IMG/VR virus record: IMGVR_UViG_3300030433_002548
Location: 5,251-69,250 of that record
From: a virus
Lineage: Duplodnaviria > Caudoviricetes
Direction: 5' to 3' (one strand)
Length of the DNA: 64,000 nt
Of this stretch, positions 1 to 64,000 are shown in pieces; within the stretch, counting starts at the first letter, position 1, and every line of letters begins with the position of its first letter. Both the position numbers and the translations under genes were made by a program. Below the pieces are notes generated by a model. The model was given only the letters and a program-made list of their open reading frames with translations, was not told the origin of the DNA and ran no database searches.

Positions 1-3000
1 AATGAATACAAGGAGAACGTCCTGCACATTGATATTAGAACCTTTTGCTGCTCTAATGGTAATTAATGAACCAGAATCTCTTAGTGAGAATGCAACAGTG
101 CTTCCGTCAAAGAGATCATCAAGATTATCAAGCACTTGCAGAGTTCCAAGTGACCAGGCGGTGAACTCATCAGTGAACACCTTCTGAACGTCAATCAGAG
201 GTTCTCTATATGTGGAAGTGGTTGGAATACCAGTGAGTCCACCGATAGGGACAGTCAATTTCTCACCAGACTTAAATCCAAATCCAGTATTACGAATCTC
301 AAAGTCGATGATGCTTGATCCCTGTCCAACTACAACATCAATAGTGGCTCCACTACCAATTCCGCTTGATACAGAACTGTATGTTAGTGCGATACCCGAA
401 TATGAAAGGGGATCATCAAAGATAACATAAGGAACATTAGTTGTTGTGTAACCAGTTCCTGGATTAGTGATTGCAACACTCACGATATTGCCATTGCTTA
501 TTGTTGCAGTTCCAATAAACTCAATACTTGGAGCACTAGTGCTTGATAAAGCAACACCGACATTAACAGTTTGGATGCCAGCTCTGTAACCAGATCCACT
601 ATTGCCAATACTAATAGCAGAAATAGTACCAAGACCTGAAACTGTTGCTGTTCCTCCAGCAGATACCAGAGGTTGGAATCCTAGACCTTGGTCAGTCATA
701 CCGACTGAAACTATGACTCCTCCGACAGGTAAATTAGAACTATTGACATCATAGGAAACAGAAGTAGCAGTTCCTGCAAATCTAATAGAACTGATACCAC
801 TACTCTCTTCAATAGTGTAATCACTTGTCGCGCCAGGACCCTGGAAGATATCATTAATCAGAACAACCGCGTTTTCAGTTGATATTCCTCCAACATTTGA
901 TGCTCCTGATGTAAGTGTAAATAATCTATTCGTTCCATTAAAGTTATCAGAGATATCGTCAAGCACTCTATTTCTGTAATAAGTCTCATTTGATGTATCT
1001 TGGACACCAGATCTGAGGAATATTCTTCCTTGGAAAGATGATCCTGTGGCAATACCAGTCCAATCTCTCTCATCAGGCCTGTTGGTTGAGGTTCCAAATG
1101 GAGTTTGACCAACAGGTGGATCAACAAAGTTAAGGATGTTATCGACGATATTATAGTTTCCAACTACCTTAGTTACAAGAGAGTCGGTCGAATGCCCCGC
1201 AAGTGCAGTTCCTAACCACTGTCTCTGAACTGAAAGTACATTTGTGGACCCAATACCAACACCAGATACCTTAACAATTTCATTTTCAATCTTAAGGAGG
1301 TCTCCACCAAAGATTGAGTTGATACCAGTGCTTACTGTAATTCGATCATCACTTGATGTCGCGGTTCTGTGCAGGTGTGTTGTGAGGGCAGTGGAAACGA
1401 TAGGAGATTGAATGATATTATCAAGTGCCAGAATACCCTTAGAGTTCTGATTGGTTGATACAAATCTGTGAGATGTTCCAATGCCAACACTTGTAAAGTC
1501 AAGGACTTCAGGTGTAGCCTTCAGTGCTTTCTCAGCGGTAGCTGCAAGTTTAATCTTATTATCATCAACCTTGACAGCGAAGACCGTTCCAGGAACTTTA
1601 TCAGTTGTACCAATACCAACAAATGAAGTTGATGCAATACCAATTGCCTGAGTGCTTGCGGCTCCAGCATGAACATACGTTAATTGCTCACCTGTTACAA
1701 AGAAGTGATCTGGCAGTCTAATCGTGTTATCATCGACGACAACTTCATCAGAATCATTACCCTCAAAGTATCTCTCAAAGATTGGTCTTCCTCTATGCTT
1801 AAGTTCAAATGCTCTCTTAATGTCAGTGTCAGTTCCTTCATATTGAGAGAATGAAGTGTCAATGGTGCCATTTGTGAAATCAACTTCTGATCTATCATCA
1901 TCAGCATGTCTCAAAGCAACCATGAAGACTTTTGCTTGAGCCTGAACATTTGCTGGAGGTGTGTACAGAACCTCAACAGTGGCGGCAACACCAACAGCGG
2001 CACCAGTGACCCTTGTTCCAATCGTACCAATACCAGAACTAGTCTCTATGATTCCAAATTCAGTGTCGTAAGTATCACCAACACCATCATCAGAAATGTA
2101 ATCATCAACAACCAGCAACTCTGAAAGTGAATATTGGTTATTAGTAATGTCGGTTAATTGAACAATGAAGTGTGCAACATCATATTCATTATCATAAGAT
2201 CCAATTACATTAGGAATAGGAGCGGTGGAAGATGCAATACTTGTGTTTCTTCCTTCGAGTCTTGCATGATTTAAATCAAGTGTTCCGATACCAGTGGTGT
2301 CACTATTACCTACACCAATTACCATGGCATTAATAACGCCTGTGGTTCCCACCCCTACATCAGATCCAGGAATATAGTCAACATTTAGTGAAGAACCAGA
2401 AATATAAGCATGGTAAGTTCCATATCCAATATATGCACTTGCGCCCAGATCAGTTGTAAGTTCACCATATTGAAGAACTGAGACATTAGTTCCATCATGA
2501 ACTATGTTAATGTTATCGTAAGCAAATTCGTTCCTGTTAATATCTGGTGTAATCTCAACCATCAGTTTGATGGAACTGTACGTGCTAGCGATACTTACAA
2601 CATTTGATGTCGATCCACTATTCAGAGCAACACTCTTAGTATCAATCAGAACTGGACCAATGCCAGTAGTACCAACGCCAAGGAGGTTATCATCAAGGTT
2701 GTAGGAGAGTGTTGTGATGTCATAATTATTGACTGCTGATTTGGTTGGGAAGAACTGGAGTTGACCTTGACCACCAGAGATAGTAAAGTCAAAAGATCCT
2801 TGATCGTATGTTGTCTCAACACGACCATATTGATTAATGTAACCAAATGAACTATCATGTACAAGATCAACTATCATCAATTGCCTTTGACCAACAAATC
2901 GTCTATCTTTAACGTAAGTAATGTACTTCTGAGCTCTGACATCATCAAGGTCAAATGAATTTGCTACGCTAAACGCAGTTGGTCTAGGGTTGCTGTTAAA

Positions 3001-6000
3001 TTCACTTGCAACGTTATCAATTGAGAGAACTCTGTTACCAACCGACTCAAAGAAATCAGTGAGGACTCTACTAGAGAATGTAATTTGATCTGATACAATC
3101 TGTGGTTGTGACTTTGAATTTTCTTTTACGAGATCAAAATCATTTACACAATTAAGATCGATAAAAGACTCTAATTGATATACGGCATCAAAAAATGTAA
3201 GGTCAGTTGATACACCAACAACCAAAGAATTTTCACTACCAGATGGAAGTTTTGATTCCATTTGATAATCAGAGAATTTTCTAAATCCAAGTGTATGGTT
3301 TAGAGAACCCACAGCATCTTCCCAGGTATCATAATCTACCCTTGATCTTAATGAATATGAGAAGTTTTGATAATAGAAACTATCTTGTACTCTCTGAAGA
3401 TTATCATTAAGATAACCTGAATTTGTCTGCCATCCTTTAGACACCTTGGAAAGAGTATCAGTGTTTAAGGAAGAATCAAAATAAGTTACTGAAGACGCAA
3501 CACCATGAGCATTTGAGGATTGTCCAATAATCAAATCATTTGTTGAGAAGTCTTCAATAGAAGAAATGCTAAGAAGATTGACTTTTGGATCCCAGTTTTG
3601 TACAACACCTGACTTTGTGCCAGATTTGACCGTCTCACCTATATTGTATTGATTTGGTCTTAAAGTAGATGTAAAAATAGGGAAGAATTTTTCTGGAATG
3701 ATTCTACCTATAGAATTAGCAGAGTCAAAATCACCAACAATTTCTCCACTCTTAACCATACCAGAGATATTAAATGATACGCTACCAATTCCACCTCTGT
3801 TTTCTGTGACAGATTTTATGACGAATAAATCGTATCCATAACTCTCAGAATTAAATCCTTTTCCGGTAGATCCAACTCCAACGCTGGTTCCCTCCACCAT
3901 TACTTTATCGCCAACAGTAAATGGGAAGGAGTCAGCAGTGCTGAAACCAACAGCCATAGTGACTGTAACATCTTCTGTAGATGTATTATAAACAATGGTA
4001 CTTATACCTACACCATTACTATTTTCAATAGGCAGAATTCTTGGTTCGGTGTTGTTTATTCCAAAAGTATTCTTAAGGATAGAGACCTGATTATCACCAA
4101 GTTTGTATCTAATGTCAACGTCAGTTAATCTTTCATTGGTTTTACCATCAAACACAATAAGTCGAGGTGCCTTGACATATCCTCTTCCGACCGAAGTGAT
4201 AGCAACAAAATCAAGTCCTGCTTGAGAATCAATTTCAACAATCTGTGGAAGAGCGGTAGTCGGTCTTACAGTTTTGTCAACCTGGAAGTTAAATCCAATA
4301 TCCTCAATTCTTACTTTTTTAACCGAACCGATATTACTAGATGCAGTGGTTAAAATTGCACCAGAACCGATGCCAGAGGTAACATCAGAGAACCCTGGTA
4401 AGGAATAATAATTTTTACCTGGACTTTCAATCGAAACTTTTGAGATTGGACCCACTGTATGTGTGCAATCAGTTTCGTATGAAAGATTTGATGTAGAACT
4501 GATGTAAGAACTCTTCTCAGGTGTTACTGGTATTGTGTACGTAAACGTGTTTGTTGTAGCACTTCCAATTGGGAATGTTCCGCTATAAGCACTGAACTCA
4601 ACATCAATTTGATTATTTGTATCTACTTCGGTATCATTTACAATTTGAGACTTCTCAACCGGAACATCACTTTCGTAAACCGGATCTAATTTATAAAATA
4701 TTTCATTTGGCGTATCTTTTGTAATTGTCAGAGTAACTTTTGCATCAGTTGTGATGCCAACTGTGCCAGTTCTTACAACATTAAATACTGAACTTTCATC
4801 GTTCTTATCATATAGTTGGGTAAAAGTTTTATCTCTATAGAAGTTCAGTGCAAACGCAGCATAGGATGATGCTTGCTTAGTGTATGCAAGTGAACCATCC
4901 GATACATCAAATTCGACGGTCGAATCTCTGTATACTTTAAGTGGTGGGTTGATTGCGGAAATGGTGCCCGATGAAGCACTTGTGATTCCTACGACGCTTG
5001 GTTTCTGACGAGTTGTTTCATAATAAGTATTAGTCAATTTGAAGTTATCTTTGTCAATCTCATAGACATAATAAATTTTATTGTCCTCAAGTCCTTCAGC
5101 AGGAGATGTAGCAGTATGAATTACTTTTTGACCATTGCTAAATCCATGATTGACAATAGTAAATGTATTCGTAGAAGAACTAATACCAGATGCCGCAAAT
5201 GATTTTGGATCAATAATCACTCTTCTGTTGAAGTCATTATATGACACGCTAAATGATGTAGTCAAAGATGGATTTACATCCATGAATACTACATGCCTTC
5301 CCTGTATTCCATGAGTTGCCGCCAAGGAAACAGTAACTTCATTACGAGAAATATCACCAGTAATCACAGAGTGATTTGTCTTAAGACTATGATATACACC
5401 TGTTCCAATCCCACTAAAGAACAGAGTCCTTGAATCTCTAACTGTGCTTGCAATTCCAACAAATGCACCAGTGGTTCCAAGACCTACTTTGACAGTTGAC
5501 AGACCAATTAAATCATCACTGATTCTTGCCACAAATAATTGTTGCTGATCGGTTAGAGTTGTTCCAGCACCGGCACCAGTATATGATATAATACCATCTC
5601 CATTTCCAGGAGAATATGTTACTACATCGCCAGTTCTTAAATTATGTTGTGGAATATAGAGTGCTTTAGTCTGAATAAAGATTTGGGTTATTCCTGCTCC
5701 GGGGTTTGAGAAGAATATTGTTGAACCGATTCCTACGCCCTCAGCGGTTCCAAGTCCAACTGTTTCTGAAGGATCAAAGTAAATTTGTTTGTTTACACGA
5801 TAATCGTAATCAGTTTTAAATCCAGTGCTTACTGTAAGTTTTTTAGGTAATTCATATATTTTGGTTGTTACAGTGTGAGCAGCACTTACCGTGCCATCGA
5901 CTGCTCTAATAACCCTAATCCTTGATAATTTTCTATCAACGTTAAGTACTTGAACTCTTTCTGTACCTATACCAAGAATATCATTTTCTCTAATTGCTGG

Positions 6001-9000
6001 ATATCCAGTATTTCCCGTCACTTCAAAAGTAGTAACAATACCTGTTACTCCAGCAGTTCCTAGACCAGATGATGTGGAACCAACACCACTCAAAGTAAGA
6101 ACGTTTGATGAAATTCCTACAGTATAAGATCCCTCAATTTTTGATGACGTGGTTGATAAACCAGATATTGATATTGTATCACTATTTCTGTAATTGTGTG
6201 GATTACTTGTGAATACCAGATATGTCCCATCAGTATCTGAGGGAACTATCTCAACATTTTGAATCGTGCTAGTAGCTACACTAACACTGTTGATTGATCT
6301 TCCCTTGAGACGCTCAACTCTTGCAATAGCACCGTCTCCATCTGTTCCAGTATTATCAAATACAATCTCTTCACCGACTTTATAGTTATCTCCCCCAGTT
6401 GAGATACCAACGCTTCCAAGAGTTCCTGGAGACGATGATGTTATATGTACTTTTTGATTTAAATTATTTGGTAGTGGCAGATATGTATAATTTAAATCAC
6501 CATCAATTAAATTATATGGATCTGTATTTCTAAGATAATCAGTTCCATTAAGATCATAAAGATCTTGGTTTGATGATGCATCAAAATTAAATTTGTTTGG
6601 GATTGCTTTATAATTTTCCCCAATTAAATATGGGAATGTCGGTCTCTTAAAGTTGAGGAAGGGACCAGAAGAATCAACAGTAAGTGTATTGATAGTTGCA
6701 AAGTAAGCATACGTTCCCTCTGGAAATTCTGGTGTTATACAAAATCTTCCATTATTCTCATCAAGCACAGTTTCATCAGAAAGATCGTAATGAGTGTAAT
6801 CCTCAACAAAGAATCCTTCAGGGAAAATACTCTCTGGTGGCCTATTGGATTTAAGATTAATTCTGTAACCAGACTTCATCTGCGATACAACACCACCAGA
6901 TTTTGTCAGATATCCATATGGACCATAAATGGGATACCCGTCATAAGACCAACCAATAATTGGTGAGTGATCAGCAGAAGATGTCTCAACGTTATTTGCG
7001 ATTTTTAAATCTGCGTTACCATAAAGAACTTTGCCGGTCTGATCAACAGATGTCAGTGCTTTTCTTAGACTTCTGGGTGCATAAAGTGATGAATACTGAA
7101 GACCATAATCACTGTTGGCACCTATCGTTATAAATCCATCATCATTCTTAAATGACTCAAAATTTTTCTCAAAATTGTTGACTCTCCAATTTTGAATTGA
7201 TGGCGCAAATTCTACACCTGACCCAGGGAAAGTAACTGATGCTGTTGTTTCACTTTGAGTGTAATCTGCACCAGATTTGACAATTTTGATTGATGTAATT
7301 TCTCCACTTGAATTAATTACAGCGGTAAGAACTGCTCCAATACCATCTCCAATGACAGAAATTTCTGGTGGTGTGTTGTAGTTCTTTCCTCCGTTTGCAA
7401 TAACAACGTCTACAATTTTTCCATCATTTACAATTGGATAAAGTTGCGCTTCAGAACCAGAAACCAAGCTAACAAGAGGATTTCTAACAAAGTTAATGAT
7501 TTCTGAAGAACCATACCCAACACCTTGATTTGAGAGGTGAACAGAAGTGATTTCACCTCTGAACACTGGTTGTACTTCTGCCTCAAAGGTTTCAGTGCCA
7601 ACAGAAGAGATGCCAACTTTACCAACAACACTAACGGAAATATCTTGATAGTTAAAAGAATGAGTGCCTGAACCAGTTGTTGTAAAGTCAATAAATTGAT
7701 CTGTATTATAGTAAAATTCTTTAGCAACCGAACCTGTTCCTATTTGTGAGAGATGGAAATTATTATTGTCAACTTTTGATACATAATACTCTGTTCCGCT
7801 CGTCAATCCACCAATGGCAGTATCTTCTGCAGTATACTTTACAATTTCACCAGATTCATAGTCGTGGTTAGTGATAGTGATAGTATTAAGAGAAGTGCTA
7901 ATACCAGAAGATGCAGCAGTTCTACGCTTGTTTTGATAACCTTCTCCAGAATCAGTTACTGTAATACTTTCTATTGAAAGTTTTTGATTATAAGATCTTA
8001 TTTTATGCTTACCTAATCCAAAAGAAGTAAATGAAATAGTATTGATACCGGATATTGCATCACTCTCTGTATTGTGAAGAGTAAATGATGTTGAACTTAC
8101 TTCCGATACAAAGTAAGAACTATTGGTTGTAATTCCCCCAATAGATCTCTGACCATCGGGATTATATACAATTCTTTCTGCATTTCTGAACTTGTGATAT
8201 GTTCCTAATCCAATAACAGATGTGGATAAAGTAACTTCTCCACCTTCTGCTTGAGAATTGAATGAAACCTCATGATATGATTGTTTCAAACTTGCAAATG
8301 CTTTTGCACCAGAACCATTACCACCAGTGATTGTTATAATTGGTGTAGTTTCATAATCAAAACCTGGATCAATAATTTTTATCTCTTCAAGACTTCCATT
8401 GACTGCAACATAACCTGTTGCTCCAGTGCCAACAGAATCTGAAATATTCAGAAGTGGAGGTGTGATAACATCATATCCAGATCCTGGCGAAACAACTTCA
8501 ATCTCATCTAATTTACCATATTGGATAAAATCATTCGATTTATAGTTTTTAATCTCAACCCCATTGACTAATACTCCAGTAAAACCTGGTTCAGTGGGAT
8601 GAAGATTTCCATCTTCTGTAGGAAGTTTAATTTCTCTTAAAAGTTTTTGCGACTCTAATGTTCTTCCTCTAAAATCATATGGTTTAATTTTATTATTAGT
8701 AACTTCAGTGCTGGTAACGGAAACAAACGTAGAATTGAAAATATCAGTTCTACTCTTTGCTAGTTGCACAGTAGTTGAACTAACTCTCTTAACAAAGTAG
8801 AGTCCTTCAGCAAATAAAGAACTTTTAACGACACTTCTTTCATCTACTTCACCACTTTCACTAATGAAACTTTCTGTTGATATCTCTGGAATATAGTAAA
8901 CTGCATCACCAGTATAGAATCCATGATCATCAGTTGTTGTAATTGCAAACTCTGTTCCAGAGAAAGTGCCTGAGAAAGTAATAGTTCTATCTGTTGTGTC

Positions 9001-10737
9001 AATTGGTTGTGCGTTATAAAATGGAATTGATGGTGCAGCAACCATCATACTTTCTGATCTACCCCTAGAGTTACCCTCTTTAAGATAAATGTTTTGAACA
9101 TTTGCATTAATGTCTAATACTGATGTAAATGTATTAGACGCAGCTCTGGTTAGTTTTCTTTGAAGAGAATACGTATCTGTGAGTATGAGTCTTCCCTGAC
9201 CTCTAACTCTAATTTCTGTTGGAGAATGAATGTCAATAATAGAGCCAGTCTTTTCTGCATTATCTCCACCTGTGATACCAAAAATATCACCCACTCTTAA
9301 ATAATGTTCTTTTGAGAGTTTAATAGAATAAGTTAGATCTGATTCATCAATTAGTTCTAAGGACTGAACTTGGTATGTTGGAGATACATTATAGACCCAA
9401 TTTTTGGATGCATAATTTCCAGATTTAGTGCCAAGGGATTTAATGATAATATCATCTTCTCTAGACAAATATTTTGTACCGGCATCAACAGTAAGATTAC
9501 TGAGAACAGAATTTATTCTTACTCTTATTTCCTCATTTGGATTAGAGAAAGAGAAACCATACGCATAGGTGTTAATTCCAACGCTTGATGTGTCAACTAT
9601 GCTCTTTGTAATGTTTGAACATCCAAAAAACTGTGTCAGAGATTTTGAGGTAAAAGACACCACTCCTGCAGTATTATCAGAGTAATTTACATAAAGTTCA
9701 CCACCTGTAGGGAATCCAACAGTGGAGTCAACATCAAATACTGTTGCTCCTGCAGCAACTTGACCAATGACTTGAGTTTTAGGATGAACTGAAAATTCTC
9801 CATAAAGAGCACCATCAACACCAATATCTCTTGAGTAACCAGAGTCAATGCTTAACTTATAAAATGTGTTGCCAGTTCCAACATTTACAGACTCAATTGA
9901 TGTAATAGGGGCATATGCTCTAGTAAATAGATCTTTATAAGTATTCTGGTTCAAAACAGAATCCAAGAGGTCTGTAGGGTCTCCTGTGACTGCCTCAACG
10001 ACCAAATCGTTTGTTACTCTATAGTCTGCGTTTGAAGGAGTAAAAAGAAAATCTCTTGGTTTTACAATTCTTACATCTTCATTGTAAAGAGCCTTAAAGA
10101 GAATTTCAAAGGAACGATCAGTTCCCTTACTTAGGTAAAAATCTTTTGATTGCTTTATAAAAAGATTTTGATTCAGTCCAGGTGTTAAATTCCTGTTAGA
10201 AAGTCCTGGTGTAATTTGACGCTTTAATTTTGTAAGAAATTCATTGAGAAAAAGAATACTAAGGTTTTCAATAGTCGCACCAGACTCATGATCTGCGACA
10301 GATGATGTGGAGAATACTAATTCTTCAGGTTTATTTTCGTTCTTGTACGAGGTAACTCCACTAAAACCTCTGATACAACCAGTGAAGGATGATGAGGTTT
10401 TTCCTGTATATGTTATGATCTCATCATTGATTTTTAAGATACCATATGTATCAGGAAATCCAATTGTGCCAGTAGGAGATTTGGTCAAATCAACACTGAT
10501 TGTTGCATCATTAAAATTAATATCAGATCCAAGAATAACAGAATCAACTAGATTTGTGTTTTCATTTAACTTGATATATTTGTCAATATTTTGAATTAAA
10601 TCAACAGGGGCTCCTTGATACTCCTGAGCAACATAATATTGCTTTAAAAAATCTACAAGAAGTGGAAAATCTTCCCTTACATACGCAGGAACCTGGTTCT
10701 GAACTACGTTGCTGAAAAGTACTCTTTGTTCTGCCAT
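1..10737 (-). CDS. gp7: Giant virion/baseplate structural protein (gp7 position, VrlC-like), 3' end beyond window, at least 3579 aa
   Basis: ATG at 10737 (MAEQRVLFSNVVQNQVPAYVREDFPLLVDFLKQYY..., later FYLSKGTDRSFEILFKALY). The same frame still reads sensibly at position 1 (AKGSNINVQDVLLVFI). The track omits it, consistent with no in-frame stop before the edge. It directly follows gp6 and carries repeated GxGY..P.V.I motifs typical of cyanophage baseplate proteins. Confidence 0.75.
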   Translation of the reverse strand, partial: MAEQRVLFSNVVQNQVPAYVREDFPLLVDFLKQYYVAQEYQGAPVDLIQNIDKYIKLNENTNLVDSVILGSDINFNDATISVDLTKSPTGTIGFPDTYGILKINDEIITYTGKTSSSFTGCIRGFSGVTSYKNENKPEELVFSTSSVADHESGATIENLSILFLNEFLTKLKRQITPGLSNRNLTPGLNQNLFIKQSKDFYLSKGTDRSFEILFKALYNEDVRIVKPRDFLFTPSNADYRVTNDLVVEAVTGDPTDLLDSVLNQNTYKDLFTRAYAPITSIESVNVGTGNTFYKLSIDSGYSRDIGVDGALYGEFSVHPKTQVIGQVAAGATVFDVDSTVGFPTGGELYVNYSDNTAGVVSFTSKSLTQFFGCSNITKSIVDTSSVGINTYAYGFSFSNPNEEIRVRINSVLSNLTVDAGTKYLSREDDIIIKSLGTKSGNYASKNWVYNVSPTYQVQSLELIDESDLTYSIKLSKEHYLRVGDIFGITGGDNAEKTGSIIDIHSPTEIRVRGQGRLILTDTYSLQRKLTRAASNTFTSVLDINANVQNIYLKEGNSRGRSESMMVAAPSIPFYNAQPIDTTDRTITFSGTFSGTEFAITTTDDHGFYTGDAVYYIPEISTESFISESGEVDERSVVKSSLFAEGLYFVKRVSSTTVQLAKSRTDIFNSTFVSVTSTEVTNNKIKPYDFRGRTLESQKLLREIKLPTEDGNLHPTEPGFTGVLVNGVEIKNYKSNDFIQYGKLDEIEVVSPGSGYDVITPPLLNISDSVGTGATGYVAVNGSLEEIKIIDPGFDYETTPIITITGGNGSGAKAFASLKQSYHEVSFNSQAEGGEVTLSTSVIGLGTYHKFRNAERIVYNPDGQRSIGGITTNSSYFVSEVSSTSFTLHNTESDAISGINTISFTSFGLGKHKIRSYNQKLSIESITVTDSGEGYQNKRRTAASSGISTSLNTITITNHDYESGEIVKYTAEDTAIGGLTSGTEYYVSKVDNNNFHLSQIGTGSVAKEFYYNTDQFIDFTTTGSGTHSFNYQDISVSVVGKVGISSVGTETFEAEVQPVFRGEITSVHLSNQGVGYGSSEIINFVRNPLVSLVSGSEAQLYPIVNDGKIVDVVIANGGKNYNTPPEISVIGDGIGAVLTAVINSSGEITSIKIVKSGADYTQSETTASVTFPGSGVEFAPSIQNWRVNNFEKNFESFKNDDGFITIGANSDYGLQYSSLYAPRSLRKALTSVDQTGKVLYGNADLKIANNVETSSADHSPIIGWSYDGYPIYGPYGYLTKSGGVVSQMKSGYRINLKSNRPPESIFPEGFFVEDYTHYDLSDETVLDENNGRFCITPEFPEGTYAYFATINTLTVDSSGPFLNFKRPTFPYLIGENYKAIPNKFNFDASSNQDLYDLNGTDYLRNTDPYNLIDGDLNYTYLPLPNNLNQKVHITSSSPGTLGSVGISTGGDNYKVGEEIVFDNTGTDGDGAIARVERLKGRSINSVSVATSTIQNVEIVPSDTDGTYLVFTSNPHNYRNSDTISISGLSTTSSKIEGSYTVGISSNVLTLSGVGSTSSGLGTAGVTGIVTTFEVTGNTGYPAIRENDILGIGTERVQVLNVDRKLSRIRVIRAVDGTVSAAHTVTTKIYELPKKLTVSTGFKTDYDYRVNKQIYFDPSETVGLGTAEGVGIGSTIFFSNPGAGITQIFIQTKALYIPQHNLRTGDVVTYSPGNGDGIISYTGAGAGTTLTDQQQLFVARISDDLIGLSTVKVGLGTTGAFVGIASTVRDSRTLFFSGIGTGVYHSLKTNHSVITGDISRNEVTVSLAATHGIQGRHVVFMDVNPSLTTSFSVSYNDFNRRVIIDPKSFAASGISSSTNTFTIVNHGFSNGQKVIHTATSPAEGLEDNKIYYVYEIDKDNFKLTNTYYETTRQKPSVVGITSASSGTISAINPPLKVYRDSTVEFDVSDGSLAYTKQASSYAAFALNFYRDKTFTQLYDKNDESSVFNVVRTGTVGITTDAKVTLTITKDTPNEIFYKLDPVYESDVPVEKSQIVNDTEVDTNNQIDVEFSAYSGTFPIGSATTNTFTYTIPVTPEKSSYISSTSNLSYETDCTHTVGPISKVSIESPGKNYYSLPGFSDVTSGIGSGAILTTASSNIGSVKKVRIEDIGFNFQVDKTVRPTTALPQIVEIDSQAGLDFVAITSVGRGYVKAPRLIVFDGKTNERLTDVDIRYKLGDNQVSILKNTFGINNTEPRILPIENSNGVGISTIVYNTSTEDVTVTMAVGFSTADSFPFTVGDKVMVEGTSVGVGSTGKGFNSESYGYDLFVIKSVTENRGGIGSVSFNISGMVKSGEIVGDFDSANSIGRIIPEKFFPIFTSTLRPNQYNIGETVKSGTKSGVVQNWDPKVNLLSISSIEDFSTNDLIIGQSSNAHGVASSVTYFDSSLNTDTLSKVSKGWQTNSGYLNDNLQRVQDSFYYQNFSYSLRSRVDYDTWEDAVGSLNHTLGFRKFSDYQMESKLPSGSENSLVVGVSTDLTFFDAVYQLESFIDLNCVNDFDLVKENSKSQPQIVSDQITFSSRVLTDFFESVGNRVLSIDNVASEFNSNPRPTAFSVANSFDLDDVRAQKYITYVKDRRFVGQRQLMIVDLVHDSSFGYINQYGRVETTYDQGSFDFTISGGQGQLQFFPTKSAVNNYDITTLSYNLDDNLLGVGTTGIGPVLIDTKSVALNSGSTSNVVSIASTYSSIKLMVEITPDINRNEFAYDNINIVHDGTNVSVLQYGELTTDLGASAYIGYGTYHAYISGSSLNVDYIPGSDVGVGTTGVINAMVIGVGNSDTTGIGTLDLNHARLEGRNTSIASSTAPIPNVIGSYDNEYDVAHFIVQLTDITNNQYSLSELLVVDDYISDDGVGDTYDTEFGIIETSSGIGTIGTRVTGAAVGVAATVEVLYTPPANVQAQAKVFMVALRHADDDRSEVDFTNGTIDTSFSQYEGTDTDIKRAFELKHRGRPIFERYFEGNDSDEVVVDDNTIRLPDHFFVTGEQLTYVHAGAASTQAIGIASTSFVGIGTTDKVPGTVFAVKVDDNKIKLAATAEKALKATPEVLDFTSVGIGTSHRFVSTNQNSKGILALDNIIQSPIVSTALTTHLHRTATSSDDRITVSTGINSIFGGDLLKIENEIVKVSGVGIGSTNVLSVQRQWLGTALAGHSTDSLVTKVVGNYNIVDNILNFVDPPVGQTPFGTSTNRPDERDWTGIATGSSFQGRIFLRSGVQDTSNETYYRNRVLDDISDNFNGTNRLFTLTSGASNVGGISTENAVVLINDIFQGPGATSDYTIEESSGISSIRFAGTATSVSYDVNSSNLPVGGVIVSVGMTDQGLGFQPLVSAGGTATVSGLGTISAISIGNSGSGYRAGIQTVNVGVALSSTSAPSIEFIGTATISNGNIVSVAITNPGTGYTTTNVPYVIFDDPLSYSGIALTYSSVSSGIGSGATIDVVVGQGSSIIDFEIRNTGFGFKSGEKLTVPIGGLTGIPTTSTYREPLIDVQKVFTDEFTAWSLGTLQVLDNLDDLFDGSTVAFSLRDSGSLITIRAAKGSNINVQDVLLVFI

Positions 10738-10752
10738 TTTATGATTTACTTC

Positions 10753-12867
10753 TTAGTAGGAATATGAACCGCCTGAGGATGAGGAACCACCTGTTGATGT
10801 CCCACTCGCTGCGGAAGGAGTTGTTGATGTAGTTGTAGTCGTCGTGGAGGTTGATGCAGTTGAACCAGTGCGTGTTGTAGCAGTTGCAGAAACGTTTGAT
10901 ACGTTGACAACCCTTTGACCACTAGTAGTTGCAATGTCACCCGTTACACGAACAAGAGCACCATTAGCATAAGAAGAGGATGTAATATAGTTCGATGCTG
11001 ATGGATCAAGTCCAGAAGCAATGTTATCAACAACCATTTCAAAATTACTATTACTAATATCTAGTTGCAAATAAAGATCCTGTAATCCGACAACATCATT
11101 TGAGTGCGGCACAGCAGACAACTCAATAATTGGTTGTCCATCTTTAATTTTTCCTGCCAATATATTGATAGGGTTGATTGTAATAATTCCTTTTTGATAA
11201 TTAATAGTTCCGACGTTTCTTCTCACTATTGTTGGATTAGTGGAATTTACAGATGGAACTGTAAAGAGGAAAAGATTACCATCAATTCGATTTGTATTAG
11301 GGATATCAGAAATATATACATTTTGATTTAAACCAGCAACTCTGAAAGCTGTCGATTTAATATTGTATCCTGCCATATTTTTAATATGGAATTCATTACC
11401 AAAACCAATTTGATACTCAGTAAGGGTATTGAGAACAACTCTTAAATCCCTTCTCATTTCAACTGTTGTAATATTAGACGTGACTGATTCGTGACTATCG
11501 TCTAAAATCTTTAGAAATTTACTATACTTGAATCTTGCGCCATACCTATTTAACTCAGTTGACTCGGAGTACTTATTTGCATTGGACTGAACAACCGATG
11601 ATACAAATTCTGAACTAGGTGCTAAATTTGAGTTGTAATAAAGTTTTGAGTTTACCTCAAGATACAGATACTTAAGATCAAGTATTTCTGGTACGATACC
11701 AGCGACTGCAAATTTCTTTAATCTATTACGAATGTTTTCTTTTACAAGGTTTGGTAAAAAATCACCAAATCTAGGTTTGATGCTAATAAAAACTTTACCG
11801 TACTGAGGAGGTATGAGTTCTTCTCCTCCAAAGACTGAAATTGACTCAGTTTCAGGATAAATTCTTGATGGAATCAATGTTTCATAGTCATCTGCAGTCA
11901 ATGCTCTATTTTGAGAGGCATAAATTCGAGGAGCAAACTTTTTAATTGATGAAACAGACTCAATTGATTCACCACCAGATGACTGCAATCCTGTAGTGAT
12001 CAAAGAAATGCCAGATGTTACATTATATTCAACACTATTTCTTGTGTATGTGATTCTACCAGCAAATGTAAAGTTAGAAACACCATTTCCACTGTCACCT
12101 GAGGATGTGATATAATTCACAGTAATAAAATTACCCTCTTCGAGTGCTTTTCCAAAAATATCATCACCAAAAATTAATTCATATCTTTCATCCTCTATTT
12201 CTTGTAAATAATAGACCTTAGAGTCAGATTCAACGCTAAACAAACTATCCTGTAAAGAATACTTAACTGATTGTGTTGATTGTTCGTTTGCTTTAACTGC
12301 AACGGTCATTAAAGCAGTGTCAACACCTGCATTTGGTAAAGTAAAGCGTTGAAATGGATTTCTGGAACTAAATGTAAAATTTGTCGATAATAAAGATCCT
12401 TCATGTACTGGAATATCGTCAAAACTGGCGATACCATCAAAAACAGGGACTGTTATATCCTCTAAAATTGAAAAAACAAAGGATTGTTGACCAAAAGTGC
12501 CTGATGTAGATACAACTGGTCCCTTTTTGAGTGTTAATGATACTGGATTTGGTGAAATATTGCTTGTATCAACGAAAAAACTTACAGTAGCACGCGCAGC
12601 CTTACGAGATCTTGGGACATATCCTATATTTCGCGCTAAAGCAACAACATTTTCTCTTAAGGTCGCACTATCAATAAAAACCTCATTCGCAACCATATTT
12701 GCGTTATATGAGGTAATATAAGTATTGTACGCCAGCACATCAAGGATCGTTGATAAGTTCGATCCTTCAAAGTCATAATCCGTAAAGTTGGAATTTGACT
12801 TTAGATAGTCCTTAAGAGTGGTTTTGACTTGATTAAAATCAAGATTGGAAAAGTTTGCTAAGGGCAT
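10753..12867 (-). CDS. gp6: Baseplate wedge subunit gp6
   Basis: 704 aa. N-terminus LDFNQVKTTLKDYLKSNSNFTDYDFEGSNLSTILDVLAYNTY and FAPRIYASQNRALTADDY are T4 gp6 signatures; downstream of gp25. Confidence 0.95.
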   Translation of the reverse strand: MPLANFSNLDFNQVKTTLKDYLKSNSNFTDYDFEGSNLSTILDVLAYNTYITSYNANMVANEVFIDSATLRENVVALARNIGYVPRSRKAARATVSFFVDTSNISPNPVSLTLKKGPVVSTSGTFGQQSFVFSILEDITVPVFDGIASFDDIPVHEGSLLSTNFTFSSRNPFQRFTLPNAGVDTALMTVAVKANEQSTQSVKYSLQDSLFSVESDSKVYYLQEIEDERYELIFGDDIFGKALEEGNFITVNYITSSGDSGNGVSNFTFAGRITYTRNSVEYNVTSGISLITTGLQSSGGESIESVSSIKKFAPRIYASQNRALTADDYETLIPSRIYPETESISVFGGEELIPPQYGKVFISIKPRFGDFLPNLVKENIRNRLKKFAVAGIVPEILDLKYLYLEVNSKLYYNSNLAPSSEFVSSVVQSNANKYSESTELNRYGARFKYSKFLKILDDSHESVTSNITTVEMRRDLRVVLNTLTEYQIGFGNEFHIKNMAGYNIKSTAFRVAGLNQNVYISDIPNTNRIDGNLFLFTVPSVNSTNPTIVRRNVGTINYQKGIITINPINILAGKIKDGQPIIELSAVPHSNDVVGLQDLYLQLDISNSNFEMVVDNIASGLDPSASNYITSSSYANGALVRVTGDIATTSGQRVVNVSNVSATATTRTGSTASTSTTTTTTSTTPSAASGTSTGGSSSSGGSYSY

Positions 12868-12869
12868 TG

Positions 12870-13271
12870 TTACCTAGTCGGTTGCAAGACAAAATCTAGT
12901 TGTTGTGCTGGTACGTCAATACCAATAATATTATAAACAATTGAAATATTTAACTCATTATTATCATAGTTCGGTTGCGCGATTACATCGCGTAATCTAA
13001 CCCTTGGTTCAAAGTTTGTTATCGATTCAAAAATTTGATCACGGATTAAGTTGGTTGTAAGGTCATCTAGATTTTCAAAAAGCAGTCTAGAGACATCAGA
13101 ACCAAAATCTTCGTCAAAAAACTTCTCACCAGGAAGGGTAAAGACAATATTTCGGATAGAACGTGCGATTGCAGTCTCATTTTTGATCGCAATAAGGTCA
13201 TCATTCAGAGGATTAGTCTGAAATGTCGCACTAATATCCTTAAATCCTTGACTTACCCTTTCTAAAGGCAT
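12870..13271 (-). CDS. gp25: Baseplate wedge subunit gp25
   Basis: 133 aa. AIARSIRNIVFTLPGEKFFDEDFGS and SITNFEPRV match the gp25 family; adjacent to gp6. Confidence 0.93.
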   Translation of the reverse strand: MPLERVSQGFKDISATFQTNPLNDDLIAIKNETAIARSIRNIVFTLPGEKFFDEDFGSDVSRLLFENLDDLTTNLIRDQIFESITNFEPRVRLRDVIAQPNYDNNELNISIVYNIIGIDVPAQQLDFVLQPTR

Positions 13272-13301
13272 TGATTATACAAAAATACTATGATTAAGAG
13301 T

Positions 13302-13308
13302 TATTTAT
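13302..13308 (-). promoter_or_regulatory. T4-type late promoter (ATAAATA) for gp25-gp6-gp7
   Basis: TGATAAATA overlapping the stop of the upstream small gene, about 30 nt before the gp25 ATG. Confidence 0.7.
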
Positions 13309-13460
13309 CACCCAAAAAGCGGTTCTGGATCACTCTCAGGGTCGAAGATTTCACTTTCTTTAATCTTATCGCTCTTTTTGGGGGTCAATTTGTCGTTTGC
13401 AATCTCACGAAGCATCTTTTGATGTTGATGATTGCCCAAATTGTCTAAAAAATCGGTCAT
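13308..13460 (-). CDS. Small hypothetical protein (50 aa, MTDFLDNLGNHQHQKMLREIAND...)
   Basis: The internal ATG at 13460 sits just after the stop of 13465..14139. The longer track ORF (to 13676) overlaps that gene and its 5' part is probably not coding. Confidence 0.7.
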   Translation of the reverse strand: MTDFLDNLGNHQHQKMLREIANDKLTPKKSDKIKESEIFDPESDPEPLFG

Positions 13461-13464
13461 TTTT

Positions 13465-14139
13465 CTAAAATTCCGGTAAATTTTCTTCGTTTTTGCGCTC
13501 TTTTGCTGTTTTCCAGAAATAATTCTCATCATTTCCGAGCCCGTCGCGGTCATGACCGTTCTCAACCTGGTAATATACGGTCGAAACCTTAAAATCTGGG
13601 ATTTTTGGCGTTTCGGGAGTGAGTGAGTTGTCAAAAATACGAGTTCGATTGTTAGGATATAGTGCAAACTGCCCATTATCTAGTTCAATCAGGTTATGAG
13701 ACTTATGTTCCGAGGGGTTCTCGGACGTCGAATAGTCAACAGCATCAGGATCTTGATGGTAATTATCAATCGTGCAGATATATGTCCCTGTCTGGGGTCC
13801 ATAGTCCCTTGTAAAGCACTCATAATGCATACTACCTATAAACTGCTTCTGAACAACAGTTACGCCATAATCCATACAATTCCAGAACTGCAGGTTATGT
13901 AACTCCATATCAGGTGATGGTTTCTCAGGTGAAGAAACAAATGCACTAATCGGTAATTTATCGTACATTGCTGCATACTCAGGTAAGTATGTCTCAAAAT
14001 AAAAAGCACGCCCAGGTATCGACTTAACCGACACCCAGACGCCCTTTACAAACTCACCATGACCACTTTGATGATCAGTGAGATATTCTTTTCTTACCCA
14101 TACCTCATAGGAAGGTAGATTCGCAATCAAACAGGGCAT
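13465..14139 (-). CDS. Conserved cyanophage hypothetical protein (MPCLIANLPSYEVWVRKEYL...)
   Basis: 224-aa ORF, co-oriented; resembles a family I recall as common in marine T4-like phages. Confidence 0.8.
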   Translation of the reverse strand: MPCLIANLPSYEVWVRKEYLTDHQSGHGEFVKGVWVSVKSIPGRAFYFETYLPEYAAMYDKLPISAFVSSPEKPSPDMELHNLQFWNCMDYGVTVVQKQFIGSMHYECFTRDYGPQTGTYICTIDNYHQDPDAVDYSTSENPSEHKSHNLIELDNGQFALYPNNRTRIFDNSLTPETPKIPDFKVSTVYYQVENGHDRDGLGNDENYFWKTAKERKNEENLPEF

Positions 14140-14230
14140 ACTTAATATTTCGTATCTTCCCTTATTTAACCTATTGGAACCTAGAGCTTCCCGGACAAAC
14201 CATACAAAGGTATGTAGGTAAATTCAGTAT

Positions 14231-14365
14231 TTAACGACCCTGACCTTTGTAACGCTTCTTCGCACTATTACGAGAAGTCGCGGATAATTTAGTGTGCTTA
14301 CCTTGTCCTTGACGAGTTTTTTTCGGGCGACCCTCAATGTAACCGCCCCCTTTCATTGCTGCCAT
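14231..14365 (-). CDS. Small very basic protein, 44 aa (MAAMKGGGYIEGRPKKTRQGQGKHTKLSATSRNSAKKRYKGQGR)
   Basis: Translated by hand, below the track threshold. GAGGT Shine-Dalgarno upstream; fills the gap between two genes. Confidence 0.8.
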   Translation of the reverse strand: MAAMKGGGYIEGRPKKTRQGQGKHTKLSATSRNSAKKRYKGQGR

Positions 14366-14375
14366 AATCTATACC

Positions 14376-15143
14376 TCAAAGAACACGAGTTTTTTCGTGA
14401 CCAACACGAATCCGTGGGTCGCACCAAATATCAAAGCCTTCTTCCTTTGCATCCAGACAGAATGAGACATCCTCTCCACACATGTCCTGAACTGCACCAG
14501 ACTCAAAGACTTGCATCTTAGGTGCAAACCAGGGATACTCAAGACTTTCAAATACACCCTTCTTGATCAGTACCCATCCAAAACCTGTGTAGTCCACGGT
14601 GAATGGTTTGCGACGCTTCGAGATGCTCTCTACAGTCTCATGATTCATAACTCCACCATTGTTGCGGAAATCATCTTCCTCCAACCAGTGTGCGACAGAT
14701 GTGGTTGAACCATCTTCTGTAGCATACCATCCAGCAACAACTTCTTTCTCTTCTCCTTCAGCAGGCAGTGCAAGGTCACACAACTGCCAGAACTTGTTCG
14801 TGTCAAAGACAATATCCGAGTCAATCCACAGTTGGTAGTCATACTTCAACTTACCATCCCAAGGAATCTGCTTCGGTCCACGCAGTACATTTGCACCAAG
14901 ACACTTACAACGTGCGAAGTTAACCATCGACGAATAGTCTTGACTAATCTGAATTGCAACGCCAGATTGTACCATGTCAAAGCACAACTGAACAAAGTTC
15001 TTCATAAACGTATAAGAGCATCCACGACCTGGGAGGCAAAAGACAATCGTCTTACCTCGCATACGCTCTTTAATTGCTGCAATGTCCCACTCTTCCTTTT
15101 TCTTGGTGGGGGCATTTGCCTTAACAGTAAATCCTTTTGCCAT
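14376..15143 (-). CDS. Putative glycosyltransferase (GT-A-like) conserved in cyanophages
   Basis: 255 aa. YQLWIDSDIVF (DxD), YTGFGWVLIKKGVFE, GEDVSFC and VGHEK are GT-A fold features. Confidence 0.7.
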   Translation of the reverse strand: MAKGFTVKANAPTKKKEEWDIAAIKERMRGKTIVFCLPGRGCSYTFMKNFVQLCFDMVQSGVAIQISQDYSSMVNFARCKCLGANVLRGPKQIPWDGKLKYDYQLWIDSDIVFDTNKFWQLCDLALPAEGEEKEVVAGWYATEDGSTTSVAHWLEEDDFRNNGGVMNHETVESISKRRKPFTVDYTGFGWVLIKKGVFESLEYPWFAPKMQVFESGAVQDMCGEDVSFCLDAKEEGFDIWCDPRIRVGHEKTRVL

Positions 15144-15191
15144 AACGTGTTGGTTACTTCAGTTCAAGTATAACGTGTATTATGTAGTATG

Positions 15192-15410
15192 TCAATATGA
15201 ATCACAACCTTCTGGTTCATTAGTGTTTACCGCACTAACTCCATGGGTGCGAATACACTCTTCATAAGACAAATCCTCAAGTTCATAATCAGTCTTCATT
15301 AGACCAACCATTCCCTTGAGGGTTTCCCATGTATTATTAAATTGTTCCTCACTTAGATTGTTGTATAAACATTCATTCTTCGCATAGATGTGATAAACCT
15401 TATCAGTCAT
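15192..15410 (-). CDS. Hypothetical protein (72 aa)
   Basis: Co-oriented acidic ORF, MTDKVYHIYAKNECLY... Confidence 0.75.
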   Translation of the reverse strand: MTDKVYHIYAKNECLYNNLSEEQFNNTWETLKGMVGLMKTDYELEDLSYEECIRTHGVSAVNTNEPEGCDSY

Positions 15411-15576
15411 AAAAATTTCTGGGCGATTTTTTTTATATAAATGGATTCGCTATCCGCTTTATATTTAGAGGTCGATTTGTCACCTCTGTAGGTTAGAGGG
15501 ACCCATCGTTTTTATCACGCCGCCCGCCATAATAACAACGACGCGCCCCAACACTGTGGATCACGGTGTTACTGAG

Positions 15577-15605
15577 AGTCTACCACATCACACAGAGACT
15601 GTCAA
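15577..15605 (-). promoter_or_regulatory. Near-consensus sigma70 promoter TTGACA-N17-TAGACT with extended TG
   Basis: Read directly: minus strand TTGACA gtctctgtgtgatgtgg TAGACT; a second TTGACA lies 25 bp upstream (15625-15630). Confidence 0.75.
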
Positions 15606-15643
15606 TAACACCACGCAGAGTGACTGTCAATCAGACTGCTAAA

Positions 15644-15817
15644 TCACCAACGGACTGGTACACTCAGATCCTCTACATACGCATCGACACTCTCATCACC
15701 ACCGAGGTCAAAGATATCCTCCCATGAAATCTGATGCGGGTCGAAGTCACCGAGCACGTCAAGTTCCAGTGTGATTCTATAACGTTGCTTCTGTGCCTGA
15801 CTGTAAACGACTGACAT
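15644..15817 (-). CDS. Hypothetical protein, 57 aa (MSVVYSQAQKQRYRITLELDVLGDFDPHQISWEDIFDLGGDESVDAYVEDLSVPVRW)
   Basis: Hand-translated. GGAG RBS 8 nt upstream and a promoter at 15847-15875; preferred over the overlapping track ORF 15673..15918. Confidence 0.75.
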   Translation of the reverse strand: MSVVYSQAQKQRYRITLELDVLGDFDPHQISWEDIFDLGGDESVDAYVEDLSVPVRW

Positions 15818-15846
15818 GAGACTGACTCCGTTGGTGTGACTTTGTA

Positions 15847-15875
15847 AGTATAGAATGTCTGAGCGATATTGTCAA
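15847..15875 (-). promoter_or_regulatory. Near-consensus sigma70 promoter TTGACA-N17-TATACT, with a TATAAATA late promoter at 15888-15895
   Basis: Read directly from the minus strand. Confidence 0.75.
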
Positions 15876-15950
15876 TCTTCCAATCAGTATTTATAAGCAC
15901 GACTGATAAAACACGCATGTCAATCCGCAGAAAAACTTATGCCCGCCCCC

Positions 15951-15979
15951 TTGACATTTCTCCGAGAAGGTGATAGACT
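15951..15979 (+). promoter_or_regulatory. Plus-strand sigma70 promoter TTGACA-N17-TAGACT with extended TG, no downstream ORF
   Basis: TTGACA tttctccgagaaggtga TAGACT; points against the genome-wide direction of transcription. Confidence 0.65.
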
Positions 15980-16150
15980 GCACGCTTAGATCACGACTCC
16001 CAGACACATTAAAATCACAGTAAATACACCCCGCAGATACTCTGAAGACACCACAGATGCACCACTAAGTAACTCTTACATATAAAACGAAAGTATATTT
16101 ATAATACCATTTATAAACGTTTTTTATACATTTAGTGTAACAGTAGATAC

Positions 16151-16178
16151 AAAAAAAGGGGAGAAACTTATCCCCCCT
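16151..16178 (-). terminator. Intrinsic terminator ending the early gene block
   Basis: Minus strand: imperfect G/C hairpin GGGGGGAT-aagt-TTCTCCCC followed by T7. Confidence 0.55.
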
Positions 16179-16253
16179 AAAGTATAATCAGTAGCAGGAC
16201 CAAAGTGTAAAACTGAGAGTAAACTTTCGCCCACTCTTTCTTAGTTTTAACCA

Positions 16254-16601
16254 TCAGGCAAAGACATAACCAGAGACAAAATCTTCAGTCTTGTAAACAT
16301 TTTGTCCGTTGATTGCTCCAACAAACTTGTTTACATACCACTGGAAATCTTTCTGGAATACACCTTCACCAGAGACACAGAAATAATCGCACAAAGCGTT
16401 AAGTCTGCTCTTAGTAGTTACTGACTGCCAACCACCGTCAAAGATGGTCATGTCGTTATCAGAAACCTCAGCGATTTTGTTGCCATGAAGGCGAACAATA
16501 GAGACGCCAGTTTCAGGATCAAAGTGAACAGAAGTGTTGCCAGATTGCCAGTCTTTGTTAGACTGAACAGCGGCACACATTTGCTTTTCGATCTTACGCA
16601 T
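16254..16601 (-). CDS. Conserved cyanophage early hypothetical protein (MRKIEKQMCAAVQSNKDWQSGNTSVHF...)
   Basis: Start moved to the ATG at 16601, downstream of the promoter -10 at 16650-16655. Confidence 0.85.
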   Translation of the reverse strand: MRKIEKQMCAAVQSNKDWQSGNTSVHFDPETGVSIVRLHGNKIAEVSDNDMTIFDGGWQSVTTKSRLNALCDYFCVSGEGVFQKDFQWYVNKFVGAINGQNVYKTEDFVSGYVFA

Positions 16602-16649
16602 GTTTGGTGAAGTTAGTGAAGTGAATGGGGCGTTGTCCCCCATGCATCT

Positions 16650-16706
16650 AATATACACGGATCAGCGGGTCATGGGGAGACTAGTGGACAGTTAGTTGAG
16701 TGTCAC
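16650..16706 (-). promoter_or_regulatory. Early promoter: two-box motif GTGACACT-N6-ACTGTCCAC (16684-16706) plus -10 TATATT
   Basis: Copy 1 of 12 of the motif. Confidence 0.75.
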
Positions 16707-16717
16707 ATTATTTCTCT

Positions 16718-17020
16718 TTATTGAACCAACGGAGATTCGTCCTCCAATTCTTGTTGATAAAGCATATATTGTTCCTCAGTAACTTCATCGACACACTCTT
16801 GAATCACGGTGTAAATGTGATCAATGTTTCCTACATCATCAAAGATTCTTCTAACCAAGATAGAATCTTCTACAGTATTCTGCTCATCAAACTCGCCATA
16901 ACTGTCCTTCAAATAACAATCATTTTTTGTATAAATCCACGCCCCACAGTATGCATCTTCACCTTGTTCTTTGATGAGATTGTTGACACGTTGCTGGAGT
17001 TCTTTGAGAGTGTAGTTCAT
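16718..17020 (-). CDS. Hypothetical protein (100 aa)
   Basis: Acidic co-oriented ORF in the early block. Confidence 0.75.
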   Translation of the reverse strand: MNYTLKELQQRVNNLIKEQGEDAYCGAWIYTKNDCYLKDSYGEFDEQNTVEDSILVRRIFDDVGNIDHIYTVIQECVDEVTEEQYMLYQQELEDESPLVQ

Positions 17021-17073
17021 AGTTTGATGATGAAAAAAATCGGCGCTCGCGCATCTCGGAAACGCTCGATAAG

Positions 17074-17319
17074 TTACGACGACTCTTGGAGATTGTCGGA
17101 ATAGGTAACATTAGAGATAGAACAGTCCTTGATAAGTTCTGGGTAATAATCCTCGACTTCAGTGATAAGTTCATCTACAGTATAATCATCAAGATTACCA
17201 TTCAAACTATCATAGACAAATTGATACATTGTCTTGTGATCCATACCATCAATGATGCTCTCAATATATGCCTCTTGCAGTTGATCGCGGTCGATGATGT
17301 TGTCGTTAGTTTGTGACAT
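17074..17319 (-). CDS. Hypothetical protein (MSQTNDNIIDRDQLQEAY...)
   Basis: Track ORF 17074..17352 with the start moved to the second Met. Confidence 0.7.
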   Translation of the reverse strand: MSQTNDNIIDRDQLQEAYIESIIDGMDHKTMYQFVYDSLNGNLDDYTVDELITEVEDYYPELIKDCSISNVTYSDNLQESS

Positions 17320-17355
17320 GATAGAATGAAGATAATGTTTGATAAGTGACATGAA

Positions 17356-17622
17356 TCAGCACATCAATGGCATATATTCAGAGCGAGGCATTTTGTCAGT
17401 GTTGAAGTCAGTAACTGTTGCACCTTTGTTGATGCGACATTGCCAATCATATTTTGCTTCAATCTGACCAATAGTGCTGTATGATTTCTGACCAGTAGCG
17501 CGGAAAGTGACACGACGAACAAAACGTTTGATCGTGACAATCATACCTTTGGTAGGATGACCCTCAGCGATAAATGCTTCGGGAAAGTAATCAACAATCG
17601 TGGCGCTGTTGGTGACTTGCAT
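17356..17622 (-). CDS. Hypothetical early protein (MQVTNSATIVDYFPEAFIAE...)
   Basis: Start moved downstream of the early promoter. Confidence 0.75.
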   Translation of the reverse strand: MQVTNSATIVDYFPEAFIAEGHPTKGMIVTIKRFVRRVTFRATGQKSYSTIGQIEAKYDWQCRINKGATVTDFNTDKMPRSEYMPLMC

Positions 17623-17682
17623 TGGGTGAAATCCTTTGACTCTTATACAATACACGGTTTTTACCCGTGTGGGGGTGATACT

Positions 17683-17702
17683 GTGCCAGTTCTACAACTG
17701 GT
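17683..17702 (-). promoter_or_regulatory. Early promoter two-box motif ACCAGT-N6-ACTGGCAC
   Basis: Copy 2, followed by a CACGG/CCGTG hairpin and a TATTGT -10-like element. Confidence 0.7.
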
Positions 17703-17713
17703 TTCTAATGTTA

Positions 17714-17902
17714 TCAATCAAGCAAAGATATATCATACGATGTAAAGTTAGGGTACTGTTTTTCGACCCATTTTGATAACTTATTATTCTGTGATTTGAT
17801 TCCTTTCTGTGTCTTAGGACGTGTGGGCATGTCTTTTAAGAATGACAAATGTCCCTCGTCTGTTGTTACCTGAATCGAATAAGTTGCTGTTGTTGTCTTC
17901 AT
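17714..17902 (-). CDS. Hypothetical protein (62 aa, MKTTTATYSIQV...)
   Basis: Co-oriented, abuts neighbours. Confidence 0.7.
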   Translation of the reverse strand: MKTTTATYSIQVTTDEGHLSFLKDMPTRPKTQKGIKSQNNKLSKWVEKQYPNFTSYDISLLD

Positions 17903-18115
17903 TCAACCTCCGAACATTTCATCGAACAAAGGTGTATCGCGGTTCTCACGATCGTATTGTGCATTAACTGCCATGATTTGAGTTTCAATCCATGCCATCT
18001 CCATTTTCTTCTGATCAAGTTGTTTGCGAAGATCGAAGAGTTGTTGATTGCGTTCTGTGATTGTCATTTTGTGAAGTTCAGAAAAGAGTGGGTAAGTTTT
18101 GATGCTATCTGTCAT
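17903..18115 (-). CDS. Hypothetical coiled-coil protein (70 aa)
   Basis: ATGA overlap with the upstream gene. Confidence 0.7.
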   Translation of the reverse strand: MTDSIKTYPLFSELHKMTITERNQQLFDLRKQLDQKKMEMAWIETQIMAVNAQYDRENRDTPLFDEMFGG

Positions 18116-18291
18116 TCACCGTGAAAAGCAAAGTGTGCATCAACAACGAAATCAATCACGTCGTCAGTTGCATTAACATCGTGACGATCGCAGAACCAAT
18201 CGACACAATCATCAGCAGGGAGCATAGTGTCAAACATGAAATCCTGAAGTTCAGTCAGGTTGGAAGCGGAAAAGAGGTTTGTTTTGTTCAT
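18112..18291 (-). CDS. Acidic hypothetical protein, 59 aa (MNKTNLFSASNLTELQDFMFDTML...)
   Basis: Hand-translated, below the track threshold; directly after promoter copy 3. Confidence 0.75.
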   Translation of the reverse strand: MNKTNLFSASNLTELQDFMFDTMLPADDCVDWFCDRHDVNATDDVIDFVVDAHFAFHGE

Positions 18292-18334
18292 GATGGTATC
18301 ATTGCAGATTTTGGGGGCAATCTCAACCCCTCTT

Positions 18335-18354
18335 GTGCCACTCCCTCAACTGGT
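18335..18354 (-). promoter_or_regulatory. Early promoter two-box motif ACCAGT-N6-AGTGGCAC, then TTGAGA-N17-AATGAT
   Basis: Copy 3. Confidence 0.7.
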
Positions 18355-18363
18355 TTTTTCTCT

Positions 18364-18513
18364 TTACTTTTCTCCCACAATCGGGTTGACTCCTATCACT
18401 GAAGCACTAGGATTGCGGGCGATAGCTGTATCTCTCGCATCCTTATGTGAGGTCGCATATACTTCCTCTGTGAAAACTTTGCCTCCCACAAATAACTTAA
18501 CTTCCCATTTCAT
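18364..18513 (-). CDS. Small conserved protein, 49 aa (MKWEVKLFVGGKVFTEEVYATSHKDARDTAIARNP...)
   Basis: Hand-translated; resembles a small family I recall from cyanophages and Prochlorococcus. Confidence 0.75.
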   Translation of the reverse strand: MKWEVKLFVGGKVFTEEVYATSHKDARDTAIARNPSASVIGVNPIVGEK

Positions 18514-18517
18514 AGCA

Positions 18518-18685
18518 TTACCAGATGTTAGTCCAACGAGTGTGATTTGCTTTGGAGAGTCTTCCTTCTGCTAACATATTGTCACAGACTCTAATAAAGA
18601 CTTGAAACTTTTGCTCTCGGGTGAGAGTATCTGCTCCGTCGCATTGTTTCATTACTCGGAGCATTTGTGCCTTGGAAGTAATCAT
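18518..18685 (-). CDS. Hypothetical protein (MITSKAQMLRVMKQC...)
   Basis: Track ORF with the start moved to give an ATGA overlap with the upstream gene. Confidence 0.7.
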   Translation of the reverse strand: MITSKAQMLRVMKQCDGADTLTREQKFQVFIRVCDNMLAEGRLSKANHTRWTNIW

Positions 18686-18882
18686 TTTAGAACGTAGCAG
18701 TAGTCTATAGAATTGACGCAAAATCCTGTAGCAGATGTAATCTCCTCTACAAGATCATCACCATCAGATGCTTCCCATGTGGTAGACATTACATCATCAA
18801 TAACATCTTGTTGCTCCGTTGGTGATAACTCAAAATTGTCATCCTCGAAGTCGATGTTAATTTGTGTGATACGATAGTGCAT
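18682..18882 (-). CDS. Acidic hypothetical protein (MHYRITQINIDFEDD...)
   Basis: Track ORF with the start moved to remove overlap with 18912..19283. Confidence 0.7.
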   Translation of the reverse strand: MHYRITQINIDFEDDNFELSPTEQQDVIDDVMSTTWEASDGDDLVEEITSATGFCVNSIDYCYVLK

Positions 18883-18911
18883 CGGTTTGTAAGAAGAAGT
18901 TTGCAGAAGAA

Positions 18912-19283
18912 TCAGCGAATGTAGAGATAACCTCCTGCCCAATCTGCATTGGCATAGCATTGCTCACGCGATGCAATCTCCAGCAAACGATAGCGAACAA
19001 TCTTTGCGGGTGCTTTGTATGATGCTGGTTTGTAAACTTCACCAGTCTTCTTATCAACAAAGGCATGGACACTTTTGCTTTGAGATTCAGTCTCCATCAC
19101 AATTTTGTGATACTTACGTCCACTTTCGATGTAGAACTTGTAAGGATCAGATTTAGGATGACTGCGAGTGAAATCATCAGTCAGACAATCACACAACATC
19201 AAAGTATATTTGCGGATGTTGAGTTGAATGTCATTGCGTGCATCTTGGGTGGCAACGAAGTCAGCGAAGGATTGAGAAGTCAT
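18912..19283 (-). CDS. Conserved phage hypothetical protein (GRKYHKI...VHAFVDKKTGEVYKPAS)
   Basis: 123 aa, first gene after promoter copy 4. Confidence 0.8.
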   Translation of the reverse strand: MTSQSFADFVATQDARNDIQLNIRKYTLMLCDCLTDDFTRSHPKSDPYKFYIESGRKYHKIVMETESQSKSVHAFVDKKTGEVYKPASYKAPAKIVRYRLLEIASREQCYANADWAGGYLYIR

Positions 19284-19341
19284 GTGCTGTTCCTTTGACT
19301 CTTATAGAATACATGAAAACGGAGACCCTACAAGCGGGTGT

Positions 19342-19363
19342 GTGCCACTACCTCAACTGGCAC
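19342..19363 (-). promoter_or_regulatory. Early promoter two-box motif GTGCCAGT-N6-AGTGGCAC
   Basis: Copy 4, near-perfect inverted repeat. Confidence 0.75.
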
Positions 19364-20234
19364 AGTGGAATCGACTATTGTTGAAGTTTGCATGAGAGAA
19401 TCCTGCTCGGTCAACTAATTTGAACATACCATAATCATTCACGCGAACATAACCCTCACCATCACAAATGTCATCGCCAATGAAACTCAGCGGACCATCA
19501 TCACGGCACAAGAATAACATATCATCCTTGATTGACTTGACAAGTTTCCACAATCGAATCAAGTTTGGGTCACAGTCAAAATCATTGTCATTCACGGAAA
19601 CATTGTTTCGGATGCAATGATTGATGTTTTTCTTCAATCGGGCAGCATGATTGTCATTCACGAAGTCTACCAACGTAGACATCTGCCGTGCGAAAGCAAC
19701 AATCTCATAGAAATCTTCATCAAGTTGCTCACAGTTTGGTTTCACGAACTTGACCCTGGATGTATCATCAGGGCAGTCAATCATCGGAGATGCAATAGCA
19801 TCGCGCAGGTCATGCTCAGCAACATAAACTGTGTGAGGTGCGATGATTATATCCTGTTCAATAATCTCCCCAAAGCGGTAAGTAATCGTATTGGGGCAGT
19901 AAGTGTCATCACCACCAAACCCAATAAAATCACCTTGAGCAATCCAATCGATGCGAGGAAGTGCATCGAAGCAGCGATGCAAAATATCAGCGACGTTGCC
20001 AGTGTGATTAAGATCAATCTCTTGATGGGAATGATTGATCTTGATTTTCTTTTTGTTGAAGACACTTTTTGTACCTACAAAGAATGTACCAGTGGCAGGA
20101 TCTGTGCCCCACACAATAGCAGGAGCACCATCAATCTTGACCGAAAGATGTGATTCAGCAAGGAACCAATCCAATACAGAAAGATCACCCGTCAGGATAG
20201 AATCTTCGGGATGTTCGATGTGTGTGTTTTTCAT
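19353..20234 (-). CDS. Conserved phage protein with ligase-type nucleotidyltransferase motifs (DUF6267-like)
   Basis: Start MKNTHIEHPED at 20234; SVKIDG (KxDG), QGDFIG, EGYV, FKLV. Confidence 0.75.
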   Translation of the reverse strand: MKNTHIEHPEDSILTGDLSVLDWFLAESHLSVKIDGAPAIVWGTDPATGTFFVGTKSVFNKKKIKINHSHQEIDLNHTGNVADILHRCFDALPRIDWIAQGDFIGFGGDDTYCPNTITYRFGEIIEQDIIIAPHTVYVAEHDLRDAIASPMIDCPDDTSRVKFVKPNCEQLDEDFYEIVAFARQMSTLVDFVNDNHAARLKKNINHCIRNNVSVNDNDFDCDPNLIRLWKLVKSIKDDMLFLCRDDGPLSFIGDDICDGEGYVRVNDYGMFKLVDRAGFSHANFNNSRFHCAS

Positions 20235-20250
20235 GATTACATCATTGCAT

Positions 20251-20297
20251 AAAAAAGAGGGGTTTTCAACCCCTCTTGTGCCACTTCTCAAACTGGA
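20251..20297 (-). promoter_or_regulatory. Early promoter (two-box motif 20278-20297, TTGAAA-N17-AATGAT) overlapping a terminator hairpin AAGAGGGG-ttgaaaa-CCCCTCTT-TTTT
   Basis: Copy 5; read directly. Confidence 0.75.
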
Positions 20298-20729
20298 TCA
20301 GCAGGCAAGTGCTCCACTAGGAATCTCAACAATTTCAGGGTCATTATCATTGAACTCGTTCATATCGTAGCAGACCCATCCTGCACTGGTGAAAACATAA
20401 GAGTATTCTTCACCATTAGACAGAAAATCATTCATGCTATTGTCATAACGAGGAGGGCAATCTTCACCGCGCTGAGAGTAATACTGAGCACCATATTCTG
20501 CGGTCTCTTCTGTCATTTGACCACCATGCTCATTAACACCACCCCAACGCTCATTTGTCCAGCAAGATGACATGTCGCCGCCATCAATCAGTTCAGCAAC
20601 TTTATCGCGGGAAGTGTAATGTGTGTTCAGGATGCGACCCAACCACTGCGGATAACCATCCCAGTGATGATAAGCAGACAGAATAGATCCGTCTTTGAGT
20701 TCAATGCCGATGCGGGAACGAGTTGCCAT
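20298..20729 (-). CDS. Conserved hypothetical protein (MATRSRIG...YHHWDGYPQWLG)
   Basis: 143 aa; recognisable YxHxDGYP family motif. Confidence 0.8.
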   Translation of the reverse strand: MATRSRIGIELKDGSILSAYHHWDGYPQWLGRILNTHYTSRDKVAELIDGGDMSSCWTNERWGGVNEHGGQMTEETAEYGAQYYSQRGEDCPPRYDNSMNDFLSNGEEYSYVFTSAGWVCYDMNEFNDNDPEIVEIPSGALAC

Positions 20730-20861
20730 AATGAGAGAAAATGTGTGAGAGGCGGGGATCAGTTTGTCGATCCCACTTATTGTTGTGCCTCTCGGTGTGT
20801 TGTGTCGGGTCTCCCCTCCACTTCTTTAATATACATGGGATTGGGATTCTGTGGTCAAATG

Positions 20862-20885
20862 GTGGACACTTTGACCAACTGGCAC
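20862..20885 (-). promoter_or_regulatory. Early promoter two-box motif GTGCCAGT-N7-AGTGTCCAC, then TTGACC ... TATATT
   Basis: Copy 6. Confidence 0.75.
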
Positions 20886-20886
20886 A

Positions 20887-22089
20887 CTAGCGGCGAATCT
20901 CACTAATAGCGGGTTCACCTTTGTTGAAGACAACATCAACAACTGCTTGAACTTTGCGGGCGGTGCTGATACCAACTGTGTCGTAGGTAGGAATACAAAC
21001 CAACCCAAATGTTTTCTCAGTGCTACCCAAACGAATCACACGACCAATAGATTGACTGATGCCAATGTAGTCCATATTTCGCATGAAGATAACTGCTTCG
21101 AGTCCGCTAACGTTGATACCTTCAGACAGAATAGAGTGGTGAATAACTACAAATTTCTTGTTAGAATCCTTGCCCCAGGTGTTCAGTGTGTTGAAGAACT
21201 CTTCGCGATTGACTTTCTTACCGTCAATGATTGCACCAGTCTTAGATGTGATTGTCATCCAAGAATATCCGCGCTGTGCAAGTTGCATACAGAAGTCAGA
21301 CTGAGAAATAAGACCAATAATCTGCTTAGTTGTGCGAGCACAAATCAGAGTCTTGTCGATATTGTTGTCATCAATCGTCTCCAGCAGATTGTCACAATCC
21401 TCTGCATACATGACCTTGCGACCCTTGATAATATCAAGTTTCTTGACCACAACTTTAGGAGGGAGAATGTAACCACCCTCAACCAACTCGGGAGCAGGAA
21501 TGTTGGCAAGAACTTGACCATAAACAGACCAATTCATGCCTGGTTTCTTAGGCGTCAGGGAATGTTTAGGAGTTGCAGTATAGAAATAGCAGCGATCTGC
21601 GTTCTCTGCAAAGTATTCAGTGGCAGGGAAGAAGTTCTTCTTTACGGAATTATGTGCTTCGTCAAAGTAGATATTGTTGACCTCAATATCTGCCTCCATG
21701 ATACGATGCAGAGAATTGTAGGTGGTAAAGATAATACAGTTCTCACCCATATTGCGGGCACAGTTTGCAAACACATTGATTTTGTCAGCATTTGTGGTGC
21801 TGGTAAAGTGTGTTTCACCACTGTGAACATGCATCACATGCAGATAAGGATCGCTGTTGTTAGGATCAATCACCTCCATAAATTCGCTGCACAGTTGTTC
21901 TGCCAGCAAAATGCGGGGAGCAACAACAACCGTGGTAGTGCCATTGTTGATAACATCATGACGGCGCTGAGTATCAACAATCATGGTCAACGTTTTACCA
22001 CCACCAGTAGGCACAATAATCTGACCTTTGTTGTATGCAAGCATACGATCAAGGATGCGCTGTTGATGAGGGCGAAGAGTAATGGTCAA
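20887..22089 (-). CDS. SF2 (DEAD/DEAH-like, ResIII-type) helicase
   Basis: VPTGGGKT (I), FDEAH (II), TATP (III), LSEGIN (V), QSIGRVIR (VI). Start placed at TTG 22089 because the track start (22122) lies upstream of the promoter -10 (22111-22116). Confidence 0.85.
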   Translation of the reverse strand: MTITLRPHQQRILDRMLAYNKGQIIVPTGGGKTLTMIVDTQRRHDVINNGTTTVVVAPRILLAEQLCSEFMEVIDPNNSDPYLHVMHVHSGETHFTSTTNADKINVFANCARNMGENCIIFTTYNSLHRIMEADIEVNNIYFDEAHNSVKKNFFPATEYFAENADRCYFYTATPKHSLTPKKPGMNWSVYGQVLANIPAPELVEGGYILPPKVVVKKLDIIKGRKVMYAEDCDNLLETIDDNNIDKTLICARTTKQIIGLISQSDFCMQLAQRGYSWMTITSKTGAIIDGKKVNREEFFNTLNTWGKDSNKKFVVIHHSILSEGINVSGLEAVIFMRNMDYIGISQSIGRVIRLGSTEKTFGLVCIPTYDTVGISTARKVQAVVDVVFNKGEPAISEIRR

Positions 22090-22146
22090 TGCTGTTCCGT
22101 CGATGTAGATAATATAAAGCACAGAGACACCCCTGAGAGCGCCTCT

Positions 22147-22166
22147 GTGCCACTTGTTTAACTGTC
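22147..22166 (-). promoter_or_regulatory. Early promoter two-box motif GACAGT-N6-AGTGGCAC, hairpin GCACAGAG/CTCTGTGC, -10 TATATT
   Basis: Copy 7. Confidence 0.7.
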
Positions 22167-22394
22167 TTGGTCTTCCTGTGTCTCTTTCTTAACAGAAACT
22201 TTCGGACCTTTCTGCACTCGGTCTAGTTCATAAAACCATGCAACTCGTTCCTTTCGTGCTTGCAACAGCATGTCATATTGTTCCTGCTGTTCTTTAGTGA
22301 AGCGGAAATCTTGCTCTCGCCATTGTTGGCGAAGTTCCTGCATGTGAGGCAGGACATTAACAGTATCGGTAGGAAAGTTCATTTCAGTAGTCAA
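22158..22394 (-). CDS. Hypothetical protein (78 aa)
   Basis: Co-oriented ORF, ...FRFTKEQQEQYDMLLQARKERV... Confidence 0.7.
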   Translation of the reverse strand: MTTEMNFPTDTVNVLPHMQELRQQWREQDFRFTKEQQEQYDMLLQARKERVAWFYELDRVQKGPKVSVKKETQEDQDS

Positions 22395-22527
22395 TGTTGG
22401 AGTTCAGATAGTCGTTTACGTTGAACTTTTCTTCTTCAATAAGATCAGAGAGGTCTTCACTTACATAGTCAAAGTTTACAAGTTCTTCGACTTGTTGTTC
22501 GCTCAAATAAGAATCCATCGATGTCAT
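22384..22527 (-). CDS. Small acidic protein, 47 aa (MTSMDSYLSEQQVEELVNFDY...)
   Basis: Hand-translated; first gene after promoter copy 8. Confidence 0.65.
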   Translation of the reverse strand: MTSMDSYLSEQQVEELVNFDYVSEDLSDLIEEEKFNVNDYLNSNIDY

Positions 22528-22576
22528 TTGTTTGACTGTTTTAATATACAGGAATCAGGGGTGAGTGGTCAAGTTA

Positions 22577-22600
22577 GTAGACACTTTAGTGAACTGGCAC
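22577..22600 (-). promoter_or_regulatory. Early promoter two-box motif GTGCCAGT-N7-AGTGTCTAC, then TTGACC-N18-TATATT
   Basis: Copy 8. Confidence 0.75.
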
Positions 22601-23095
22601 ATAGAGTGTGCCATATTTACCAAAGTTACTCTTAAATCGGTCAAGATCCTTGCCAAGATATACAATAGCAGACTGAAATGGTGCTGCACCTTTACCTTCA
22701 CCAAACTTTAATCGTTTGTTGACAGCAATCCATGGATATTTGGTGATTGCTCTCCACCATTTGGTAGAAACATCCAGTTTGATGAGAAGAACCATTTCTG
22801 TTGCATTTCCAGATTCATACTGGAGTGCAGCATAAGGAACCCAAGTTTTAGAATCAGAATAAGGGTGATTCATAAAAACCTTACCGCACCATGGATGTGC
22901 TAAACCGTTGGTTTCTTCAGTATAAAGAACCTTGGCAGGTACATTCGGATTGTTGACATCATTACAGCATGGGTCAGTGTCAATCTCCCCGTCGAAGAAC
23001 TTGATAACATCTCCAACAAATTCAACAGGAGTATTCCAACAATCAGTACGATTGCCTGTGGTTGCTGTTAGTGCCTTGAGTGCAGTTGATGTCAT
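22586..23095 (-). CDS. Phage DNA N6-adenine methyltransferase (T1/HP1 Dam-like)
   Basis: 169 aa; DCWNTP, DTDPCC and VFMNHPY (variant of NPPY motif IV), plus the GAAPFQSAIVY-type tail. Confidence 0.8.
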   Translation of the reverse strand: MTSTALKALTATTGNRTDCWNTPVEFVGDVIKFFDGEIDTDPCCNDVNNPNVPAKVLYTEETNGLAHPWCGKVFMNHPYSDSKTWVPYAALQYESGNATEMVLLIKLDVSTKWWRAITKYPWIAVNKRLKFGEGKGAAPFQSAIVYLGKDLDRFKSNFGKYGTLYVPVH

Positions 23096-23097
23096 GA

Positions 23098-24096
23098 TCA
23101 GTTCAGTTTAGTTGGGTCTGCGAGTCCTACTCCTTTCAGCAAATCTTCACCAATAGCAGCACACTCACATTCAATGTTGTTTTTAGCAACATCACCATTA
23201 TAGTCAGCAACAATCTTTCTCGCAATCAAAATGTCAGATGCACCTCTAGTATTTTTTGTCCAAACAGACTTTGAAATCTTGCAAAAGTTGTTAGATAAGT
23301 ACCATTTGAGTCCAGTTCCTTTTTTTGCATCACCAACAGCATCTAGCAGAGTTTGAATTGCAGCAAGACCACCGATCATGCTCCCATCCATGGTATCAAG
23401 ATTCCACTTTTTGTAGACTGGTTTAAGAAAGTCTACTGCTTTTTTTGTTGGAACAATTTTCCACTTTTTAATGGACTCATCTGCCTTTGCCCAACCACTG
23501 ACTTCTACACCTTCATCATATCCAATCCCCTCAGATTGAATACCAATGGTAATCCAGTTCTCCTCAAATTCTTTTGCCCAATCATCACCATAGGAAAGTC
23601 CTGCTCGAACTTTATCAAGTGTGCTGGTGTTTTTGCGAGAGGTGTTATACTTTTCAAAAAGTTTTGCTTCCTCTTCAATGCACTGCTGTAGAGTGCTATT
23701 AGGATCATGAACAATTACCTGACAAGGAACATCCAATTCTTCTCCTGAAAGAATTGCCATGATTGCCTTATGTTGCCCGTCGATGATAACAAAAGTTCCA
23801 TCTGGTCGCAGTGCAACAACAAGAGTCTGGCAAAGAATATAATCGAATTGCTTTGCTTTTTTAAGCGTGTTGAGACAAATGTAGCGTTGATAGTCCCTAC
23901 TAACTTTCAGTTTACTTGCACGAATAAATGCAAAGTATATTTGTTTTTTGACTTTTGTATCGTCAATGGGATGCACATAGATAGTGTCTTTATGTGCTGC
24001 TCCCTTCAAAAATTTGACTGTGCTAATTTTATTTTTTGGATCGTCAATGATTTCCTGAAGTGTCAGGAGACGTGGATCTTCTAAGTAGTTTTTCAT
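23098..24096 (-). CDS. ParB/Srx-superfamily protein with DGQH motif (DndB/DUF6551-like)
   Basis: 332 aa; VSRDYQR ... FVIIDGQHKAIMA. Confidence 0.7.
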   Translation of the reverse strand: MKNYLEDPRLLTLQEIIDDPKNKISTVKFLKGAAHKDTIYVHPIDDTKVKKQIYFAFIRASKLKVSRDYQRYICLNTLKKAKQFDYILCQTLVVALRPDGTFVIIDGQHKAIMAILSGEELDVPCQVIVHDPNSTLQQCIEEEAKLFEKYNTSRKNTSTLDKVRAGLSYGDDWAKEFEENWITIGIQSEGIGYDEGVEVSGWAKADESIKKWKIVPTKKAVDFLKPVYKKWNLDTMDGSMIGGLAAIQTLLDAVGDAKKGTGLKWYLSNNFCKISKSVWTKNTRGASDILIARKIVADYNGDVAKNNIECECAAIGEDLLKGVGLADPTKLN

Positions 24097-24188
24097 TTTA
24101 ACCTTAAATGGAGGAAAATAAGAGTAGAGTTTAAGGTCATCCTCTGAGTTGGACCATGTTTATATATTAAACTATTTTCAGTTAATTG

Positions 24189-24788
24189 TCAACTAACAAT
24201 TTTATTTCCGAAGTTACCCAGGAGATAAAATGCCATTGCTTTGTTTTTCAACTCAACGCCATTGAAGGTGAGAGGAGTATAAGTTCCGTCCGATTTCTTG
24301 CTTGCTTTTGTACGAATTTGCAGCAGATTGTTGGGACCGGTGATAGTATGCAGTTCAGTTCCAGTAGAATATGCTGCCTTAATTTGTGCAGAGATGTAAC
24401 CATAATCCTCTGCAAGTTCAAGATAGTGCTCAGGAGAATTTTGCTCGCTGATTGTCTTGGACTTCAGAAAGTTTCCTTCGCGGTCAAAACCAACATAAAT
24501 GGTTTGTTTCAGTTTTTCGTAAACTTTGCTATCTTCAAACTCGACGGAGTCGTTGATGATTTCCGACAAGCAGTGACGCAACATTGTGACAGCGATAGAC
24601 TCTCCTTTAGTAAAAGTTTTGAGTTCGCCGTCAATCAAATCAATCAATTCAGAACTATTTTTGATACCGAGAGCGATTTCCAAGAATTGACCGCGACCAC
24701 CTTTGTTTGTGGTGGGTTTGTCAATATAGGACATGTCTGTGGTATTAAGTTTTGCTTCAGTTTGAAGAACGGAAAGTTTGTCGGACAT
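24189..24788 (-). CDS. MutH/Sau3AI-like PD-(D/E)xK endonuclease
   Basis: 199 aa; NKGGRGQFLEIALG...IDLIDGELKT and LLQIRTKA resemble MutH/Sau3AI conserved segments. Confidence 0.7.
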   Translation of the reverse strand: MSDKLSVLQTEAKLNTTDMSYIDKPTTNKGGRGQFLEIALGIKNSSELIDLIDGELKTFTKGESIAVTMLRHCLSEIINDSVEFEDSKVYEKLKQTIYVGFDREGNFLKSKTISEQNSPEHYLELAEDYGYISAQIKAAYSTGTELHTITGPNNLLQIRTKASKKSDGTYTPLTFNGVELKNKAMAFYLLGNFGNKIVS

Positions 24789-24843
24789 TGATCGGGTGTC
24801 TTTGACCCTTTTAATATACAGGAATCAGATTGCAGTGGTTGAG

Positions 24844-24990
24844 TCAGTGGACAGTAATCTGAGTGTCCACCGCATCTAGATTTTTCTTTACATGTTGCTC
24901 CCAGAATACAGCATCTTCAATTCTATAGAATGTTGCTGTGTGCTTTGCAAACCCTTTCTTCTTCGGTTTTTGGTAAATCACTCGGTACAT
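24844..24990 (-). CDS. Small basic protein, 48 aa (MYRVIYQKPKKKGFAKHTATFYRIEDAVFWEQHV...)
   Basis: Hand-translated; overlaps the 3' end of 24923..25153 in another frame. Confidence 0.6.
   Translation of the reverse strand: MYRVIYQKPKKKGFAKHTATFYRIEDAVFWEQHVKKNLDAVDTQITVH
24847..24870 (-). promoter_or_regulatory. Early promoter two-box motif GTGGACACT-N6-ACTGTCCAC driving the nuclease cassette
   Basis: Copy 9, almost perfect palindrome; followed by ctgattcctgTATATT as in copy 8. Confidence 0.75.
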
Positions 24991-25153
24991 CATTCCAGTG
25001 CCTTAATACTCCAGATACAATAAAAGCGTTAGTGACCATGTAACTAACAAATATAATGGTGCGTATGCCAGCAACATAATTATCGTAAGGTTCTGTTTTG
25101 TCATCACTGAAACTTCCGATGGCATACTTCCATATTTTCCATAACTTATTCAC
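24923..25153 (-). CDS. Small membrane protein (MNKLWKIWKYAIGSFSDDKT...)
   Basis: 76 aa with one hydrophobic segment. Confidence 0.7.
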   Translation of the reverse strand: MNKLWKIWKYAIGSFSDDKTEPYDNYVAGIRTIIFVSYMVTNAFIVSGVLRHWNDVPSDLPKTEEERVCKAHSNIL

Positions 25154-25416
25154 GGATCCTTGTGTCTGTACTGCTGTGATTTGTATTCATCAACATTGTT
25201 TTCTCGCCTATTTTTAACATACTCAAGTTCATGCCATTGAAAGACAGGACATACTAATAAGATGTGATTCTTTTTGTGGAATGATGCACCATGTTCATGG
25301 CACACTTTGTCCTTCACACCTAACTCAATACTGATGGATTGGTCACACTTAAAATACACCCATCCCTCATGATCTTTCCACTTTACATAATCATCAACTT
25401 GAGGAATATAACGCAT
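25150..25416 (-). CDS. Hypothetical protein (MRYIPQVDDYVKWKDHEGWVYF...)
   Basis: Track ORF with the start adjusted. Confidence 0.7.
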   Translation of the reverse strand: MRYIPQVDDYVKWKDHEGWVYFKCDQSISIELGVKDKVCHEHGASFHKKNHILLVCPVFQWHELEYVKNRRENNVDEYKSQQYRHKDP

Positions 25417-25687
25417 GTTCGAGTGGGTTGAGATTGAGTTGCATTGCAGTGAAGTCACGGGTGTCATTGATGTCTACTACTTTGCCTGGGCGTTTGTGAT
25501 TGATGGGTGCAATGTAACACTCTTTTTTTGTGTCATAGAATCCCCATATCGTATAAACAGGATCGGAAGTGTAAGAGAAATTAGCATGATGCTGTAACCA
25601 AATAGAAACAACGTTGCGCTTAAAATTTCTGACTTCGTAACTGTATCCCGTAGGTGCTTTGTGAGGAAATCCATCAGGTAGATTCAT
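25394..25687 (-). CDS. Conserved cyanophage hypothetical protein (MNLPDGFPHKAPTGYSYEV...)
   Basis: 97-aa co-oriented ORF. Confidence 0.75.
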   Translation of the reverse strand: MNLPDGFPHKAPTGYSYEVRNFKRNVVSIWLQHHANFSYTSDPVYTIWGFYDTKKECYIAPINHKRPGKVVDINDTRDFTAMQLNLNPLEHALYSSS

Positions 25688-25848
25688 TGCTCTCGGACAA
25701 CACGAAGACGATTGGGTGGATAACCTTGATCCATGTAATATGTCAGGCGTTCTTTTGCCTGTTCTTTAGTCAGTTTAACATCAGATTGTGGATCAATCAA
25801 GTTCCAACCTGTTGTTTCATTCTCTTCGATGCGATAAAGAATATCCAT
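25684..25848 (-). CDS. Hypothetical protein, 54 aa (MDILYRIEENETTGW...)
   Basis: Hand-translated; coupled overlaps at both ends. Confidence 0.7.
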   Translation of the reverse strand: MDILYRIEENETTGWNLIDPQSDVKLTKEQAKERLTYYMDQGYPPNRLRVVREQ

Positions 25849-26000
25849 CAGGCAAACTCCGCGAGGTAGTAATCAACAGTGACCTCAAGCTTTGCTGCCT
25901 CTCGTTCACATTCACGGATGAACTCATCAATCAAAGTATCAACACCATCGTTGCGATTACGTCCATCATAGGAGTAATACTTTTTGTTTTTGTGTTCCAT
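25848..26000 (-). CDS. Hypothetical protein, 50 aa (MEHKNKKYY...AAKLEVTVDYYLAEFA)
   Basis: Hand-translated; GGAGG RBS; follows promoter copy 10. Confidence 0.75.
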   Translation of the reverse strand: MEHKNKKYYSYDGRNRNDGVDTLIDEFIRECEREAAKLEVTVDYYLAEFA

Positions 26001-26055
26001 GTGCCTCCTTTGACCTTACTAATATACATGAAAAAGGGGTGGATGACCACCCCCT

Positions 26056-26076
26056 GTGCTAGTTATCGATCTGTCA
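26056..26076 (-). promoter_or_regulatory. Early promoter two-box motif (degenerate) with AGGGG..TGG/CCACCCCT hairpin and -10 TATATT
   Basis: Copy 10. Confidence 0.65.
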
Positions 26077-26233
26077 TAGTGTAAAATGCTCGGTCGGTCA
26101 GAGCATTAAGAACAAGAGAAAGATCCTTCATAAGATGATTCATTTCATACTGATGAATCTGCCAACGGATCTTAATATCTTCCCAATGATCTGCTGCGGA
26201 CAGAAGAACCTCGGGACGATTGGTGTCGGTCAT
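26063..26233 (-). CDS. Hypothetical protein (MTDTNRPEVLLSAADHWE...)
   Basis: Track ORF with the start adjusted. Confidence 0.6.
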   Translation of the reverse strand: MTDTNRPEVLLSAADHWEDIKIRWQIHQYEMNHLMKDLSLVLNALTDRAFYTMTDR

Positions 26234-26267
26234 AGAGACTTGGTTGACTACTCTTCTAATATGGCAC

Positions 26268-26314
26268 AAAAAAAGACCCCTTCAAGGGGTCTTGTGACAC
26301 TTATTCTTGTGTCC
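26268..26314 (-). promoter_or_regulatory. Early promoter two-box motif (26294-26314) overlapping a terminator hairpin AAGACCCC-ttga-aGGGGTCTT-T-tract
   Basis: Copy 11. Confidence 0.7.
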
Positions 26315-26450
26315 TTGCCTTTTGGACAAGGTATTCAGCAAATTCTTCCATTTTATCTGGATGAATTGACCGAATATCTGCCTGCTCTACCGCAATTTTC
26401 ATTGACTCAATATGTTCATGTTTAAGTTTTTTGTCTTTAGGTAGAGTCAT
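26301..26450 (-). CDS. Hypothetical protein, 49 aa (MTLPKDKKLKHEHIESMK...)
   Basis: Hand-translated. Confidence 0.65.
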   Translation of the reverse strand: MTLPKDKKLKHEHIESMKIAVEQADIRSIHPDKMEEFAEYLVQKARTQE

Positions 26451-26507
26451 GGGCAATCTCCTGAATGTATTGACATCCTAACACGGATGCTCACATTATC
26501 TATGGAT

Positions 26508-26669
26508 TTAATCTTTTCTTTGGGATTGTGTAATAGGAGTTAATGGTTCGATTTGATCCATTTCTTTCCACACTTTCTCAAAGTCAGTGCTATACCATGT
26601 TCCAAACTTTTCAGGGGAATACCAAAAGTCTTCCCAATCATGTTGTGTTGCTTCACTGATGTTAGACAT
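26508..26669 (-). CDS. Hypothetical Trp-rich acidic protein, 53 aa (MSNISEATQHDWEDFW...)
   Basis: Hand-translated. Confidence 0.6.
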   Translation of the reverse strand: MSNISEATQHDWEDFWYSPEKFGTWYSTDFEKVWKEMDQIEPLTPITQSQRKD

Positions 26670-26802
26670 CTTGTGTCTCCTGTTTTCTTTTTTTGATTGC
26701 CTTTTTCATCATCTTAGCATAAGAGACTTCTTCTGGAGTGTACCAGTCAGGGTGTTTCTTTGCACGTTTGATGATTTGTTTGCAAACTTTTTTATCCTCC
26801 AT
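26662..26802 (-). CDS. Small basic protein, 46 aa (MEDKKVCKQIIKRAKKHPDWYTPEEV...)
   Basis: Hand-translated; ATAAATA at 26827-26833 upstream. Confidence 0.65.
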   Translation of the reverse strand: MEDKKVCKQIIKRAKKHPDWYTPEEVSYAKMMKKAIKKRKQETQDV

Positions 26803-26829
26803 GTTACACACGTTGACAGTATGTAATAT

Positions 26830-27060
26830 TTATTGGGGGACTTCTTCTTTTTCTTTCTTGTTAAATCCAAAAGGTCCTACATTGCCTTGATCAAATGCAC
26901 GACGTTTTTGTGCCATGTTACAGACAGTTTCCATCACTTTGATAGTGTCTTCAACTGTACAGTTCTCTGGCATATTACGATGCACGATGTCAAACAACGG
27001 GAAGAACTCTTTCGCAGCATTATTCACCTCTTCAGGTGTCAATGGTTCATACTCTTTCAT
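26830..27060 (-). CDS. Hypothetical protein (76 aa)
   Basis: Track ORF, co-oriented. Confidence 0.7.
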   Translation of the reverse strand: MKEYEPLTPEEVNNAAKEFFPLFDIVHRNMPENCTVEDTIKVMETVCNMAQKRRAFDQGNVGPFGFNKKEKEEVPQ

Positions 27061-27214
27061 TTGGTTTCTTTAGTTCAGGATGTGGTGCATAGAGTGGTCC
27101 TTCATAGTTACCAGCAAACTCAGGTTTATGGAGTTTACTGATAGCTTCTGCTGCTTCAGGAGTTTCATCCCACTCCCAAGTATCACCTTTGGTTGATACA
27201 AACTGTCTTTTCAT
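27047..27214 (-). CDS. Hypothetical protein, 55 aa (MKRQFVSTKGDTWEWDE...)
   Basis: Hand-translated; ATGA overlap with the upstream gene. Confidence 0.6.
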   Translation of the reverse strand: MKRQFVSTKGDTWEWDETPEAAEAISKLHKPEFAGNYEGPLYAPHPELKKPNERV

Positions 27215-27483
27215 AGTTTACCTCCTACAAATGCATCACCGACAATCCATGAGTATTGATCAAGTGTGCCATCTTGTTCACACTTAAGATGCCAACGTGT
27301 CATCGTAACAACAGCATCTTTTGTGCCACCTGTCAACATTTTTCTACCTTCTTGTGTCATTGTAGACCACAGACCATAACGTGTTGTCCAAACATAGAAT
27401 GTTTCATCAATCAACTCTGCATTTTCGGGTAATTCTAAAACTGCTTCCAGTTTTTTGATGTTGTCAGCGTTTGCTTCGCTCAT
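27211..27483 (-). CDS. Hypothetical protein (90 aa)
   Basis: Track ORF, ...FYVWTTRYGLWSTMT... Confidence 0.7.
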   Translation of the reverse strand: MSEANADNIKKLEAVLELPENAELIDETFYVWTTRYGLWSTMTQEGRKMLTGGTKDAVVTMTRWHLKCEQDGTLDQYSWIVGDAFVGGKL

Positions 27484-27622
27484 TGGATAGTTGTCGTTCT
27501 AGTTCATATTTAATGGTGGAGAGATGACGATATAAGTACACCTTCCACTCATTGTCCTCCATCAGTTTAACAATGTCATCAACATGTGTCAAGGCGCTAA
27601 CCAACTTTTCTTCGTTAGTCAT
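27464..27622 (-). CDS. Hypothetical protein, 52 aa (MTNEEKLVSALTHVDDIVKLMEDNEW...)
   Basis: Hand-translated; ATGA overlap. Confidence 0.65.
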   Translation of the reverse strand: MTNEEKLVSALTHVDDIVKLMEDNEWKVYLYRHLSTIKYELERQLSNERSKR

Positions 27623-27978
27623 TTTTTACGCTTTGCATTGCGAGTAGTGTTTCCAACGGAATCCACGCTGGATTTTCTTTTGCGAACTGTACTTGTACTT
27701 CCGTCACTACTTTTTCGAGTTGACGATTGTACGCTTGCCTTGTGTTTTTTACTGGACTTAAGGGATTTGCCGTCACGATTAGATACCTTGTAATCTCTTG
27801 ACTTTAGTTTATATCGGTCTATGTACTTTTGCAAGTGTTCTTCACACTCAAAGTGGCACACTGTCAGTGCAATACCTTTTACATTATGATGGTCTTTATT
27901 TACCTCCAGTCTCCACGGGAATGTCTGATGAGGAAACAATGAACTGTAATCAGCATTAAGAATAGTTGATCGAATCAT
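27619..27978 (-). CDS. Hypothetical protein with basic low-complexity C-terminus (119 aa)
   Basis: Track ORF, FPWRLE...CHFECEEHLQKYIDRY. Confidence 0.7.
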   Translation of the reverse strand: MIRSTILNADYSSLFPHQTFPWRLEVNKDHHNVKGIALTVCHFECEEHLQKYIDRYKLKSRDYKVSNRDGKSLKSSKKHKASVQSSTRKSSDGSTSTVRKRKSSVDSVGNTTRNAKRKK

Positions 27979-28436
27979 TCACTTGCTCTCCATTCTTTAC
28001 GCATACTTTGATACTCAGGATCGTATGCAGCTTTATCTCTTACTTTTTTGAAGATTTTTGCTGACCTTGCTTTGACATTTGTGAGGCAGTCTTCTTCGCA
28101 GGGAGATACACTCCCATTGCTTGCATATTTCCGTCCCGAAGCGTGATTGGCATACCGTCTGGCACGAGTGAATCCCATCTCAAGGAATTTCCTTGCCATG
28201 TCCATTCCAATGAAATCTTTCCGTCGTTTATACTCACAGAACATCGAGTATATTCGATCAGAAGATTTAAGAGACGCTTCTTCATCTACAAATCTCCAGT
28301 GAGCACAAATATCGTTTGTATAAGGGCGTACCAATAGAACCCCTTGTTCTCCCCTTCCAATACGATAAAGTTTGCGAGTTTCTGCATCTGTGAAGTCCAG
28401 AGATTTGTAATCGAGATCATAATCAAACTCTTTCAT
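27975..28436 (-). CDS. DUF4385-like protein
   Basis: 153 aa; YRIGRGEQGVLLVRPY and GMDMARKFLEMGFTRARRYANH. Confidence 0.8.
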   Translation of the reverse strand: MKEFDYDLDYKSLDFTDAETRKLYRIGRGEQGVLLVRPYTNDICAHWRFVDEEASLKSSDRIYSMFCEYKRRKDFIGMDMARKFLEMGFTRARRYANHASGRKYASNGSVSPCEEDCLTNVKARSAKIFKKVRDKAAYDPEYQSMRKEWRASE

Positions 28437-28591
28437 TGTAGACGGTAACGATAATCCCTCAGTTTTTGTACGAGTCGCAGATGATCTACAACTCCTGGTG
28501 CAATCTGTTCTCTTGCCCTTGCTACGTCATGATTGGACATTGTATCCAGGGCTTGGAGAATGTGATCGACTTCTTGCAGCGATAGATTCAT
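28433..28591 (-). CDS. Hypothetical protein, 52 aa (MNLSLQEVDHILQAL...)
   Basis: Hand-translated; ATGA overlaps. Confidence 0.65.
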   Translation of the reverse strand: MNLSLQEVDHILQALDTMSNHDVARAREQIAPGVVDHLRLVQKLRDYRYRLQ

Positions 28592-28854
28592 TTTTGCAGT
28601 GATTCAACAGTGTACTGATGTCCTTCAGAGAGAACCTGATCATGGAGGTTTGCAACATCTTGCAGACCTTCTACACTATACCATGGTGCGGTCTCCCAAT
28701 CAAACCCATCACCGAAAGTATTGTCAGCATTTGCAACATACCAGTGACATGAAGTGTCAGGCACATCTACAGCACAGTTTGACCAATCATCAGACCACTG
28801 CGGAACCTGAACCCATAACAATGCAGCAAAGAAAAGATTAAGGATTGGCAGCAT
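28588..28854 (-). CDS. Hypothetical protein with hydrophobic N-terminus (88 aa)
   Basis: LFFAALLWVQVPQWSDDWSNCAVDVPD..C; signal-like leader. Confidence 0.7.
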   Translation of the reverse strand: MLPILNLFFAALLWVQVPQWSDDWSNCAVDVPDTSCHWYVANADNTFGDGFDWETAPWYSVEGLQDVANLHDQVLSEGHQYTVESLQK

Positions 28855-28958
28855 TTTTAAGTGTGGTGATTAGGTGCATGTTCCCATGAAAGTAACCAGC
28901 AACGATGACAAGTAAAGTGCAGAGGATAACACCCATGAACATGAGTATGTAGGGAACT

Positions 28959-29177
28959 CTATTGAAATCCTCTGGATTGTCTTGCTTTTGGTTTGTCAAT
29001 GACTTCTACATGCGAAAGAAAATCTTTTTTGTTCCACCAGATGTTTCTCACATCTTCCCAGTTGTCCACTGTGATAGATTCACCGTCTTTACTGACCACT
29101 TGATAGTGATGACGGTCATAGAGTCCTTCTGAAGAAAGTGTGAAATACCTCGGATCATTTGGTCGGATTAGTTCCAT
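28959..29177 (-). CDS. Hypothetical protein (72 aa)
   Basis: Track ORF, co-oriented. Confidence 0.7.
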   Translation of the reverse strand: MELIRPNDPRYFTLSSEGLYDRHHYQVVSKDGESITVDNWEDVRNIWWNKKDFLSHVEVIDKPKARQSRGFQ

Positions 29178-29365
29178 CTCAGTGATTTAAGATGATTGAG
29201 AACTTCTGTACGAACATCCATCAATTCATGGTAACACTTTTGATTGTGAGCACATTGTCTCAGTGCTGCATCAGGTTTATGCACGGACTCAATAAAAATG
29301 TCAAGACCACGATTCCATTTGTCTTGTTTGGATTCGCCGTCGTCAATCGTGTACTGATCCTTCAT
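29168..29365 (-). CDS. Hypothetical protein (MKDQYTIDDG...CAHNQKCYHELM)
   Basis: GGAG RBS before the adjusted start. Confidence 0.7.
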   Translation of the reverse strand: MKDQYTIDDGESKQDKWNRGLDIFIESVHKPDAALRQCAHNQKCYHELMDVRTEVLNHLKSLRWN

Positions 29366-29519
29366 TAAAACACTCCGGGTTGTCTTCTTTGATAACGTCA
29401 ATGACTTCTTGTATATACGCTGCAGGCATGTCAGTTCTCAGCGAATATTCATTGACTCTATTTAACAGTTCTAAGGAACTTGCACAGGATAATCCTGATG
29501 CCAGTAATAGTTCTATCAT
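29343..29519 (-). CDS. Hypothetical protein, 58 aa (MIELLLASGLSCASSLELL...)
   Basis: Hand-translated; fills a gap. Confidence 0.6.
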   Translation of the reverse strand: MIELLLASGLSCASSLELLNRVNEYSLRTDMPAAYIQEVIDVIKEDNPECFNEGSVHD

Positions 29520-29710
29520 GTAATTACCTCCCAGTGATCATCAGCATTTTCATTTATCCAAAAATGATAACGACCGGAGATAGATGCCAAGAATACTTGA
29601 CCATCCTTCCGTTGCTCAACTCGACAGGAGTGGAGTTGGTCCATCATGTTAGCGAAACGATTCTTCGCTTTAGAACTCTTCGGTTTAACACAAAGGAATT
29701 CAGCTTTCAT
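29516..29710 (-). CDS. Hypothetical protein (MKAEFLCVKPKSSKAKNRFANMM...)
   Basis: GGAGG RBS before the adjusted start. Confidence 0.7.
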   Translation of the reverse strand: MKAEFLCVKPKSSKAKNRFANMMDQLHSCRVEQRKDGQVFLASISGRYHFWINENADDHWEVIT

Positions 29711-29748
29711 AGTTTGATTAACCTCCACAAAGGTAATTATACAGGGAT

Positions 29749-30213
29749 TTAAGAACTTGTCAAGCGATTAGGGAATGGTGTCCCTGTTCCATGAGATTTA
29801 GGTCCGAGACCCAGATAACAGTTGTAGAGTTTAATCTCCATCTGTTGTGCTTCTTGTTCCCATGGTTGATCCTGATATGACAAGTGATCAGAATCAATAT
29901 TCTTCCAATAACGAACACCACGCTTATCACGAAGTGTACCGATTACATGCTGATAAACATGCCACAACTCATGAAGTAATGTCTGGCAGTACAGATCTTC
30001 AGACAACGTTGTTTCCATTTCAATCAGAAACTCACGGGGTCGATGATCACAATCCATGACGGTGCAAAAACCAACCGCACCCTCACGTTTGAGACCTCTA
30101 TGCACCACTGTGATGTCCAAATGATGTCTAGGCATATACTTTGCCTTAAACCACTCAATAACACGCTTACAGCGTCTCCTAGGTGCCTTTCCTTGGATGT
30201 CAAGATAGAGCAT
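29749..30213 (-). CDS. Putative zinc metallopeptidase (HExxH)
   Basis: TLLHELWHVYQH ... PWEQEA. Confidence 0.7.
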   Translation of the reverse strand: MLYLDIQGKAPRRRCKRVIEWFKAKYMPRHHLDITVVHRGLKREGAVGFCTVMDCDHRPREFLIEMETTLSEDLYCQTLLHELWHVYQHVIGTLRDKRGVRYWKNIDSDHLSYQDQPWEQEAQQMEIKLYNCYLGLGPKSHGTGTPFPNRLTSS

Positions 30214-30298
30214 GAATTGCGACCGATGTAACACGAGTTCCCCACTGCATCATCCATAGAAATGATCCAATGAAGATTAGTTTTTCAGTGGTGGTCAT
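30200..30298 (-). CDS. Small hydrophobic peptide, 32 aa (MTTTEKLIFIGSFLWMMQWGTRV...)
   Basis: Hand-translated; GGGGAGG RBS; first gene after promoter copy 12. Confidence 0.6.
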   Translation of the reverse strand: MTTTEKLIFIGSFLWMMQWGTRVTSVAIHALS

Positions 30299-30348
30299 GC
30301 CTCCCCTGTCAATGCACATACTATAAAACCCCCAGGGGTTACCTGAGG

Positions 30349-30519
30349 GTCATGTGTGCCACTTTATTGACTGGTCGTTTTCTTACTAAAAAACTCACTC
30401 TCACACTTGTAGTAGATTCGGAGTTGGATGAATTTAGGATCGATGTATGTAATAGATTGTGGCTTGTGGGTAAACGGATTTCGGTGGATTAAGATGTGAT
30501 CGTATTTGTGAGGTGTCAT
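30349..30519 (-). CDS. Hypothetical protein, 56 aa (MTPHKYDHILIHRNPF...)
   Basis: Hand-translated; TATAAATA at 30538-30545 upstream. Confidence 0.55.
30356..30376 (-). promoter_or_regulatory. Early promoter two-box motif GACCAGT-N6-AGTGGCAC; start of the early region
   Basis: Copy 12; -10-like TAGTAT downstream. Confidence 0.7.
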
Positions 30520-30573
30520 ATAAATGCATAAGGCACCTTATTTATATGGTCTATGGACGATTTATGAAGTGTC

Positions 30574-30813
30574 CTAGGCGTAACTAGGATCTACCTCTTT
30601 CAAACAAGATTTAAGAAATTCTGCTAGATCTTCTTTTCCTTTCACATTAAGTCTATCAATATAAACTTTTTCAAAAATTTGAGTGAGAGCAAAAACATCT
30701 TTTTCATTAAGGAGACACTCTATCGTGTCTCCTGATTCTGTTGTCAACGAAAAATCAAACTTATCTTCAAGAGTGAGATAAGCAAGATTCGCAGATTTAA
30801 TTGTCATTTCCAT
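30574..30813 (-). CDS. Hypothetical protein (79 aa)
   Basis: Track ORF at the end of the fibre array. Confidence 0.6.
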   Translation of the reverse strand: MEMTIKSANLAYLTLEDKFDFSLTTESGDTIECLLNEKDVFALTQIFEKVYIDRLNVKGKEDLAEFLKSCLKEVDPSYA

Positions 30814-30822
30814 ATTTAAGTA

Positions 30823-33045
30823 TTATGCAGAGTATTTAATAATAACAACACCAGGTCCCCCTGGACCACCATATGTATGAGAAGGGGATCCACCTCCACC
30901 TCCACCTGAACCGGTGAGGTTCTTAGCTTGCATCTGTATTCTAGTTGCCTGAGCAGTTCCACCAGACGATGGGTGTGAACCACCGGCACCGCCATGACCA
31001 CCTGCTCCTCCAACAGAAGCATCAGCGGAACCACCTCCTCCTCCACCACCGAAGTAGGCAATAGAGCTATCAGGTCCAGGACCACCTACACCAATACTGT
31101 ATGGAATGGCAGGAATCGCTTGTCCATTTCCACCGGCACCACCTGCGTTACCAGGTGCATCAGAACCACCACTAGCAGCACCGCCGCCAGCGCCAGCACC
31201 ATTTCCTGGGTTACCTCCTGGTCCTGCTGCCTGTCCACCAGAATTTCCATATCCAGTCCAGGTTCCAGTTCCGTCAGATGGTGCTGAGAAACTACCACTT
31301 CCTGCTTTACCGTTTGTTGCGGGAGGATAATGTGGATTTGTGGATGGGTTATTTTGTCCAGCACCACCGCCACCTGATGCGTTGGTCGCAGGTGCTCCTG
31401 GTTGACCACCAGGTCCAGAATCATGACCACCACCGCCACCACCCATAGCAGCATGTTCATAAGGACCAGCAGGGTTCTTAAGTGCAGATCTTTCTCCTGG
31501 ATATGCTCTAGTTGCAGATCGCCCAGATTGGGGATTGCCTGGTGGAGCATATCCACATCCTTGTCCTCTTTCTCCGACGACTACTTCACATGTTGTATTT
31601 GCGGTGAAGGTGTAACCTGGATTGACAAGTACTCCTCCTCCACCACCGCCACCACCAGACCACTTAGCGGGAGAATCAGCAGATGCTCCACCACCTCCAC
31701 CACCAACAATCAGCACTGCTGCTGGGAATGGTGATTCACCACTAGGAATGGCAAACTGAAGCATACCATCTCCAGGTCCAAATGAAGGTCCAGGATTTCC
31801 TGCATAAGTAGGACCTGCAAAAACGTGATATACTTCATCATTGGTATGATCTTTATGAATAAATCCACCAGTTGCTTTGGCATATGTTAAATCATAATCT
31901 GAAGGTAATTCATATCGGAAGACAACGATTCCAGGTCCACCATCTCCTCCAAGAGTGCCCCATGCTGTCGGCGGACTGTAATATCTTGAGCCAGTTTGAG
32001 AAGGTACATTTGAGTCCGATCTTGTGGCTCCACCACCGCCGCCACCGCCGCCTGTAGCAAATCCACCATGTCCACCACCGTTAGATTTTGGATTACCACC
32101 AGGATCAGCTCTTGCAAACCATCCTTCACTAAATCCAGTTCCACCAGTTCCAAGCATGGGACCATCATCTGATCCACCGCCACCGCCACCTGCTCCGCCA
32201 ACGCCTCTACCAGGAGTATCGGACCCACCATGTCCAGGGTGAGTGGTTCCTCCGCCACCTCCACCCCAAATTGATCTGGGTGATGGTAAAAATGGTCCTA
32301 AAATTGTTGATGGATATCCATCACCACCGGGTCCACCACCCTTTGGTGTTCCTGCATTAGTTCCAGCATTGCCGCCTGCACCACCTCCGCCGCCACCTCC
32401 GTGACTGCCCCCCTGACCTCCAGCACCACCACTTTGAGCACCAGAATCTGTGTTAGCAGATCCAGGAGCATTTGCAGGTGGAAATGCTCCACCACCGCCA
32501 GATCCACCAGGAGTTAATCCACTTTTTGCTGCCCCACCTGGGTATGCACCTGCTCCACCACCACCACCGGCAGTTCTTGTTGTTGGTCCACCAGGATCTG
32601 TGAATGAACTAGGTGTCCCATTAGTTCCAGGAGTATCTTGTGTTCCTGACCAAGTTCCTTTACCACCAGTTCCAACCGTGACTGGATAAGTTCTGTTAGC
32701 AATAGTTGTGGATCCACTGTAAACGCCTCCACCGCCTCCACCACCACCATTATCTCCAGCGCCACCGCCACCGCCAGCAACGATGAGATAATCTAACGTT
32801 GATGCATTTGCAATATCAGTTACTACAAAGGTGCCAGGATTAAAGAAAATGTGACACCTATATTTGGTTCCAGGAGATGGATCAAGATATTCATGAATCA
32901 CACCACCAGATGCAGAGGCACCTAGAGAAGGTGTAGCAGCACCACCACCAGCAGCAGAGGCACCGAAACCAAAACCACCAATACCTCTTGCAATACCAGT
33001 AAAGACTGGTTTTTCTTTCTTATTAAATTCGTTAAAGATACCCAT
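30823..33045 (-). CDS. Glycine-rich fibre-tip/adhesin-like protein (type C, two tandem Gly-rich domains)
   Basis: 740 aa; ASGG..HIFFNPGTF..DYLIVAGGGGG...GGPGIVVFRY, then a second unit ATGG...GGPGVVIIKY. Confidence 0.8.
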   Translation of the reverse strand: MGIFNEFNKKEKPVFTGIARGIGGFGFGASAAGGGAATPSLGASASGGVIHEYLDPSPGTKYRCHIFFNPGTFVVTDIANASTLDYLIVAGGGGGAGDNGGGGGGGGVYSGSTTIANRTYPVTVGTGGKGTWSGTQDTPGTNGTPSSFTDPGGPTTRTAGGGGGAGAYPGGAAKSGLTPGGSGGGGAFPPANAPGSANTDSGAQSGGAGGQGGSHGGGGGGGAGGNAGTNAGTPKGGGPGGDGYPSTILGPFLPSPRSIWGGGGGGTTHPGHGGSDTPGRGVGGAGGGGGGSDDGPMLGTGGTGFSEGWFARADPGGNPKSNGGGHGGFATGGGGGGGGATRSDSNVPSQTGSRYYSPPTAWGTLGGDGGPGIVVFRYELPSDYDLTYAKATGGFIHKDHTNDEVYHVFAGPTYAGNPGPSFGPGDGMLQFAIPSGESPFPAAVLIVGGGGGGASADSPAKWSGGGGGGGGVLVNPGYTFTANTTCEVVVGERGQGCGYAPPGNPQSGRSATRAYPGERSALKNPAGPYEHAAMGGGGGGHDSGPGGQPGAPATNASGGGGAGQNNPSTNPHYPPATNGKAGSGSFSAPSDGTGTWTGYGNSGGQAAGPGGNPGNGAGAGGGAASGGSDAPGNAGGAGGNGQAIPAIPYSIGVGGPGPDSSIAYFGGGGGGGSADASVGGAGGHGGAGGSHPSSGGTAQATRIQMQAKNLTGSGGGGGGSPSHTYGGPGGPGVVIIKYSA

Positions 33046-33058
33046 TATTTACCTCCTA

Positions 33059-33838
33059 TCAACCGAAGCGGAAGCTGCCATTATTTGTAGCAAAGGTTTT
33101 ATAGTTATTTGCCTCTGTATTTGTAGATCCATTATAATGAATACCAAATGTAACAATGTCTATGTCGCTTGTAGTGGCAGAAAGTGTAACTGTTGTGCCT
33201 GAACCAACTCTTGCAACAGTACTAATGCCACTGACACCTTGAGGTTTCAGTGTAATATTTGTTCCAATACCTGTGGGTCCTGTCGTGTTACCAAGACCAG
33301 CATTTGTAGATGCCTGAGTAAAGATAACAGAAACTGTATGGAATGAATTCTTAACAGCAGGGAAGTTGGTAATAGAAACAATGCCAACTGCACCATTTGC
33401 AATATCGTGAGTAAACACTGTTCCATTATTGCAATCACACTCTAATGTCACAAGAGATGATGTAAATGCGGTGGTTGATCCTGTACTAACAGTCTCTGAA
33501 GCATCTTTGACCTCAACACCACCCTTAAATGTTACTGCCGTGCCAGGTCTTGCTGTGATGATTCCAGTAACCTCAAGACCAGATCTTGCGGTAACAACAC
33601 CAACAGAGTCAATATTAGTTACATCTTCATAGGTCACTACACCAGTAAAGGTAGCGGCAACACCGGTAATATTATTGACGGTAATATCAGGAGTTCCAGT
33701 TAATCCCGTGGCATTACCAGTCACATCACCTACAAAACTGGTAGCGGTCGCAACACCAGTTACATTTATACCTTTATTAAATGAAATTGGTGAAGCACCA
33801 TCCTCAGATTTTATAGTATTGACTCTAATTTCAGACAT
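33059..33838 (-). CDS. Short tail-fibre-like protein with extended C-terminal domain (type A')
   Basis: 259 aa; MSEIRVNTIKS, YEDVTNIDSVGVVTAR repeat, C-terminal TLECDCNNGTVF...DIDIVTF domain. Confidence 0.75.
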   Translation of the reverse strand: MSEIRVNTIKSEDGASPISFNKGINVTGVATATSFVGDVTGNATGLTGTPDITVNNITGVAATFTGVVTYEDVTNIDSVGVVTARSGLEVTGIITARPGTAVTFKGGVEVKDASETVSTGSTTAFTSSLVTLECDCNNGTVFTHDIANGAVGIVSITNFPAVKNSFHTVSVIFTQASTNAGLGNTTGPTGIGTNITLKPQGVSGISTVARVGSGTTVTLSATTSDIDIVTFGIHYNGSTNTEANNYKTFATNNGSFRFG

Positions 33839-33872
33839 CTGTTTCTAAAATCCTTTTGCTATGTTTTATTTA

Positions 33873-34301
33873 TCAAAATACACCCAAGACATTTGTAGCT
33901 AGAGTGGTTCCAGATCCTATGTGGAAAGTAGCACCAACTGCTACATGAATATTACCCTCTCTACAAAATGCGATATTACCTGAAGCATCATCTGATGTGA
34001 TGGAAACTGATGTCCCTGCTCCGATGGGGATTTCTTCAGGTGTCTTAAAAAATCTATTTAATACTGATGTTTGATCACTTGATAATGCAGTAGCAAATCC
34101 ACTTACACCAGTCAGTTGAGAACCATCACCAACAAATTGTGTCGCAGTAACAATACCACCAGAAACAGTGACCGCACTACCAACTTTTAGAGTAGCAGCA
34201 GTCGCAACACCACTGATATTCAGATTGTTTGTATCAAGAGTTCCATCAGTTCCCACACCTGACGAAAAATTAGCTAACCTAGTTGCGTCTGTCAGTGCCA
34301 T
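33873..34301 (-). CDS. Fibre-associated structural protein (type D)
   Basis: 142 aa; GIVTATQFVGDGSQLTGV stalk motif plus a C-terminal FATAL...IGSGTTLATNVL domain. Confidence 0.7.
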   Translation of the reverse strand: MALTDATRLANFSSGVGTDGTLDTNNLNISGVATAATLKVGSAVTVSGGIVTATQFVGDGSQLTGVSGFATALSSDQTSVLNRFFKTPEEIPIGAGTSVSITSDDASGNIAFCREGNIHVAVGATFHIGSGTTLATNVLGVF

Positions 34302-34320
34302 CTATCTACACTTTTTTACT

Positions 34321-34328
34321 TATTTATA
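34321..34328 (-). promoter_or_regulatory. Perfect T4 late promoter TATAAATA
   Basis: Immediately after the terminator, 20 nt before the ATG at 34301. Confidence 0.8.
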
Positions 34329-34333
34329 GACAC

Positions 34334-34358
34334 AAAAAAAGGAGGGTTGCCCCTCCTT
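34334..34358 (-). terminator. Intrinsic terminator AAGGAGGG-gcaa-CCCTCCTT-T5
   Basis: 8-bp stem, GCAA tetraloop and T tract directly after 34364..34807. Confidence 0.85.
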
Positions 34359-34363
34359 ATGAT

Positions 34364-34807
34364 TTATTCAGGTGTGGTCAGAACCCATGCTGTTGCTGGG
34401 TCTGATTGATAATTACTTTCATTCCAGACGTAATACTTACCTGCTGCTACTTCAGCATCAGTCAATGCAGGTGCTGCACCTGGAGTTGATGGTGGTTCCC
34501 ACTGTGCTGCTGTGCTACTAATAACCCAAGAAGCATGTGGTTGCTGACTGATAAAGATGTCAGTAGAACCAACACCCAGAGTAGCAACATTACTCATGTA
34601 GGTATATCCAATACCTGCATAGTTGCCTCTCATGTTGCCATTATATGAAGTTTGCTTCCAGTTGGTATCAGCACCAAGGAGTTTCTGACAGAAAGCAACA
34701 CCAATGCTTTCCGTTTCAGTTCCATTAGAATCGGATGTGTCATCGTTGCTCACAACAATGACTTGAGTTACCACATTGTTTTCATCTAGTTGTGCAAAAT
34801 GAGCCAT
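34364..34807 (-). CDS. Conserved phage protein of the MAHFAQLDENNVV family (fibre-associated)
   Basis: 147 aa; WKQTSYN...RGNYAGIGYTY...YVWNE...W. Confidence 0.8.
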   Translation of the reverse strand: MAHFAQLDENNVVTQVIVVSNDDTSDSNGTETESIGVAFCQKLLGADTNWKQTSYNGNMRGNYAGIGYTYMSNVATLGVGSTDIFISQQPHASWVISSTAAQWEPPSTPGAAPALTDAEVAAGKYYVWNESNYQSDPATAWVLTTPE

Positions 34808-34870
34808 CTTTTATCTTTTGACTAAGTTTGTTTTAGATATTTAGGATTATAGCAATCCTTTGGTTATTTA

Positions 34871-36838
34871 TCAAGTGGGGTAAGCGATAACAACGATACC
34901 AGAACCACCATTACCACCTCTTGCTCCGGTATCACCGTTTCCTACGGTGCCGCCACCGCCACCTCCGCCTCCGGTGCTATTTCCACCATGTCCACCTTTG
35001 TTTGCTCCAGGATCAGGAGACGGTGCTTTGATACCATCTTCACCATCAAATAATCCACCAGTTCCACCAGCGCCAGCAGTATAAGCATTTTCGCATCCAC
35101 CACCACCACCGCCTCCGGTGCCACCTGCTCCTCCATTACCGCCACCGTTGACGGCACCGCCACCACCTGCCCAGGCGTAAGTGGTTCCCAAAATACTATT
35201 TGGTAATCCGTTACCTCCACCAGCTGCTGTTTGTGCAGAATTATCTCCATTAGATCCAGTTCCACCGGCACCACCACCTCCGCCAGATCCATAACCTGGA
35301 CCACTATTAGAACCAGATCCACCAGGATATCCACCAGGTTGCCCGTTTGTCCCACCAGAACCACCAGGAGCACCACCACCACCAGATCCGTTGGATGCAC
35401 CACCATTTCCACCAGCCCGGCTAGGTTGGAGTTGTCCACCACCACCACCGTATCCAGCAGTTAGTGAATTAAAAGTGGTATTACTACCAGGTTGGTGAGT
35501 CAAAGATTCGGGTCCACCAGTTATGGCATTACCACCACCACCAATTACAACTGCTCTTGGTGATGCAGGAAGTGGTTGTCCAGTTGCAGCAAGAACACCA
35601 CCGCCACCGCCGCCGCCACCATTATTGGATCCACCAGCACCACCTCCACCTACAATTAGATAGTCAATCGTAAGTGCTGTTGGATTATGGAAAGTTCCAG
35701 ATGATGTAAAGGTGTGAATTGTTTTACCACCAGCAAAACTAATAGAACCACCAGTTGCTTTTGCTGATGCAGTAGTTTGAGCGATTTTATAACGAACTAC
35801 AACAACACCAGAACCACCAGAACCACCAGCACCTTGGTTTCCTCCTCCATTTAAGTGACCACCGCCACCTCCACCACCACCAGTAGCATGAGTTCCAGAT
35901 TCTGCATTATTATTACTAACGTCACCATTTCCACCTCCACCGGCACCACCACTACCAGCTAAACTATCACTACCTGGTGGTGTCATTCTAACTCCGCCAC
36001 CGCCACCACCGGCATAAGTTACTGGATTTGTTGGTCCATAAGCATATACATTAGGTGCTCCAGGACCACCATCTCCTGCGGCTGATTGTGAAGCTGAACC
36101 ACCATCACTACCAGCACCACCGGCACCACCACCGCCACCGGATGGTCCACTACCAGATCCACCACCAGCATAACCTTGAGTTATTGGATAAGGATTCGAT
36201 ACTGGAAGAGGTGATGTAAGAGGACTTGGTGTTGTTGGATTAAGACCAGGACCACCACCATTTGATGATGGACCAGGAGTTCCTGATGCACCACCACCAG
36301 ATCCACCAAATGCACCACCACGATCAGCACCATCTGGTGCTTCCATTCCACCTCGCCCACCACCATAGGCAGTCAGAGAAAATCCAGTGGTGTTTCCACC
36401 ATTTGTTGCTGCTGGTGCCGGAGTTACGCCGCCCCTGTTGGATCCTGCAGGACTTCCAACACCTCCAGACCCGATGACAATTGGATATGAGGCAACTGAA
36501 ACTGAAATTCCTGGTGCATCATAAAATCCTCCAGCACCTCCACCACCACCGGAAGCACCACCGCCACCGCCACCAGCAACTAAAAGAACGTCAACCGTAT
36601 TATCAATGATGCCAAGTTCAGTTATTTGAAAGGTTCCTGCTGATGTAAAAATATGTGATCTATAAACAGCACCAGGAGGAGTATTATACTCGTTAATAAC
36701 ACCACCAGTTGCTGTGTGTCCAAAGGGTTGTTGTGCTAAAGCAGACTTACTTGTATGAAACTCTTTTTGTTTTCCGCTAGCAAGGAAAGAAAAAATATCT
36801 GATCCTCTATTATCTGCCTGAGAACTTCTTCCTGCCAT
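34871..36838 (-). CDS. Glycine-rich fibre-tip/adhesin-like protein (type C, two domains)
   Basis: 655 aa; ATGG..HIFTSAGTF...GGSGVVVVRY / AKATGG..HTFTSSGTF...GGSGIVVIAY. Confidence 0.8.
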   Translation of the reverse strand: MAGRSSQADNRGSDIFSFLASGKQKEFHTSKSALAQQPFGHTATGGVINEYNTPPGAVYRSHIFTSAGTFQITELGIIDNTVDVLLVAGGGGGGASGGGGGAGGFYDAPGISVSVASYPIVIGSGGVGSPAGSNRGGVTPAPAATNGGNTTGFSLTAYGGGRGGMEAPDGADRGGAFGGSGGGASGTPGPSSNGGGPGLNPTTPSPLTSPLPVSNPYPITQGYAGGGSGSGPSGGGGGAGGAGSDGGSASQSAAGDGGPGAPNVYAYGPTNPVTYAGGGGGGVRMTPPGSDSLAGSGGAGGGGNGDVSNNNAESGTHATGGGGGGGGHLNGGGNQGAGGSGGSGVVVVRYKIAQTTASAKATGGSISFAGGKTIHTFTSSGTFHNPTALTIDYLIVGGGGAGGSNNGGGGGGGGVLAATGQPLPASPRAVVIGGGGNAITGGPESLTHQPGSNTTFNSLTAGYGGGGGQLQPSRAGGNGGASNGSGGGGAPGGSGGTNGQPGGYPGGSGSNSGPGYGSGGGGGAGGTGSNGDNSAQTAAGGGNGLPNSILGTTYAWAGGGGAVNGGGNGGAGGTGGGGGGGCENAYTAGAGGTGGLFDGEDGIKAPSPDPGANKGGHGGNSTGGGGGGGGTVGNGDTGARGGNGGSGIVVIAYPT

Positions 36839-36841
36839 TTA

Positions 36842-37201
36842 TCAACCCTCTCTATCACCAAGAACTAATACATTAACTGCGTCTGAACCTTCGTTGTAAA
36901 TCTGAATAGTATCATTATTACTATTCAGAGTGATAGGATATGCATTCTCAAAGAAATATGTATCCTCTGTTGAGATACCTAATCTTGCAATTCTTGTAAT
37001 AGAAGTTGCTGTCCCCGCACCGCCACCTGATGCCACAGGGACAACATGCACCTGCACATTAGCAGTATTGGACGAATCCAAACTATGAATCTCAAGTGCT
37101 CGGATATATGCGGTCTTTGCCGATCCAACAGTATACACTGATGCCGTTGTTCCAGCAGCAACCTGTGTAATACTTCCTAATCCTACCTGTGCAAGAGCCA
37201 T
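36842..37201 (-). CDS. Small beta-rich adaptor-like protein (type B)
   Basis: 119 aa; ...DTYFFENAYPITL...VNVLVLGDREG. Confidence 0.75.
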   Translation of the reverse strand: MALAQVGLGSITQVAAGTTASVYTVGSAKTAYIRALEIHSLDSSNTANVQVHVVPVASGGGAGTATSITRIARLGISTEDTYFFENAYPITLNSNNDTIQIYNEGSDAVNVLVLGDREG

Positions 37202-37223
37202 TGTATTCCCGTTTTAAATGTAT

Positions 37224-38000
37224 TTAGACGAAGAGCATTGCTTTAAGCACGTTGGTTCCCTCTGGGACACCAACATATGTAGTAGCAGTGATAACACCAG
37301 CAACAACATTATTTACAGTTACATCTGGTGTACCAGAAAGACCCGTTGCATTACCAGTTAGATTACCAGTGACATTACCAACAAAACTTCCTGCTGTTGC
37401 TACACCAGTGATATTAATACCACCAGCGCCAGTGATACCATAACCTACAGGAACTTCAGCACCAAATTGTAATTGAGGAGCACCAGTTCCTGCACTATTA
37501 GCAAGTCTTGCAGCACGAACTCTACTATTATTTGTTAATGTGCCAGGTGTCTGAACATCACTACCGATACCAAGAATATCAGCAATAAAGTCATCATCCT
37601 CAGCAACGATTAAATCAGCATCACCATCAACTGATACTGTCGCATATTGTGTATATGCTACGTCAGATGTTGTGCTCGGAACAGAAACAATAACTGTGCT
37701 TCCAATACCAAGAACAGCATCAGTGTAGTAAATTACTGACCCTGCACCCTCTTCTGCAAGTGCAGTTCCAAGTCCAGCACTTGCAACACCATCAAGGTTA
37801 GAACCATCACCATAGAAAGCAGTAGCACTGACGATACCGCTTGCTCCACCAATGGTAATTGCAGTTCCAACTAAAACTGTCCCATTAACATCTAACTTAG
37901 CGTCAGGTTGAGTGCTACCAATACCAACAAAATTATTAGTATTGTCAGCACTTAAACTATTTTGATTAGCTAATTTACCAAGGTTGCGTGCTCTTGTCAT
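37224..38000 (-). CDS. Fibre protein, fusion of type D and type A modules
   Basis: 258 aa; internal SRVRAARLANSAGTGAPQLQFGAEVPVGYG repeats the type-A N-terminus; ends NVLKAMLFV. Confidence 0.75.
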   Translation of the reverse strand: MTRARNLGKLANQNSLSADNTNNFVGIGSTQPDAKLDVNGTVLVGTAITIGGASGIVSATAFYGDGSNLDGVASAGLGTALAEEGAGSVIYYTDAVLGIGSTVIVSVPSTTSDVAYTQYATVSVDGDADLIVAEDDDFIADILGIGSDVQTPGTLTNNSRVRAARLANSAGTGAPQLQFGAEVPVGYGITGAGGINITGVATAGSFVGNVTGNLTGNATGLSGTPDVTVNNVVAGVITATTYVGVPEGTNVLKAMLFV

Positions 38001-38022
38001 CTTATGACTTTCTAGTTATTTA

Positions 38023-39063
38023 TCAATTTGGATATCGAATAACAACAATACCAGATCCACCATCACCACCAGTTGTAGCACCAGGGTGGAATCCACCACC
38101 TCCTCCACCACCAGTATTGGCAGTTCCAGGAACGCCTGCTGTTGGTGATGATCTACCAGCACCACCACCACCTGCTCCACCAGATCCAGCATCCACATTA
38201 TATCCACCACCGCCACCACCACCAGCAAACCATCCATCTCCAGATGGACCTGGTGTACCAATCGGTGAAGGATTACCTGCGATTAAGCACTGAACTCCGA
38301 CTCCACCATTTCCGCCGCTGACCGATGGGGCATCTTCTCCGACAGCACCGGCACCACCACCGCCGCCACCGCATCTATCTCCTGGGAACCGTCCATCTCC
38401 GCCAGCATAACCTTCTACTGGATTATATCCACCAGCATTTCCAGCACCACCAGTATAGTTTGGTGCATTAGGACCAGTGCGACCAGCACCACCTCCACCA
38501 GAACCACCAGGTCCACCATTAGTACCTGAACCCCAAGGGTTAGGTTGTTCACCAGGAGCACCACCTCCACCACCACCAGTGGCAATGATGATTCCTGTTC
38601 CTTCTAACTCATTTCTCTGAGGAGAGTTGGGATCGATAGATGAATTTCCTCCAGCAACTCCAGGCATCCCAGTTGGAGTGGCATACGCACCACCTGCCCC
38701 TACAACAACCGTCGTATTTCCTGGTTGTACATTTACTGGATCACCTGCTCTTGGATGTCCTGAGAGATTTGTTCTGAAACCTCCGGCACCACCACCGCCA
38801 CCATATTGAGCAGATCCACTACCACCACCAGCAACAACTAGATATTCAACTTCACCTCCACCTGAGGATACATTAAGAGTAGCAGGTCCCGTGGTCGTAA
38901 AAATATGAACTTTATATCCAGTAATCGTTAATGTACTGTCACCACCAGTAGCAGTGATCGGTGAATTAATAAGTGGTGGTGGTTCAGGAGCTACCGCATC
39001 GGTTCCACTACGAAAAAAGTCGTCAAAGAATGATTGTGTTGGATTAGTAGAACGTGCGCCCAT
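38023..39063 (-). CDS. Glycine-rich tip protein (type C), 346 aa, MGARSTNPTQSFFDDFFRSG...
   Basis: Start moved from 39330 to the ATG at 39063, which follows an ATAAATA promoter and the stop of 39083..40060. Confidence 0.8.
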   Translation of the reverse strand: MGARSTNPTQSFFDDFFRSGTDAVAPEPPPLINSPITATGGDSTLTITGYKVHIFTTTGPATLNVSSGGGEVEYLVVAGGGSGSAQYGGGGGAGGFRTNLSGHPRAGDPVNVQPGNTTVVVGAGGAYATPTGMPGVAGGNSSIDPNSPQRNELEGTGIIIATGGGGGGAPGEQPNPWGSGTNGGPGGSGGGGAGRTGPNAPNYTGGAGNAGGYNPVEGYAGGDGRFPGDRCGGGGGGAGAVGEDAPSVSGGNGGVGVQCLIAGNPSPIGTPGPSGDGWFAGGGGGGGYNVDAGSGGAGGGGAGRSSPTAGVPGTANTGGGGGGGFHPGATTGGDGGSGIVVIRYPN

Positions 39064-39082
39064 CTTATGATTTTTTAGATAT

Positions 39083-40060
39083 TTATGATTTTGTATACCA
39101 AACAATAACAATACCAGAACCACCAGGTAATCCACTGGGGTTGCCACTACCACCACCACCTCCGGTTCCATAAACTCCAGGTGTTTCTCCAGTTGCGTTC
39201 TGGGGATTTTGTCCGTGACCTCCACCACCAGCACCACCATTATCTGGACTAGGACCGTCTGCAAAATCAACGTGGCCGCCGCCACCACCTGCAAAATAAC
39301 CTTGAGGACCGACAGCAGCAGTCCATGCACTTCTTTCTGGTGCAGGAATTGCTGGTGCTAAAAGTGGAGCAGGTAAACTTGGTAATGCCCTACCAGCTCC
39401 ACCTTCTCCTCTCTTTGGTTCTTCAGGACCTGGGACAGATCCCGTGCTATATCCTGCTTCACCCCATCCACCACCACCGCCACCACCTGAGGTTCCAGGT
39501 GCAGGAGCTATCTGTCTTCCACCAGGATTTCCTTGCCCTGATGGAGATGCAGAACCGGCAGTGGTGCTTTGATTTGAATAGTTATTACCTCCACCACCAC
39601 CGGAACCACCATTACTACCATTAGCTTCAGTATTTCCACCAGCACCACCAGCAGTTGCAGTAATGACACTTGGTCCTATTGCGGAATTTTCACTATAATT
39701 GCCAACCGTGATTGGATAAGTGGTTCCTGCTACTATATTCAGAGCACTTTGTCTGATGGGTGATGGAACATCTGGATGGTTTGAATATGCACCACCAGCA
39801 CCACCTCCACCACCAGAGTTTGTTCCTGCGGTGCCACCACCCGCAACTACCAGATAGTATGCCGATACTGCAGTATTAGAAGTGAAGGTATCTGAGTTTG
39901 GATACGTAAAAACATGATATACATTATTTCCATCCTCTATTTTTGTCCCACCAGATGAAATTATTGGTGGTGGTGAGGGAGTTACCGCATCCTTTCCTGT
40001 TCTCGCATAAAAGTCATCAAATGCGGAGCGTATATTTCCTAGCGAACGAAGTGGTGCCAT
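39083..40060 (-). CDS. Glycine-rich tip protein (type C)
   Basis: 325 aa; SSGG..HVFTYP..YYLVVAGGG...GGSGIVIVWY. Confidence 0.8.
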   Translation of the reverse strand: MAPLRSLGNIRSAFDDFYARTGKDAVTPSPPPIISSGGTKIEDGNNVYHVFTYPNSDTFTSNTAVSAYYLVVAGGGTAGTNSGGGGGAGGAYSNHPDVPSPIRQSALNIVAGTTYPITVGNYSENSAIGPSVITATAGGAGGNTEANGSNGGSGGGGGNNYSNQSTTAGSASPSGQGNPGGRQIAPAPGTSGGGGGGGWGEAGYSTGSVPGPEEPKRGEGGAGRALPSLPAPLLAPAIPAPERSAWTAAVGPQGYFAGGGGGHVDFADGPSPDNGGAGGGGHGQNPQNATGETPGVYGTGGGGGSGNPSGLPGGSGIVIVWYTKS

Positions 40061-40077
40061 ATGACTTTTTTAGATAT

Positions 40078-41112
40078 TTAGGTTGGATATCTGATAACAA
40101 CGATACCGGATCCTCCATCACCACCATCTCTTCCACTGCCACCACCACCGCCTCCGGTATTTGCAGTACCATCTCCTCCATTTCTATCTTGCTTACCACC
40201 TAAACCACCACCACCTAAACCACCAGCTGAACCCCAATTTGCCGGTGCTGGGTCATTATTTCTCATACCAGCACCACCACCACCTCCACCAACTGCTAAT
40301 GGACTTCCAGGAATGGTTAAAGTAATACCATCACCGCCAGTGCCACCATAAACAGGATCTCCAGTTGAATTTCCTCCGGCACCAGTGAATCCACCACCAC
40401 CACCTCCACCTGAAGCGGATGGAGTGCTATTAAATGCACCTGCACCACCTGCTTTTCCTAATGGTCCTCCTGTTGATGTACCAGGTGGTCCATAATTATC
40501 ATCTGCTTGTCCACCTCCTCCACCAGAACCAGCATTATCTGTAGGAGCAGGACCACTGGCAACAGGTCCAGGAACTCCAGCATTATTATGACTTGGAATA
40601 GGATTGGGATGTGGATATCCAGCATTTCTAGATCCTCCACCACCGCCACCACCAACTGTTACACCGAGAGCACTGCTGACACCACCATTTCCGCCCAAAG
40701 CACCACCGTTTACTTCACCAGGGGCACCTCCACCACCAGCACCAATAACGATAGGATAAGTTTGAGCTGTTACTGTAATTGGAGATTTTCTTTGTGGTGA
40801 TGGGATTGCTGGATCCGTTGAGTAAACAGCACCAGCACCACCGCCACCACCTTCAGCATCAGCATCTGGTGGGGCATCTCCACATCCTCCACCGCCGCCA
40901 CCACCGACGATAAGGTATTCTACCTCTCCACCATTAGTAACAACAAAGTTGCCAGGACTGGTGAACGTATGAATAGTATAAATGCCAGATGTTGTTTTTG
41001 TTCCACCAGACGCAACTATGGATACTCGTGGGCCACCTACTGCCTCTAATCCAGTCGTTCCGAACTTATATCCGAAACTTGCTAGTGCGTTACCAAGAGA
41101 TCTTACGCCCAT
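40078..41112 (-). CDS. Glycine-rich tip protein (type C)
   Basis: 344 aa; ASGG..HTFTSPGNF..EYLIVGGGGGG...GGSGIVVIRY. Confidence 0.8.
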   Translation of the reverse strand: MGVRSLGNALASFGYKFGTTGLEAVGGPRVSIVASGGTKTTSGIYTIHTFTSPGNFVVTNGGEVEYLIVGGGGGGGCGDAPPDADAEGGGGGAGAVYSTDPAIPSPQRKSPITVTAQTYPIVIGAGGGGAPGEVNGGALGGNGGVSSALGVTVGGGGGGGSRNAGYPHPNPIPSHNNAGVPGPVASGPAPTDNAGSGGGGGQADDNYGPPGTSTGGPLGKAGGAGAFNSTPSASGGGGGGGFTGAGGNSTGDPVYGGTGGDGITLTIPGSPLAVGGGGGGAGMRNNDPAPANWGSAGGLGGGGLGGKQDRNGGDGTANTGGGGGGSGRDGGDGGSGIVVIRYPT

Positions 41113-41114
41113 AA

Positions 41115-41522
41115 TCAGACATCTGTGTCCCCGTTGACAATAAAGTTGACTGCAGAACCAATACCAGTTCCACCTGAATCTGGTGCTGCGATTTCTACTG
41201 ATAAACTATCTCTGTCTGTCATTACAATCGGATATGTTGATTCAAAAAATGCTGTTTCGTTTGGCGCGACATCTAGTCTCAGGAATCTGTTTGCCGTAAC
41301 ACCATATCCAAGAGCATTAGCATTTGCAGTATTTGGATTGATGAAAAGCGAAACTCTAGCAGTTCCTAATCCAGTGTTATGCATGATAACATTTTTGATG
41401 TAGGAAGTAGACGCAACACCTACACCACCAGCAGTTGGAGTCACTCCCACGGTAAAGATACCAACCGTGTTAATACCAGTAACGGATGTGATATCTAATA
41501 ACTGAGTCTTTTTGAGCGCCAT
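41115..41522 (-). CDS. Small beta-rich adaptor-like protein (type B)
   Basis: 135 aa; close paralogue of 53143..53559. Confidence 0.75.
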   Translation of the reverse strand: MALKKTQLLDITSVTGINTVGIFTVGVTPTAGGVGVASTSYIKNVIMHNTGLGTARVSLFINPNTANANALGYGVTANRFLRLDVAPNETAFFESTYPIVMTDRDSLSVEIAAPDSGGTGIGSAVNFIVNGDTDV

Positions 41523-41543
41523 TTTACTTTTTTCCTTTATTTA

Positions 41544-41966
41544 TCAGAGGAACAATGAGGCAGTGATATCATTAGAATCACCACTTGCAGGAAGATTGGT
41601 TAAGTCTGCACCAGAACCTTGGAATGATGCAGCAGTTACAATACCAGAAACGTTTACACCTAGTGCCGTGACAATACCAGCAAACTCTGCTTGTCCTGCT
41701 CCGGTGATGGTTCCACCAACACCAGAAGCACCAAACTCTACTCCACCTCTTGCAGTAACAATGCCAAGTGAGTCTACATTAGTTACATCATCATAAGTCA
41801 GAACACCACCAACAGTTAAGTTACCACCGATGGTAGCAGCACCACTTACATTGATACCTCCAGCACCAGTAATACCATAACCTACAGGTACTTCAGCACC
41901 AAAAGTTAGTGCGGGTGCCCCATCATTGGCTCTATTTGATATGTTATCGGCTCTTACCTTTGACAT
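41544..41966 (-). CDS. Short tail-fibre-like stalk (type A)
   Basis: 140 aa; MSKVRADNISN, YDDVTNVDSLGIVTAR, ends DITASLFL. Confidence 0.75.
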   Translation of the reverse strand: MSKVRADNISNRANDGAPALTFGAEVPVGYGITGAGGINVSGAATIGGNLTVGGVLTYDDVTNVDSLGIVTARGGVEFGASGVGGTITGAGQAEFAGIVTALGVNVSGIVTAASFQGSGADLTNLPASGDSNDITASLFL

Positions 41967-41991
41967 CTTATGGTAATTTTTTAGTTATTTA

Positions 41992-43032
41992 TCAAGTGAG
42001 ATAACGAACAATAACAATACCAGATCCACCATTACCACCAGTTCCCGCAGTGCTTGATGGAGGATTGGTTCCGGCACCACCACCACCTGAACCAGTGTTA
42101 GCGGATGCGTTAGTGCCATTACCACCAGGACCAGATCCACCAGGACCAGCACCTGCAAGTGGTCCACTAGGTAAAACAGAAGATCCAGTCCAAACACCAC
42201 CTGTTTCACCGTCATTACTAGCGCTACGTCCACCAGCACCACCACCTCCAGCATACATTACTGGTGATCCAGAGATTGTATAAGTAGCACCTACACCACC
42301 ATCTCCTCTTGGATTTCCTCCCCCAGCTTTACCAGCGGCTCCAGCTCCACCACCTCCACCTCCTTCTGAGTAAGGTTCGCCGGGGATACCAGCACCACCA
42401 GCATTACCCCATCCAATAGGAGGAGATACTTGATCAGTCCCTTGTGGATGTCCTGAAGCAGCTGTTCCTGGAACTGATGCTTTACCATTAGATCCACCAC
42501 CCGATGAACCACCAGGTCTTCCTGCATAGTTAGGTCCAGGTCCTGATCCACCACCACCACCTCCACCAGGAGATGTTTGATTAATAGGTAAAGGTGATGC
42601 ACCAAATACAGTGTTACCACCATCAGCACCAGTGTAACTTGCTCCTGGATGTGGTGCCCCTTGTCCACCAGAACCGATAGTAGCTGGGTATGTTCCAGGT
42701 TCTAATGGTAATCCTGTAAAATATTTAAGTGTTCCAGCACCACCACCGCCAGTAGCTCTACCATTATATCCACCAGATCCACCTGTGTAGTGATCTTTAC
42801 CACCACCACCGCCACCACCGACGATGAGAATATCAACAGTTCCAGATCCACTTGCAACAACCAAATTTCCTGGTGAAGTGAATGTGTGAATAGTATAAAC
42901 ACCTGAAGTAGTCTTGGTGCCACCACTTGCTTCAATTGATGCAGCACCACCGACTAAATTACTTCCAACACCTCCACCCAGTCCAAGCATTCCAAGGAGG
43001 GGCATTTCTTTTTTATGTTTTTCACCGAACAT
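41992..43032 (-). CDS. Glycine-rich tip protein (type C)
   Basis: 346 aa; KKEMPLLG N-terminus; ASGGTKTTSGVYTIHTFTSPG...GGSGIVIVRY. Confidence 0.8.
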   Translation of the reverse strand: MFGEKHKKEMPLLGMLGLGGGVGSNLVGGAASIEASGGTKTTSGVYTIHTFTSPGNLVVASGSGTVDILIVGGGGGGGKDHYTGGSGGYNGRATGGGGAGTLKYFTGLPLEPGTYPATIGSGGQGAPHPGASYTGADGGNTVFGASPLPINQTSPGGGGGGGSGPGPNYAGRPGGSSGGGSNGKASVPGTAASGHPQGTDQVSPPIGWGNAGGAGIPGEPYSEGGGGGGAGAAGKAGGGNPRGDGGVGATYTISGSPVMYAGGGGAGGRSASNDGETGGVWTGSSVLPSGPLAGAGPGGSGPGGNGTNASANTGSGGGGAGTNPPSSTAGTGGNGGSGIVIVRYLT

Positions 43033-43044
43033 ATCTACCTCCTA

Positions 43045-44046
43045 TCAAGCAAAGTTAGATGTATTTGCTAAAACATCGTAAGTTGCATCTGCTGTTTTAA
43101 TAATTTGATATACGTTTACATCAACACCAGAAGATTCTGCGGAACTTGGTGCGGATCCACCGCTCCAATATGTTGTGATACCAGTTGCTACTCCGTCGAT
43201 CGAAACCTTTGGAAAATATCCAGCATTATTTGGTTTGCTCAAAATCGTAACAGACATGGTATCACCTGTTGCCATGCTGGTGTTGATACCAGCAGTTGAT
43301 ATGATATTAGGAGTGGCTGTTGTAGTTTCGTTAGTTGTATAGTAATGAACCATTCCATTGTCAAGACTAACATTTGGAACGGCGCTTAACTTATTTGCGA
43401 CAATACTTACTCTCTCAATCAGTTCTGCATTATTAAAGTGAACACCACCAGTTGAGGTAATACGAAGTCTTTCTGCATCATCAGTTCTAAACTGCATCGA
43501 GTTATCACTGTGACCATATATGATGCGACCTTCATTAAAGTCATTATCACCAAAGTTCAATATAGAACTTCCTGTTGTACTGTTTGCCTTAATTGTAAAA
43601 AGTGTATTACTTTGTCCAGTAACCGCTTGAACGCGCATTACTTCTGCGGCGTCATTAAATGAATCAGTTCCAACACCAATACGACCAGTTGAATCTATAC
43701 GAAGTCTCTCACTACCAGCAGTTTCTACTGAAAATGTATCAGCGGCAGGGAATCTTATTGCTGTGTTAGTGTCTCCTGTATGGAAAATGGAGTCTGCGAT
43801 TGATACATCACTTCTTGCAGTGATGATACCAAGCGAATCAATATTAGTTACATCTTCGTATGTAAGAACACCACCAACTGTTACTGCTCCAGTGAAGTTA
43901 CCAGACGCTGCTGTAACAGCACCACCAACATTAATACCACCAGCACCAGTGATTCCAACACCAGCAACAACCTCAGCTCCAAAAGTCAGTTGAGGTGCTC
44001 CAGTCGCAGCATTATTTACAAATTTATCTGCTCTAATTCTGGACAT
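43045..44046 (-). CDS. Tail-fibre-like protein with extended C-terminal domain (type A')
   Basis: 333 aa; MSRIRADKFVN, YEDVTNIDSLGIITAR, ERLRIDSTGRIGVGT fibre repeats. Confidence 0.75.
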   Translation of the reverse strand: MSRIRADKFVNNAATGAPQLTFGAEVVAGVGITGAGGINVGGAVTAASGNFTGAVTVGGVLTYEDVTNIDSLGIITARSDVSIADSIFHTGDTNTAIRFPAADTFSVETAGSERLRIDSTGRIGVGTDSFNDAAEVMRVQAVTGQSNTLFTIKANSTTGSSILNFGDNDFNEGRIIYGHSDNSMQFRTDDAERLRITSTGGVHFNNAELIERVSIVANKLSAVPNVSLDNGMVHYYTTNETTTATPNIISTAGINTSMATGDTMSVTILSKPNNAGYFPKVSIDGVATGITTYWSGGSAPSSAESSGVDVNVYQIIKTADATYDVLANTSNFA

Positions 44047-44077
44047 TTTATAGTAATTTTTTAGTTATTTATGACAT

Positions 44078-44110
44078 AAAAAAGACCACTCAGTCTACTG
44101 ACTGGTGGTC
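44078..44110 (-). terminator. Intrinsic terminator after the oxygenase cluster
   Basis: GACCAC-CAGTC-agta-GACTG-a-GTGGTC-T6, followed by an ATAAATA late promoter at 44066-44072. Confidence 0.75.
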
Positions 44111-44641
44111 GGGAAGTTTTGGTAACAAATCAAATGAGATGATTGTTCTATGCTTTCTTACTTGGTTAGGATGTACAAAGTGTAAGGTATAAGATGGAGA
44201 GATAAAGATTGTTCCCTCCTTTACATTCTGAGGATAAGCAAGAGATGTAGTGTCACTTCTGGGATCTTGCCATGGTGCTACAAAACAGGTAGGAGTGTGA
44301 ACTTTAGGGTCAAACTCAACATAAAGAATGCCAGTAAATCCCCAGCTCCTGTGATTATGTATGGTCTGATGGTCACCCTTCTGATAACGAACTGCCCAGC
44401 AATCTGTCATACCGCAAGTGACTTGTGCTTCTTGCACAAACTCCCACAACTCATCTTTGATTAGATCTTGGAAGTAATGAAGATAGGATTTCTTATTCGT
44501 CTGCCTATCAGTCTCAAAGGTTTGTAGTTCATTTCTAATGAACTTTTCCTCCTTTATCCTTTTAAGTAATCCTTTCTTCTTGAACTCCCAGTCTTTAATC
44601 TGATATTGATAGGTAGGATATTCAAAAAGTGGTGCTTTCAT
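44090..44641 (-). CDS. 2OG-Fe(II) oxygenase (HxH type, TIGR02466-like)
   Basis: QTIHNH...FTGILYV...PSYTLHFVHPN...RTIISFD. Confidence 0.85.
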   Translation of the reverse strand: MKAPLFEYPTYQYQIKDWEFKKKGLLKRIKEEKFIRNELQTFETDRQTNKKSYLHYFQDLIKDELWEFVQEAQVTCGMTDCWAVRYQKGDHQTIHNHRSWGFTGILYVEFDPKVHTPTCFVAPWQDPRSDTTSLAYPQNVKEGTIFISPSYTLHFVHPNQVRKHRTIISFDLLPKLPDHQSVD

Positions 44642-45294
44642 AATTGTATAAAACTATCGTGTGATTTATGTAATTTTAAATCAAAGGCAATTGTAATTCT
44701 TGGTTTGAATGAATAATGTGGAGTTGTATAATGAAAAATGTAAGAAGGAAATAGAGTCATATCTCCAACTTTATTTTTGATGTCAATCACCTGAGGATCA
44801 TTTAATTGATTTATAGGTGACATGTATACAGTTGAAGTATCATTTACTTGGACATTAAAGTGTCCACTAAGATAACAATCTGGGTTTACTGAGTGATGAT
44901 GAGGTCTAATCTTTTGACCAAATCTTAAAACATTATACCAACACTGAATCCATAATACATTTGGTGTTTTATTACCACACTCATCATTAAAGTCGATTAC
45001 ACTTTTAGCAATGTTTGATTTTAATTTTTTTATTTCAGAATGATCCCATGTGAGAACATTATAAGATTGAAACTTTGCTGTAGTGGATCTCGAACCAAGT
45101 CCAGTATATCCATCAGATAATGTGTCATCTATGACAGTAGTAGGCAACTTCTTTACTTCTTTTTCTTTTAGTAGTAAAAACCCAGAAAGAGATCTGGTAT
45201 CAATACCTTCACATGTTGAAGTTCCAACTCTAAAATCCCACTGAGGGGCATATGGAGAAATTGGAGGTCCACTTAGAAACCTCTTAAACTTCAT
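44638..45294 (-). CDS. 2OG-Fe(II) oxygenase (HxH type, TIGR02466-like)
   Basis: IRPHHH...YLSGHF...FPSYIFHYT...RITIAFD. Confidence 0.85.
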   Translation of the reverse strand: MKFKRFLSGPPISPYAPQWDFRVGTSTCEGIDTRSLSGFLLLKEKEVKKLPTTVIDDTLSDGYTGLGSRSTTAKFQSYNVLTWDHSEIKKLKSNIAKSVIDFNDECGNKTPNVLWIQCWYNVLRFGQKIRPHHHSVNPDCYLSGHFNVQVNDTSTVYMSPINQLNDPQVIDIKNKVGDMTLFPSYIFHYTTPHYSFKPRITIAFDLKLHKSHDSFIQL

Positions 45295-46028
45295 CGTGCT
45301 CTATCCCATGCACAGTGTGCTCTTTGTCCATCTTGAAGAACATAATGGAAGAAGATTTGGTGGTAGTAAAGTTCAGTCTCTGAAGTCTTTTTACCAAACA
45401 GTTTTTTATTCTTCTTCTTATTTAATCCAGGCATGGCATCACGCCAGTGTGGACGTTCACATCCTTTATAAAGCAAACCATCACCGGGTTTCAGAACCAG
45501 GGAACGATTCTCACCAGGAACAAGAACAGTTGTCTTCTTCTTATCGGTGTAAGTATCTGGTGTCTTAATCCAGAAAGGCCAATCAGCATCCTTACCTTCT
45601 AAGTTGGTGCTGACATGAACTGATACAGAAATCTCACATGCATCACGATCAGCATGTCGTGTCAGTTCTTGTCCGGGATAGTAATACCGATCATAGTAAT
45701 AAGTGTTATACAACTTACGACCGATGATTTCCTCCAGTTTCATACGAATACCAGAGTGAATCGCACGATATTGTGGGTGCCAATAACGTGATGTAGAACC
45801 TTCTACCTGTTGCTCAACAGGAACATGATTAAAATGTTCGGGGTTCTTGTCCCAATAGTTATACTGACCTTTTTCTTCAGGAACTGGGTGATAAAGTTCT
45901 TCGGGATCCCAAAGGTCTTTAACTACCAGATATCCATCCTTTTCAAACTTTTCATTACGAGTCCAGGCAGTTCCTGAGTTAGTCCTCTCCTGCATCATCA
46001 GTTGCAGTTCCGTCATTTGTTCTGCCAT
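45291..46028 (-). CDS. 2OG-Fe(II) oxygenase (HxD type)
   Basis: LTRHADRDACEISVSV...GDGLLYKGCERPHWR. Confidence 0.85.
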   Translation of the reverse strand: MAEQMTELQLMMQERTNSGTAWTRNEKFEKDGYLVVKDLWDPEELYHPVPEEKGQYNYWDKNPEHFNHVPVEQQVEGSTSRYWHPQYRAIHSGIRMKLEEIIGRKLYNTYYYDRYYYPGQELTRHADRDACEISVSVHVSTNLEGKDADWPFWIKTPDTYTDKKKTTVLVPGENRSLVLKPGDGLLYKGCERPHWRDAMPGLNKKKNKKLFGKKTSETELYYHQIFFHYVLQDGQRAHCAWDRAR

Positions 46029-46036
46029 GTTCTACC

Positions 46037-46657
46037 TCACTTCCAACGGGGTCCAACAGTCCATCCAACGATAGACTTACGGGTTCCTTTTGTAACTTTC
46101 AGAACTCGGTGTTGTGTGCGGGAGTCAAACAATACAATCGTGCCACGCTTACGAGGAACAATATAACTGTTGCCTGCTTCATCCAGCAGTTGCACATTAC
46201 CACCCTCATAATCATCAGGGTCAGAGAGTTGCATCGCAAAAGACAGTTTACGAACCATCTCAATATTTTCATTCACAAAGTCCTGTCCCAGACCATCAGC
46301 ACGATTACCAACACTTACTGGTTTGTATTGTGTGGCAAGTCCTGCGTCATTGTGCCATCCGTAGAACTGACCTTCACCATATCGGGTGTATTGCATTGAT
46401 TCTCCATCAATACACCGCAGATCATACAGGAAGTTCTCACGGTTTGCACGTTGAATATAGTGCCACAAGAAACCACCGACCCAGTGAGTCGTTGGAATCC
46501 AGGCATTTTGTGAGTTCCTTTTCTCTAGATTGAGAGCATCCCCATGCAGTTTGGAGTCTCCCATTTGTTCGTCAAAAGTTTCAGATACGTCCCTCTCGAT
46601 GATATCTACAATATCTTCGGGCAGGTCGGTATAATACCAAACTGATTGAAATGCCAT
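46037..46657 (-). CDS. 2OG-Fe(II) oxygenase, prolyl-4-hydroxylase-like (HxD)
   Basis: YGWHND...RKLSFAMQLS...YEGG...LFDSRTQHRVLKVTKGTRKSIVGW. Confidence 0.9.
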   Translation of the reverse strand: MAFQSVWYYTDLPEDIVDIIERDVSETFDEQMGDSKLHGDALNLEKRNSQNAWIPTTHWVGGFLWHYIQRANRENFLYDLRCIDGESMQYTRYGEGQFYGWHNDAGLATQYKPVSVGNRADGLGQDFVNENIEMVRKLSFAMQLSDPDDYEGGNVQLLDEAGNSYIVPRKRGTIVLFDSRTQHRVLKVTKGTRKSIVGWTVGPRWK

Positions 46658-46694
46658 ATACCTATAATGTATTCAGGTCTATTATATATGATGC

Positions 46695-47207
46695 TCAAGA
46701 GAGTGTCAAATATCCATTGAAGGAGATGACGATTCTATCTTTTTTTGAAAAATTTACTTCAGTTTGGTGCATCATGTGTGGAGAAAAGAGAATGAGTTGA
46801 TCCTCTTCTGTATCAATTACGTTACTATTTGCAATGAAATTCCCTGACAGTTTTGGTTTCTGTAGATAATACGCTCCACAAATTCCACAGGTTCTGAATA
46901 GATCATCATTACTATCACTTACATGATTATGTGATGAAACCCTTGATCCATGAGAACCAACGTTAGCCCACATACTACTAATATTGATTTTGATATTTTT
47001 TTCGAGATTGTTTTGTAAAATTTGACTTGACTTAGACTCAAAACATGAAAATTCTGGGAGTTTATGTAGAAGAGCATTTGGGTGATATGTACTCTTAATA
47101 TCACCCAAACATAACAAATGTCTATCAAGATTTTTATATATTATTCTTTTCAGTCTTTGTTTCTTAAACCAGTTTAATTTTAATTTAGCAATAACAATTT
47201 GATTCAA
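46695..47207 (-). CDS. 2OG-Fe(II) oxygenase (HxH type, TIGR02466-like)
   Basis: SMWANV...SHNH...LILFSPHMMHQT...RIVISFN. Confidence 0.8.
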   Translation of the reverse strand: MNQIVIAKLKLNWFKKQRLKRIIYKNLDRHLLCLGDIKSTYHPNALLHKLPEFSCFESKSSQILQNNLEKNIKINISSMWANVGSHGSRVSSHNHVSDSNDDLFRTCGICGAYYLQKPKLSGNFIANSNVIDTEEDQLILFSPHMMHQTEVNFSKKDRIVISFNGYLTLS

Positions 47208-47209
47208 AT

Positions 47210-48313
47210 TTAATCAGCAGTAACAATAAGTGTTTGATCAGTGCCAGTGTGTGTAATACTTGTCCAAGATGCTCCTGGAAGAGCAGGATAAGAATTTGCT
47301 TTTCTATATGCAACCAATCCATTTTGTCCCGCATTTCCATTGTCACCACCAGCACCATAAGATCCACCATTCAGGGGGTCTGTCCTATTTCCCGCACGTC
47401 TGTATGTAGTTGGATTTGCATCTTGATCTCCAGGAACTCCATCAACTGAGTTTGAAAACGAACCTGGATTATATCCTACAAATGCTGGTGGAGAAGGTTG
47501 AGTAGTTTTATAATATGATGCTCCTCCAGCACCACCACTAACTTGACTGGAGTTTCCACCGCCACCACCACCGTAGAAACCACCTCCACCACCGCCACCA
47601 CCGGAACTATGTCCTCCATAGAATAAACCACCATTCACGGCGTGTGGTGGTGATGACGATGGATCAGAAAGTCCACCAGAACCAGTATCAGTTCCAGCAC
47701 CACCCCAAGTACCGCCAGTTGCAGGGTCTGTGTTGTCTGAATTGCCACCAGCAGTTACTCCGCCAGCACCGCCATGCCCATTACCATAATTAACACCAGC
47801 ACCACCACCAGCAGCAGCAATTAGACAGTTTTGTATTGTTGCTCCTGGTTGCACCAACGCTGCAGCACCTGGTGCTGCAGGATCTGGTAAAGCAATAGCA
47901 CCCGCAGGTGTTGGAGAATCTGCTGATGTGAAAACAGTGTCAGATGTAAGAAATACACCACTCATACCTCCACCAGTACCGGTTGTGTAACTAAACTGTC
48001 TTCCTTTCGGTCCACCAGCACCATAGTTTGAAACATCAAAACCAACTGGATAAATTCCTCCTGATCCAACTACAATGGTAAGTTGTGTACCTGGATTAAA
48101 TTCATATTGACCAGTGATGTAAGCACCTCCACCACCTGCTTCACCAGACGACCCACCAGCACCTCCAGCTCCCCACACTTTAAATTCATAAAATTGTGGA
48201 GGATCAGATACCTTTGAACGCTGAGTAGCACCCCTTAAAGATAAATCTGTTTGATTAAAAACTCCAAGAAGTTTTTTACCAGTTTTTGCGAGTGATGATT
48301 TGAATGGAGCCAT
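47210..48313 (-). CDS. Glycine-rich tip protein (type C, FKVWGAGG subclass)
   Basis: 367 aa; FKVWGAGGAGG...GGGGAYITG..LTIVVGSGG. Confidence 0.8.
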   Translation of the reverse strand: MAPFKSSLAKTGKKLLGVFNQTDLSLRGATQRSKVSDPPQFYEFKVWGAGGAGGSSGEAGGGGAYITGQYEFNPGTQLTIVVGSGGIYPVGFDVSNYGAGGPKGRQFSYTTGTGGGMSGVFLTSDTVFTSADSPTPAGAIALPDPAAPGAAALVQPGATIQNCLIAAAGGGAGVNYGNGHGGAGGVTAGGNSDNTDPATGGTWGGAGTDTGSGGLSDPSSSPPHAVNGGLFYGGHSSGGGGGGGGFYGGGGGGNSSQVSGGAGGASYYKTTQPSPPAFVGYNPGSFSNSVDGVPGDQDANPTTYRRAGNRTDPLNGGSYGAGGDNGNAGQNGLVAYRKANSYPALPGASWTSITHTGTDQTLIVTAD

Positions 48314-48316
48314 GTA

Positions 48317-48682
48317 TCAAGCCTCCTTATCGCCGGTAATCATGAAGTTGACGTGAGTTGCTGCAACACCAGCAAAGTTTCCTGTTCCAACAGCAAGTGT
48401 ATCTCCATTCTCTCCTAACACAATCGGATATGATGGTTCTAACAGAATAGTTTCTCCTGACAGAACGTCAACATCAAAAATTCGTGTGGTTGGACCAGTT
48501 GTTACTCCTGCTTGAGTAAAATAAACCTGTGCCGTCGCCGTGCCAATACTTCCGCCGCCAGCAGCATGAGCGATAATCGACTTAATATATACCTTCTTAC
48601 CCGAAGTGCATGTAGCAATACCCACGGTCGCACCTGCTGCGACTCTGACCACATTGCTAAGTTTTCCTCTTTCCAGTGCCAT
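48317..48682 (-). CDS. Small beta-rich adaptor-like protein (type B)
   Basis: 121 aa; ...GETILLEPSYPIVL...VNFMITGDKEA. Confidence 0.75.
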   Translation of the reverse strand: MALERGKLSNVVRVAAGATVGIATCTSGKKVYIKSIIAHAAGGGSIGTATAQVYFTQAGVTTGPTTRIFDVDVLSGETILLEPSYPIVLGENGDTLAVGTGNFAGVAATHVNFMITGDKEA

Positions 48683-48709
48683 GAGTATACTTTTTAGTTA
48701 TTTAGTAAA

Positions 48710-49225
48710 TCAACCGCCACCATATAACCAGGTGTCATAGACTTCCCAACCTGCTACTGTGACGGTTGACAATCCAGCAGTTGGTGCAGTTACAGAACTG
48801 AAACCAGAGAAGTTTATGTTTGTAATCGCAGTTCCAACTGATGCTCCTGCGAACTGTAGTTCTACACCAGAAATAACACCAGTAAGTTCAGCACCAGAAC
48901 CAACAAACGCTGTAGCAGTAATGATACCACTAGCAGAATCAATCGTAATACCAGATCCAACTCTTATTCCAGATGCAGTAGCAACACCTGCTTGTCCAAC
49001 AGAGAACCCAGATCCAACTAAGATTTCTCCACCAGTTACCTTAACACCACTCTTAGCAGTGATAATACCAGTGGAATCAACGTTGGTTACATCTTCATAA
49101 GTCAGTGTCCCTGCGATAGAGACCTGATTGTTAAAGGTCGCAACGCCAGTGACAACCACTCCAGTTGGGAAACCAACAGCCCCACCGGTTCTATTTTTGA
49201 TATTGTCAACGAATAGTTGCGACAT
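48710..49225 (-). CDS. Short tail-fibre-like stalk (type A)
   Basis: 171 aa; MSQLFVDNIKN, YEDVTNVDSTGIITAK, ends YDTWLYGGG. Confidence 0.75.
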   Translation of the reverse strand: MSQLFVDNIKNRTGGAVGFPTGVVVTGVATFNNQVSIAGTLTYEDVTNVDSTGIITAKSGVKVTGGEILVGSGFSVGQAGVATASGIRVGSGITIDSASGIITATAFVGSGAELTGVISGVELQFAGASVGTAITNINFSGFSSVTAPTAGLSTVTVAGWEVYDTWLYGGG

Positions 49226-49249
49226 TTTATCTACTTTTTAGGTATTTAG

Positions 49250-51235
49250 TTAGGTAGGATATGCGATGATGACGATACCGGAACCACCCTGCCCTGCGTT
49301 ACCAGTGTTAGCAGGTGGTGTGCCTGGACCGAGACCGGTATTTGGACCACCACCAGCATGTCTCAATCCTCCTCCACCGCCGCCACCAGTGTTTGTATGT
49401 CCATTAATGCTTGTAGGACCAGTTGTTGGCGCAGCTTGTGTGTGAGGGGCACCTTGACCACCACCATGAGTGGCATCACCGACAGTTGTTGATGGATAGT
49501 AAATGTTTCCACCACCACCACCTGCTAAGGATAGTGTAACTCCTGTAGCAGTATTTTGTTTTCCTGCTCCGCCATCTCCCCCATCAGATGAAGATCCCTG
49601 AGCACCAGCAGCACCGGCACCACCGCCACCACCAGCACCATAGTTCGCTGGAGTATTGCTTGGTCCACCAGGATATCCTTGATTTGGAACAGGGGTGCTA
49701 CTGTGTGGTGATTGTCTGTTTCCATCAGATTGGGCGAGACCTGGATAGTTTCCACCACCACCAGAACCACCAGGTTGACCAGCTTTACCAGACCCACCTA
49801 CATTTCCTCCTCCACCACCGCCTTCAGCCCTAACTGCTGAAGGGAAAGCGATATTAGAGTGACCACCAGAAAAACCTTGACCCTGTATGCCACTTCCACT
49901 TCCAGGTCTTGCTCCCCCCGATCCAATTGTTACTGCATATGTTCCATTAGATATGGTAACTGCTGCTTCAGATGATGGTGATGGACCACCAGGACCCTCT
50001 GGGAAAGAAGATCTATATCCACCAGCACCACCGCCGCCACCACAACCAATACCACCCGCTCCGCCACCACCGACGGCCAAGAAATCGCATGATATAGGAC
50101 CACTCGATACTACAAAGTTTGCAGATGAATTAAACACATGGAAAGTTTTTCCATTATAGAAACTAATAGCACCACCAGATGCTCTTGCAGTGTTTGTCGA
50201 TGCGATTTTATAACGAACAACGACAATTCCTGAACCACCAGCTCCACCACCCTGTCCAGAACTATGAGATGTACCTCCACCTCCGCCACCACCTGTTCCT
50301 GATGATCCGCTAACTCCATTACCATTACTAGGATTGTCGGGAGCATTGCCAGCGGCACCACCTCCTCCAGGACCACCATTTCCAGCTGTGCCACCAGGGT
50401 CACATACCCCACCGCCACCACCGGCATAAGTTACGTTAGTTCCTGTAATGGAGACGGGCACACCATTACCACCAGCTCCACCATTATTACCAGATCGATT
50501 GGAACCAGCACTACCAGCACCGCCTCCACCACCACAGGAGTGGTTAGTAGGTCCACCATTACCACCATCGCCACCATCATATCCTTGATTTGCTGTGCCG
50601 GATCCACCAGTACCACCCGGTCCTCCACCACCACCACAACCACCGTTTCCGCCTGAATCGTTATGACCCTTACCGCCTCCGGCAGAAGTTACTGTTTGTG
50701 GTGAAAGTGGTGAAGTAAATGAAGAGTCAGTACCTGCCACAGAAGGTGCAGCTGGTTGACTTTGATCCTGACCAGCACCACCACCACCAACAGTGATCGT
50801 ATAAGATCCGGGAGAGTTTGATACTGGTATCGCGGATTCTAATGATCCACCACCACCCGTTGTTCCTACCGTGCTGCGAAGACCGCCAGCGCCACCGCCA
50901 CCGCCATTTCCTTGTCCGCCACCGCCACCGCCAGCGACTACAAGATAATCAACACTATTAGGTATATTATCATCAGTTGAGAGAGAACTTACATTAAAAG
51001 TTCCAGATGACGTAAAAATATGTGCTCTAAAAATATCAGATCCAGATGTGTAATCACTGATTACACCACCAGTTGCTGTCATTCCTTGTGGTGGTAATCC
51101 AGGATTAGCTATGACATTTCCCGATCTATTGAAATAATCGTGTAAGAATGCGTCTAATACACCACCACCAGTTCCATCAGCAGTAGGTCCAGCAGTTTCG
51201 GATGATTTGCCGATGCGTCTATTAACATGTGCCAT
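49250..51235 (-). CDS. Glycine-rich tip protein (type C, two domains)
   Basis: 661 aa; ATGG..HIFTSSGTF...GGSGIVVVRY / ARASGG...GGSGIVIIAY. Confidence 0.8.
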   Translation of the reverse strand: MAHVNRRIGKSSETAGPTADGTGGGVLDAFLHDYFNRSGNVIANPGLPPQGMTATGGVISDYTSGSDIFRAHIFTSSGTFNVSSLSTDDNIPNSVDYLVVAGGGGGGQGNGGGGGAGGLRSTVGTTGGGGSLESAIPVSNSPGSYTITVGGGGAGQDQSQPAAPSVAGTDSSFTSPLSPQTVTSAGGGKGHNDSGGNGGCGGGGGPGGTGGSGTANQGYDGGDGGNGGPTNHSCGGGGGAGSAGSNRSGNNGGAGGNGVPVSITGTNVTYAGGGGGVCDPGGTAGNGGPGGGGAAGNAPDNPSNGNGVSGSSGTGGGGGGGTSHSSGQGGGAGGSGIVVVRYKIASTNTARASGGAISFYNGKTFHVFNSSANFVVSSGPISCDFLAVGGGGAGGIGCGGGGGAGGYRSSFPEGPGGPSPSSEAAVTISNGTYAVTIGSGGARPGSGSGIQGQGFSGGHSNIAFPSAVRAEGGGGGGNVGGSGKAGQPGGSGGGGNYPGLAQSDGNRQSPHSSTPVPNQGYPGGPSNTPANYGAGGGGGAGAAGAQGSSSDGGDGGAGKQNTATGVTLSLAGGGGGNIYYPSTTVGDATHGGGQGAPHTQAAPTTGPTSINGHTNTGGGGGGGLRHAGGGPNTGLGPGTPPANTGNAGQGGSGIVIIAYPT

Positions 51236-51247
51236 CGTTTAACCTCC

Positions 51248-51643
51248 TCAGCTAATCTCTTCGTAGGAGCAAACAACGTCTAATGTTCCTGCATTTGATT
51301 GTGCTATAACTCCTATCTGCCTTCCTTCTTCCAAATAGAATGAGTTCTCTTTACTAACTAAAATCAACGAAGAGTTTTTAGGAACTGAAATCGTTGTTCC
51401 TAATGATACTGTACTGATTGCCGCAGTGTGTCTTCCTGCCGTATCGTAGTAGTTAAGAGTTACACCAGTGGTAGCACCAATCGCAGCAGCAGTCAGTGCG
51501 TTAATCTTCAGAACCTTACCACTGGATGCTGCGTTGATGACAACAGTGGTGACACCAGCACTAGCACCAACCGTTGCAATGCCAGCATGGTATGTCGTTA
51601 TACCAGTGATTGTCGCTACATTTACAATATTCGGTGCAGCCAT
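51248..51643 (-). CDS. Small beta-rich adaptor-like protein (type B, MAAPNIVNV subclass)
   Basis: 131 aa; ISVPKNSSLIL...YLEEG...VVCSYEEIS. Confidence 0.75.
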   Translation of the reverse strand: MAAPNIVNVATITGITTYHAGIATVGASAGVTTVVINAASSGKVLKINALTAAAIGATTGVTLNYYDTAGRHTAAISTVSLGTTISVPKNSSLILVSKENSFYLEEGRQIGVIAQSNAGTLDVVCSYEEIS

Positions 51644-51671
51644 TTCCTACAATACCTCTTTTGTTTATTTA

Positions 51672-52043
51672 TCAACCAAATACCATAGACATTGCAATCG
51701 CCTTACCAGTCGATGCCTTTGTCTTTAGTTCTGTCGCAATCTCAGTTGATCCACCACCAACATTGATATTGATGGATGAGTATGCGGTCAAAATACCAAC
51801 GGTGCTAATACCAGTTGCTGATGAGGCATTGATATTACCTGTGACATTACCAGTTACATCACCAGTTAAATCACCAGTTACATCACCAGTTACATCACCC
51901 TGAACATCACCTGTTACATTACCAGTCAAAGCACCACTGAATGATGTCGCAGTAGCAACACCAGTGACTACGGCTCCCCTGGAAAAACCAACGGAACCAT
52001 TGTCATCCTTATTTACAATATCGTCAACTTGTAACTTTGACAT
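51672..52043 (-). CDS. Short tail-fibre-like stalk (type A) with GDVT repeats
   Basis: 123 aa; MSKLQVDDIVN, ends GKAIAMSMVFG. Confidence 0.75.
   Translation of the reverse strand: MSKLQVDDIVNKDDNGSVGFSRGAVVTGVATATSFSGALTGNVTGDVQGDVTGDVTGDLTGDVTGNVTGNINASSATGISTVGILTAYSSININVGGGSTEIATELKTKASTGKAIAMSMVFG
51835..51936. repeat. In-frame 12-bp tandem repeat (about 8 units, G-D/N-V-T)
   Basis: acatcaccagtt units; protein GALTGNVTGDVQGDVTGDVTGDLTGDVTGNVTGN. Confidence 0.85.
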
Positions 52044-52066
52044 GAGTTTATGTTTTTAGGTATTTA

Positions 52067-53131
52067 TCAGACTTGGTATCGAATAATAACAATACCAGAA
52101 CCACCAGAACCACCACCATCTCTGGCATCTTCGCCACCAGGTGGATTAACACTTCCTCCACCTCCACCACCACCAGTGTTTGCGGTAGCAGATGGAGCTG
52201 CGGTTGGGCTATCATCATCGTTTCCATCAGCACCTCCACCAGCACCACCAGTACCACCAGTACCACCAGTACCTGGGAGTCTAGAACCTCCACCTCCGCC
52301 TCCACCAGCGAACCATCTACCAGAAGATGGTCCGGGTGTTCCATAAGATGGTGGAATGGTAAAACCTATTGGTGCAGCACCGACACTTTTACCAACCCCA
52401 CCAGGACCACCAACTGCGTTTGTGCCTGGAGTACCATCAGAACCAGCAGCTCCAGCACCACCGCCACCTCCACCCCAAGATGGGTACATTCCAGGTCCAT
52501 CTAGTCCACCAGAACCACCATTATTTCCTTGTGATGGGACTGGAGTGTCAGTACCTGCTTCTCTATTTCCTGTGCCACCAGCTTGCTTTGAAGGAGAATA
52601 TGCACCGCCACCACCTGAAGCACCGTTAAATTCATTTGGAAGGGGGGTGCCAGCAAAACCTTTTCCTCCACCACCACCTTCAGATCTAACGCTATTGAAT
52701 GTGGAGTGACCTCCCACACGACCGGTAAAGGGTGAACTTCCTGGATATGGAGCTCCAACACCACCAGCACCAATAACAATAGGATAAGCAGTTGCAGTTA
52801 AACCAGTGGATGAACCAGATCTGAAACCGCCAGCTCCACCTCCACCACCAGTTCTCCTACCACCTCCACCACCGCCACCGACGATTACATATTCAACTTC
52901 ACCAGGACCAGCAGCACTTACAGCAAATCCAGGGGTAGAACTTGCAGTGAAAATATGATACTTATAACCATCTCCAGGAGTAAATGTAGTGCCACCACTA
53001 GCCTGCATATTTCCAGCTGTTGGACCAGAATTTGCTCCACCACCAGCACCAAAACTATCTCTAAAGTATTCTATTAGATGACCGTCTACCTTTGTTGTTG
53101 TTGGAAAACTACTAGTGGATTTTACGCCCAT
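52067..53131 (-). CDS. Glycine-rich tip protein (type C)
   Basis: 354 aa; ASGG..YKYHIFT..EYVIVGGGGGG...GGSGIVIIRY. Confidence 0.8.
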   Translation of the reverse strand: MGVKSTSSFPTTTKVDGHLIEYFRDSFGAGGGANSGPTAGNMQASGGTTFTPGDGYKYHIFTASSTPGFAVSAAGPGEVEYVIVGGGGGGGRRTGGGGGAGGFRSGSSTGLTATAYPIVIGAGGVGAPYPGSSPFTGRVGGHSTFNSVRSEGGGGGKGFAGTPLPNEFNGASGGGGAYSPSKQAGGTGNREAGTDTPVPSQGNNGGSGGLDGPGMYPSWGGGGGGAGAAGSDGTPGTNAVGGPGGVGKSVGAAPIGFTIPPSYGTPGPSSGRWFAGGGGGGGSRLPGTGGTGGTGGAGGGADGNDDDSPTAAPSATANTGGGGGGGSVNPPGGEDARDGGGSGGSGIVIIRYQV

Positions 53132-53142
53132 TTCTACTTACC

Positions 53143-53559
53143 TCAAATATCGGTGTCGCCAAGGAGTTGATAGTTGACAGCACTACCAATACCTGCTCCT
53201 CCAACTGCTGCTGCTGGTTGTGTGATCTCAACCACCACAAAGTCTCTATCCGTTAAAACAAGTGGATAATTTGGTTCAAAGAAGAATGTTTCATTAGACG
53301 CAACATCAACTCTTGCTAATCTGTGTGCTGTGACACCATATCCAGTTGCTTCTGGTCTCGCAGTGCCACCAGGATAGATATACAACGAAGAAGTTGCGGT
53401 TGCTAATCCAGTGTTGTGCATGATCACGCCACGCACATAAGTGGTGGATGCAACACCAACAGGACCACCAGTATTCGTCACACCAACCGTGAAGATACCT
53501 ACGGTTGTGATCCCGGTAACTGATTGGACAGCCTGTAACTTTGTTCTTTTAAGTCCCAT
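53143..53559 (-). CDS. Small beta-rich adaptor-like protein (type B)
   Basis: 138 aa; ...NETFFFEPNYPLVL...VNYQLLGDTDI. Confidence 0.75.
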   Translation of the reverse strand: MGLKRTKLQAVQSVTGITTVGIFTVGVTNTGGPVGVASTTYVRGVIMHNTGLATATSSLYIYPGGTARPEATGYGVTAHRLARVDVASNETFFFEPNYPLVLTDRDFVVVEITQPAAAVGGAGIGSAVNYQLLGDTDI

Positions 53560-53581
53560 TGGTATATACTTTTTAAGTTAT

Positions 53582-53941
53582 TTAGTTAAACAGAGCAGCA
53601 TCGAGTTCAGTGAACCCTGCTGGCAGACCTGTAAGTAATGCACCACTACCCTCATATGAAGTAGCAGTAACAACTCCAGCATTTACATTACCAAGAGTAA
53701 CATTTGGAGCACCAGCGATTGTGGTTGCTGAACCAGTAACATTACCAGTTAAGTTTCCAGTAAATGATGTGGCAGTGATGATACCAGCACCAGCATCAAC
53801 ACCAGAAGCATTGATTGTAACAGCAGCACCAACAATAGCACTACCAGTTGTAGTTACACCTGTGACGACAGCACCATCAGGTAACTCAGGTGATGTCCCT
53901 GCAGTTCTACCTCTTAAACTTGTAACTCTAAGTGTTGCCAT
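53582..53941 (-). CDS. Short tail-fibre-like stalk (type A)
   Basis: 119 aa; MATLRVTSLRG, ends TELDAALFN. Confidence 0.75.
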   Translation of the reverse strand: MATLRVTSLRGRTAGTSPELPDGAVVTGVTTTGSAIVGAAVTINASGVDAGAGIITATSFTGNLTGNVTGSATTIAGAPNVTLGNVNAGVVTATSYEGSGALLTGLPAGFTELDAALFN

Positions 53942-54639
53942 CAGAGATCTCCGATTTGAAGGACATCAATAATCATGGTCTTACCAGCACCAACGGTGAC
54001 TGCCACACCAGAGTTAATCTCAATATTAGGTGTAACGCTGACGATAATAGAAGTATTCACACCAGCCGTAGTGGTGTCAAGCAGCATATCCTCCTTGACT
54101 TGCTGGAATCTATCAATGTAACTGAATGGTGATACAGTTGTTTCATCGGAATACTTGATCGCAGTGCCAAGTCCTCCACCACCGCCACCACCAGCAATGC
54201 TGACGGCAACAGTTTTGGATGATGAATCATACTGAACGGTATTACCAGTGCCTACGAAGTTAATCGCAGTGATAACACCAGTGGTGATTTGTGTTCCTGC
54301 TGATTGGATACCAACATTAAAACCACCCGTGGCAGATAATGCACCATCAAGTGTTTGATCTCCAGCAGAGTTGATTGCGTCAGCAACACGGAAGTCATCA
54401 AAGATCTGAAACTCAAGTACATCTCCCTCTGTCGCAGCAGACAGAAGAGTGACCGATGCTCCATCTCTTGCGGTATAGTCGCTACTATCTACAAGGCGAA
54501 CACCATTACGGAATACCGCAATCTGATTGATTCTATATCCACCAGTTACAGTAAACAGTGTTTGGTTCGCTGTCGCGGTCGCACTGATAACTTTGGCGGC
54601 AACATTATTGGTTAATGTTATAGGATTACCTATTGCCAT
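53941..54639 (-). CDS. Fibre-associated structural protein (type D)
   Basis: 232 aa; N-terminal ATANQTLF..GY....VFRNGVRL..DY domain, C-terminal GLGTAI...VGAGKTMIIDVL domain. Confidence 0.75.
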   Translation of the reverse strand: MAIGNPITLTNNVAAKVISATATANQTLFTVTGGYRINQIAVFRNGVRLVDSSDYTARDGASVTLLSAATEGDVLEFQIFDDFRVADAINSAGDQTLDGALSATGGFNVGIQSAGTQITTGVITAINFVGTGNTVQYDSSSKTVAVSIAGGGGGGGLGTAIKYSDETTVSPFSYIDRFQQVKEDMLLDTTTAGVNTSIIVSVTPNIEINSGVAVTVGAGKTMIIDVLQIGDL

Positions 54640-54665
54640 CGCATTTTATTTTTTAGTTATTTATG

Positions 54666-57600
54666 TTAGCGGGCATTGGCACCCCCACCAAACAAGTCAA
54701 CTGTTGGTGCTTCTGCCCATGCGGCATAGAAGATAGTGTGTGAATTTAGATTAAGAGTACTAGCAGTATTGCGAATCTTAAATCCATTACTCAAGAAATC
54801 AACATCTCTTGAATTATCAGTAGAATCATCACCACGCACATTTTCAGCTACTGATAAGTTGATAGCCAAAAACTTGTCATTTGGATTAAACTTTGCACGT
54901 TCATTATCGTACATACACCAATCATAATTTGTTCCGTAATTATCAAGATTACGCATCAGGATTATTGATGGACGGAATCCCAATTCTATAAAGGGACCAT
55001 CTGAATTTCCATTTCCTTCAAAGGTGCCAAATTTCTGTAGGCCAGGGACATCGTGCCAAAGATATGCAATTTGAGTATTTGCAGCATTTCCATTTCCATT
55101 TACATAGAAAAGGGATGATGTGGGTGCTGTTTCAGTCGCACCTTGAGCTCCACTAGCATCATCTAAATTCATAATACTCCATGTAGTGCCATTATACATG
55201 AACAACCTCCATGAAGTTGTTGCTCCCGTGTCTTTCTGGATTATGAAATTAGGTGCTTCTGAAAGTCCGTGAGAGATAGATGGTGTACCAGATGCAGAAC
55301 CAGTGAACTTAATGATACTAAAACCTTGTTTTGTTCCAACTGATGCACCTGTAGGGGTGATATCTCCACCAGTTAATCCTGCCGCAGCAGCAGTTGCATA
55401 ACCTACATCATCAACATTAAAAGTATTTTTACTTCCACCAGCTTTCCAGCACCATCCCACATAATTATTAGAACTGTTGATATCACCTGCTGTACCTATA
55501 CTAAAACCATTACTATCAAAAGAGGTTAGGAGACCACTATCAGTATATGTGCCCTGACTAGAATGAGATCTTAATGCATTAGTTGGTCCTCTAAGCACAT
55601 CAAACCATGCAGGAAAACCATTATTAGTTCTTTGCTTTGTGAATACAAGATCTGGACTAAAATTGTAACCTGTTATACTTCTTGCACTATTATTACCAGT
55701 ATAAGTAACAATACCAACATACTGATCAGGACGTGAAATCACAGTTTCTGGACGAACATTAGCAGCATTTATTGGTTGGAAACCATCAGGTGGTGGGAAC
55801 TTGAAGGGTTTTTGTCCAAAGTTGCATCTTGTAATACTGCCACTACCACCACCAGTTCCAATAGATGGCACTATGGTTTTGCCACTTAATCCAGAATTAA
55901 ATGCAACTCCTAAGGATACTCCATTTTTATAGTATGTTAGCGTTCCTGCATCCATATCAAGTGCTACACCAAGTGTATCCCCCACAGATAGAGTAGAACC
56001 ATAAGAACTGTTGCCAGGATATTTATTTCCACCATTAGCATAGTAATAAAATACTTGCCCCGTACTGATATCATAACTACTCGCATCCACTTGTGCGGCT
56101 CCAAGCATCATATTATTTGAACCAACAGTTGTAAATTCCCAATACCACCGTCCAGAAGTTACTGGAATAGTTCCTACAACATAATTTGTTCCACTGGAGT
56201 CAACTTGTGCTTGTAAGTTATTCTCAGTTATAGTTGCATTTTTTTGATGTAGGGGATTCAAAGTACAATAACCAGTCTCTTGTCCACGAACTGTGTTGAT
56301 ATCAGTGTTAAATGGGTTGAAGGTGGTTGCTGCTGCGTCATTTACTACTGAGGGAGTTGAAGGAGACACGGCTGCCTCAGTTGCAGAAGTTGGTGACTGA
56401 CAACACAGAAGTTTTGTGTTGGTTACATTAGTCAGTGGTGCTGATGGTGGTGTGAATTTCTTGGTATAAAGTGCAGTTCCTTTGACAATACGAACATTAG
56501 AAATAAAACCATCCATGTCATAATTATCAGCATAATCTGCACCGATATCTACTGGAACAGTAGAATCATTCATCGTGTCATATGAACTTACATCTAATGT
56601 ACCAGTTAATTCGCCATTATCAAATAATCTAATTGTATTACCTTCTCTTGAAACAGCACAATGCACCCATTTATTATAATGAGTTTGACCCGATGTTACA
56701 GCTGGTTCATTACCACCAGAATAATAATAAAATTGATTTTGTCCATTATACATGGACCAGAACCAGGATGATGATGATGGATTACCACCATACTTCTGAA
56801 CTATGGATCTATATGAACTGCTCTTGTTATAAACAAATGCTTCCATGGTAAAATCACCACTACCGAAAGTGAAGTCGGCGTGATCTGCTATTGATAGACT
56901 ATCATTAGTGCCATCAAAAGCAACAGCACCATCAGTGATCTTGTCAAGTTTAGAACTACCACTCACACCTGATGGAGTGTCTGGGAGAATGTCTGGGGAG
57001 GGTGATGGTGGATTGAATATTTTATCGCCTACACTCTTTCCAGTGGTAGAATATTTCTGAATTCCACTATAGACGCGGAAATCAGCCATATGTAAAGATG
57101 CTCCACCATTAGAGGCATCATATCTACCAATTTGATACCCCACATCAGCATAGTTTGAATTATCTGTTCCTGTATCATAGAGAACACCATCAACGATTAA
57201 TTGACCAGTTGTTCCAGTTCTCTGATACACATAATGTCTGGTTCTATTCGCAACTAAGGAATTATCTATAGATATATTAGCTGGTTCGCCACTATTATAC
57301 TTAACTTGAAACTTACCAGTAGTAGTGCTTGAAACGAATTGAACATAAGTGCCCGATTCAGATTGTGCTGTCAAAATTCTAGCATTTCTATTTCCTTGAT
57401 CACCAGTTGCCGTAAAATGTCCCCAAAACTCAATTGTAAAATCACCAGTCCCAAAAGGAAGAGAACCGGATGAAAATGTTACTCTTGAGTTACTGCTTCC
57501 ATCTCCAGTAAATGTTGAATTTTTAACATAAAACATGTCACCTGGACCTACAAATGTGAGGTTGTCAGATGAACCAGTTTTTGAAGAAGCAGTACATGCA

Positions 57601-59270
57601 ATAGAAGGACTTACATCACCAACACCACCAACTAATGGAAGTGCAAGAGTACACTTCCAGGCATATTGATCTGCTAACTTTTCATTTGTGGTGATACCTG
57701 TGATATCAGCTCCCATCCCAGAGTGAGATGTACAATAATAATATAAGGTATTTGGAGCATTATGTGGAACAGTGATGGTTGTTGCTGCACCTGTGATTGC
57801 TGCTACACCATTAACGTATTCTGATCCACCACCATGACTTCCGTTACTAGTCGCAGAGAATCTAAATGGGTGAGATGATACTGTGCTATCGGATGTATCA
57901 AAGGTATATGTAGCACCACGAATCAATCCTGTGATTGTATCTTGCTTGACTCCATCAATATAATACTTGTTTCCACCACCATCATTATAGACAGTGACAG
58001 CATATCCTACATTTTGCTTACTTCCAAATACACCAACTCCTGCCTGTGCTCCACCTTGAGTTGTATTCAGAATGGGTCTTACACCTGATACATTTGGATT
58101 ATCAAGTTCTAATGATCCACCAAAGTTTACTGGTGTCCAGTCATTTCCTTTTCCTGATTGATCTTTACCGATTGGTGAGTTTCCATCCATCGGGAGGTAG
58201 AAACTGTTAGCACCAGTGTCAGTAAGTCCATCAGTAAGTAGTTCGTATCCTCTCCCAGTGCCTAAGTCAACTTCAATACCTTTCATATAAACATATGGAC
58301 CATTACCACTATCATATGACCATTTTACATTATTAAATTGTCCATTAATAGTGATTTCATGAGTTTGATCTCCATTTGCTAAATTAGTTGTTACATCAGT
58401 ATCATTAACTTGTAATGTAGCACCATTTCCAGCAACTGAAAGAAAAGTATTTAACCTTACTTTTGCAACTGTTAAATTTTTTGATGAAATATCAAATGTG
58501 AGTGTATTGCCAACAGTGGGTCGGGTGCCACTAGTATAACTAGAACCAATAGTTCCACCAAAAGCATTAGAAAGAGGATATGTACTATCAACAGGTCCTG
58601 AAATAGAACTACTCCAAGTCGTTCCATCATTAACACTTAATTGTGTAAATGCTCCAGTATATTTTTTAGGTTTCCAAGTGTTGGTGAGTGGATCAGTAAA
58701 TCCAAAGTTTTCAGGTCCAAGTGATTGTCCGTCTATAAAATAGCACTGAGACATGGCACCATCAAATGGTTTTCTGTCATTATAAACTTCATGTCCAATA
58801 CGATGCGCTATATTTCTATTAATACCAGTGGATGTTGATAAATTAGATGAAAGACTCTGCAGTTGTCCATTAATATACAATTTTGCCTTTGGACTTGCAC
58901 TTTCATCGTGTCGCACCACCAGGTGATACCATCCATTAGTGTCCCTTAAGACTGCACTAGTTTCAGCAGAACTACTACCACCATCCCAATTGTTAAAGTT
59001 AAAAGTTGCGTCACTGGAATTTTGATTTAAGTATATCAATCCATATCCAGCATTATTAGTCGCAGTATGTGCGCTAAAAATGGCAAGTTGGGCATCAACA
59101 GTGCCTCTCTTTGCCCAACTACTCCAAGTCCAAACATTTCTATTCCCTGTAGAACTAAAAGTTTTGGATAGATATTGAGTTTTACCCTTATCAAACTTTA
59201 AACTACCATCAATAACCTGAGCACCAGTTGCCTTACTCGGGGTAATAACCTGAGGAATTGCAATACCCAT
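54666..59270 (-). CDS. Large multidomain virion adhesin-like protein (LamG/concanavalin-like x3, cupredoxin-like, SPRY)
   Basis: 1534 aa; WTWSSWAKR..GWYHLVV (LamG), HPFRF..YYYCTSHSGMG (cupredoxin-like), FTIEFW and FTMEAFV (LamG), GRWYWEF..GVALDMDAGTLTYYKNG (SPRY). Confidence 0.8.
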   Translation of the reverse strand: MGIAIPQVITPSKATGAQVIDGSLKFDKGKTQYLSKTFSSTGNRNVWTWSSWAKRGTVDAQLAIFSAHTATNNAGYGLIYLNQNSSDATFNFNNWDGGSSSAETSAVLRDTNGWYHLVVRHDESASPKAKLYINGQLQSLSSNLSTSTGINRNIAHRIGHEVYNDRKPFDGAMSQCYFIDGQSLGPENFGFTDPLTNTWKPKKYTGAFTQLSVNDGTTWSSSISGPVDSTYPLSNAFGGTIGSSYTSGTRPTVGNTLTFDISSKNLTVAKVRLNTFLSVAGNGATLQVNDTDVTTNLANGDQTHEITINGQFNNVKWSYDSGNGPYVYMKGIEVDLGTGRGYELLTDGLTDTGANSFYLPMDGNSPIGKDQSGKGNDWTPVNFGGSLELDNPNVSGVRPILNTTQGGAQAGVGVFGSKQNVGYAVTVYNDGGGNKYYIDGVKQDTITGLIRGATYTFDTSDSTVSSHPFRFSATSNGSHGGGSEYVNGVAAITGAATTITVPHNAPNTLYYYCTSHSGMGADITGITTNEKLADQYAWKCTLALPLVGGVGDVSPSIACTASSKTGSSDNLTFVGPGDMFYVKNSTFTGDGSSNSRVTFSSGSLPFGTGDFTIEFWGHFTATGDQGNRNARILTAQSESGTYVQFVSSTTTGKFQVKYNSGEPANISIDNSLVANRTRHYVYQRTGTTGQLIVDGVLYDTGTDNSNYADVGYQIGRYDASNGGASLHMADFRVYSGIQKYSTTGKSVGDKIFNPPSPSPDILPDTPSGVSGSSKLDKITDGAVAFDGTNDSLSIADHADFTFGSGDFTMEAFVYNKSSSYRSIVQKYGGNPSSSSWFWSMYNGQNQFYYYSGGNEPAVTSGQTHYNKWVHCAVSREGNTIRLFDNGELTGTLDVSSYDTMNDSTVPVDIGADYADNYDMDGFISNVRIVKGTALYTKKFTPPSAPLTNVTNTKLLCCQSPTSATEAAVSPSTPSVVNDAAATTFNPFNTDINTVRGQETGYCTLNPLHQKNATITENNLQAQVDSSGTNYVVGTIPVTSGRWYWEFTTVGSNNMMLGAAQVDASSYDISTGQVFYYYANGGNKYPGNSSYGSTLSVGDTLGVALDMDAGTLTYYKNGVSLGVAFNSGLSGKTIVPSIGTGGGSGSITRCNFGQKPFKFPPPDGFQPINAANVRPETVISRPDQYVGIVTYTGNNSARSITGYNFSPDLVFTKQRTNNGFPAWFDVLRGPTNALRSHSSQGTYTDSGLLTSFDSNGFSIGTAGDINSSNNYVGWCWKAGGSKNTFNVDDVGYATAAAAGLTGGDITPTGASVGTKQGFSIIKFTGSASGTPSISHGLSEAPNFIIQKDTGATTSWRLFMYNGTTWSIMNLDDASGAQGATETAPTSSLFYVNGNGNAANTQIAYLWHDVPGLQKFGTFEGNGNSDGPFIELGFRPSIILMRNLDNYGTNYDWCMYDNERAKFNPNDKFLAINLSVAENVRGDDSTDNSRDVDFLSNGFKIRNTASTLNLNSHTIFYAAWAEAPTVDLFGGGANAR

Positions 59271-59283
59271 TTACCTATCCTCC

Positions 59284-60720
59284 TCAGCTATAGTTCAGTG
59301 CAGCACCCGCAAGCAACTGCGTTCCTCCTGCTCCTACTCTATTTACCGTGAATGAAATCAAACTGATTGCACCATCTGCTGTAGGCATACTTGGATCTGC
59401 TCCTGATGGGAATAAGAAGAATGTGCTGAATCCAACTGTGGTAATACCAGAGTTGATGATTCTAACTGTATGAGAGTCTCCTTCTGTTCCACCCTTAACA
59501 GTAATCGTAGAGATACCAGATACTGTAAGTTTATGATCTTGTGCTGAACTCAAGTCCAGTGTGGTTACAATACCAGAAACTGAAGCAGCAGCGGTAGAAA
59601 TACCAACTGCAAGACCAGTCAGTCCTGAACCATCACCTGTGACAGCAGTAGCCGCAAGAGTTCCAGTGACTGTTACACCAGTCGCTGAGGTAGCAAGTTT
59701 TTCACTGTTGTCATATCTAAGCGATACTGCACCATTTTGTGATGCTTGAATTATAAACTCATTATCATCAGCGTTTTTAACTTGGAAATAGTTTGTATTT
59801 AATTGTAAAATTCCAGTTCCAACGTCTTTGATGAAACTATTACTACCATCATGATAAATCTGTAGATCACCATCATTTCCAAACTTTGCTCTCACATCGT
59901 CAGCAAGAGTCAATCCTCCACCAACTGTTGTTATTCCAGCGGTGACATGAAGTCCACCAGCAGTGATACTTACACCGCCACCGACAACTTTAACACCAGA
60001 TCTTGCAGTGACGATGCCAATAGAATCAACATTGGTGACATCATCATAAGTTAGAACACCACCAACAGTCAGATTACCAGTGATATTACCAGTGGTCATT
60101 GTGATGGCAGTACCAATCACATTCTCTGTGTTAGCAACACCAGTCAGACCAGAACCATCACCAAAGAAACTATTTGCAGTGACAACACCAACATTCAGAA
60201 CTGCTGTGTTATTAGAGTCAGCAGCACCAGTAGCGTTTGTTGTGCCAATACCAACACTGGTTGTAGTGCTAATACCAGTGTCGTTCGCAGAGAACTTACC
60301 ACCAGCAACGCCAGTCAGTGCTGAACCATCACCAATAAAACTAGATGCCGTGACAACACCAGTATAATGTGCTGTGACAGCAGTGGTGTGTCCAACAACA
60401 GTTAAGTTACCACCAACAGTGAAGTTGTCATTAGCATTTGTTACGTTGGCAGCATTAAATGCTTTATATGCGACTGCCTCAATGACATCGCCACTTTGTG
60501 CTCCACCACCTGATACATCAAAGGTGGATCCATTATTGGCGTCATAATCCTGTCCCTCAATCTGCTTAGCGCCATTGAAGAAGACATCTAGGTATCCAAT
60601 CGTATACCCCGATGCAAAGGTAAACGTAGTTGTGATTCCAGTGGGTTGAAATGTCTGTCTAGCAACAACAACCGAGGAATCACTCGGTGCTCTTCCAATA
60701 TATCCGTTTCTATCTGCCAT
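59284..60720 (-). CDS. Tail-fibre-like protein with A'-type C-terminal domain
   Basis: 478 aa; GYLDVFFNG..DY N-domain, YDDVTNVDSIGIVTAR, FGNDGDLQIYHDG repeats, C-terminal TTLDLSSAQ...ISLISF. Confidence 0.8.
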   Translation of the reverse strand: MADRNGYIGRAPSDSSVVVARQTFQPTGITTTFTFASGYTIGYLDVFFNGAKQIEGQDYDANNGSTFDVSGGGAQSGDVIEAVAYKAFNAANVTNANDNFTVGGNLTVVGHTTAVTAHYTGVVTASSFIGDGSALTGVAGGKFSANDTGISTTTSVGIGTTNATGAADSNNTAVLNVGVVTANSFFGDGSGLTGVANTENVIGTAITMTTGNITGNLTVGGVLTYDDVTNVDSIGIVTARSGVKVVGGGVSITAGGLHVTAGITTVGGGLTLADDVRAKFGNDGDLQIYHDGSNSFIKDVGTGILQLNTNYFQVKNADDNEFIIQASQNGAVSLRYDNSEKLATSATGVTVTGTLAATAVTGDGSGLTGLAVGISTAAASVSGIVTTLDLSSAQDHKLTVSGISTITVKGGTEGDSHTVRIINSGITTVGFSTFFLFPSGADPSMPTADGAISLISFTVNRVGAGGTQLLAGAALNYS

Positions 60721-60721
60721 A

Positions 60722-61261
60722 TCAGGAGACTCCTGTCAGGATGCTGAGTGATGCGTCGATTGCGCTTGTCGTATCACAATAGATTCTCAATTCATCAGTT
60801 GCCTCAAGTAATGTCTTACCTGTATCTGAGATGACGAATGAACTTCCAGCAGGAACAGGAATCTTACTCGCAATGGCAACGGTGATTCCAGTGCTGGCAT
60901 CCAGCGTCTCTAGTGTCAGATTAACTGAGTTGTTGGTGTTATTAGCGAATGTTCCACCAATCAAAATACTCTTGGTTGCTGCAGGTGATGTATATGCAGT
61001 CGTAGGACCAAGGAATCTAACCGTTTGATTAGATGCCGCTGCAGTGTTGGTAGAAGCACGATCAACAAAGATCGTAGTGCCACTAATTGAGTGAACTCTG
61101 GTTCCGGCAATAAAGTTGCCGTTGTCAACCAAATCAGAAACACCAATACCAGTGTTTGCTGTCACCGTAATAGCGGTGCTAGCAATACCCACAGAGCTAC
61201 CTGAATAGGTGGTAACAATACCTGCCGCTCTCGTTAATTTATTTGAAAAAGCTTCTGCCAT
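60722..61261 (-). CDS. Beta-rich adaptor-like structural protein (type B-like, larger)
   Basis: 179 aa; YTSPAATKSILIG...IPVPAGSSFVI...LLEATDELRI. Confidence 0.7.
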   Translation of the reverse strand: MAEAFSNKLTRAAGIVTTYSGSSVGIASTAITVTANTGIGVSDLVDNGNFIAGTRVHSISGTTIFVDRASTNTAAASNQTVRFLGPTTAYTSPAATKSILIGGTFANNTNNSVNLTLETLDASTGITVAIASKIPVPAGSSFVISDTGKTLLEATDELRIYCDTTSAIDASLSILTGVS

Positions 61262-61287
61262 TGTTCTTTAAGTGTTAAATGTATTTA

Positions 61288-62013
61288 TTAACCGCCGAGA
61301 GCGATTGCGAGTCCAAGTGAAACACCTGGTGCAATCGTTACCGATGCAATACCAGATGAAATATCTACGCTTTGAACGTTAGTACCAGATGTTGTTTTGA
61401 AATCAACTAGGGTAACACCCGTTCCAACAAAGGTGCCTTCAGATGCGACACCAATTTGACCAAGACCAATAAATGATGTTGCTGTAATAACACCAATAGC
61501 ATTGATGTCACTTGCAACATAAAGTTGACCACCAGTAGTGGTGATTCCACCGCTGCTTGCAAGAGTTGTAAATCCAGCAACTGTTAATGTATCAGTGACC
61601 GTAAGGTCCTGCATGTTGGCATCATCAAATGTGATGTCATCAACAAACAGGTCACCAGTGATTCTGGTATCACCATAAACATACAATGCCGTGGTGCCTG
61701 TACTAACAGGACCACGGACATCTAAAGTATATTCGGGGAAACCAGTTCTAATACCAACTGATTGTCCTGCACCAGTTGCAGAATCAGTTGTGACGACGAA
61801 CCCAGTGCCACCAGATCCAACCTTAAGATCTTGGGATAATGTAGTTACACCTGTAACACTGACATCTGTGACGCCAATGCCACCAAAAACATGGAGGGTA
61901 AATGAAGGTACAGATGTACCAACACCAACTCTACTATTATCTGCGTCTGCAAGAAGTAGATTGGTGTTGACCTCTAGACCATTTTTGACTACAAAATTCT
62001 TATTGACAGCCAT
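61288..62013 (-). CDS. Tail-fibre-like protein (MAVNKNFVVKNGLEV family)
   Basis: 241 aa; RVGVGTSVP..TLHV repeats, ends GVSLGLAIALGG. Confidence 0.75.
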   Translation of the reverse strand: MAVNKNFVVKNGLEVNTNLLLADADNSRVGVGTSVPSFTLHVFGGIGVTDVSVTGVTTLSQDLKVGSGGTGFVVTTDSATGAGQSVGIRTGFPEYTLDVRGPVSTGTTALYVYGDTRITGDLFVDDITFDDANMQDLTVTDTLTVAGFTTLASSGGITTTGGQLYVASDINAIGVITATSFIGLGQIGVASEGTFVGTGVTLVDFKTTSGTNVQSVDISSGIASVTIAPGVSLGLAIALGG

Positions 62014-62050
62014 TAGGGTTCACTCTCCCCCCATAAATTTTAACTATTTA

Positions 62051-64000
62051 TCAAGTTACTACTCTTAATACTACACGGGCATTGCCATCACTACCACCCA
62101 AGTCAGCATCAACAACAGTGACAGATCCATCAGTATAACCCGATCCTCCACCACCACCTGAGTTGCTGCTTCCGCCATTACCACCAGTTGCACCAGCACC
62201 TCCATCACCACCACCAGAATCTCCTCTACCATCAGTTTGGATGATATTGTATCCATCCTTATATCCTCTGGTGATTGATCCAGTATTGGTAACTACAGTT
62301 CCATCGGAGATACGTGCTTGACCTGCTGTGACATCCTCACAAGCAGTAAATCCCTCACTTCTCCAATATACACCTCTCGAACAAGGGAGTGTTCTACCTG
62401 CAGTGGGGGTAGGAGACTTCGTATCGGGTGAAGTGGCAGTCAGTGTGGTCCTTGATCCAAATATTCCGGTTGATGGTAGTGTACCAGCTTCAAATGCATC
62501 TCCACCTACACCTGCAGATCTACCTCTTCCTTCTTCACCAGCGATACCAACCCCACCACCGCGACCGCCACCAGCGGTTGCACCAGCATCGCCACCACCA
62601 CCAACAGCAGCAATTAATTGTGCTTTTCTATAAACAAATGGTGCATTGACCGATGTGGACAATCCAGTAATTACATACTCAACGTTCTGCTCCATTGTAA
62701 AGCGGATACGAGAATATCCACCCTGTCCACCTTGATACGCACCTACATCATAACCTTTACCACCATAAAGGTCCATCTCAACAGCGATATCTTTATCTGG
62801 TGAATAAATGCTGTAGAAGTTTGTAATTCTTGACTGAGCGGCATCACTTCCTGTGGTATAGAAAGTATAATCACCATTAAAGAGATTAATTGATGATAGT
62901 GTTGCTGTGTTTGCAATACCAATAGCCTCGACATTTATATTAAACTGATTTGCATCAGAAACTGCAGCAAAATTAACAGTATCACTAGTTAAAGGAGAGT
63001 TTGTAGCATCAGATTGAGATATTGTAACTCCTAAAGTTTGAATACCAACACTGTCAGATCTAATCGTCAAAGTATCTGTCTTAGTCCCAGATACAACGTT
63101 TGTGACTGTTCTTGCTGTAAGACCAGATATCGATGTATTTGTATTAAATTTTAAATTTATATATCCATCACCATCATTCTCCCACTGACCGACAATTCCT
63201 GCAATATCTTGAACCCATTGCGAACCTGCACCATCACCGCCAGTTCCACCTTGCTGATTGTCTGAACCATCGTTTCCACCACCACCGCCAGTGGCACCGC
63301 CGCCACCGCCGCCGCCACCAGCACCATCACCAGATTGAGTTTGTCCAGATGAACCATCACTTATTGGAATAGATGAAGTTTGAGTAAATGTTCCTGCCGT
63401 TCCTCCACCACTTCCTCCGTGATTTAATGAACCACCTCCACCTCCACCGCCGCCTCCAGCGACAATAGTATATCCACCTTCATCAGGGTCAAATACTCCT
63501 GAGGCACCACCGCCTCCTCCACCACCACCAGAGAATCCAAGTGGTCCCGCACCACCACCATCACCACCATCTGCTACGGTGCTTGATCCAGCAGTTCCAC
63601 CCGCCTCGGCGTTTCCACTAGTTCCATCGTTACCACGATTTCCCACTCTCATAAAAAGAGTTCGGGCACCATCTGGATATGTGAACTGGCCTGCTCTTCC
63701 ATTTCCGCCACTTCCTCCCGTTGCACCAGCATCATCACCACCACTTCCCCCCTTACCACCCGCTACAGTGATGACAACATTTGTTGCATCAGATGGTAAT
63801 GTGACGGATTCATCAGAAGTATAAGTAACATCAAATTGATTAGATGAAAATTCTGTCGTTACTGTTCCATCATCAATTTCATTGCCGTCAAGTGACCATT
63901 GGAATGTAAGTGGATTTTCATTAGTAGAATCACTTAGATTTGATACCACACTAAAATTAGTGTCTGTATCAATCAAAGCCTGTCTATTAGTCGGTTGAGT
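62051..64000 (-). CDS. Ig-like plus glycine-rich virion protein, 5' end beyond window
   Basis: The frame stays open upstream of the track's TTG at 63976 (TQPTNRQALID...). LTFQWSLDG Ig-like strand, then two Gly-rich domains. Confidence 0.75.
   Translation of the reverse strand, partial: TQPTNRQALIDTDTNFSVVSNLSDSTNENPLTFQWSLDGNEIDDGTVTTEFSSNQFDVTYTSDESVTLPSDATNVVITVAGGKGGSGGDDAGATGGSGGNGRAGQFTYPDGARTLFMRVGNRGNDGTSGNAEAGGTAGSSTVADGGDGGGAGPLGFSGGGGGGGGASGVFDPDEGGYTIVAGGGGGGGGGSLNHGGSGGGTAGTFTQTSSIPISDGSSGQTQSGDGAGGGGGGGGATGGGGGNDGSDNQQGGTGGDGAGSQWVQDIAGIVGQWENDGDGYINLKFNTNTSISGLTARTVTNVVSGTKTDTLTIRSDSVGIQTLGVTISQSDATNSPLTSDTVNFAAVSDANQFNINVEAIGIANTATLSSINLFNGDYTFYTTGSDAAQSRITNFYSIYSPDKDIAVEMDLYGGKGYDVGAYQGGQGGYSRIRFTMEQNVEYVITGLSTSVNAPFVYRKAQLIAAVGGGGDAGATAGGGRGGGVGIAGEEGRGRSAGVGGDAFEAGTLPSTGIFGSRTTLTATSPDTKSPTPTAGRTLPCSRGVYWRSEGFTACEDVTAGQARISDGTVVTNTGSITRGYKDGYNIIQTDGRGDSGGGDGGAGATGGNGGSSNSGGGGGSGYTDGSVTVVDADLGGSDGNARVVLRVVT

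Follow-up and report, generated by a model that had tools for sequence, protein, structure and literature searches.

In phages that carry CBA120-type tailspike complexes, and in the Klebsiella jumbo phage phiKp24, docking is done by domains of the spike proteins themselves, and most of the tips are enzymes. Numerous receptor-binding proteins are encoded there in a row, and specific docking modules allow their joint display on a branched scaffold, as in the hyperbranched fibres of phiKp24 (PMC9700779). In the T-even phages a single type of fibre is assembled from segments that have a gene each and are joined by small connectors, with a polyglycine adhesin as a further protein at the tip (gp34-gp35-gp36-gp37 + gp38; T2/T6/S16, PDB 6F45), and its distal parts are reshuffled by recombination. 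Cyanophage Pam3 has a single fibre protein, gp24 (PDB 7YPX/7YFW), a solved trimeric tail fibre of sandwich plus polyglycine architecture whose sandwich was called TNF-like (PMC9608196); gp24 docks straight on the baseplate via a long helical domain and is served by a helical chaperone, gp25. The ALK/LTK glycine-rich domain (PF12810; PDB 7LIR, 7NX3), an animal receptor kinase ectodomain related in fold only, likewise has a TNF-like sandwich that bears this polyglycine-II lattice. The locus described here resembles the T-even fibre in its separately encoded segments, candidate small connectors, separate polyglycine tips and distal reshuffling, and differs from it in having at least five joint types side by side, with some ten tips. 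With the CBA120-type and phiKp24 systems it shares a row of putative receptor-binding proteins, whose co-display on a branched scaffold is suggested here by the genes, but its connectors would be small proteins from a family of their own, and its polyglycine tips would not be enzymes.

The window analysed, a stretch of 64,000 nucleotides, contains the tail-fibre locus of a marine, T4-like cyanomyovirus (Kyanoviridae) close to Bellamy, its nearest cultured phage. This locus has grown into an array of receptor-binding cassettes, all on the minus strand and adjoining baseplate wedge genes, whereas at the array position S-SM2 has by synteny a single 919-aa tail-fibre gene, between a p179 homologue and the oxygenase cluster. 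The array genes form five ordered sets of a short fibre stalk (A), a small jelly-roll protein (B) and a glycine-rich tip (C). All coordinates and strands were reproduced from ORF calls and translations of the window, and each of the five triplets was found where the original prediction had placed it. The nine C genes that it had counted in 30823-62013 are likewise present, five in triplets and four elsewhere (C346, C4b, C4c and C740), and a tenth, C0, runs off the window end, which is also the contig end. Glycine makes up a fraction of 0.23-0.34 in the C products.

Features of the tail-fibre array, in order of transcription (positions in the window)
Feature	Position	Strand	Description	Details
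C0	62051..64000	-	tenth C-type gene	G 0.23; 3' end = family's C-terminal strand; 5' end cut by window/contig end
F241	61288..62013	-	fibre-like	baseplate-wedge-initiator-like N-terminus; hydrophobic ...AIALGG tail; phrog_8215 E 1.2e-32
p179	60722..61261	-	small conserved protein between two fibre genes	phrog_26609 E 2.4e-85
F478	59284..60720	-	fibre or baseplate-proximal protein	MADRNGYIGRAP-type N-terminus
p1534	54666..59270	-	large structural protein	Laminin_G_3 repeats, SPRY, DUF7483; phrog_19943 'virion structural protein'
D232	53941..54639	-	fibre-like	phrog_18345 tail fibre; one-base overlap with A1 start
A1	53582..53941	-	119-aa fibre stalk, joint type 1	...ELDAALFN tail
B1	53143..53559	-	138-aa jelly-roll protein, type 1	phrog_20100 E 9.5e-43
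C1	52067..53131	-	354-aa Gly_rich_2 tip	PF21722 48.8 bits, cutoff 24.3
A2	51672..52043	-	123-aa stalk, type 2	hexapeptide repeats; ...AIAMSMVFG tail
B2	51248..51643	-	131-aa, sister family	same place between A and C
C2	49250..51235	-	661-aa tip, two Gly_rich_2 stretches	PF21722 94.7 bits
A3	48710..49225	-	171-aa stalk, type 3	...DTWLYGGG tail
B3	48317..48682	-	121-aa jelly-roll protein, type 3	phrog_20100 E 1.2e-39
C3	47210..48313	-	367-aa tip, ALK_LTK_GRD type	PF12810 44.4 bits, cutoff 24.5
Oxygenases	44090..47207	-	five 2OG-Fe(II) oxygenase-like genes interrupting array	
F333	43045..44046	-	longer fibre heading B-less pair	A-type N-terminus, own C-terminal domain; C gene directly next
C346	41992..43032	-	Gly_rich_2 tip	12 nt downstream of F333, behind GGAGG site
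A4	41544..41966	-	140-aa stalk, type 4	...DITASLFL tail
B4	41115..41522	-	135-aa jelly-roll protein, type 4	phrog_20100 E 3.1e-48; structure modelled
C4	40078..41112	-	344-aa tip, modelled	model pLDDT 83.5
C4b	39083..40060	-	further tip behind B4	head related to C4 head; own promoter-like motif
C4c	38023..39063	-	further tip behind B4	head related to C4 head; own promoter-like motif
A5	37224..38000	-	258-aa fusion, type 5	phrog_28668-type domain + A stalk; ...VLKAMLFV tail
B5	36842..37201	-	119-aa jelly-roll protein, type 5	phrog_20100 E 1.5e-19
C5	34871..36838	-	655-aa tip, two Gly_rich_2 stretches	PF21722 80.3 bits
p147	34364..34807	-	small protein, leads to last tip	
D142	33873..34301	-	fibre-like domain protein, leads to last tip	
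F259	33059..33838	-	longer fibre, leads to last tip	
C740	30823..33045	-	740-aa Gly_rich_2 tip, two stretches	PF21722 52.5 bits; 13 nt downstream of F259

The assignment of the C proteins to a polyglycine fibre-tip fold was borne out by matches to PF21722 (Gly_rich_2) or PF12810 (ALK_LTK_GRD) above the gathering score and by a model of C4, which matched the Pam3 fibre (7ypx_A) with Z 15.0 and 2.8 A over 188 residues at 32% identity, and the Bxb1 tail tip (9d93_Qa) with Z 14.9; ALK/LTK domains followed at Z 5.6-7.2, and all other matches lay below 5. The T-even gp37/gp38 pair, cited originally as the known parallel, was displaced by this comparison, the closest solved relative of C being Pam3 gp24. 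In Pfam the C genes matched only the two families named, the gp38 family not being among the matches; no sequence relation to the T-even fibre was found, and S16 gp38 was not among the fold matches listed for C4. As cyanophage tail-fibre tips, C and gp24 share the beta-sandwich with polyglycine lattice and a short N-terminal helix before the sandwich. The locus differs from Pam3 in carrying ten C genes on separate stalks, those of C2, C5 and C740 with two glycine-rich stretches each, and in the small jelly-roll partner gene that precedes the tip. C would be a fibre tip of the Pam3 gp24 kind, in which a beta-sandwich carries a polyglycine lattice with variable loops at its distal end that may contact the host and bind its receptor.

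The A proteins matched PHROGs tail-fibre families, as had been expected, and every one of the C-terminal tails quoted for them was found in the translations; the start motif ascribed to them needed correction for A5 alone, where it lies internally, at about residue 158 of the fusion. Their N-terminal plugs belong to only a few classes, which recur on several stalks within one genome. We take A to be a short, probably trimeric stalk whose N-terminal plug would attach it to either the baseplate or another fibre.

Four of the B proteins belong to phrog_20100, a family that carries no name. B2 had no match to it and sits in a sister family, which has orthologues of its own; hhalign of B2 against B gave E 0.0077, a level at which homology is not demonstrable. 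The C-terminal motif claimed for four B proteins requires amendment, B4 having YPIVM in place of YP(I/L)xL, and B2 is without the motif. A search with B4 gathered 3402 protein clusters at E<=0.001, and its model (pLDDT 84.3) has eight strands in a predicted jelly-roll fold. The best fold match was the trimeric cement protein of phage KHP40 (Z 9.5), followed by other virion jelly rolls, a generic result since Z 7-9.5 is usual for any jelly roll. BFVD holds many phage proteins of about 110 aa with the B fold (TM up to 0.76), a few of them labelled virion structural protein. Variants of B in metagenomes carry an inserted lectin-like domain, enlarged loops or tandem B-B fusions, which would fit an exposed, oligomeric structural protein. 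P-SSM2 has a B-family gene (E 1.7e-6) between two annotated, long tail-fibre genes, and S-SKS1 has a B2-like gene flanked by those of a large baseplate protein and of lectin-like proteins. Of the 16 genomes of Sullivan et al. 2010, P-SSM2 alone carries its B-like gene, which is without a proteomics entry.

Gene order was counted around 76 distinct B proteins from the window, the Bellamy locus and 75 IMG/VR loci. An A-like gene lay upstream in 62 of the 73 B genes having an upstream neighbour, and a glycine-rich gene downstream in 61 of the 69 having a downstream one, against background frequencies of about 20% and 16% of ORFs, respectively, the counts being inflated by shared ancestry. The A-B-C order exceeds chance. 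Median gaps were 22 nt between A and B and 3 nt between B and C. The predicted conservation of this order extends to Bellamy, with four such triplets, to dozens of uncultured contigs, and to the unrelated 61.5-kb freshwater phage DSL-LC04, which has a type-2 triplet including an ...AMAMIFGF-type tail.

B proteins tended to resemble one another where the final residues of their A (Mantel r 0.57) and the opening residues of their C (0.47) did; no such relation was seen with the A head (-0.01), C residues 31-90 (0.13; conserved in all C, so that a low correlation there says little), the C tail (-0.03) or C size. As the A tail and the C head adjoin B on the DNA, simple linkage could yield part of this co-variation. 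At least five mutually distinct joint types were recognised, each in one copy per genome and up to five per genome. A tail, B and C head vary as a unit, which is indirect evidence for cognate stalk-adaptor-tip sets. The co-variation of the presumably touching ends probably points to a branched, many-tipped host-recognition apparatus assembled from separately encoded parts. The reading that we lean towards, and regard on balance as slightly probable, is that differing tips are fixed to differing stalks by orthogonal three-part joints, the tips being displayed together and not swapped. B would be the joint and a part of the virion, binding its own A through the ~10 hydrophobic residues at the end of that stalk, and its own C through the ~30 residues at the start of that tip; with at least five joint types, each present once per genome, the parts could self-sort into a fixed branched structure displaying many tips at once, while recombination outside the joints would swap stalks and tip domains.

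Small proteins encoded beside fibre genes may instead be chaperones that leave after assembly, as lambda Tfa, T4 gp38 and Pam3 gp25 do. B might in the same way help its own A or C to fold and trimerise and then depart, A and C joining directly, an explanation that we consider rather unlikely, although B has the chaperone signature of a small protein encoded directly after a fibre gene and co-varying with the C-terminus of that fibre, and the 3-nt median gap couples it translationally to C. In Pam3, moreover, the beta-sandwich domain of the chaperone grips the glycine-rich domain (PMC9608196). However, B is without a helical trimerisation domain and had no chaperone match in Pfam; that Pam3 gp25 and TfaMu were not among the fold matches listed for B counts lightly in the same direction. 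The Pam3 chaperone gene is described as lying after the fibre gene that it serves, whereas B precedes C, and lectin-like insertions and tandem duplications would be odd in a transient chaperone; the position of the P-SSM2 gene between two long fibre genes also speaks against it.

The proposal that each tip is mounted on its own stalk and adaptor held for the five triplets but not for four of the nine C genes, which are without their own B: two directly follow a longer fibre gene (F333-C346 and F259-C740), and two follow another C (C4b and C4c). F333 showed no similarity to B. Three C genes with related heads thus stand behind the single B4, and extra C genes behind a type-4 B occur also in loci L007, L020, L021 and L025. 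Such an arrangement would suit tips that rival one another for shared sockets, so that each virion or fibre displays a subset, random or regulated, as host-range bet-hedging, and the reuse of few plug classes and the separate promoter-like motifs of C4b and C4c are in keeping with it. The three genes could, however, equally make a heterotrimer, and five clearly distinct joint types with one copy of each per genome fit separate addresses, favouring fixed, co-displayed positions; interchangeable tips, as originally suggested, are therefore disfavoured, and we hold competing tips to be improbable.

Branched fibres were part of the original prediction, and published electron microscopy (PMC5646251) of the cassette-bearing relative Bellamy describes 'branched fibers' both at the head apex and on the baseplate. 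That some or all cassettes serve non-tail appendages (a head-apex fibre cluster or whisker-like sensors) and not infection-determining adhesins is very doubtful and, being compatible with orthogonal joints, not a true alternative: the cluster on the Bellamy vertex opposite the tail does resemble the baseplate fibres, and there are more cassettes than one set of six tail fibres needs, but the array lies at the tail-fibre locus beside baseplate wedge genes and C has the fold of a proven tail-fibre tip.

Among the neighbouring genes, p179 falls in an atlas cluster auto-named 'virion structural protein family' and has homologues in S-SM2, P-TIM68 and pelagiphages; hhalign gave no relation between p179 and B, and p179 may be a further connector. 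An N-terminus of the type seen in F478 forms, in relatives, the head of the stalk that bears the type-4 joint. Of 37 related loci that are 15 kb or longer, 23 have homologues of the 2OG-Fe(II) oxygenase-like genes, and these enzymes may modify the Gly/Pro-rich tips.

The window forms the final 64 kb of a 69,250-base contig. Its left half resembles T4-like cyanomyoviruses, with Synechococcus phage Bellamy as the top match (78% identity, 38% of 25 kb) and S-SM2 second, and the fibre region was matched at the DNA level by Bellamy only, the nearest cultured phage. Between 30.8 and 64 kb, every gene is on the minus strand. The original prediction had placed five genes for short fibre stalks (A), five for small beta-rich proteins (B) and nine for glycine-rich tips (C) in this region, and these were reproduced from translations at the same coordinates; a tenth C gene was also found. 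The C proteins contain 23-34% glycine. The A proteins matched PHROGs tail-fibre families and have in common a recurring G-I/V-I/V-T-A-x-x-F-x-G-x-G motif; the start motif ascribed to them held except in A5, where it is internal rather than N-terminal. The 1534-aa protein encoded in the middle of the fibre locus carries three Laminin_G_3 stretches, a SPRY domain and DUF7483, and is a large lectin-like structural protein.

Positions of features in the window (minus strand) and in two related phage records
Feature	Position	Description
C740	30823-33045	further C gene
F259	33059-33838	longer fibre-like protein
TAAATANYTARAA copies	34314-62050	span of the 13 copies
C genes after B4	38023-41112	three genes
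C4c	38023-39063	further C gene
C4b	39083-40060	further C gene
C346	41992-43032	further C gene
F333	43045-44046	longer fibre-like protein
2OG-Fe(II) oxygenase-like cluster	44090-47207	inside or beside the cassette array
B2	51248	B-position protein of sister family
1534-aa protein	54666-59270	
F478	59284-60720	fibre or baseplate-proximal protein
p179	60722-61261	small protein
Tenth C gene	62051-64000	truncated by contig end
S-SM2 (L086)	34045-36804 of its record	919-aa tail-fibre gene
P-SSM2 (L085)	214874-220597 and 227615-233330 of its record	

In S-SM2 the syntenic order is baseplate wedge genes, a p179 homologue, a single 919-aa tail-fibre gene and a 2OG-oxygenase cluster. By this synteny, the cassette array in the window and in Bellamy takes the tail-fibre position of S-SM2, and S-SM2 versus the window and Bellamy is a natural pair for comparing host range.

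Conservation of the A-B-C order was assessed in related loci, with open reading frames called by a simple script and classified using profiles from the proteins of the window; an IMG/VR scan with the B alignment gave 75 loci. Among 76 distinct B proteins, in a sample recruited by two peptide patterns from B and thus leaning to B-containing contigs, 62 were preceded by an A-like gene, 61 were followed by a glycine-rich gene and both held for 50, with median gaps of 22 nt (A-B) and 3 nt (B-C). Bellamy has four A-B-C sets in the same order. Eleven distinct B2-type proteins also hold the A-x-C position. The predecessor of 166 distinct C genes was B in 64 cases, B2 in 12, a fibre gene directly in 37, another C in 20 and an unclassified gene in 20, the other 13 having a locus end or an opposite-strand predecessor. 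The B-less pairs in the window are F333-C346 and F259-C740, with gaps of 12-13 nt and a GGAGG site. The idea of a hidden B domain in the C-terminal domains of the B-less stalks F333 and F259, or in p179, was rejected, as hhalign aligned no more than 12 columns (E 0.75, 0.66 and 0.03).

Outside the array, when 50,697 phage records were searched by tblastn with B4 and B5, Bellamy alone was recovered, and a weak member in P-SSM2 needed a profile search. This gene, PSSM2_294 (113 aa, B profile E 1.7e-6), is flanked by tail-fibre genes 293 and 295, and the fibre upstream of the B-family gene has a hydrophobic ...LILALGG-type tail; PSSM2_302 (106 aa), a weak match (E 0.004), follows tail-fibre gene 301. 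In the virion proteomics literature, the P-SSM2 B-like gene (T4-GC289) has no orthologue in S-SM1, Syn9 or S-PM2, and the S-SCSM2R paper proved irrelevant to the A, B and C families. DSL-LC04, a 61.5-kb freshwater phage outside Kyanoviridae, has a fibre gene with a type-2 tail (joint types are defined below), followed by a B2-like gene that carries the annotation 'putative lectin' and next by the gene of a 562-aa protein that is 33% glycine, and in S-SKS1 a B2-like gene lies between a 1727-aa baseplate protein and two lectin-like proteins. From the DSL-LC04, S-SKS1 and P-SSM2 contexts, B-type proteins appear to occupy fibre junctions generally, beyond those preceding polyglycine tips.

The Pfam runs covered C1, C2, C3, C346, C5 and C740; C4, C4b and C4c were assigned via phrog_2295 and the C4 model. 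PF21722 Gly_rich_2 (cutoff 24.3 bits) was passed by C1 (48.8), C2 (94.7), C346 (46.4), C5 (80.3) and C740 (52.5), and PF12810 ALK_LTK_GRD (gathering cutoff 24.5 bits) by C3 (44.4); these were the only families returned by the scan, with no T2/S16-type gp38 family. phrog_2295 was matched by C4, C4b, C4c and the remaining scanned C genes, C3 excepted. The C alignment comprised 65 proteins from the window and related loci, and the C proteins fall into a one-domain form of about 330 aa and a two-domain form of about 650 aa. When the C4 model (pLDDT 83.5, pTM 0.84) was searched against 48,161 PDB representatives, it matched the Pam3 fibre 7ypx_A (Z 15.0, rmsd 2.8 A, 188 aligned, 32% identity) and the mycobacteriophage Bxb1 tail tip 9d93_Qa (Z 14.9), followed by ALK/LTK glycine-rich domains (Z 5.6-7.2) and all others at Z<5; 6F45 (S16 gp38) was absent among the fold matches listed. 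Foldseek concurred on 7ypx_A (E 2.8e-4). Pam3 gp24, a trimeric tail fibre of solved structure, has an N-terminal helix, a TNF-like sandwich and a polyglycine lattice with variable distal loops, and was likened by its authors to S16 gp38 and ALK (PMC9608196). The C proteins are thus predicted to have a fibre-tip fold, since the C4 model resembles this solved trimeric tail fibre. Residues 1-30 of the C4 model, around a short helix, had a pLDDT of 53-60, as would be expected if this segment folded on a partner. A phmmer search of C4 and F333 against PDB gave no useful match, and tblastn of C4 gave none, probably because of low-complexity masking.

The B proteins were recovered by the profile of phrog_20100, a family without assigned function (B1 9.5e-43, B3 1.2e-39, B4 3.1e-48, B5 1.5e-19). 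The end motif attributed to four of the B proteins is varied to YPIVM in B4, and B2 has neither this motif nor a phrog_20100 match. The B and B2 profiles compared with each other at E 0.0077, and two proteins matched both. Pfam scanning of B1, B2 and B3 gave no significant match. The B4 relatives comprise 3402 clusters (90% identity) at E<=0.001, mostly from marine metagenomes, and at 50% identity the B family has 343 representatives. The B model, from 69 sequences (pLDDT 84.3), has eight strands in a single jelly roll, and its top fold match was the trimeric cement protein of phage KHP40 (Z 9.5, 109 residues), followed by Ena spore-appendage subunits, an archaeal-virus turret protein and small capsid proteins. 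Scores of this size are usual for a common fold, and they do not assign a function to the predicted structure. Many phage proteins of about 110 aa in BFVD have the same fold (TM up to 0.76), a few of them labelled virion structural protein, and the ESM Atlas returned only unnamed viral clusters for B2. The apparent C-head/B-tail and B/A fusions in the metagenome proteins P0165, P0247 and P0270 were dropped as Rosetta-stone evidence, as they resemble assembly or recombination chimeras.

Sorting the triplets by B type gave five classes, in each of which the end of A (about 10 residues), the B subfamily and the start of C (about 30 residues) go as one; within a class, the A N-terminus and C size vary freely.

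Joint types as defined by A tail, B protein and C head
Joint type	A tail	B protein	C head
1	ELDAALFN-type	end LGDTDI	with DGHLLEYF
2	GKAIAxSMVFG	B2-family proteins	
3	DTWLYGGG	end ITGDKEA	begins MAPxKSSLA
4	DITASLF	end NGDTDV	with LGN...F
5	VLKAMLFV or DWRDSSLF	end VLGD(R/K)E	(L/F)xSGK-type (C5: LASGK)

Similarity among B proteins correlated with that of the A tail (Mantel r 0.57) and the C head (0.47), against permutation maxima of 0.14-0.31, the two co-varying segments being the DNA nearest B and the sequences sharing descent. The corresponding values were -0.01 for the A head, -0.03 for the C tail and 0.13 for C residues 31-90, which are conserved everywhere. A cluster-based measure agreed with this pattern. 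Long contigs have each type in a single copy. The order is 1, 2, 3, oxygenases, 4, 5 in the window and 4, 1, 2, 3 in Bellamy. In most relatives the type-4 joint is carried by a stalk of 260-350 aa whose start is MADRNGYIGRAP, immediately after the p179 gene; in the window the MADRNGYIGRAP start is on the joint-less F478, and the type-4 joint is on the 140-aa A4 with a different plug. Compared with the relatives, this arrangement shows that stalks have been shuffled between joints. The three C genes after B4 have related but distinct heads. L007 and L025 likewise have three tips of about 310-350 aa after a type-4 B, and L020 and L021 have one short C gene and two of about 620-660 aa. Three C genes behind one type-4 B could form a heterotrimeric tip, or could be three alternative tips for one socket.

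The most economical model, and one that we somewhat favour, is a three-part joint in which the jelly-roll protein B would act as a connector, tying the C-terminal peptide of the stalk to the N-terminal peptide of the tip. B is read in this way because of its gene position, its co-variation and the B-like genes between the fibre genes of P-SSM2. The main rival, which we regard as unlikely, is that B is an assembly chaperone, for which gene position and co-variation with the fibre C-terminus are also typical. The chaperones Caudo_TAP/Tfa, T4 gp38, gp57A and Pam3 gp25 were absent among the fold matches listed for the B model. Metagenomic B variants include P0250, in which a loop contains an inserted lectin-like (LamG-type) domain, P0168, with a loop enlarged by an insertion of about 90 aa, and the tandem B-B fusions P0167, P0211, P0243 and P0265, all of which fit an exposed oligomeric structural protein. 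With B as connector, at least five joint types that do not cross-react would give a fixed, branched, multi-tip apparatus. Hua et al. described branched fibres at the baseplate and the head apex of Bellamy, to which they assigned no genes (PMC5646251). A wider proposal, which we put forward only tentatively, is that B and B2 constitute a widespread, uncharacterised jelly-roll family of orthogonal connectors, each type serving one fibre-tail and one tip-head peptide. With such a docking code, marine cyanomyoviruses and some unrelated phages would be able to build branched, many-tipped adsorption organelles from interchangeable parts, which could include head-apex fibre clusters, with host range evolving by recombination at the joints.

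The overall logic resembles that of the T-even long tail fibre, which is segmented with small connector proteins, T4 gp35 and gp36 being structural fibre connectors, and of phiKp24 and similar branched multi-RBP systems. The closest relative of C is Pam3 gp24, and C belongs to the Gly_rich_2/ALK-GRD fold family. What is new here is a separate connector family, in several orthogonal types, paired with polyglycine tips, and we found no paper on such a family in the literature. How marine cyanophages recognise their hosts is poorly understood, although this step influences mortality among the main primary producers of the ocean. The locus suggests a concrete, testable building plan, comprising about ten versions of a solved-type adhesin fold, short stalks and an unnamed connector family whose types are paired with specific peptide ends. 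If true, this plan would explain Bellamy's branched fibres and provide a rule by which host-range modules could be read across thousands of cyanophage contigs from metagenomes.

The array also contains a repeated motif, TAAATANYTARAA, with 13 copies versus 2 expected, all on the minus (coding) strand and 10-25 nt upstream of gene starts. It precedes four A genes, B1, B3, C4b, C4c and several other fibre genes, and in the window none lies between any B and its following C. The exact T4 late promoter TATAAATA was not enriched (4 matches versus 2.9 expected), and TAAATANYTARAA, which is shorter than and distinct from it, is a candidate late promoter. Homologues of the oxygenase-like genes were found in 23 of the 37 related loci of at least 15 kb, with two or more in 20 loci; the cluster is listed for L005, L033, L037, L040, L042, L046, L047, L060, L065, L066, L070 and L073, and is likewise present in Bellamy, S-SM2 and DSL-LC04. 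These 2OG-Fe(II) oxygenase-like proteins may hydroxylate the Gly/Pro-rich tips. The conserved small protein p179 (phrog_26609) is flanked by two fibre-like genes. S-SM2, P-TIM68 and S-B05 encode homologues of it, and pelagiphages and Methylophilales phages gave partial matches. The automatic name of its Atlas cluster is 'virion structural protein family', and p179 may be another kind of fibre connector.
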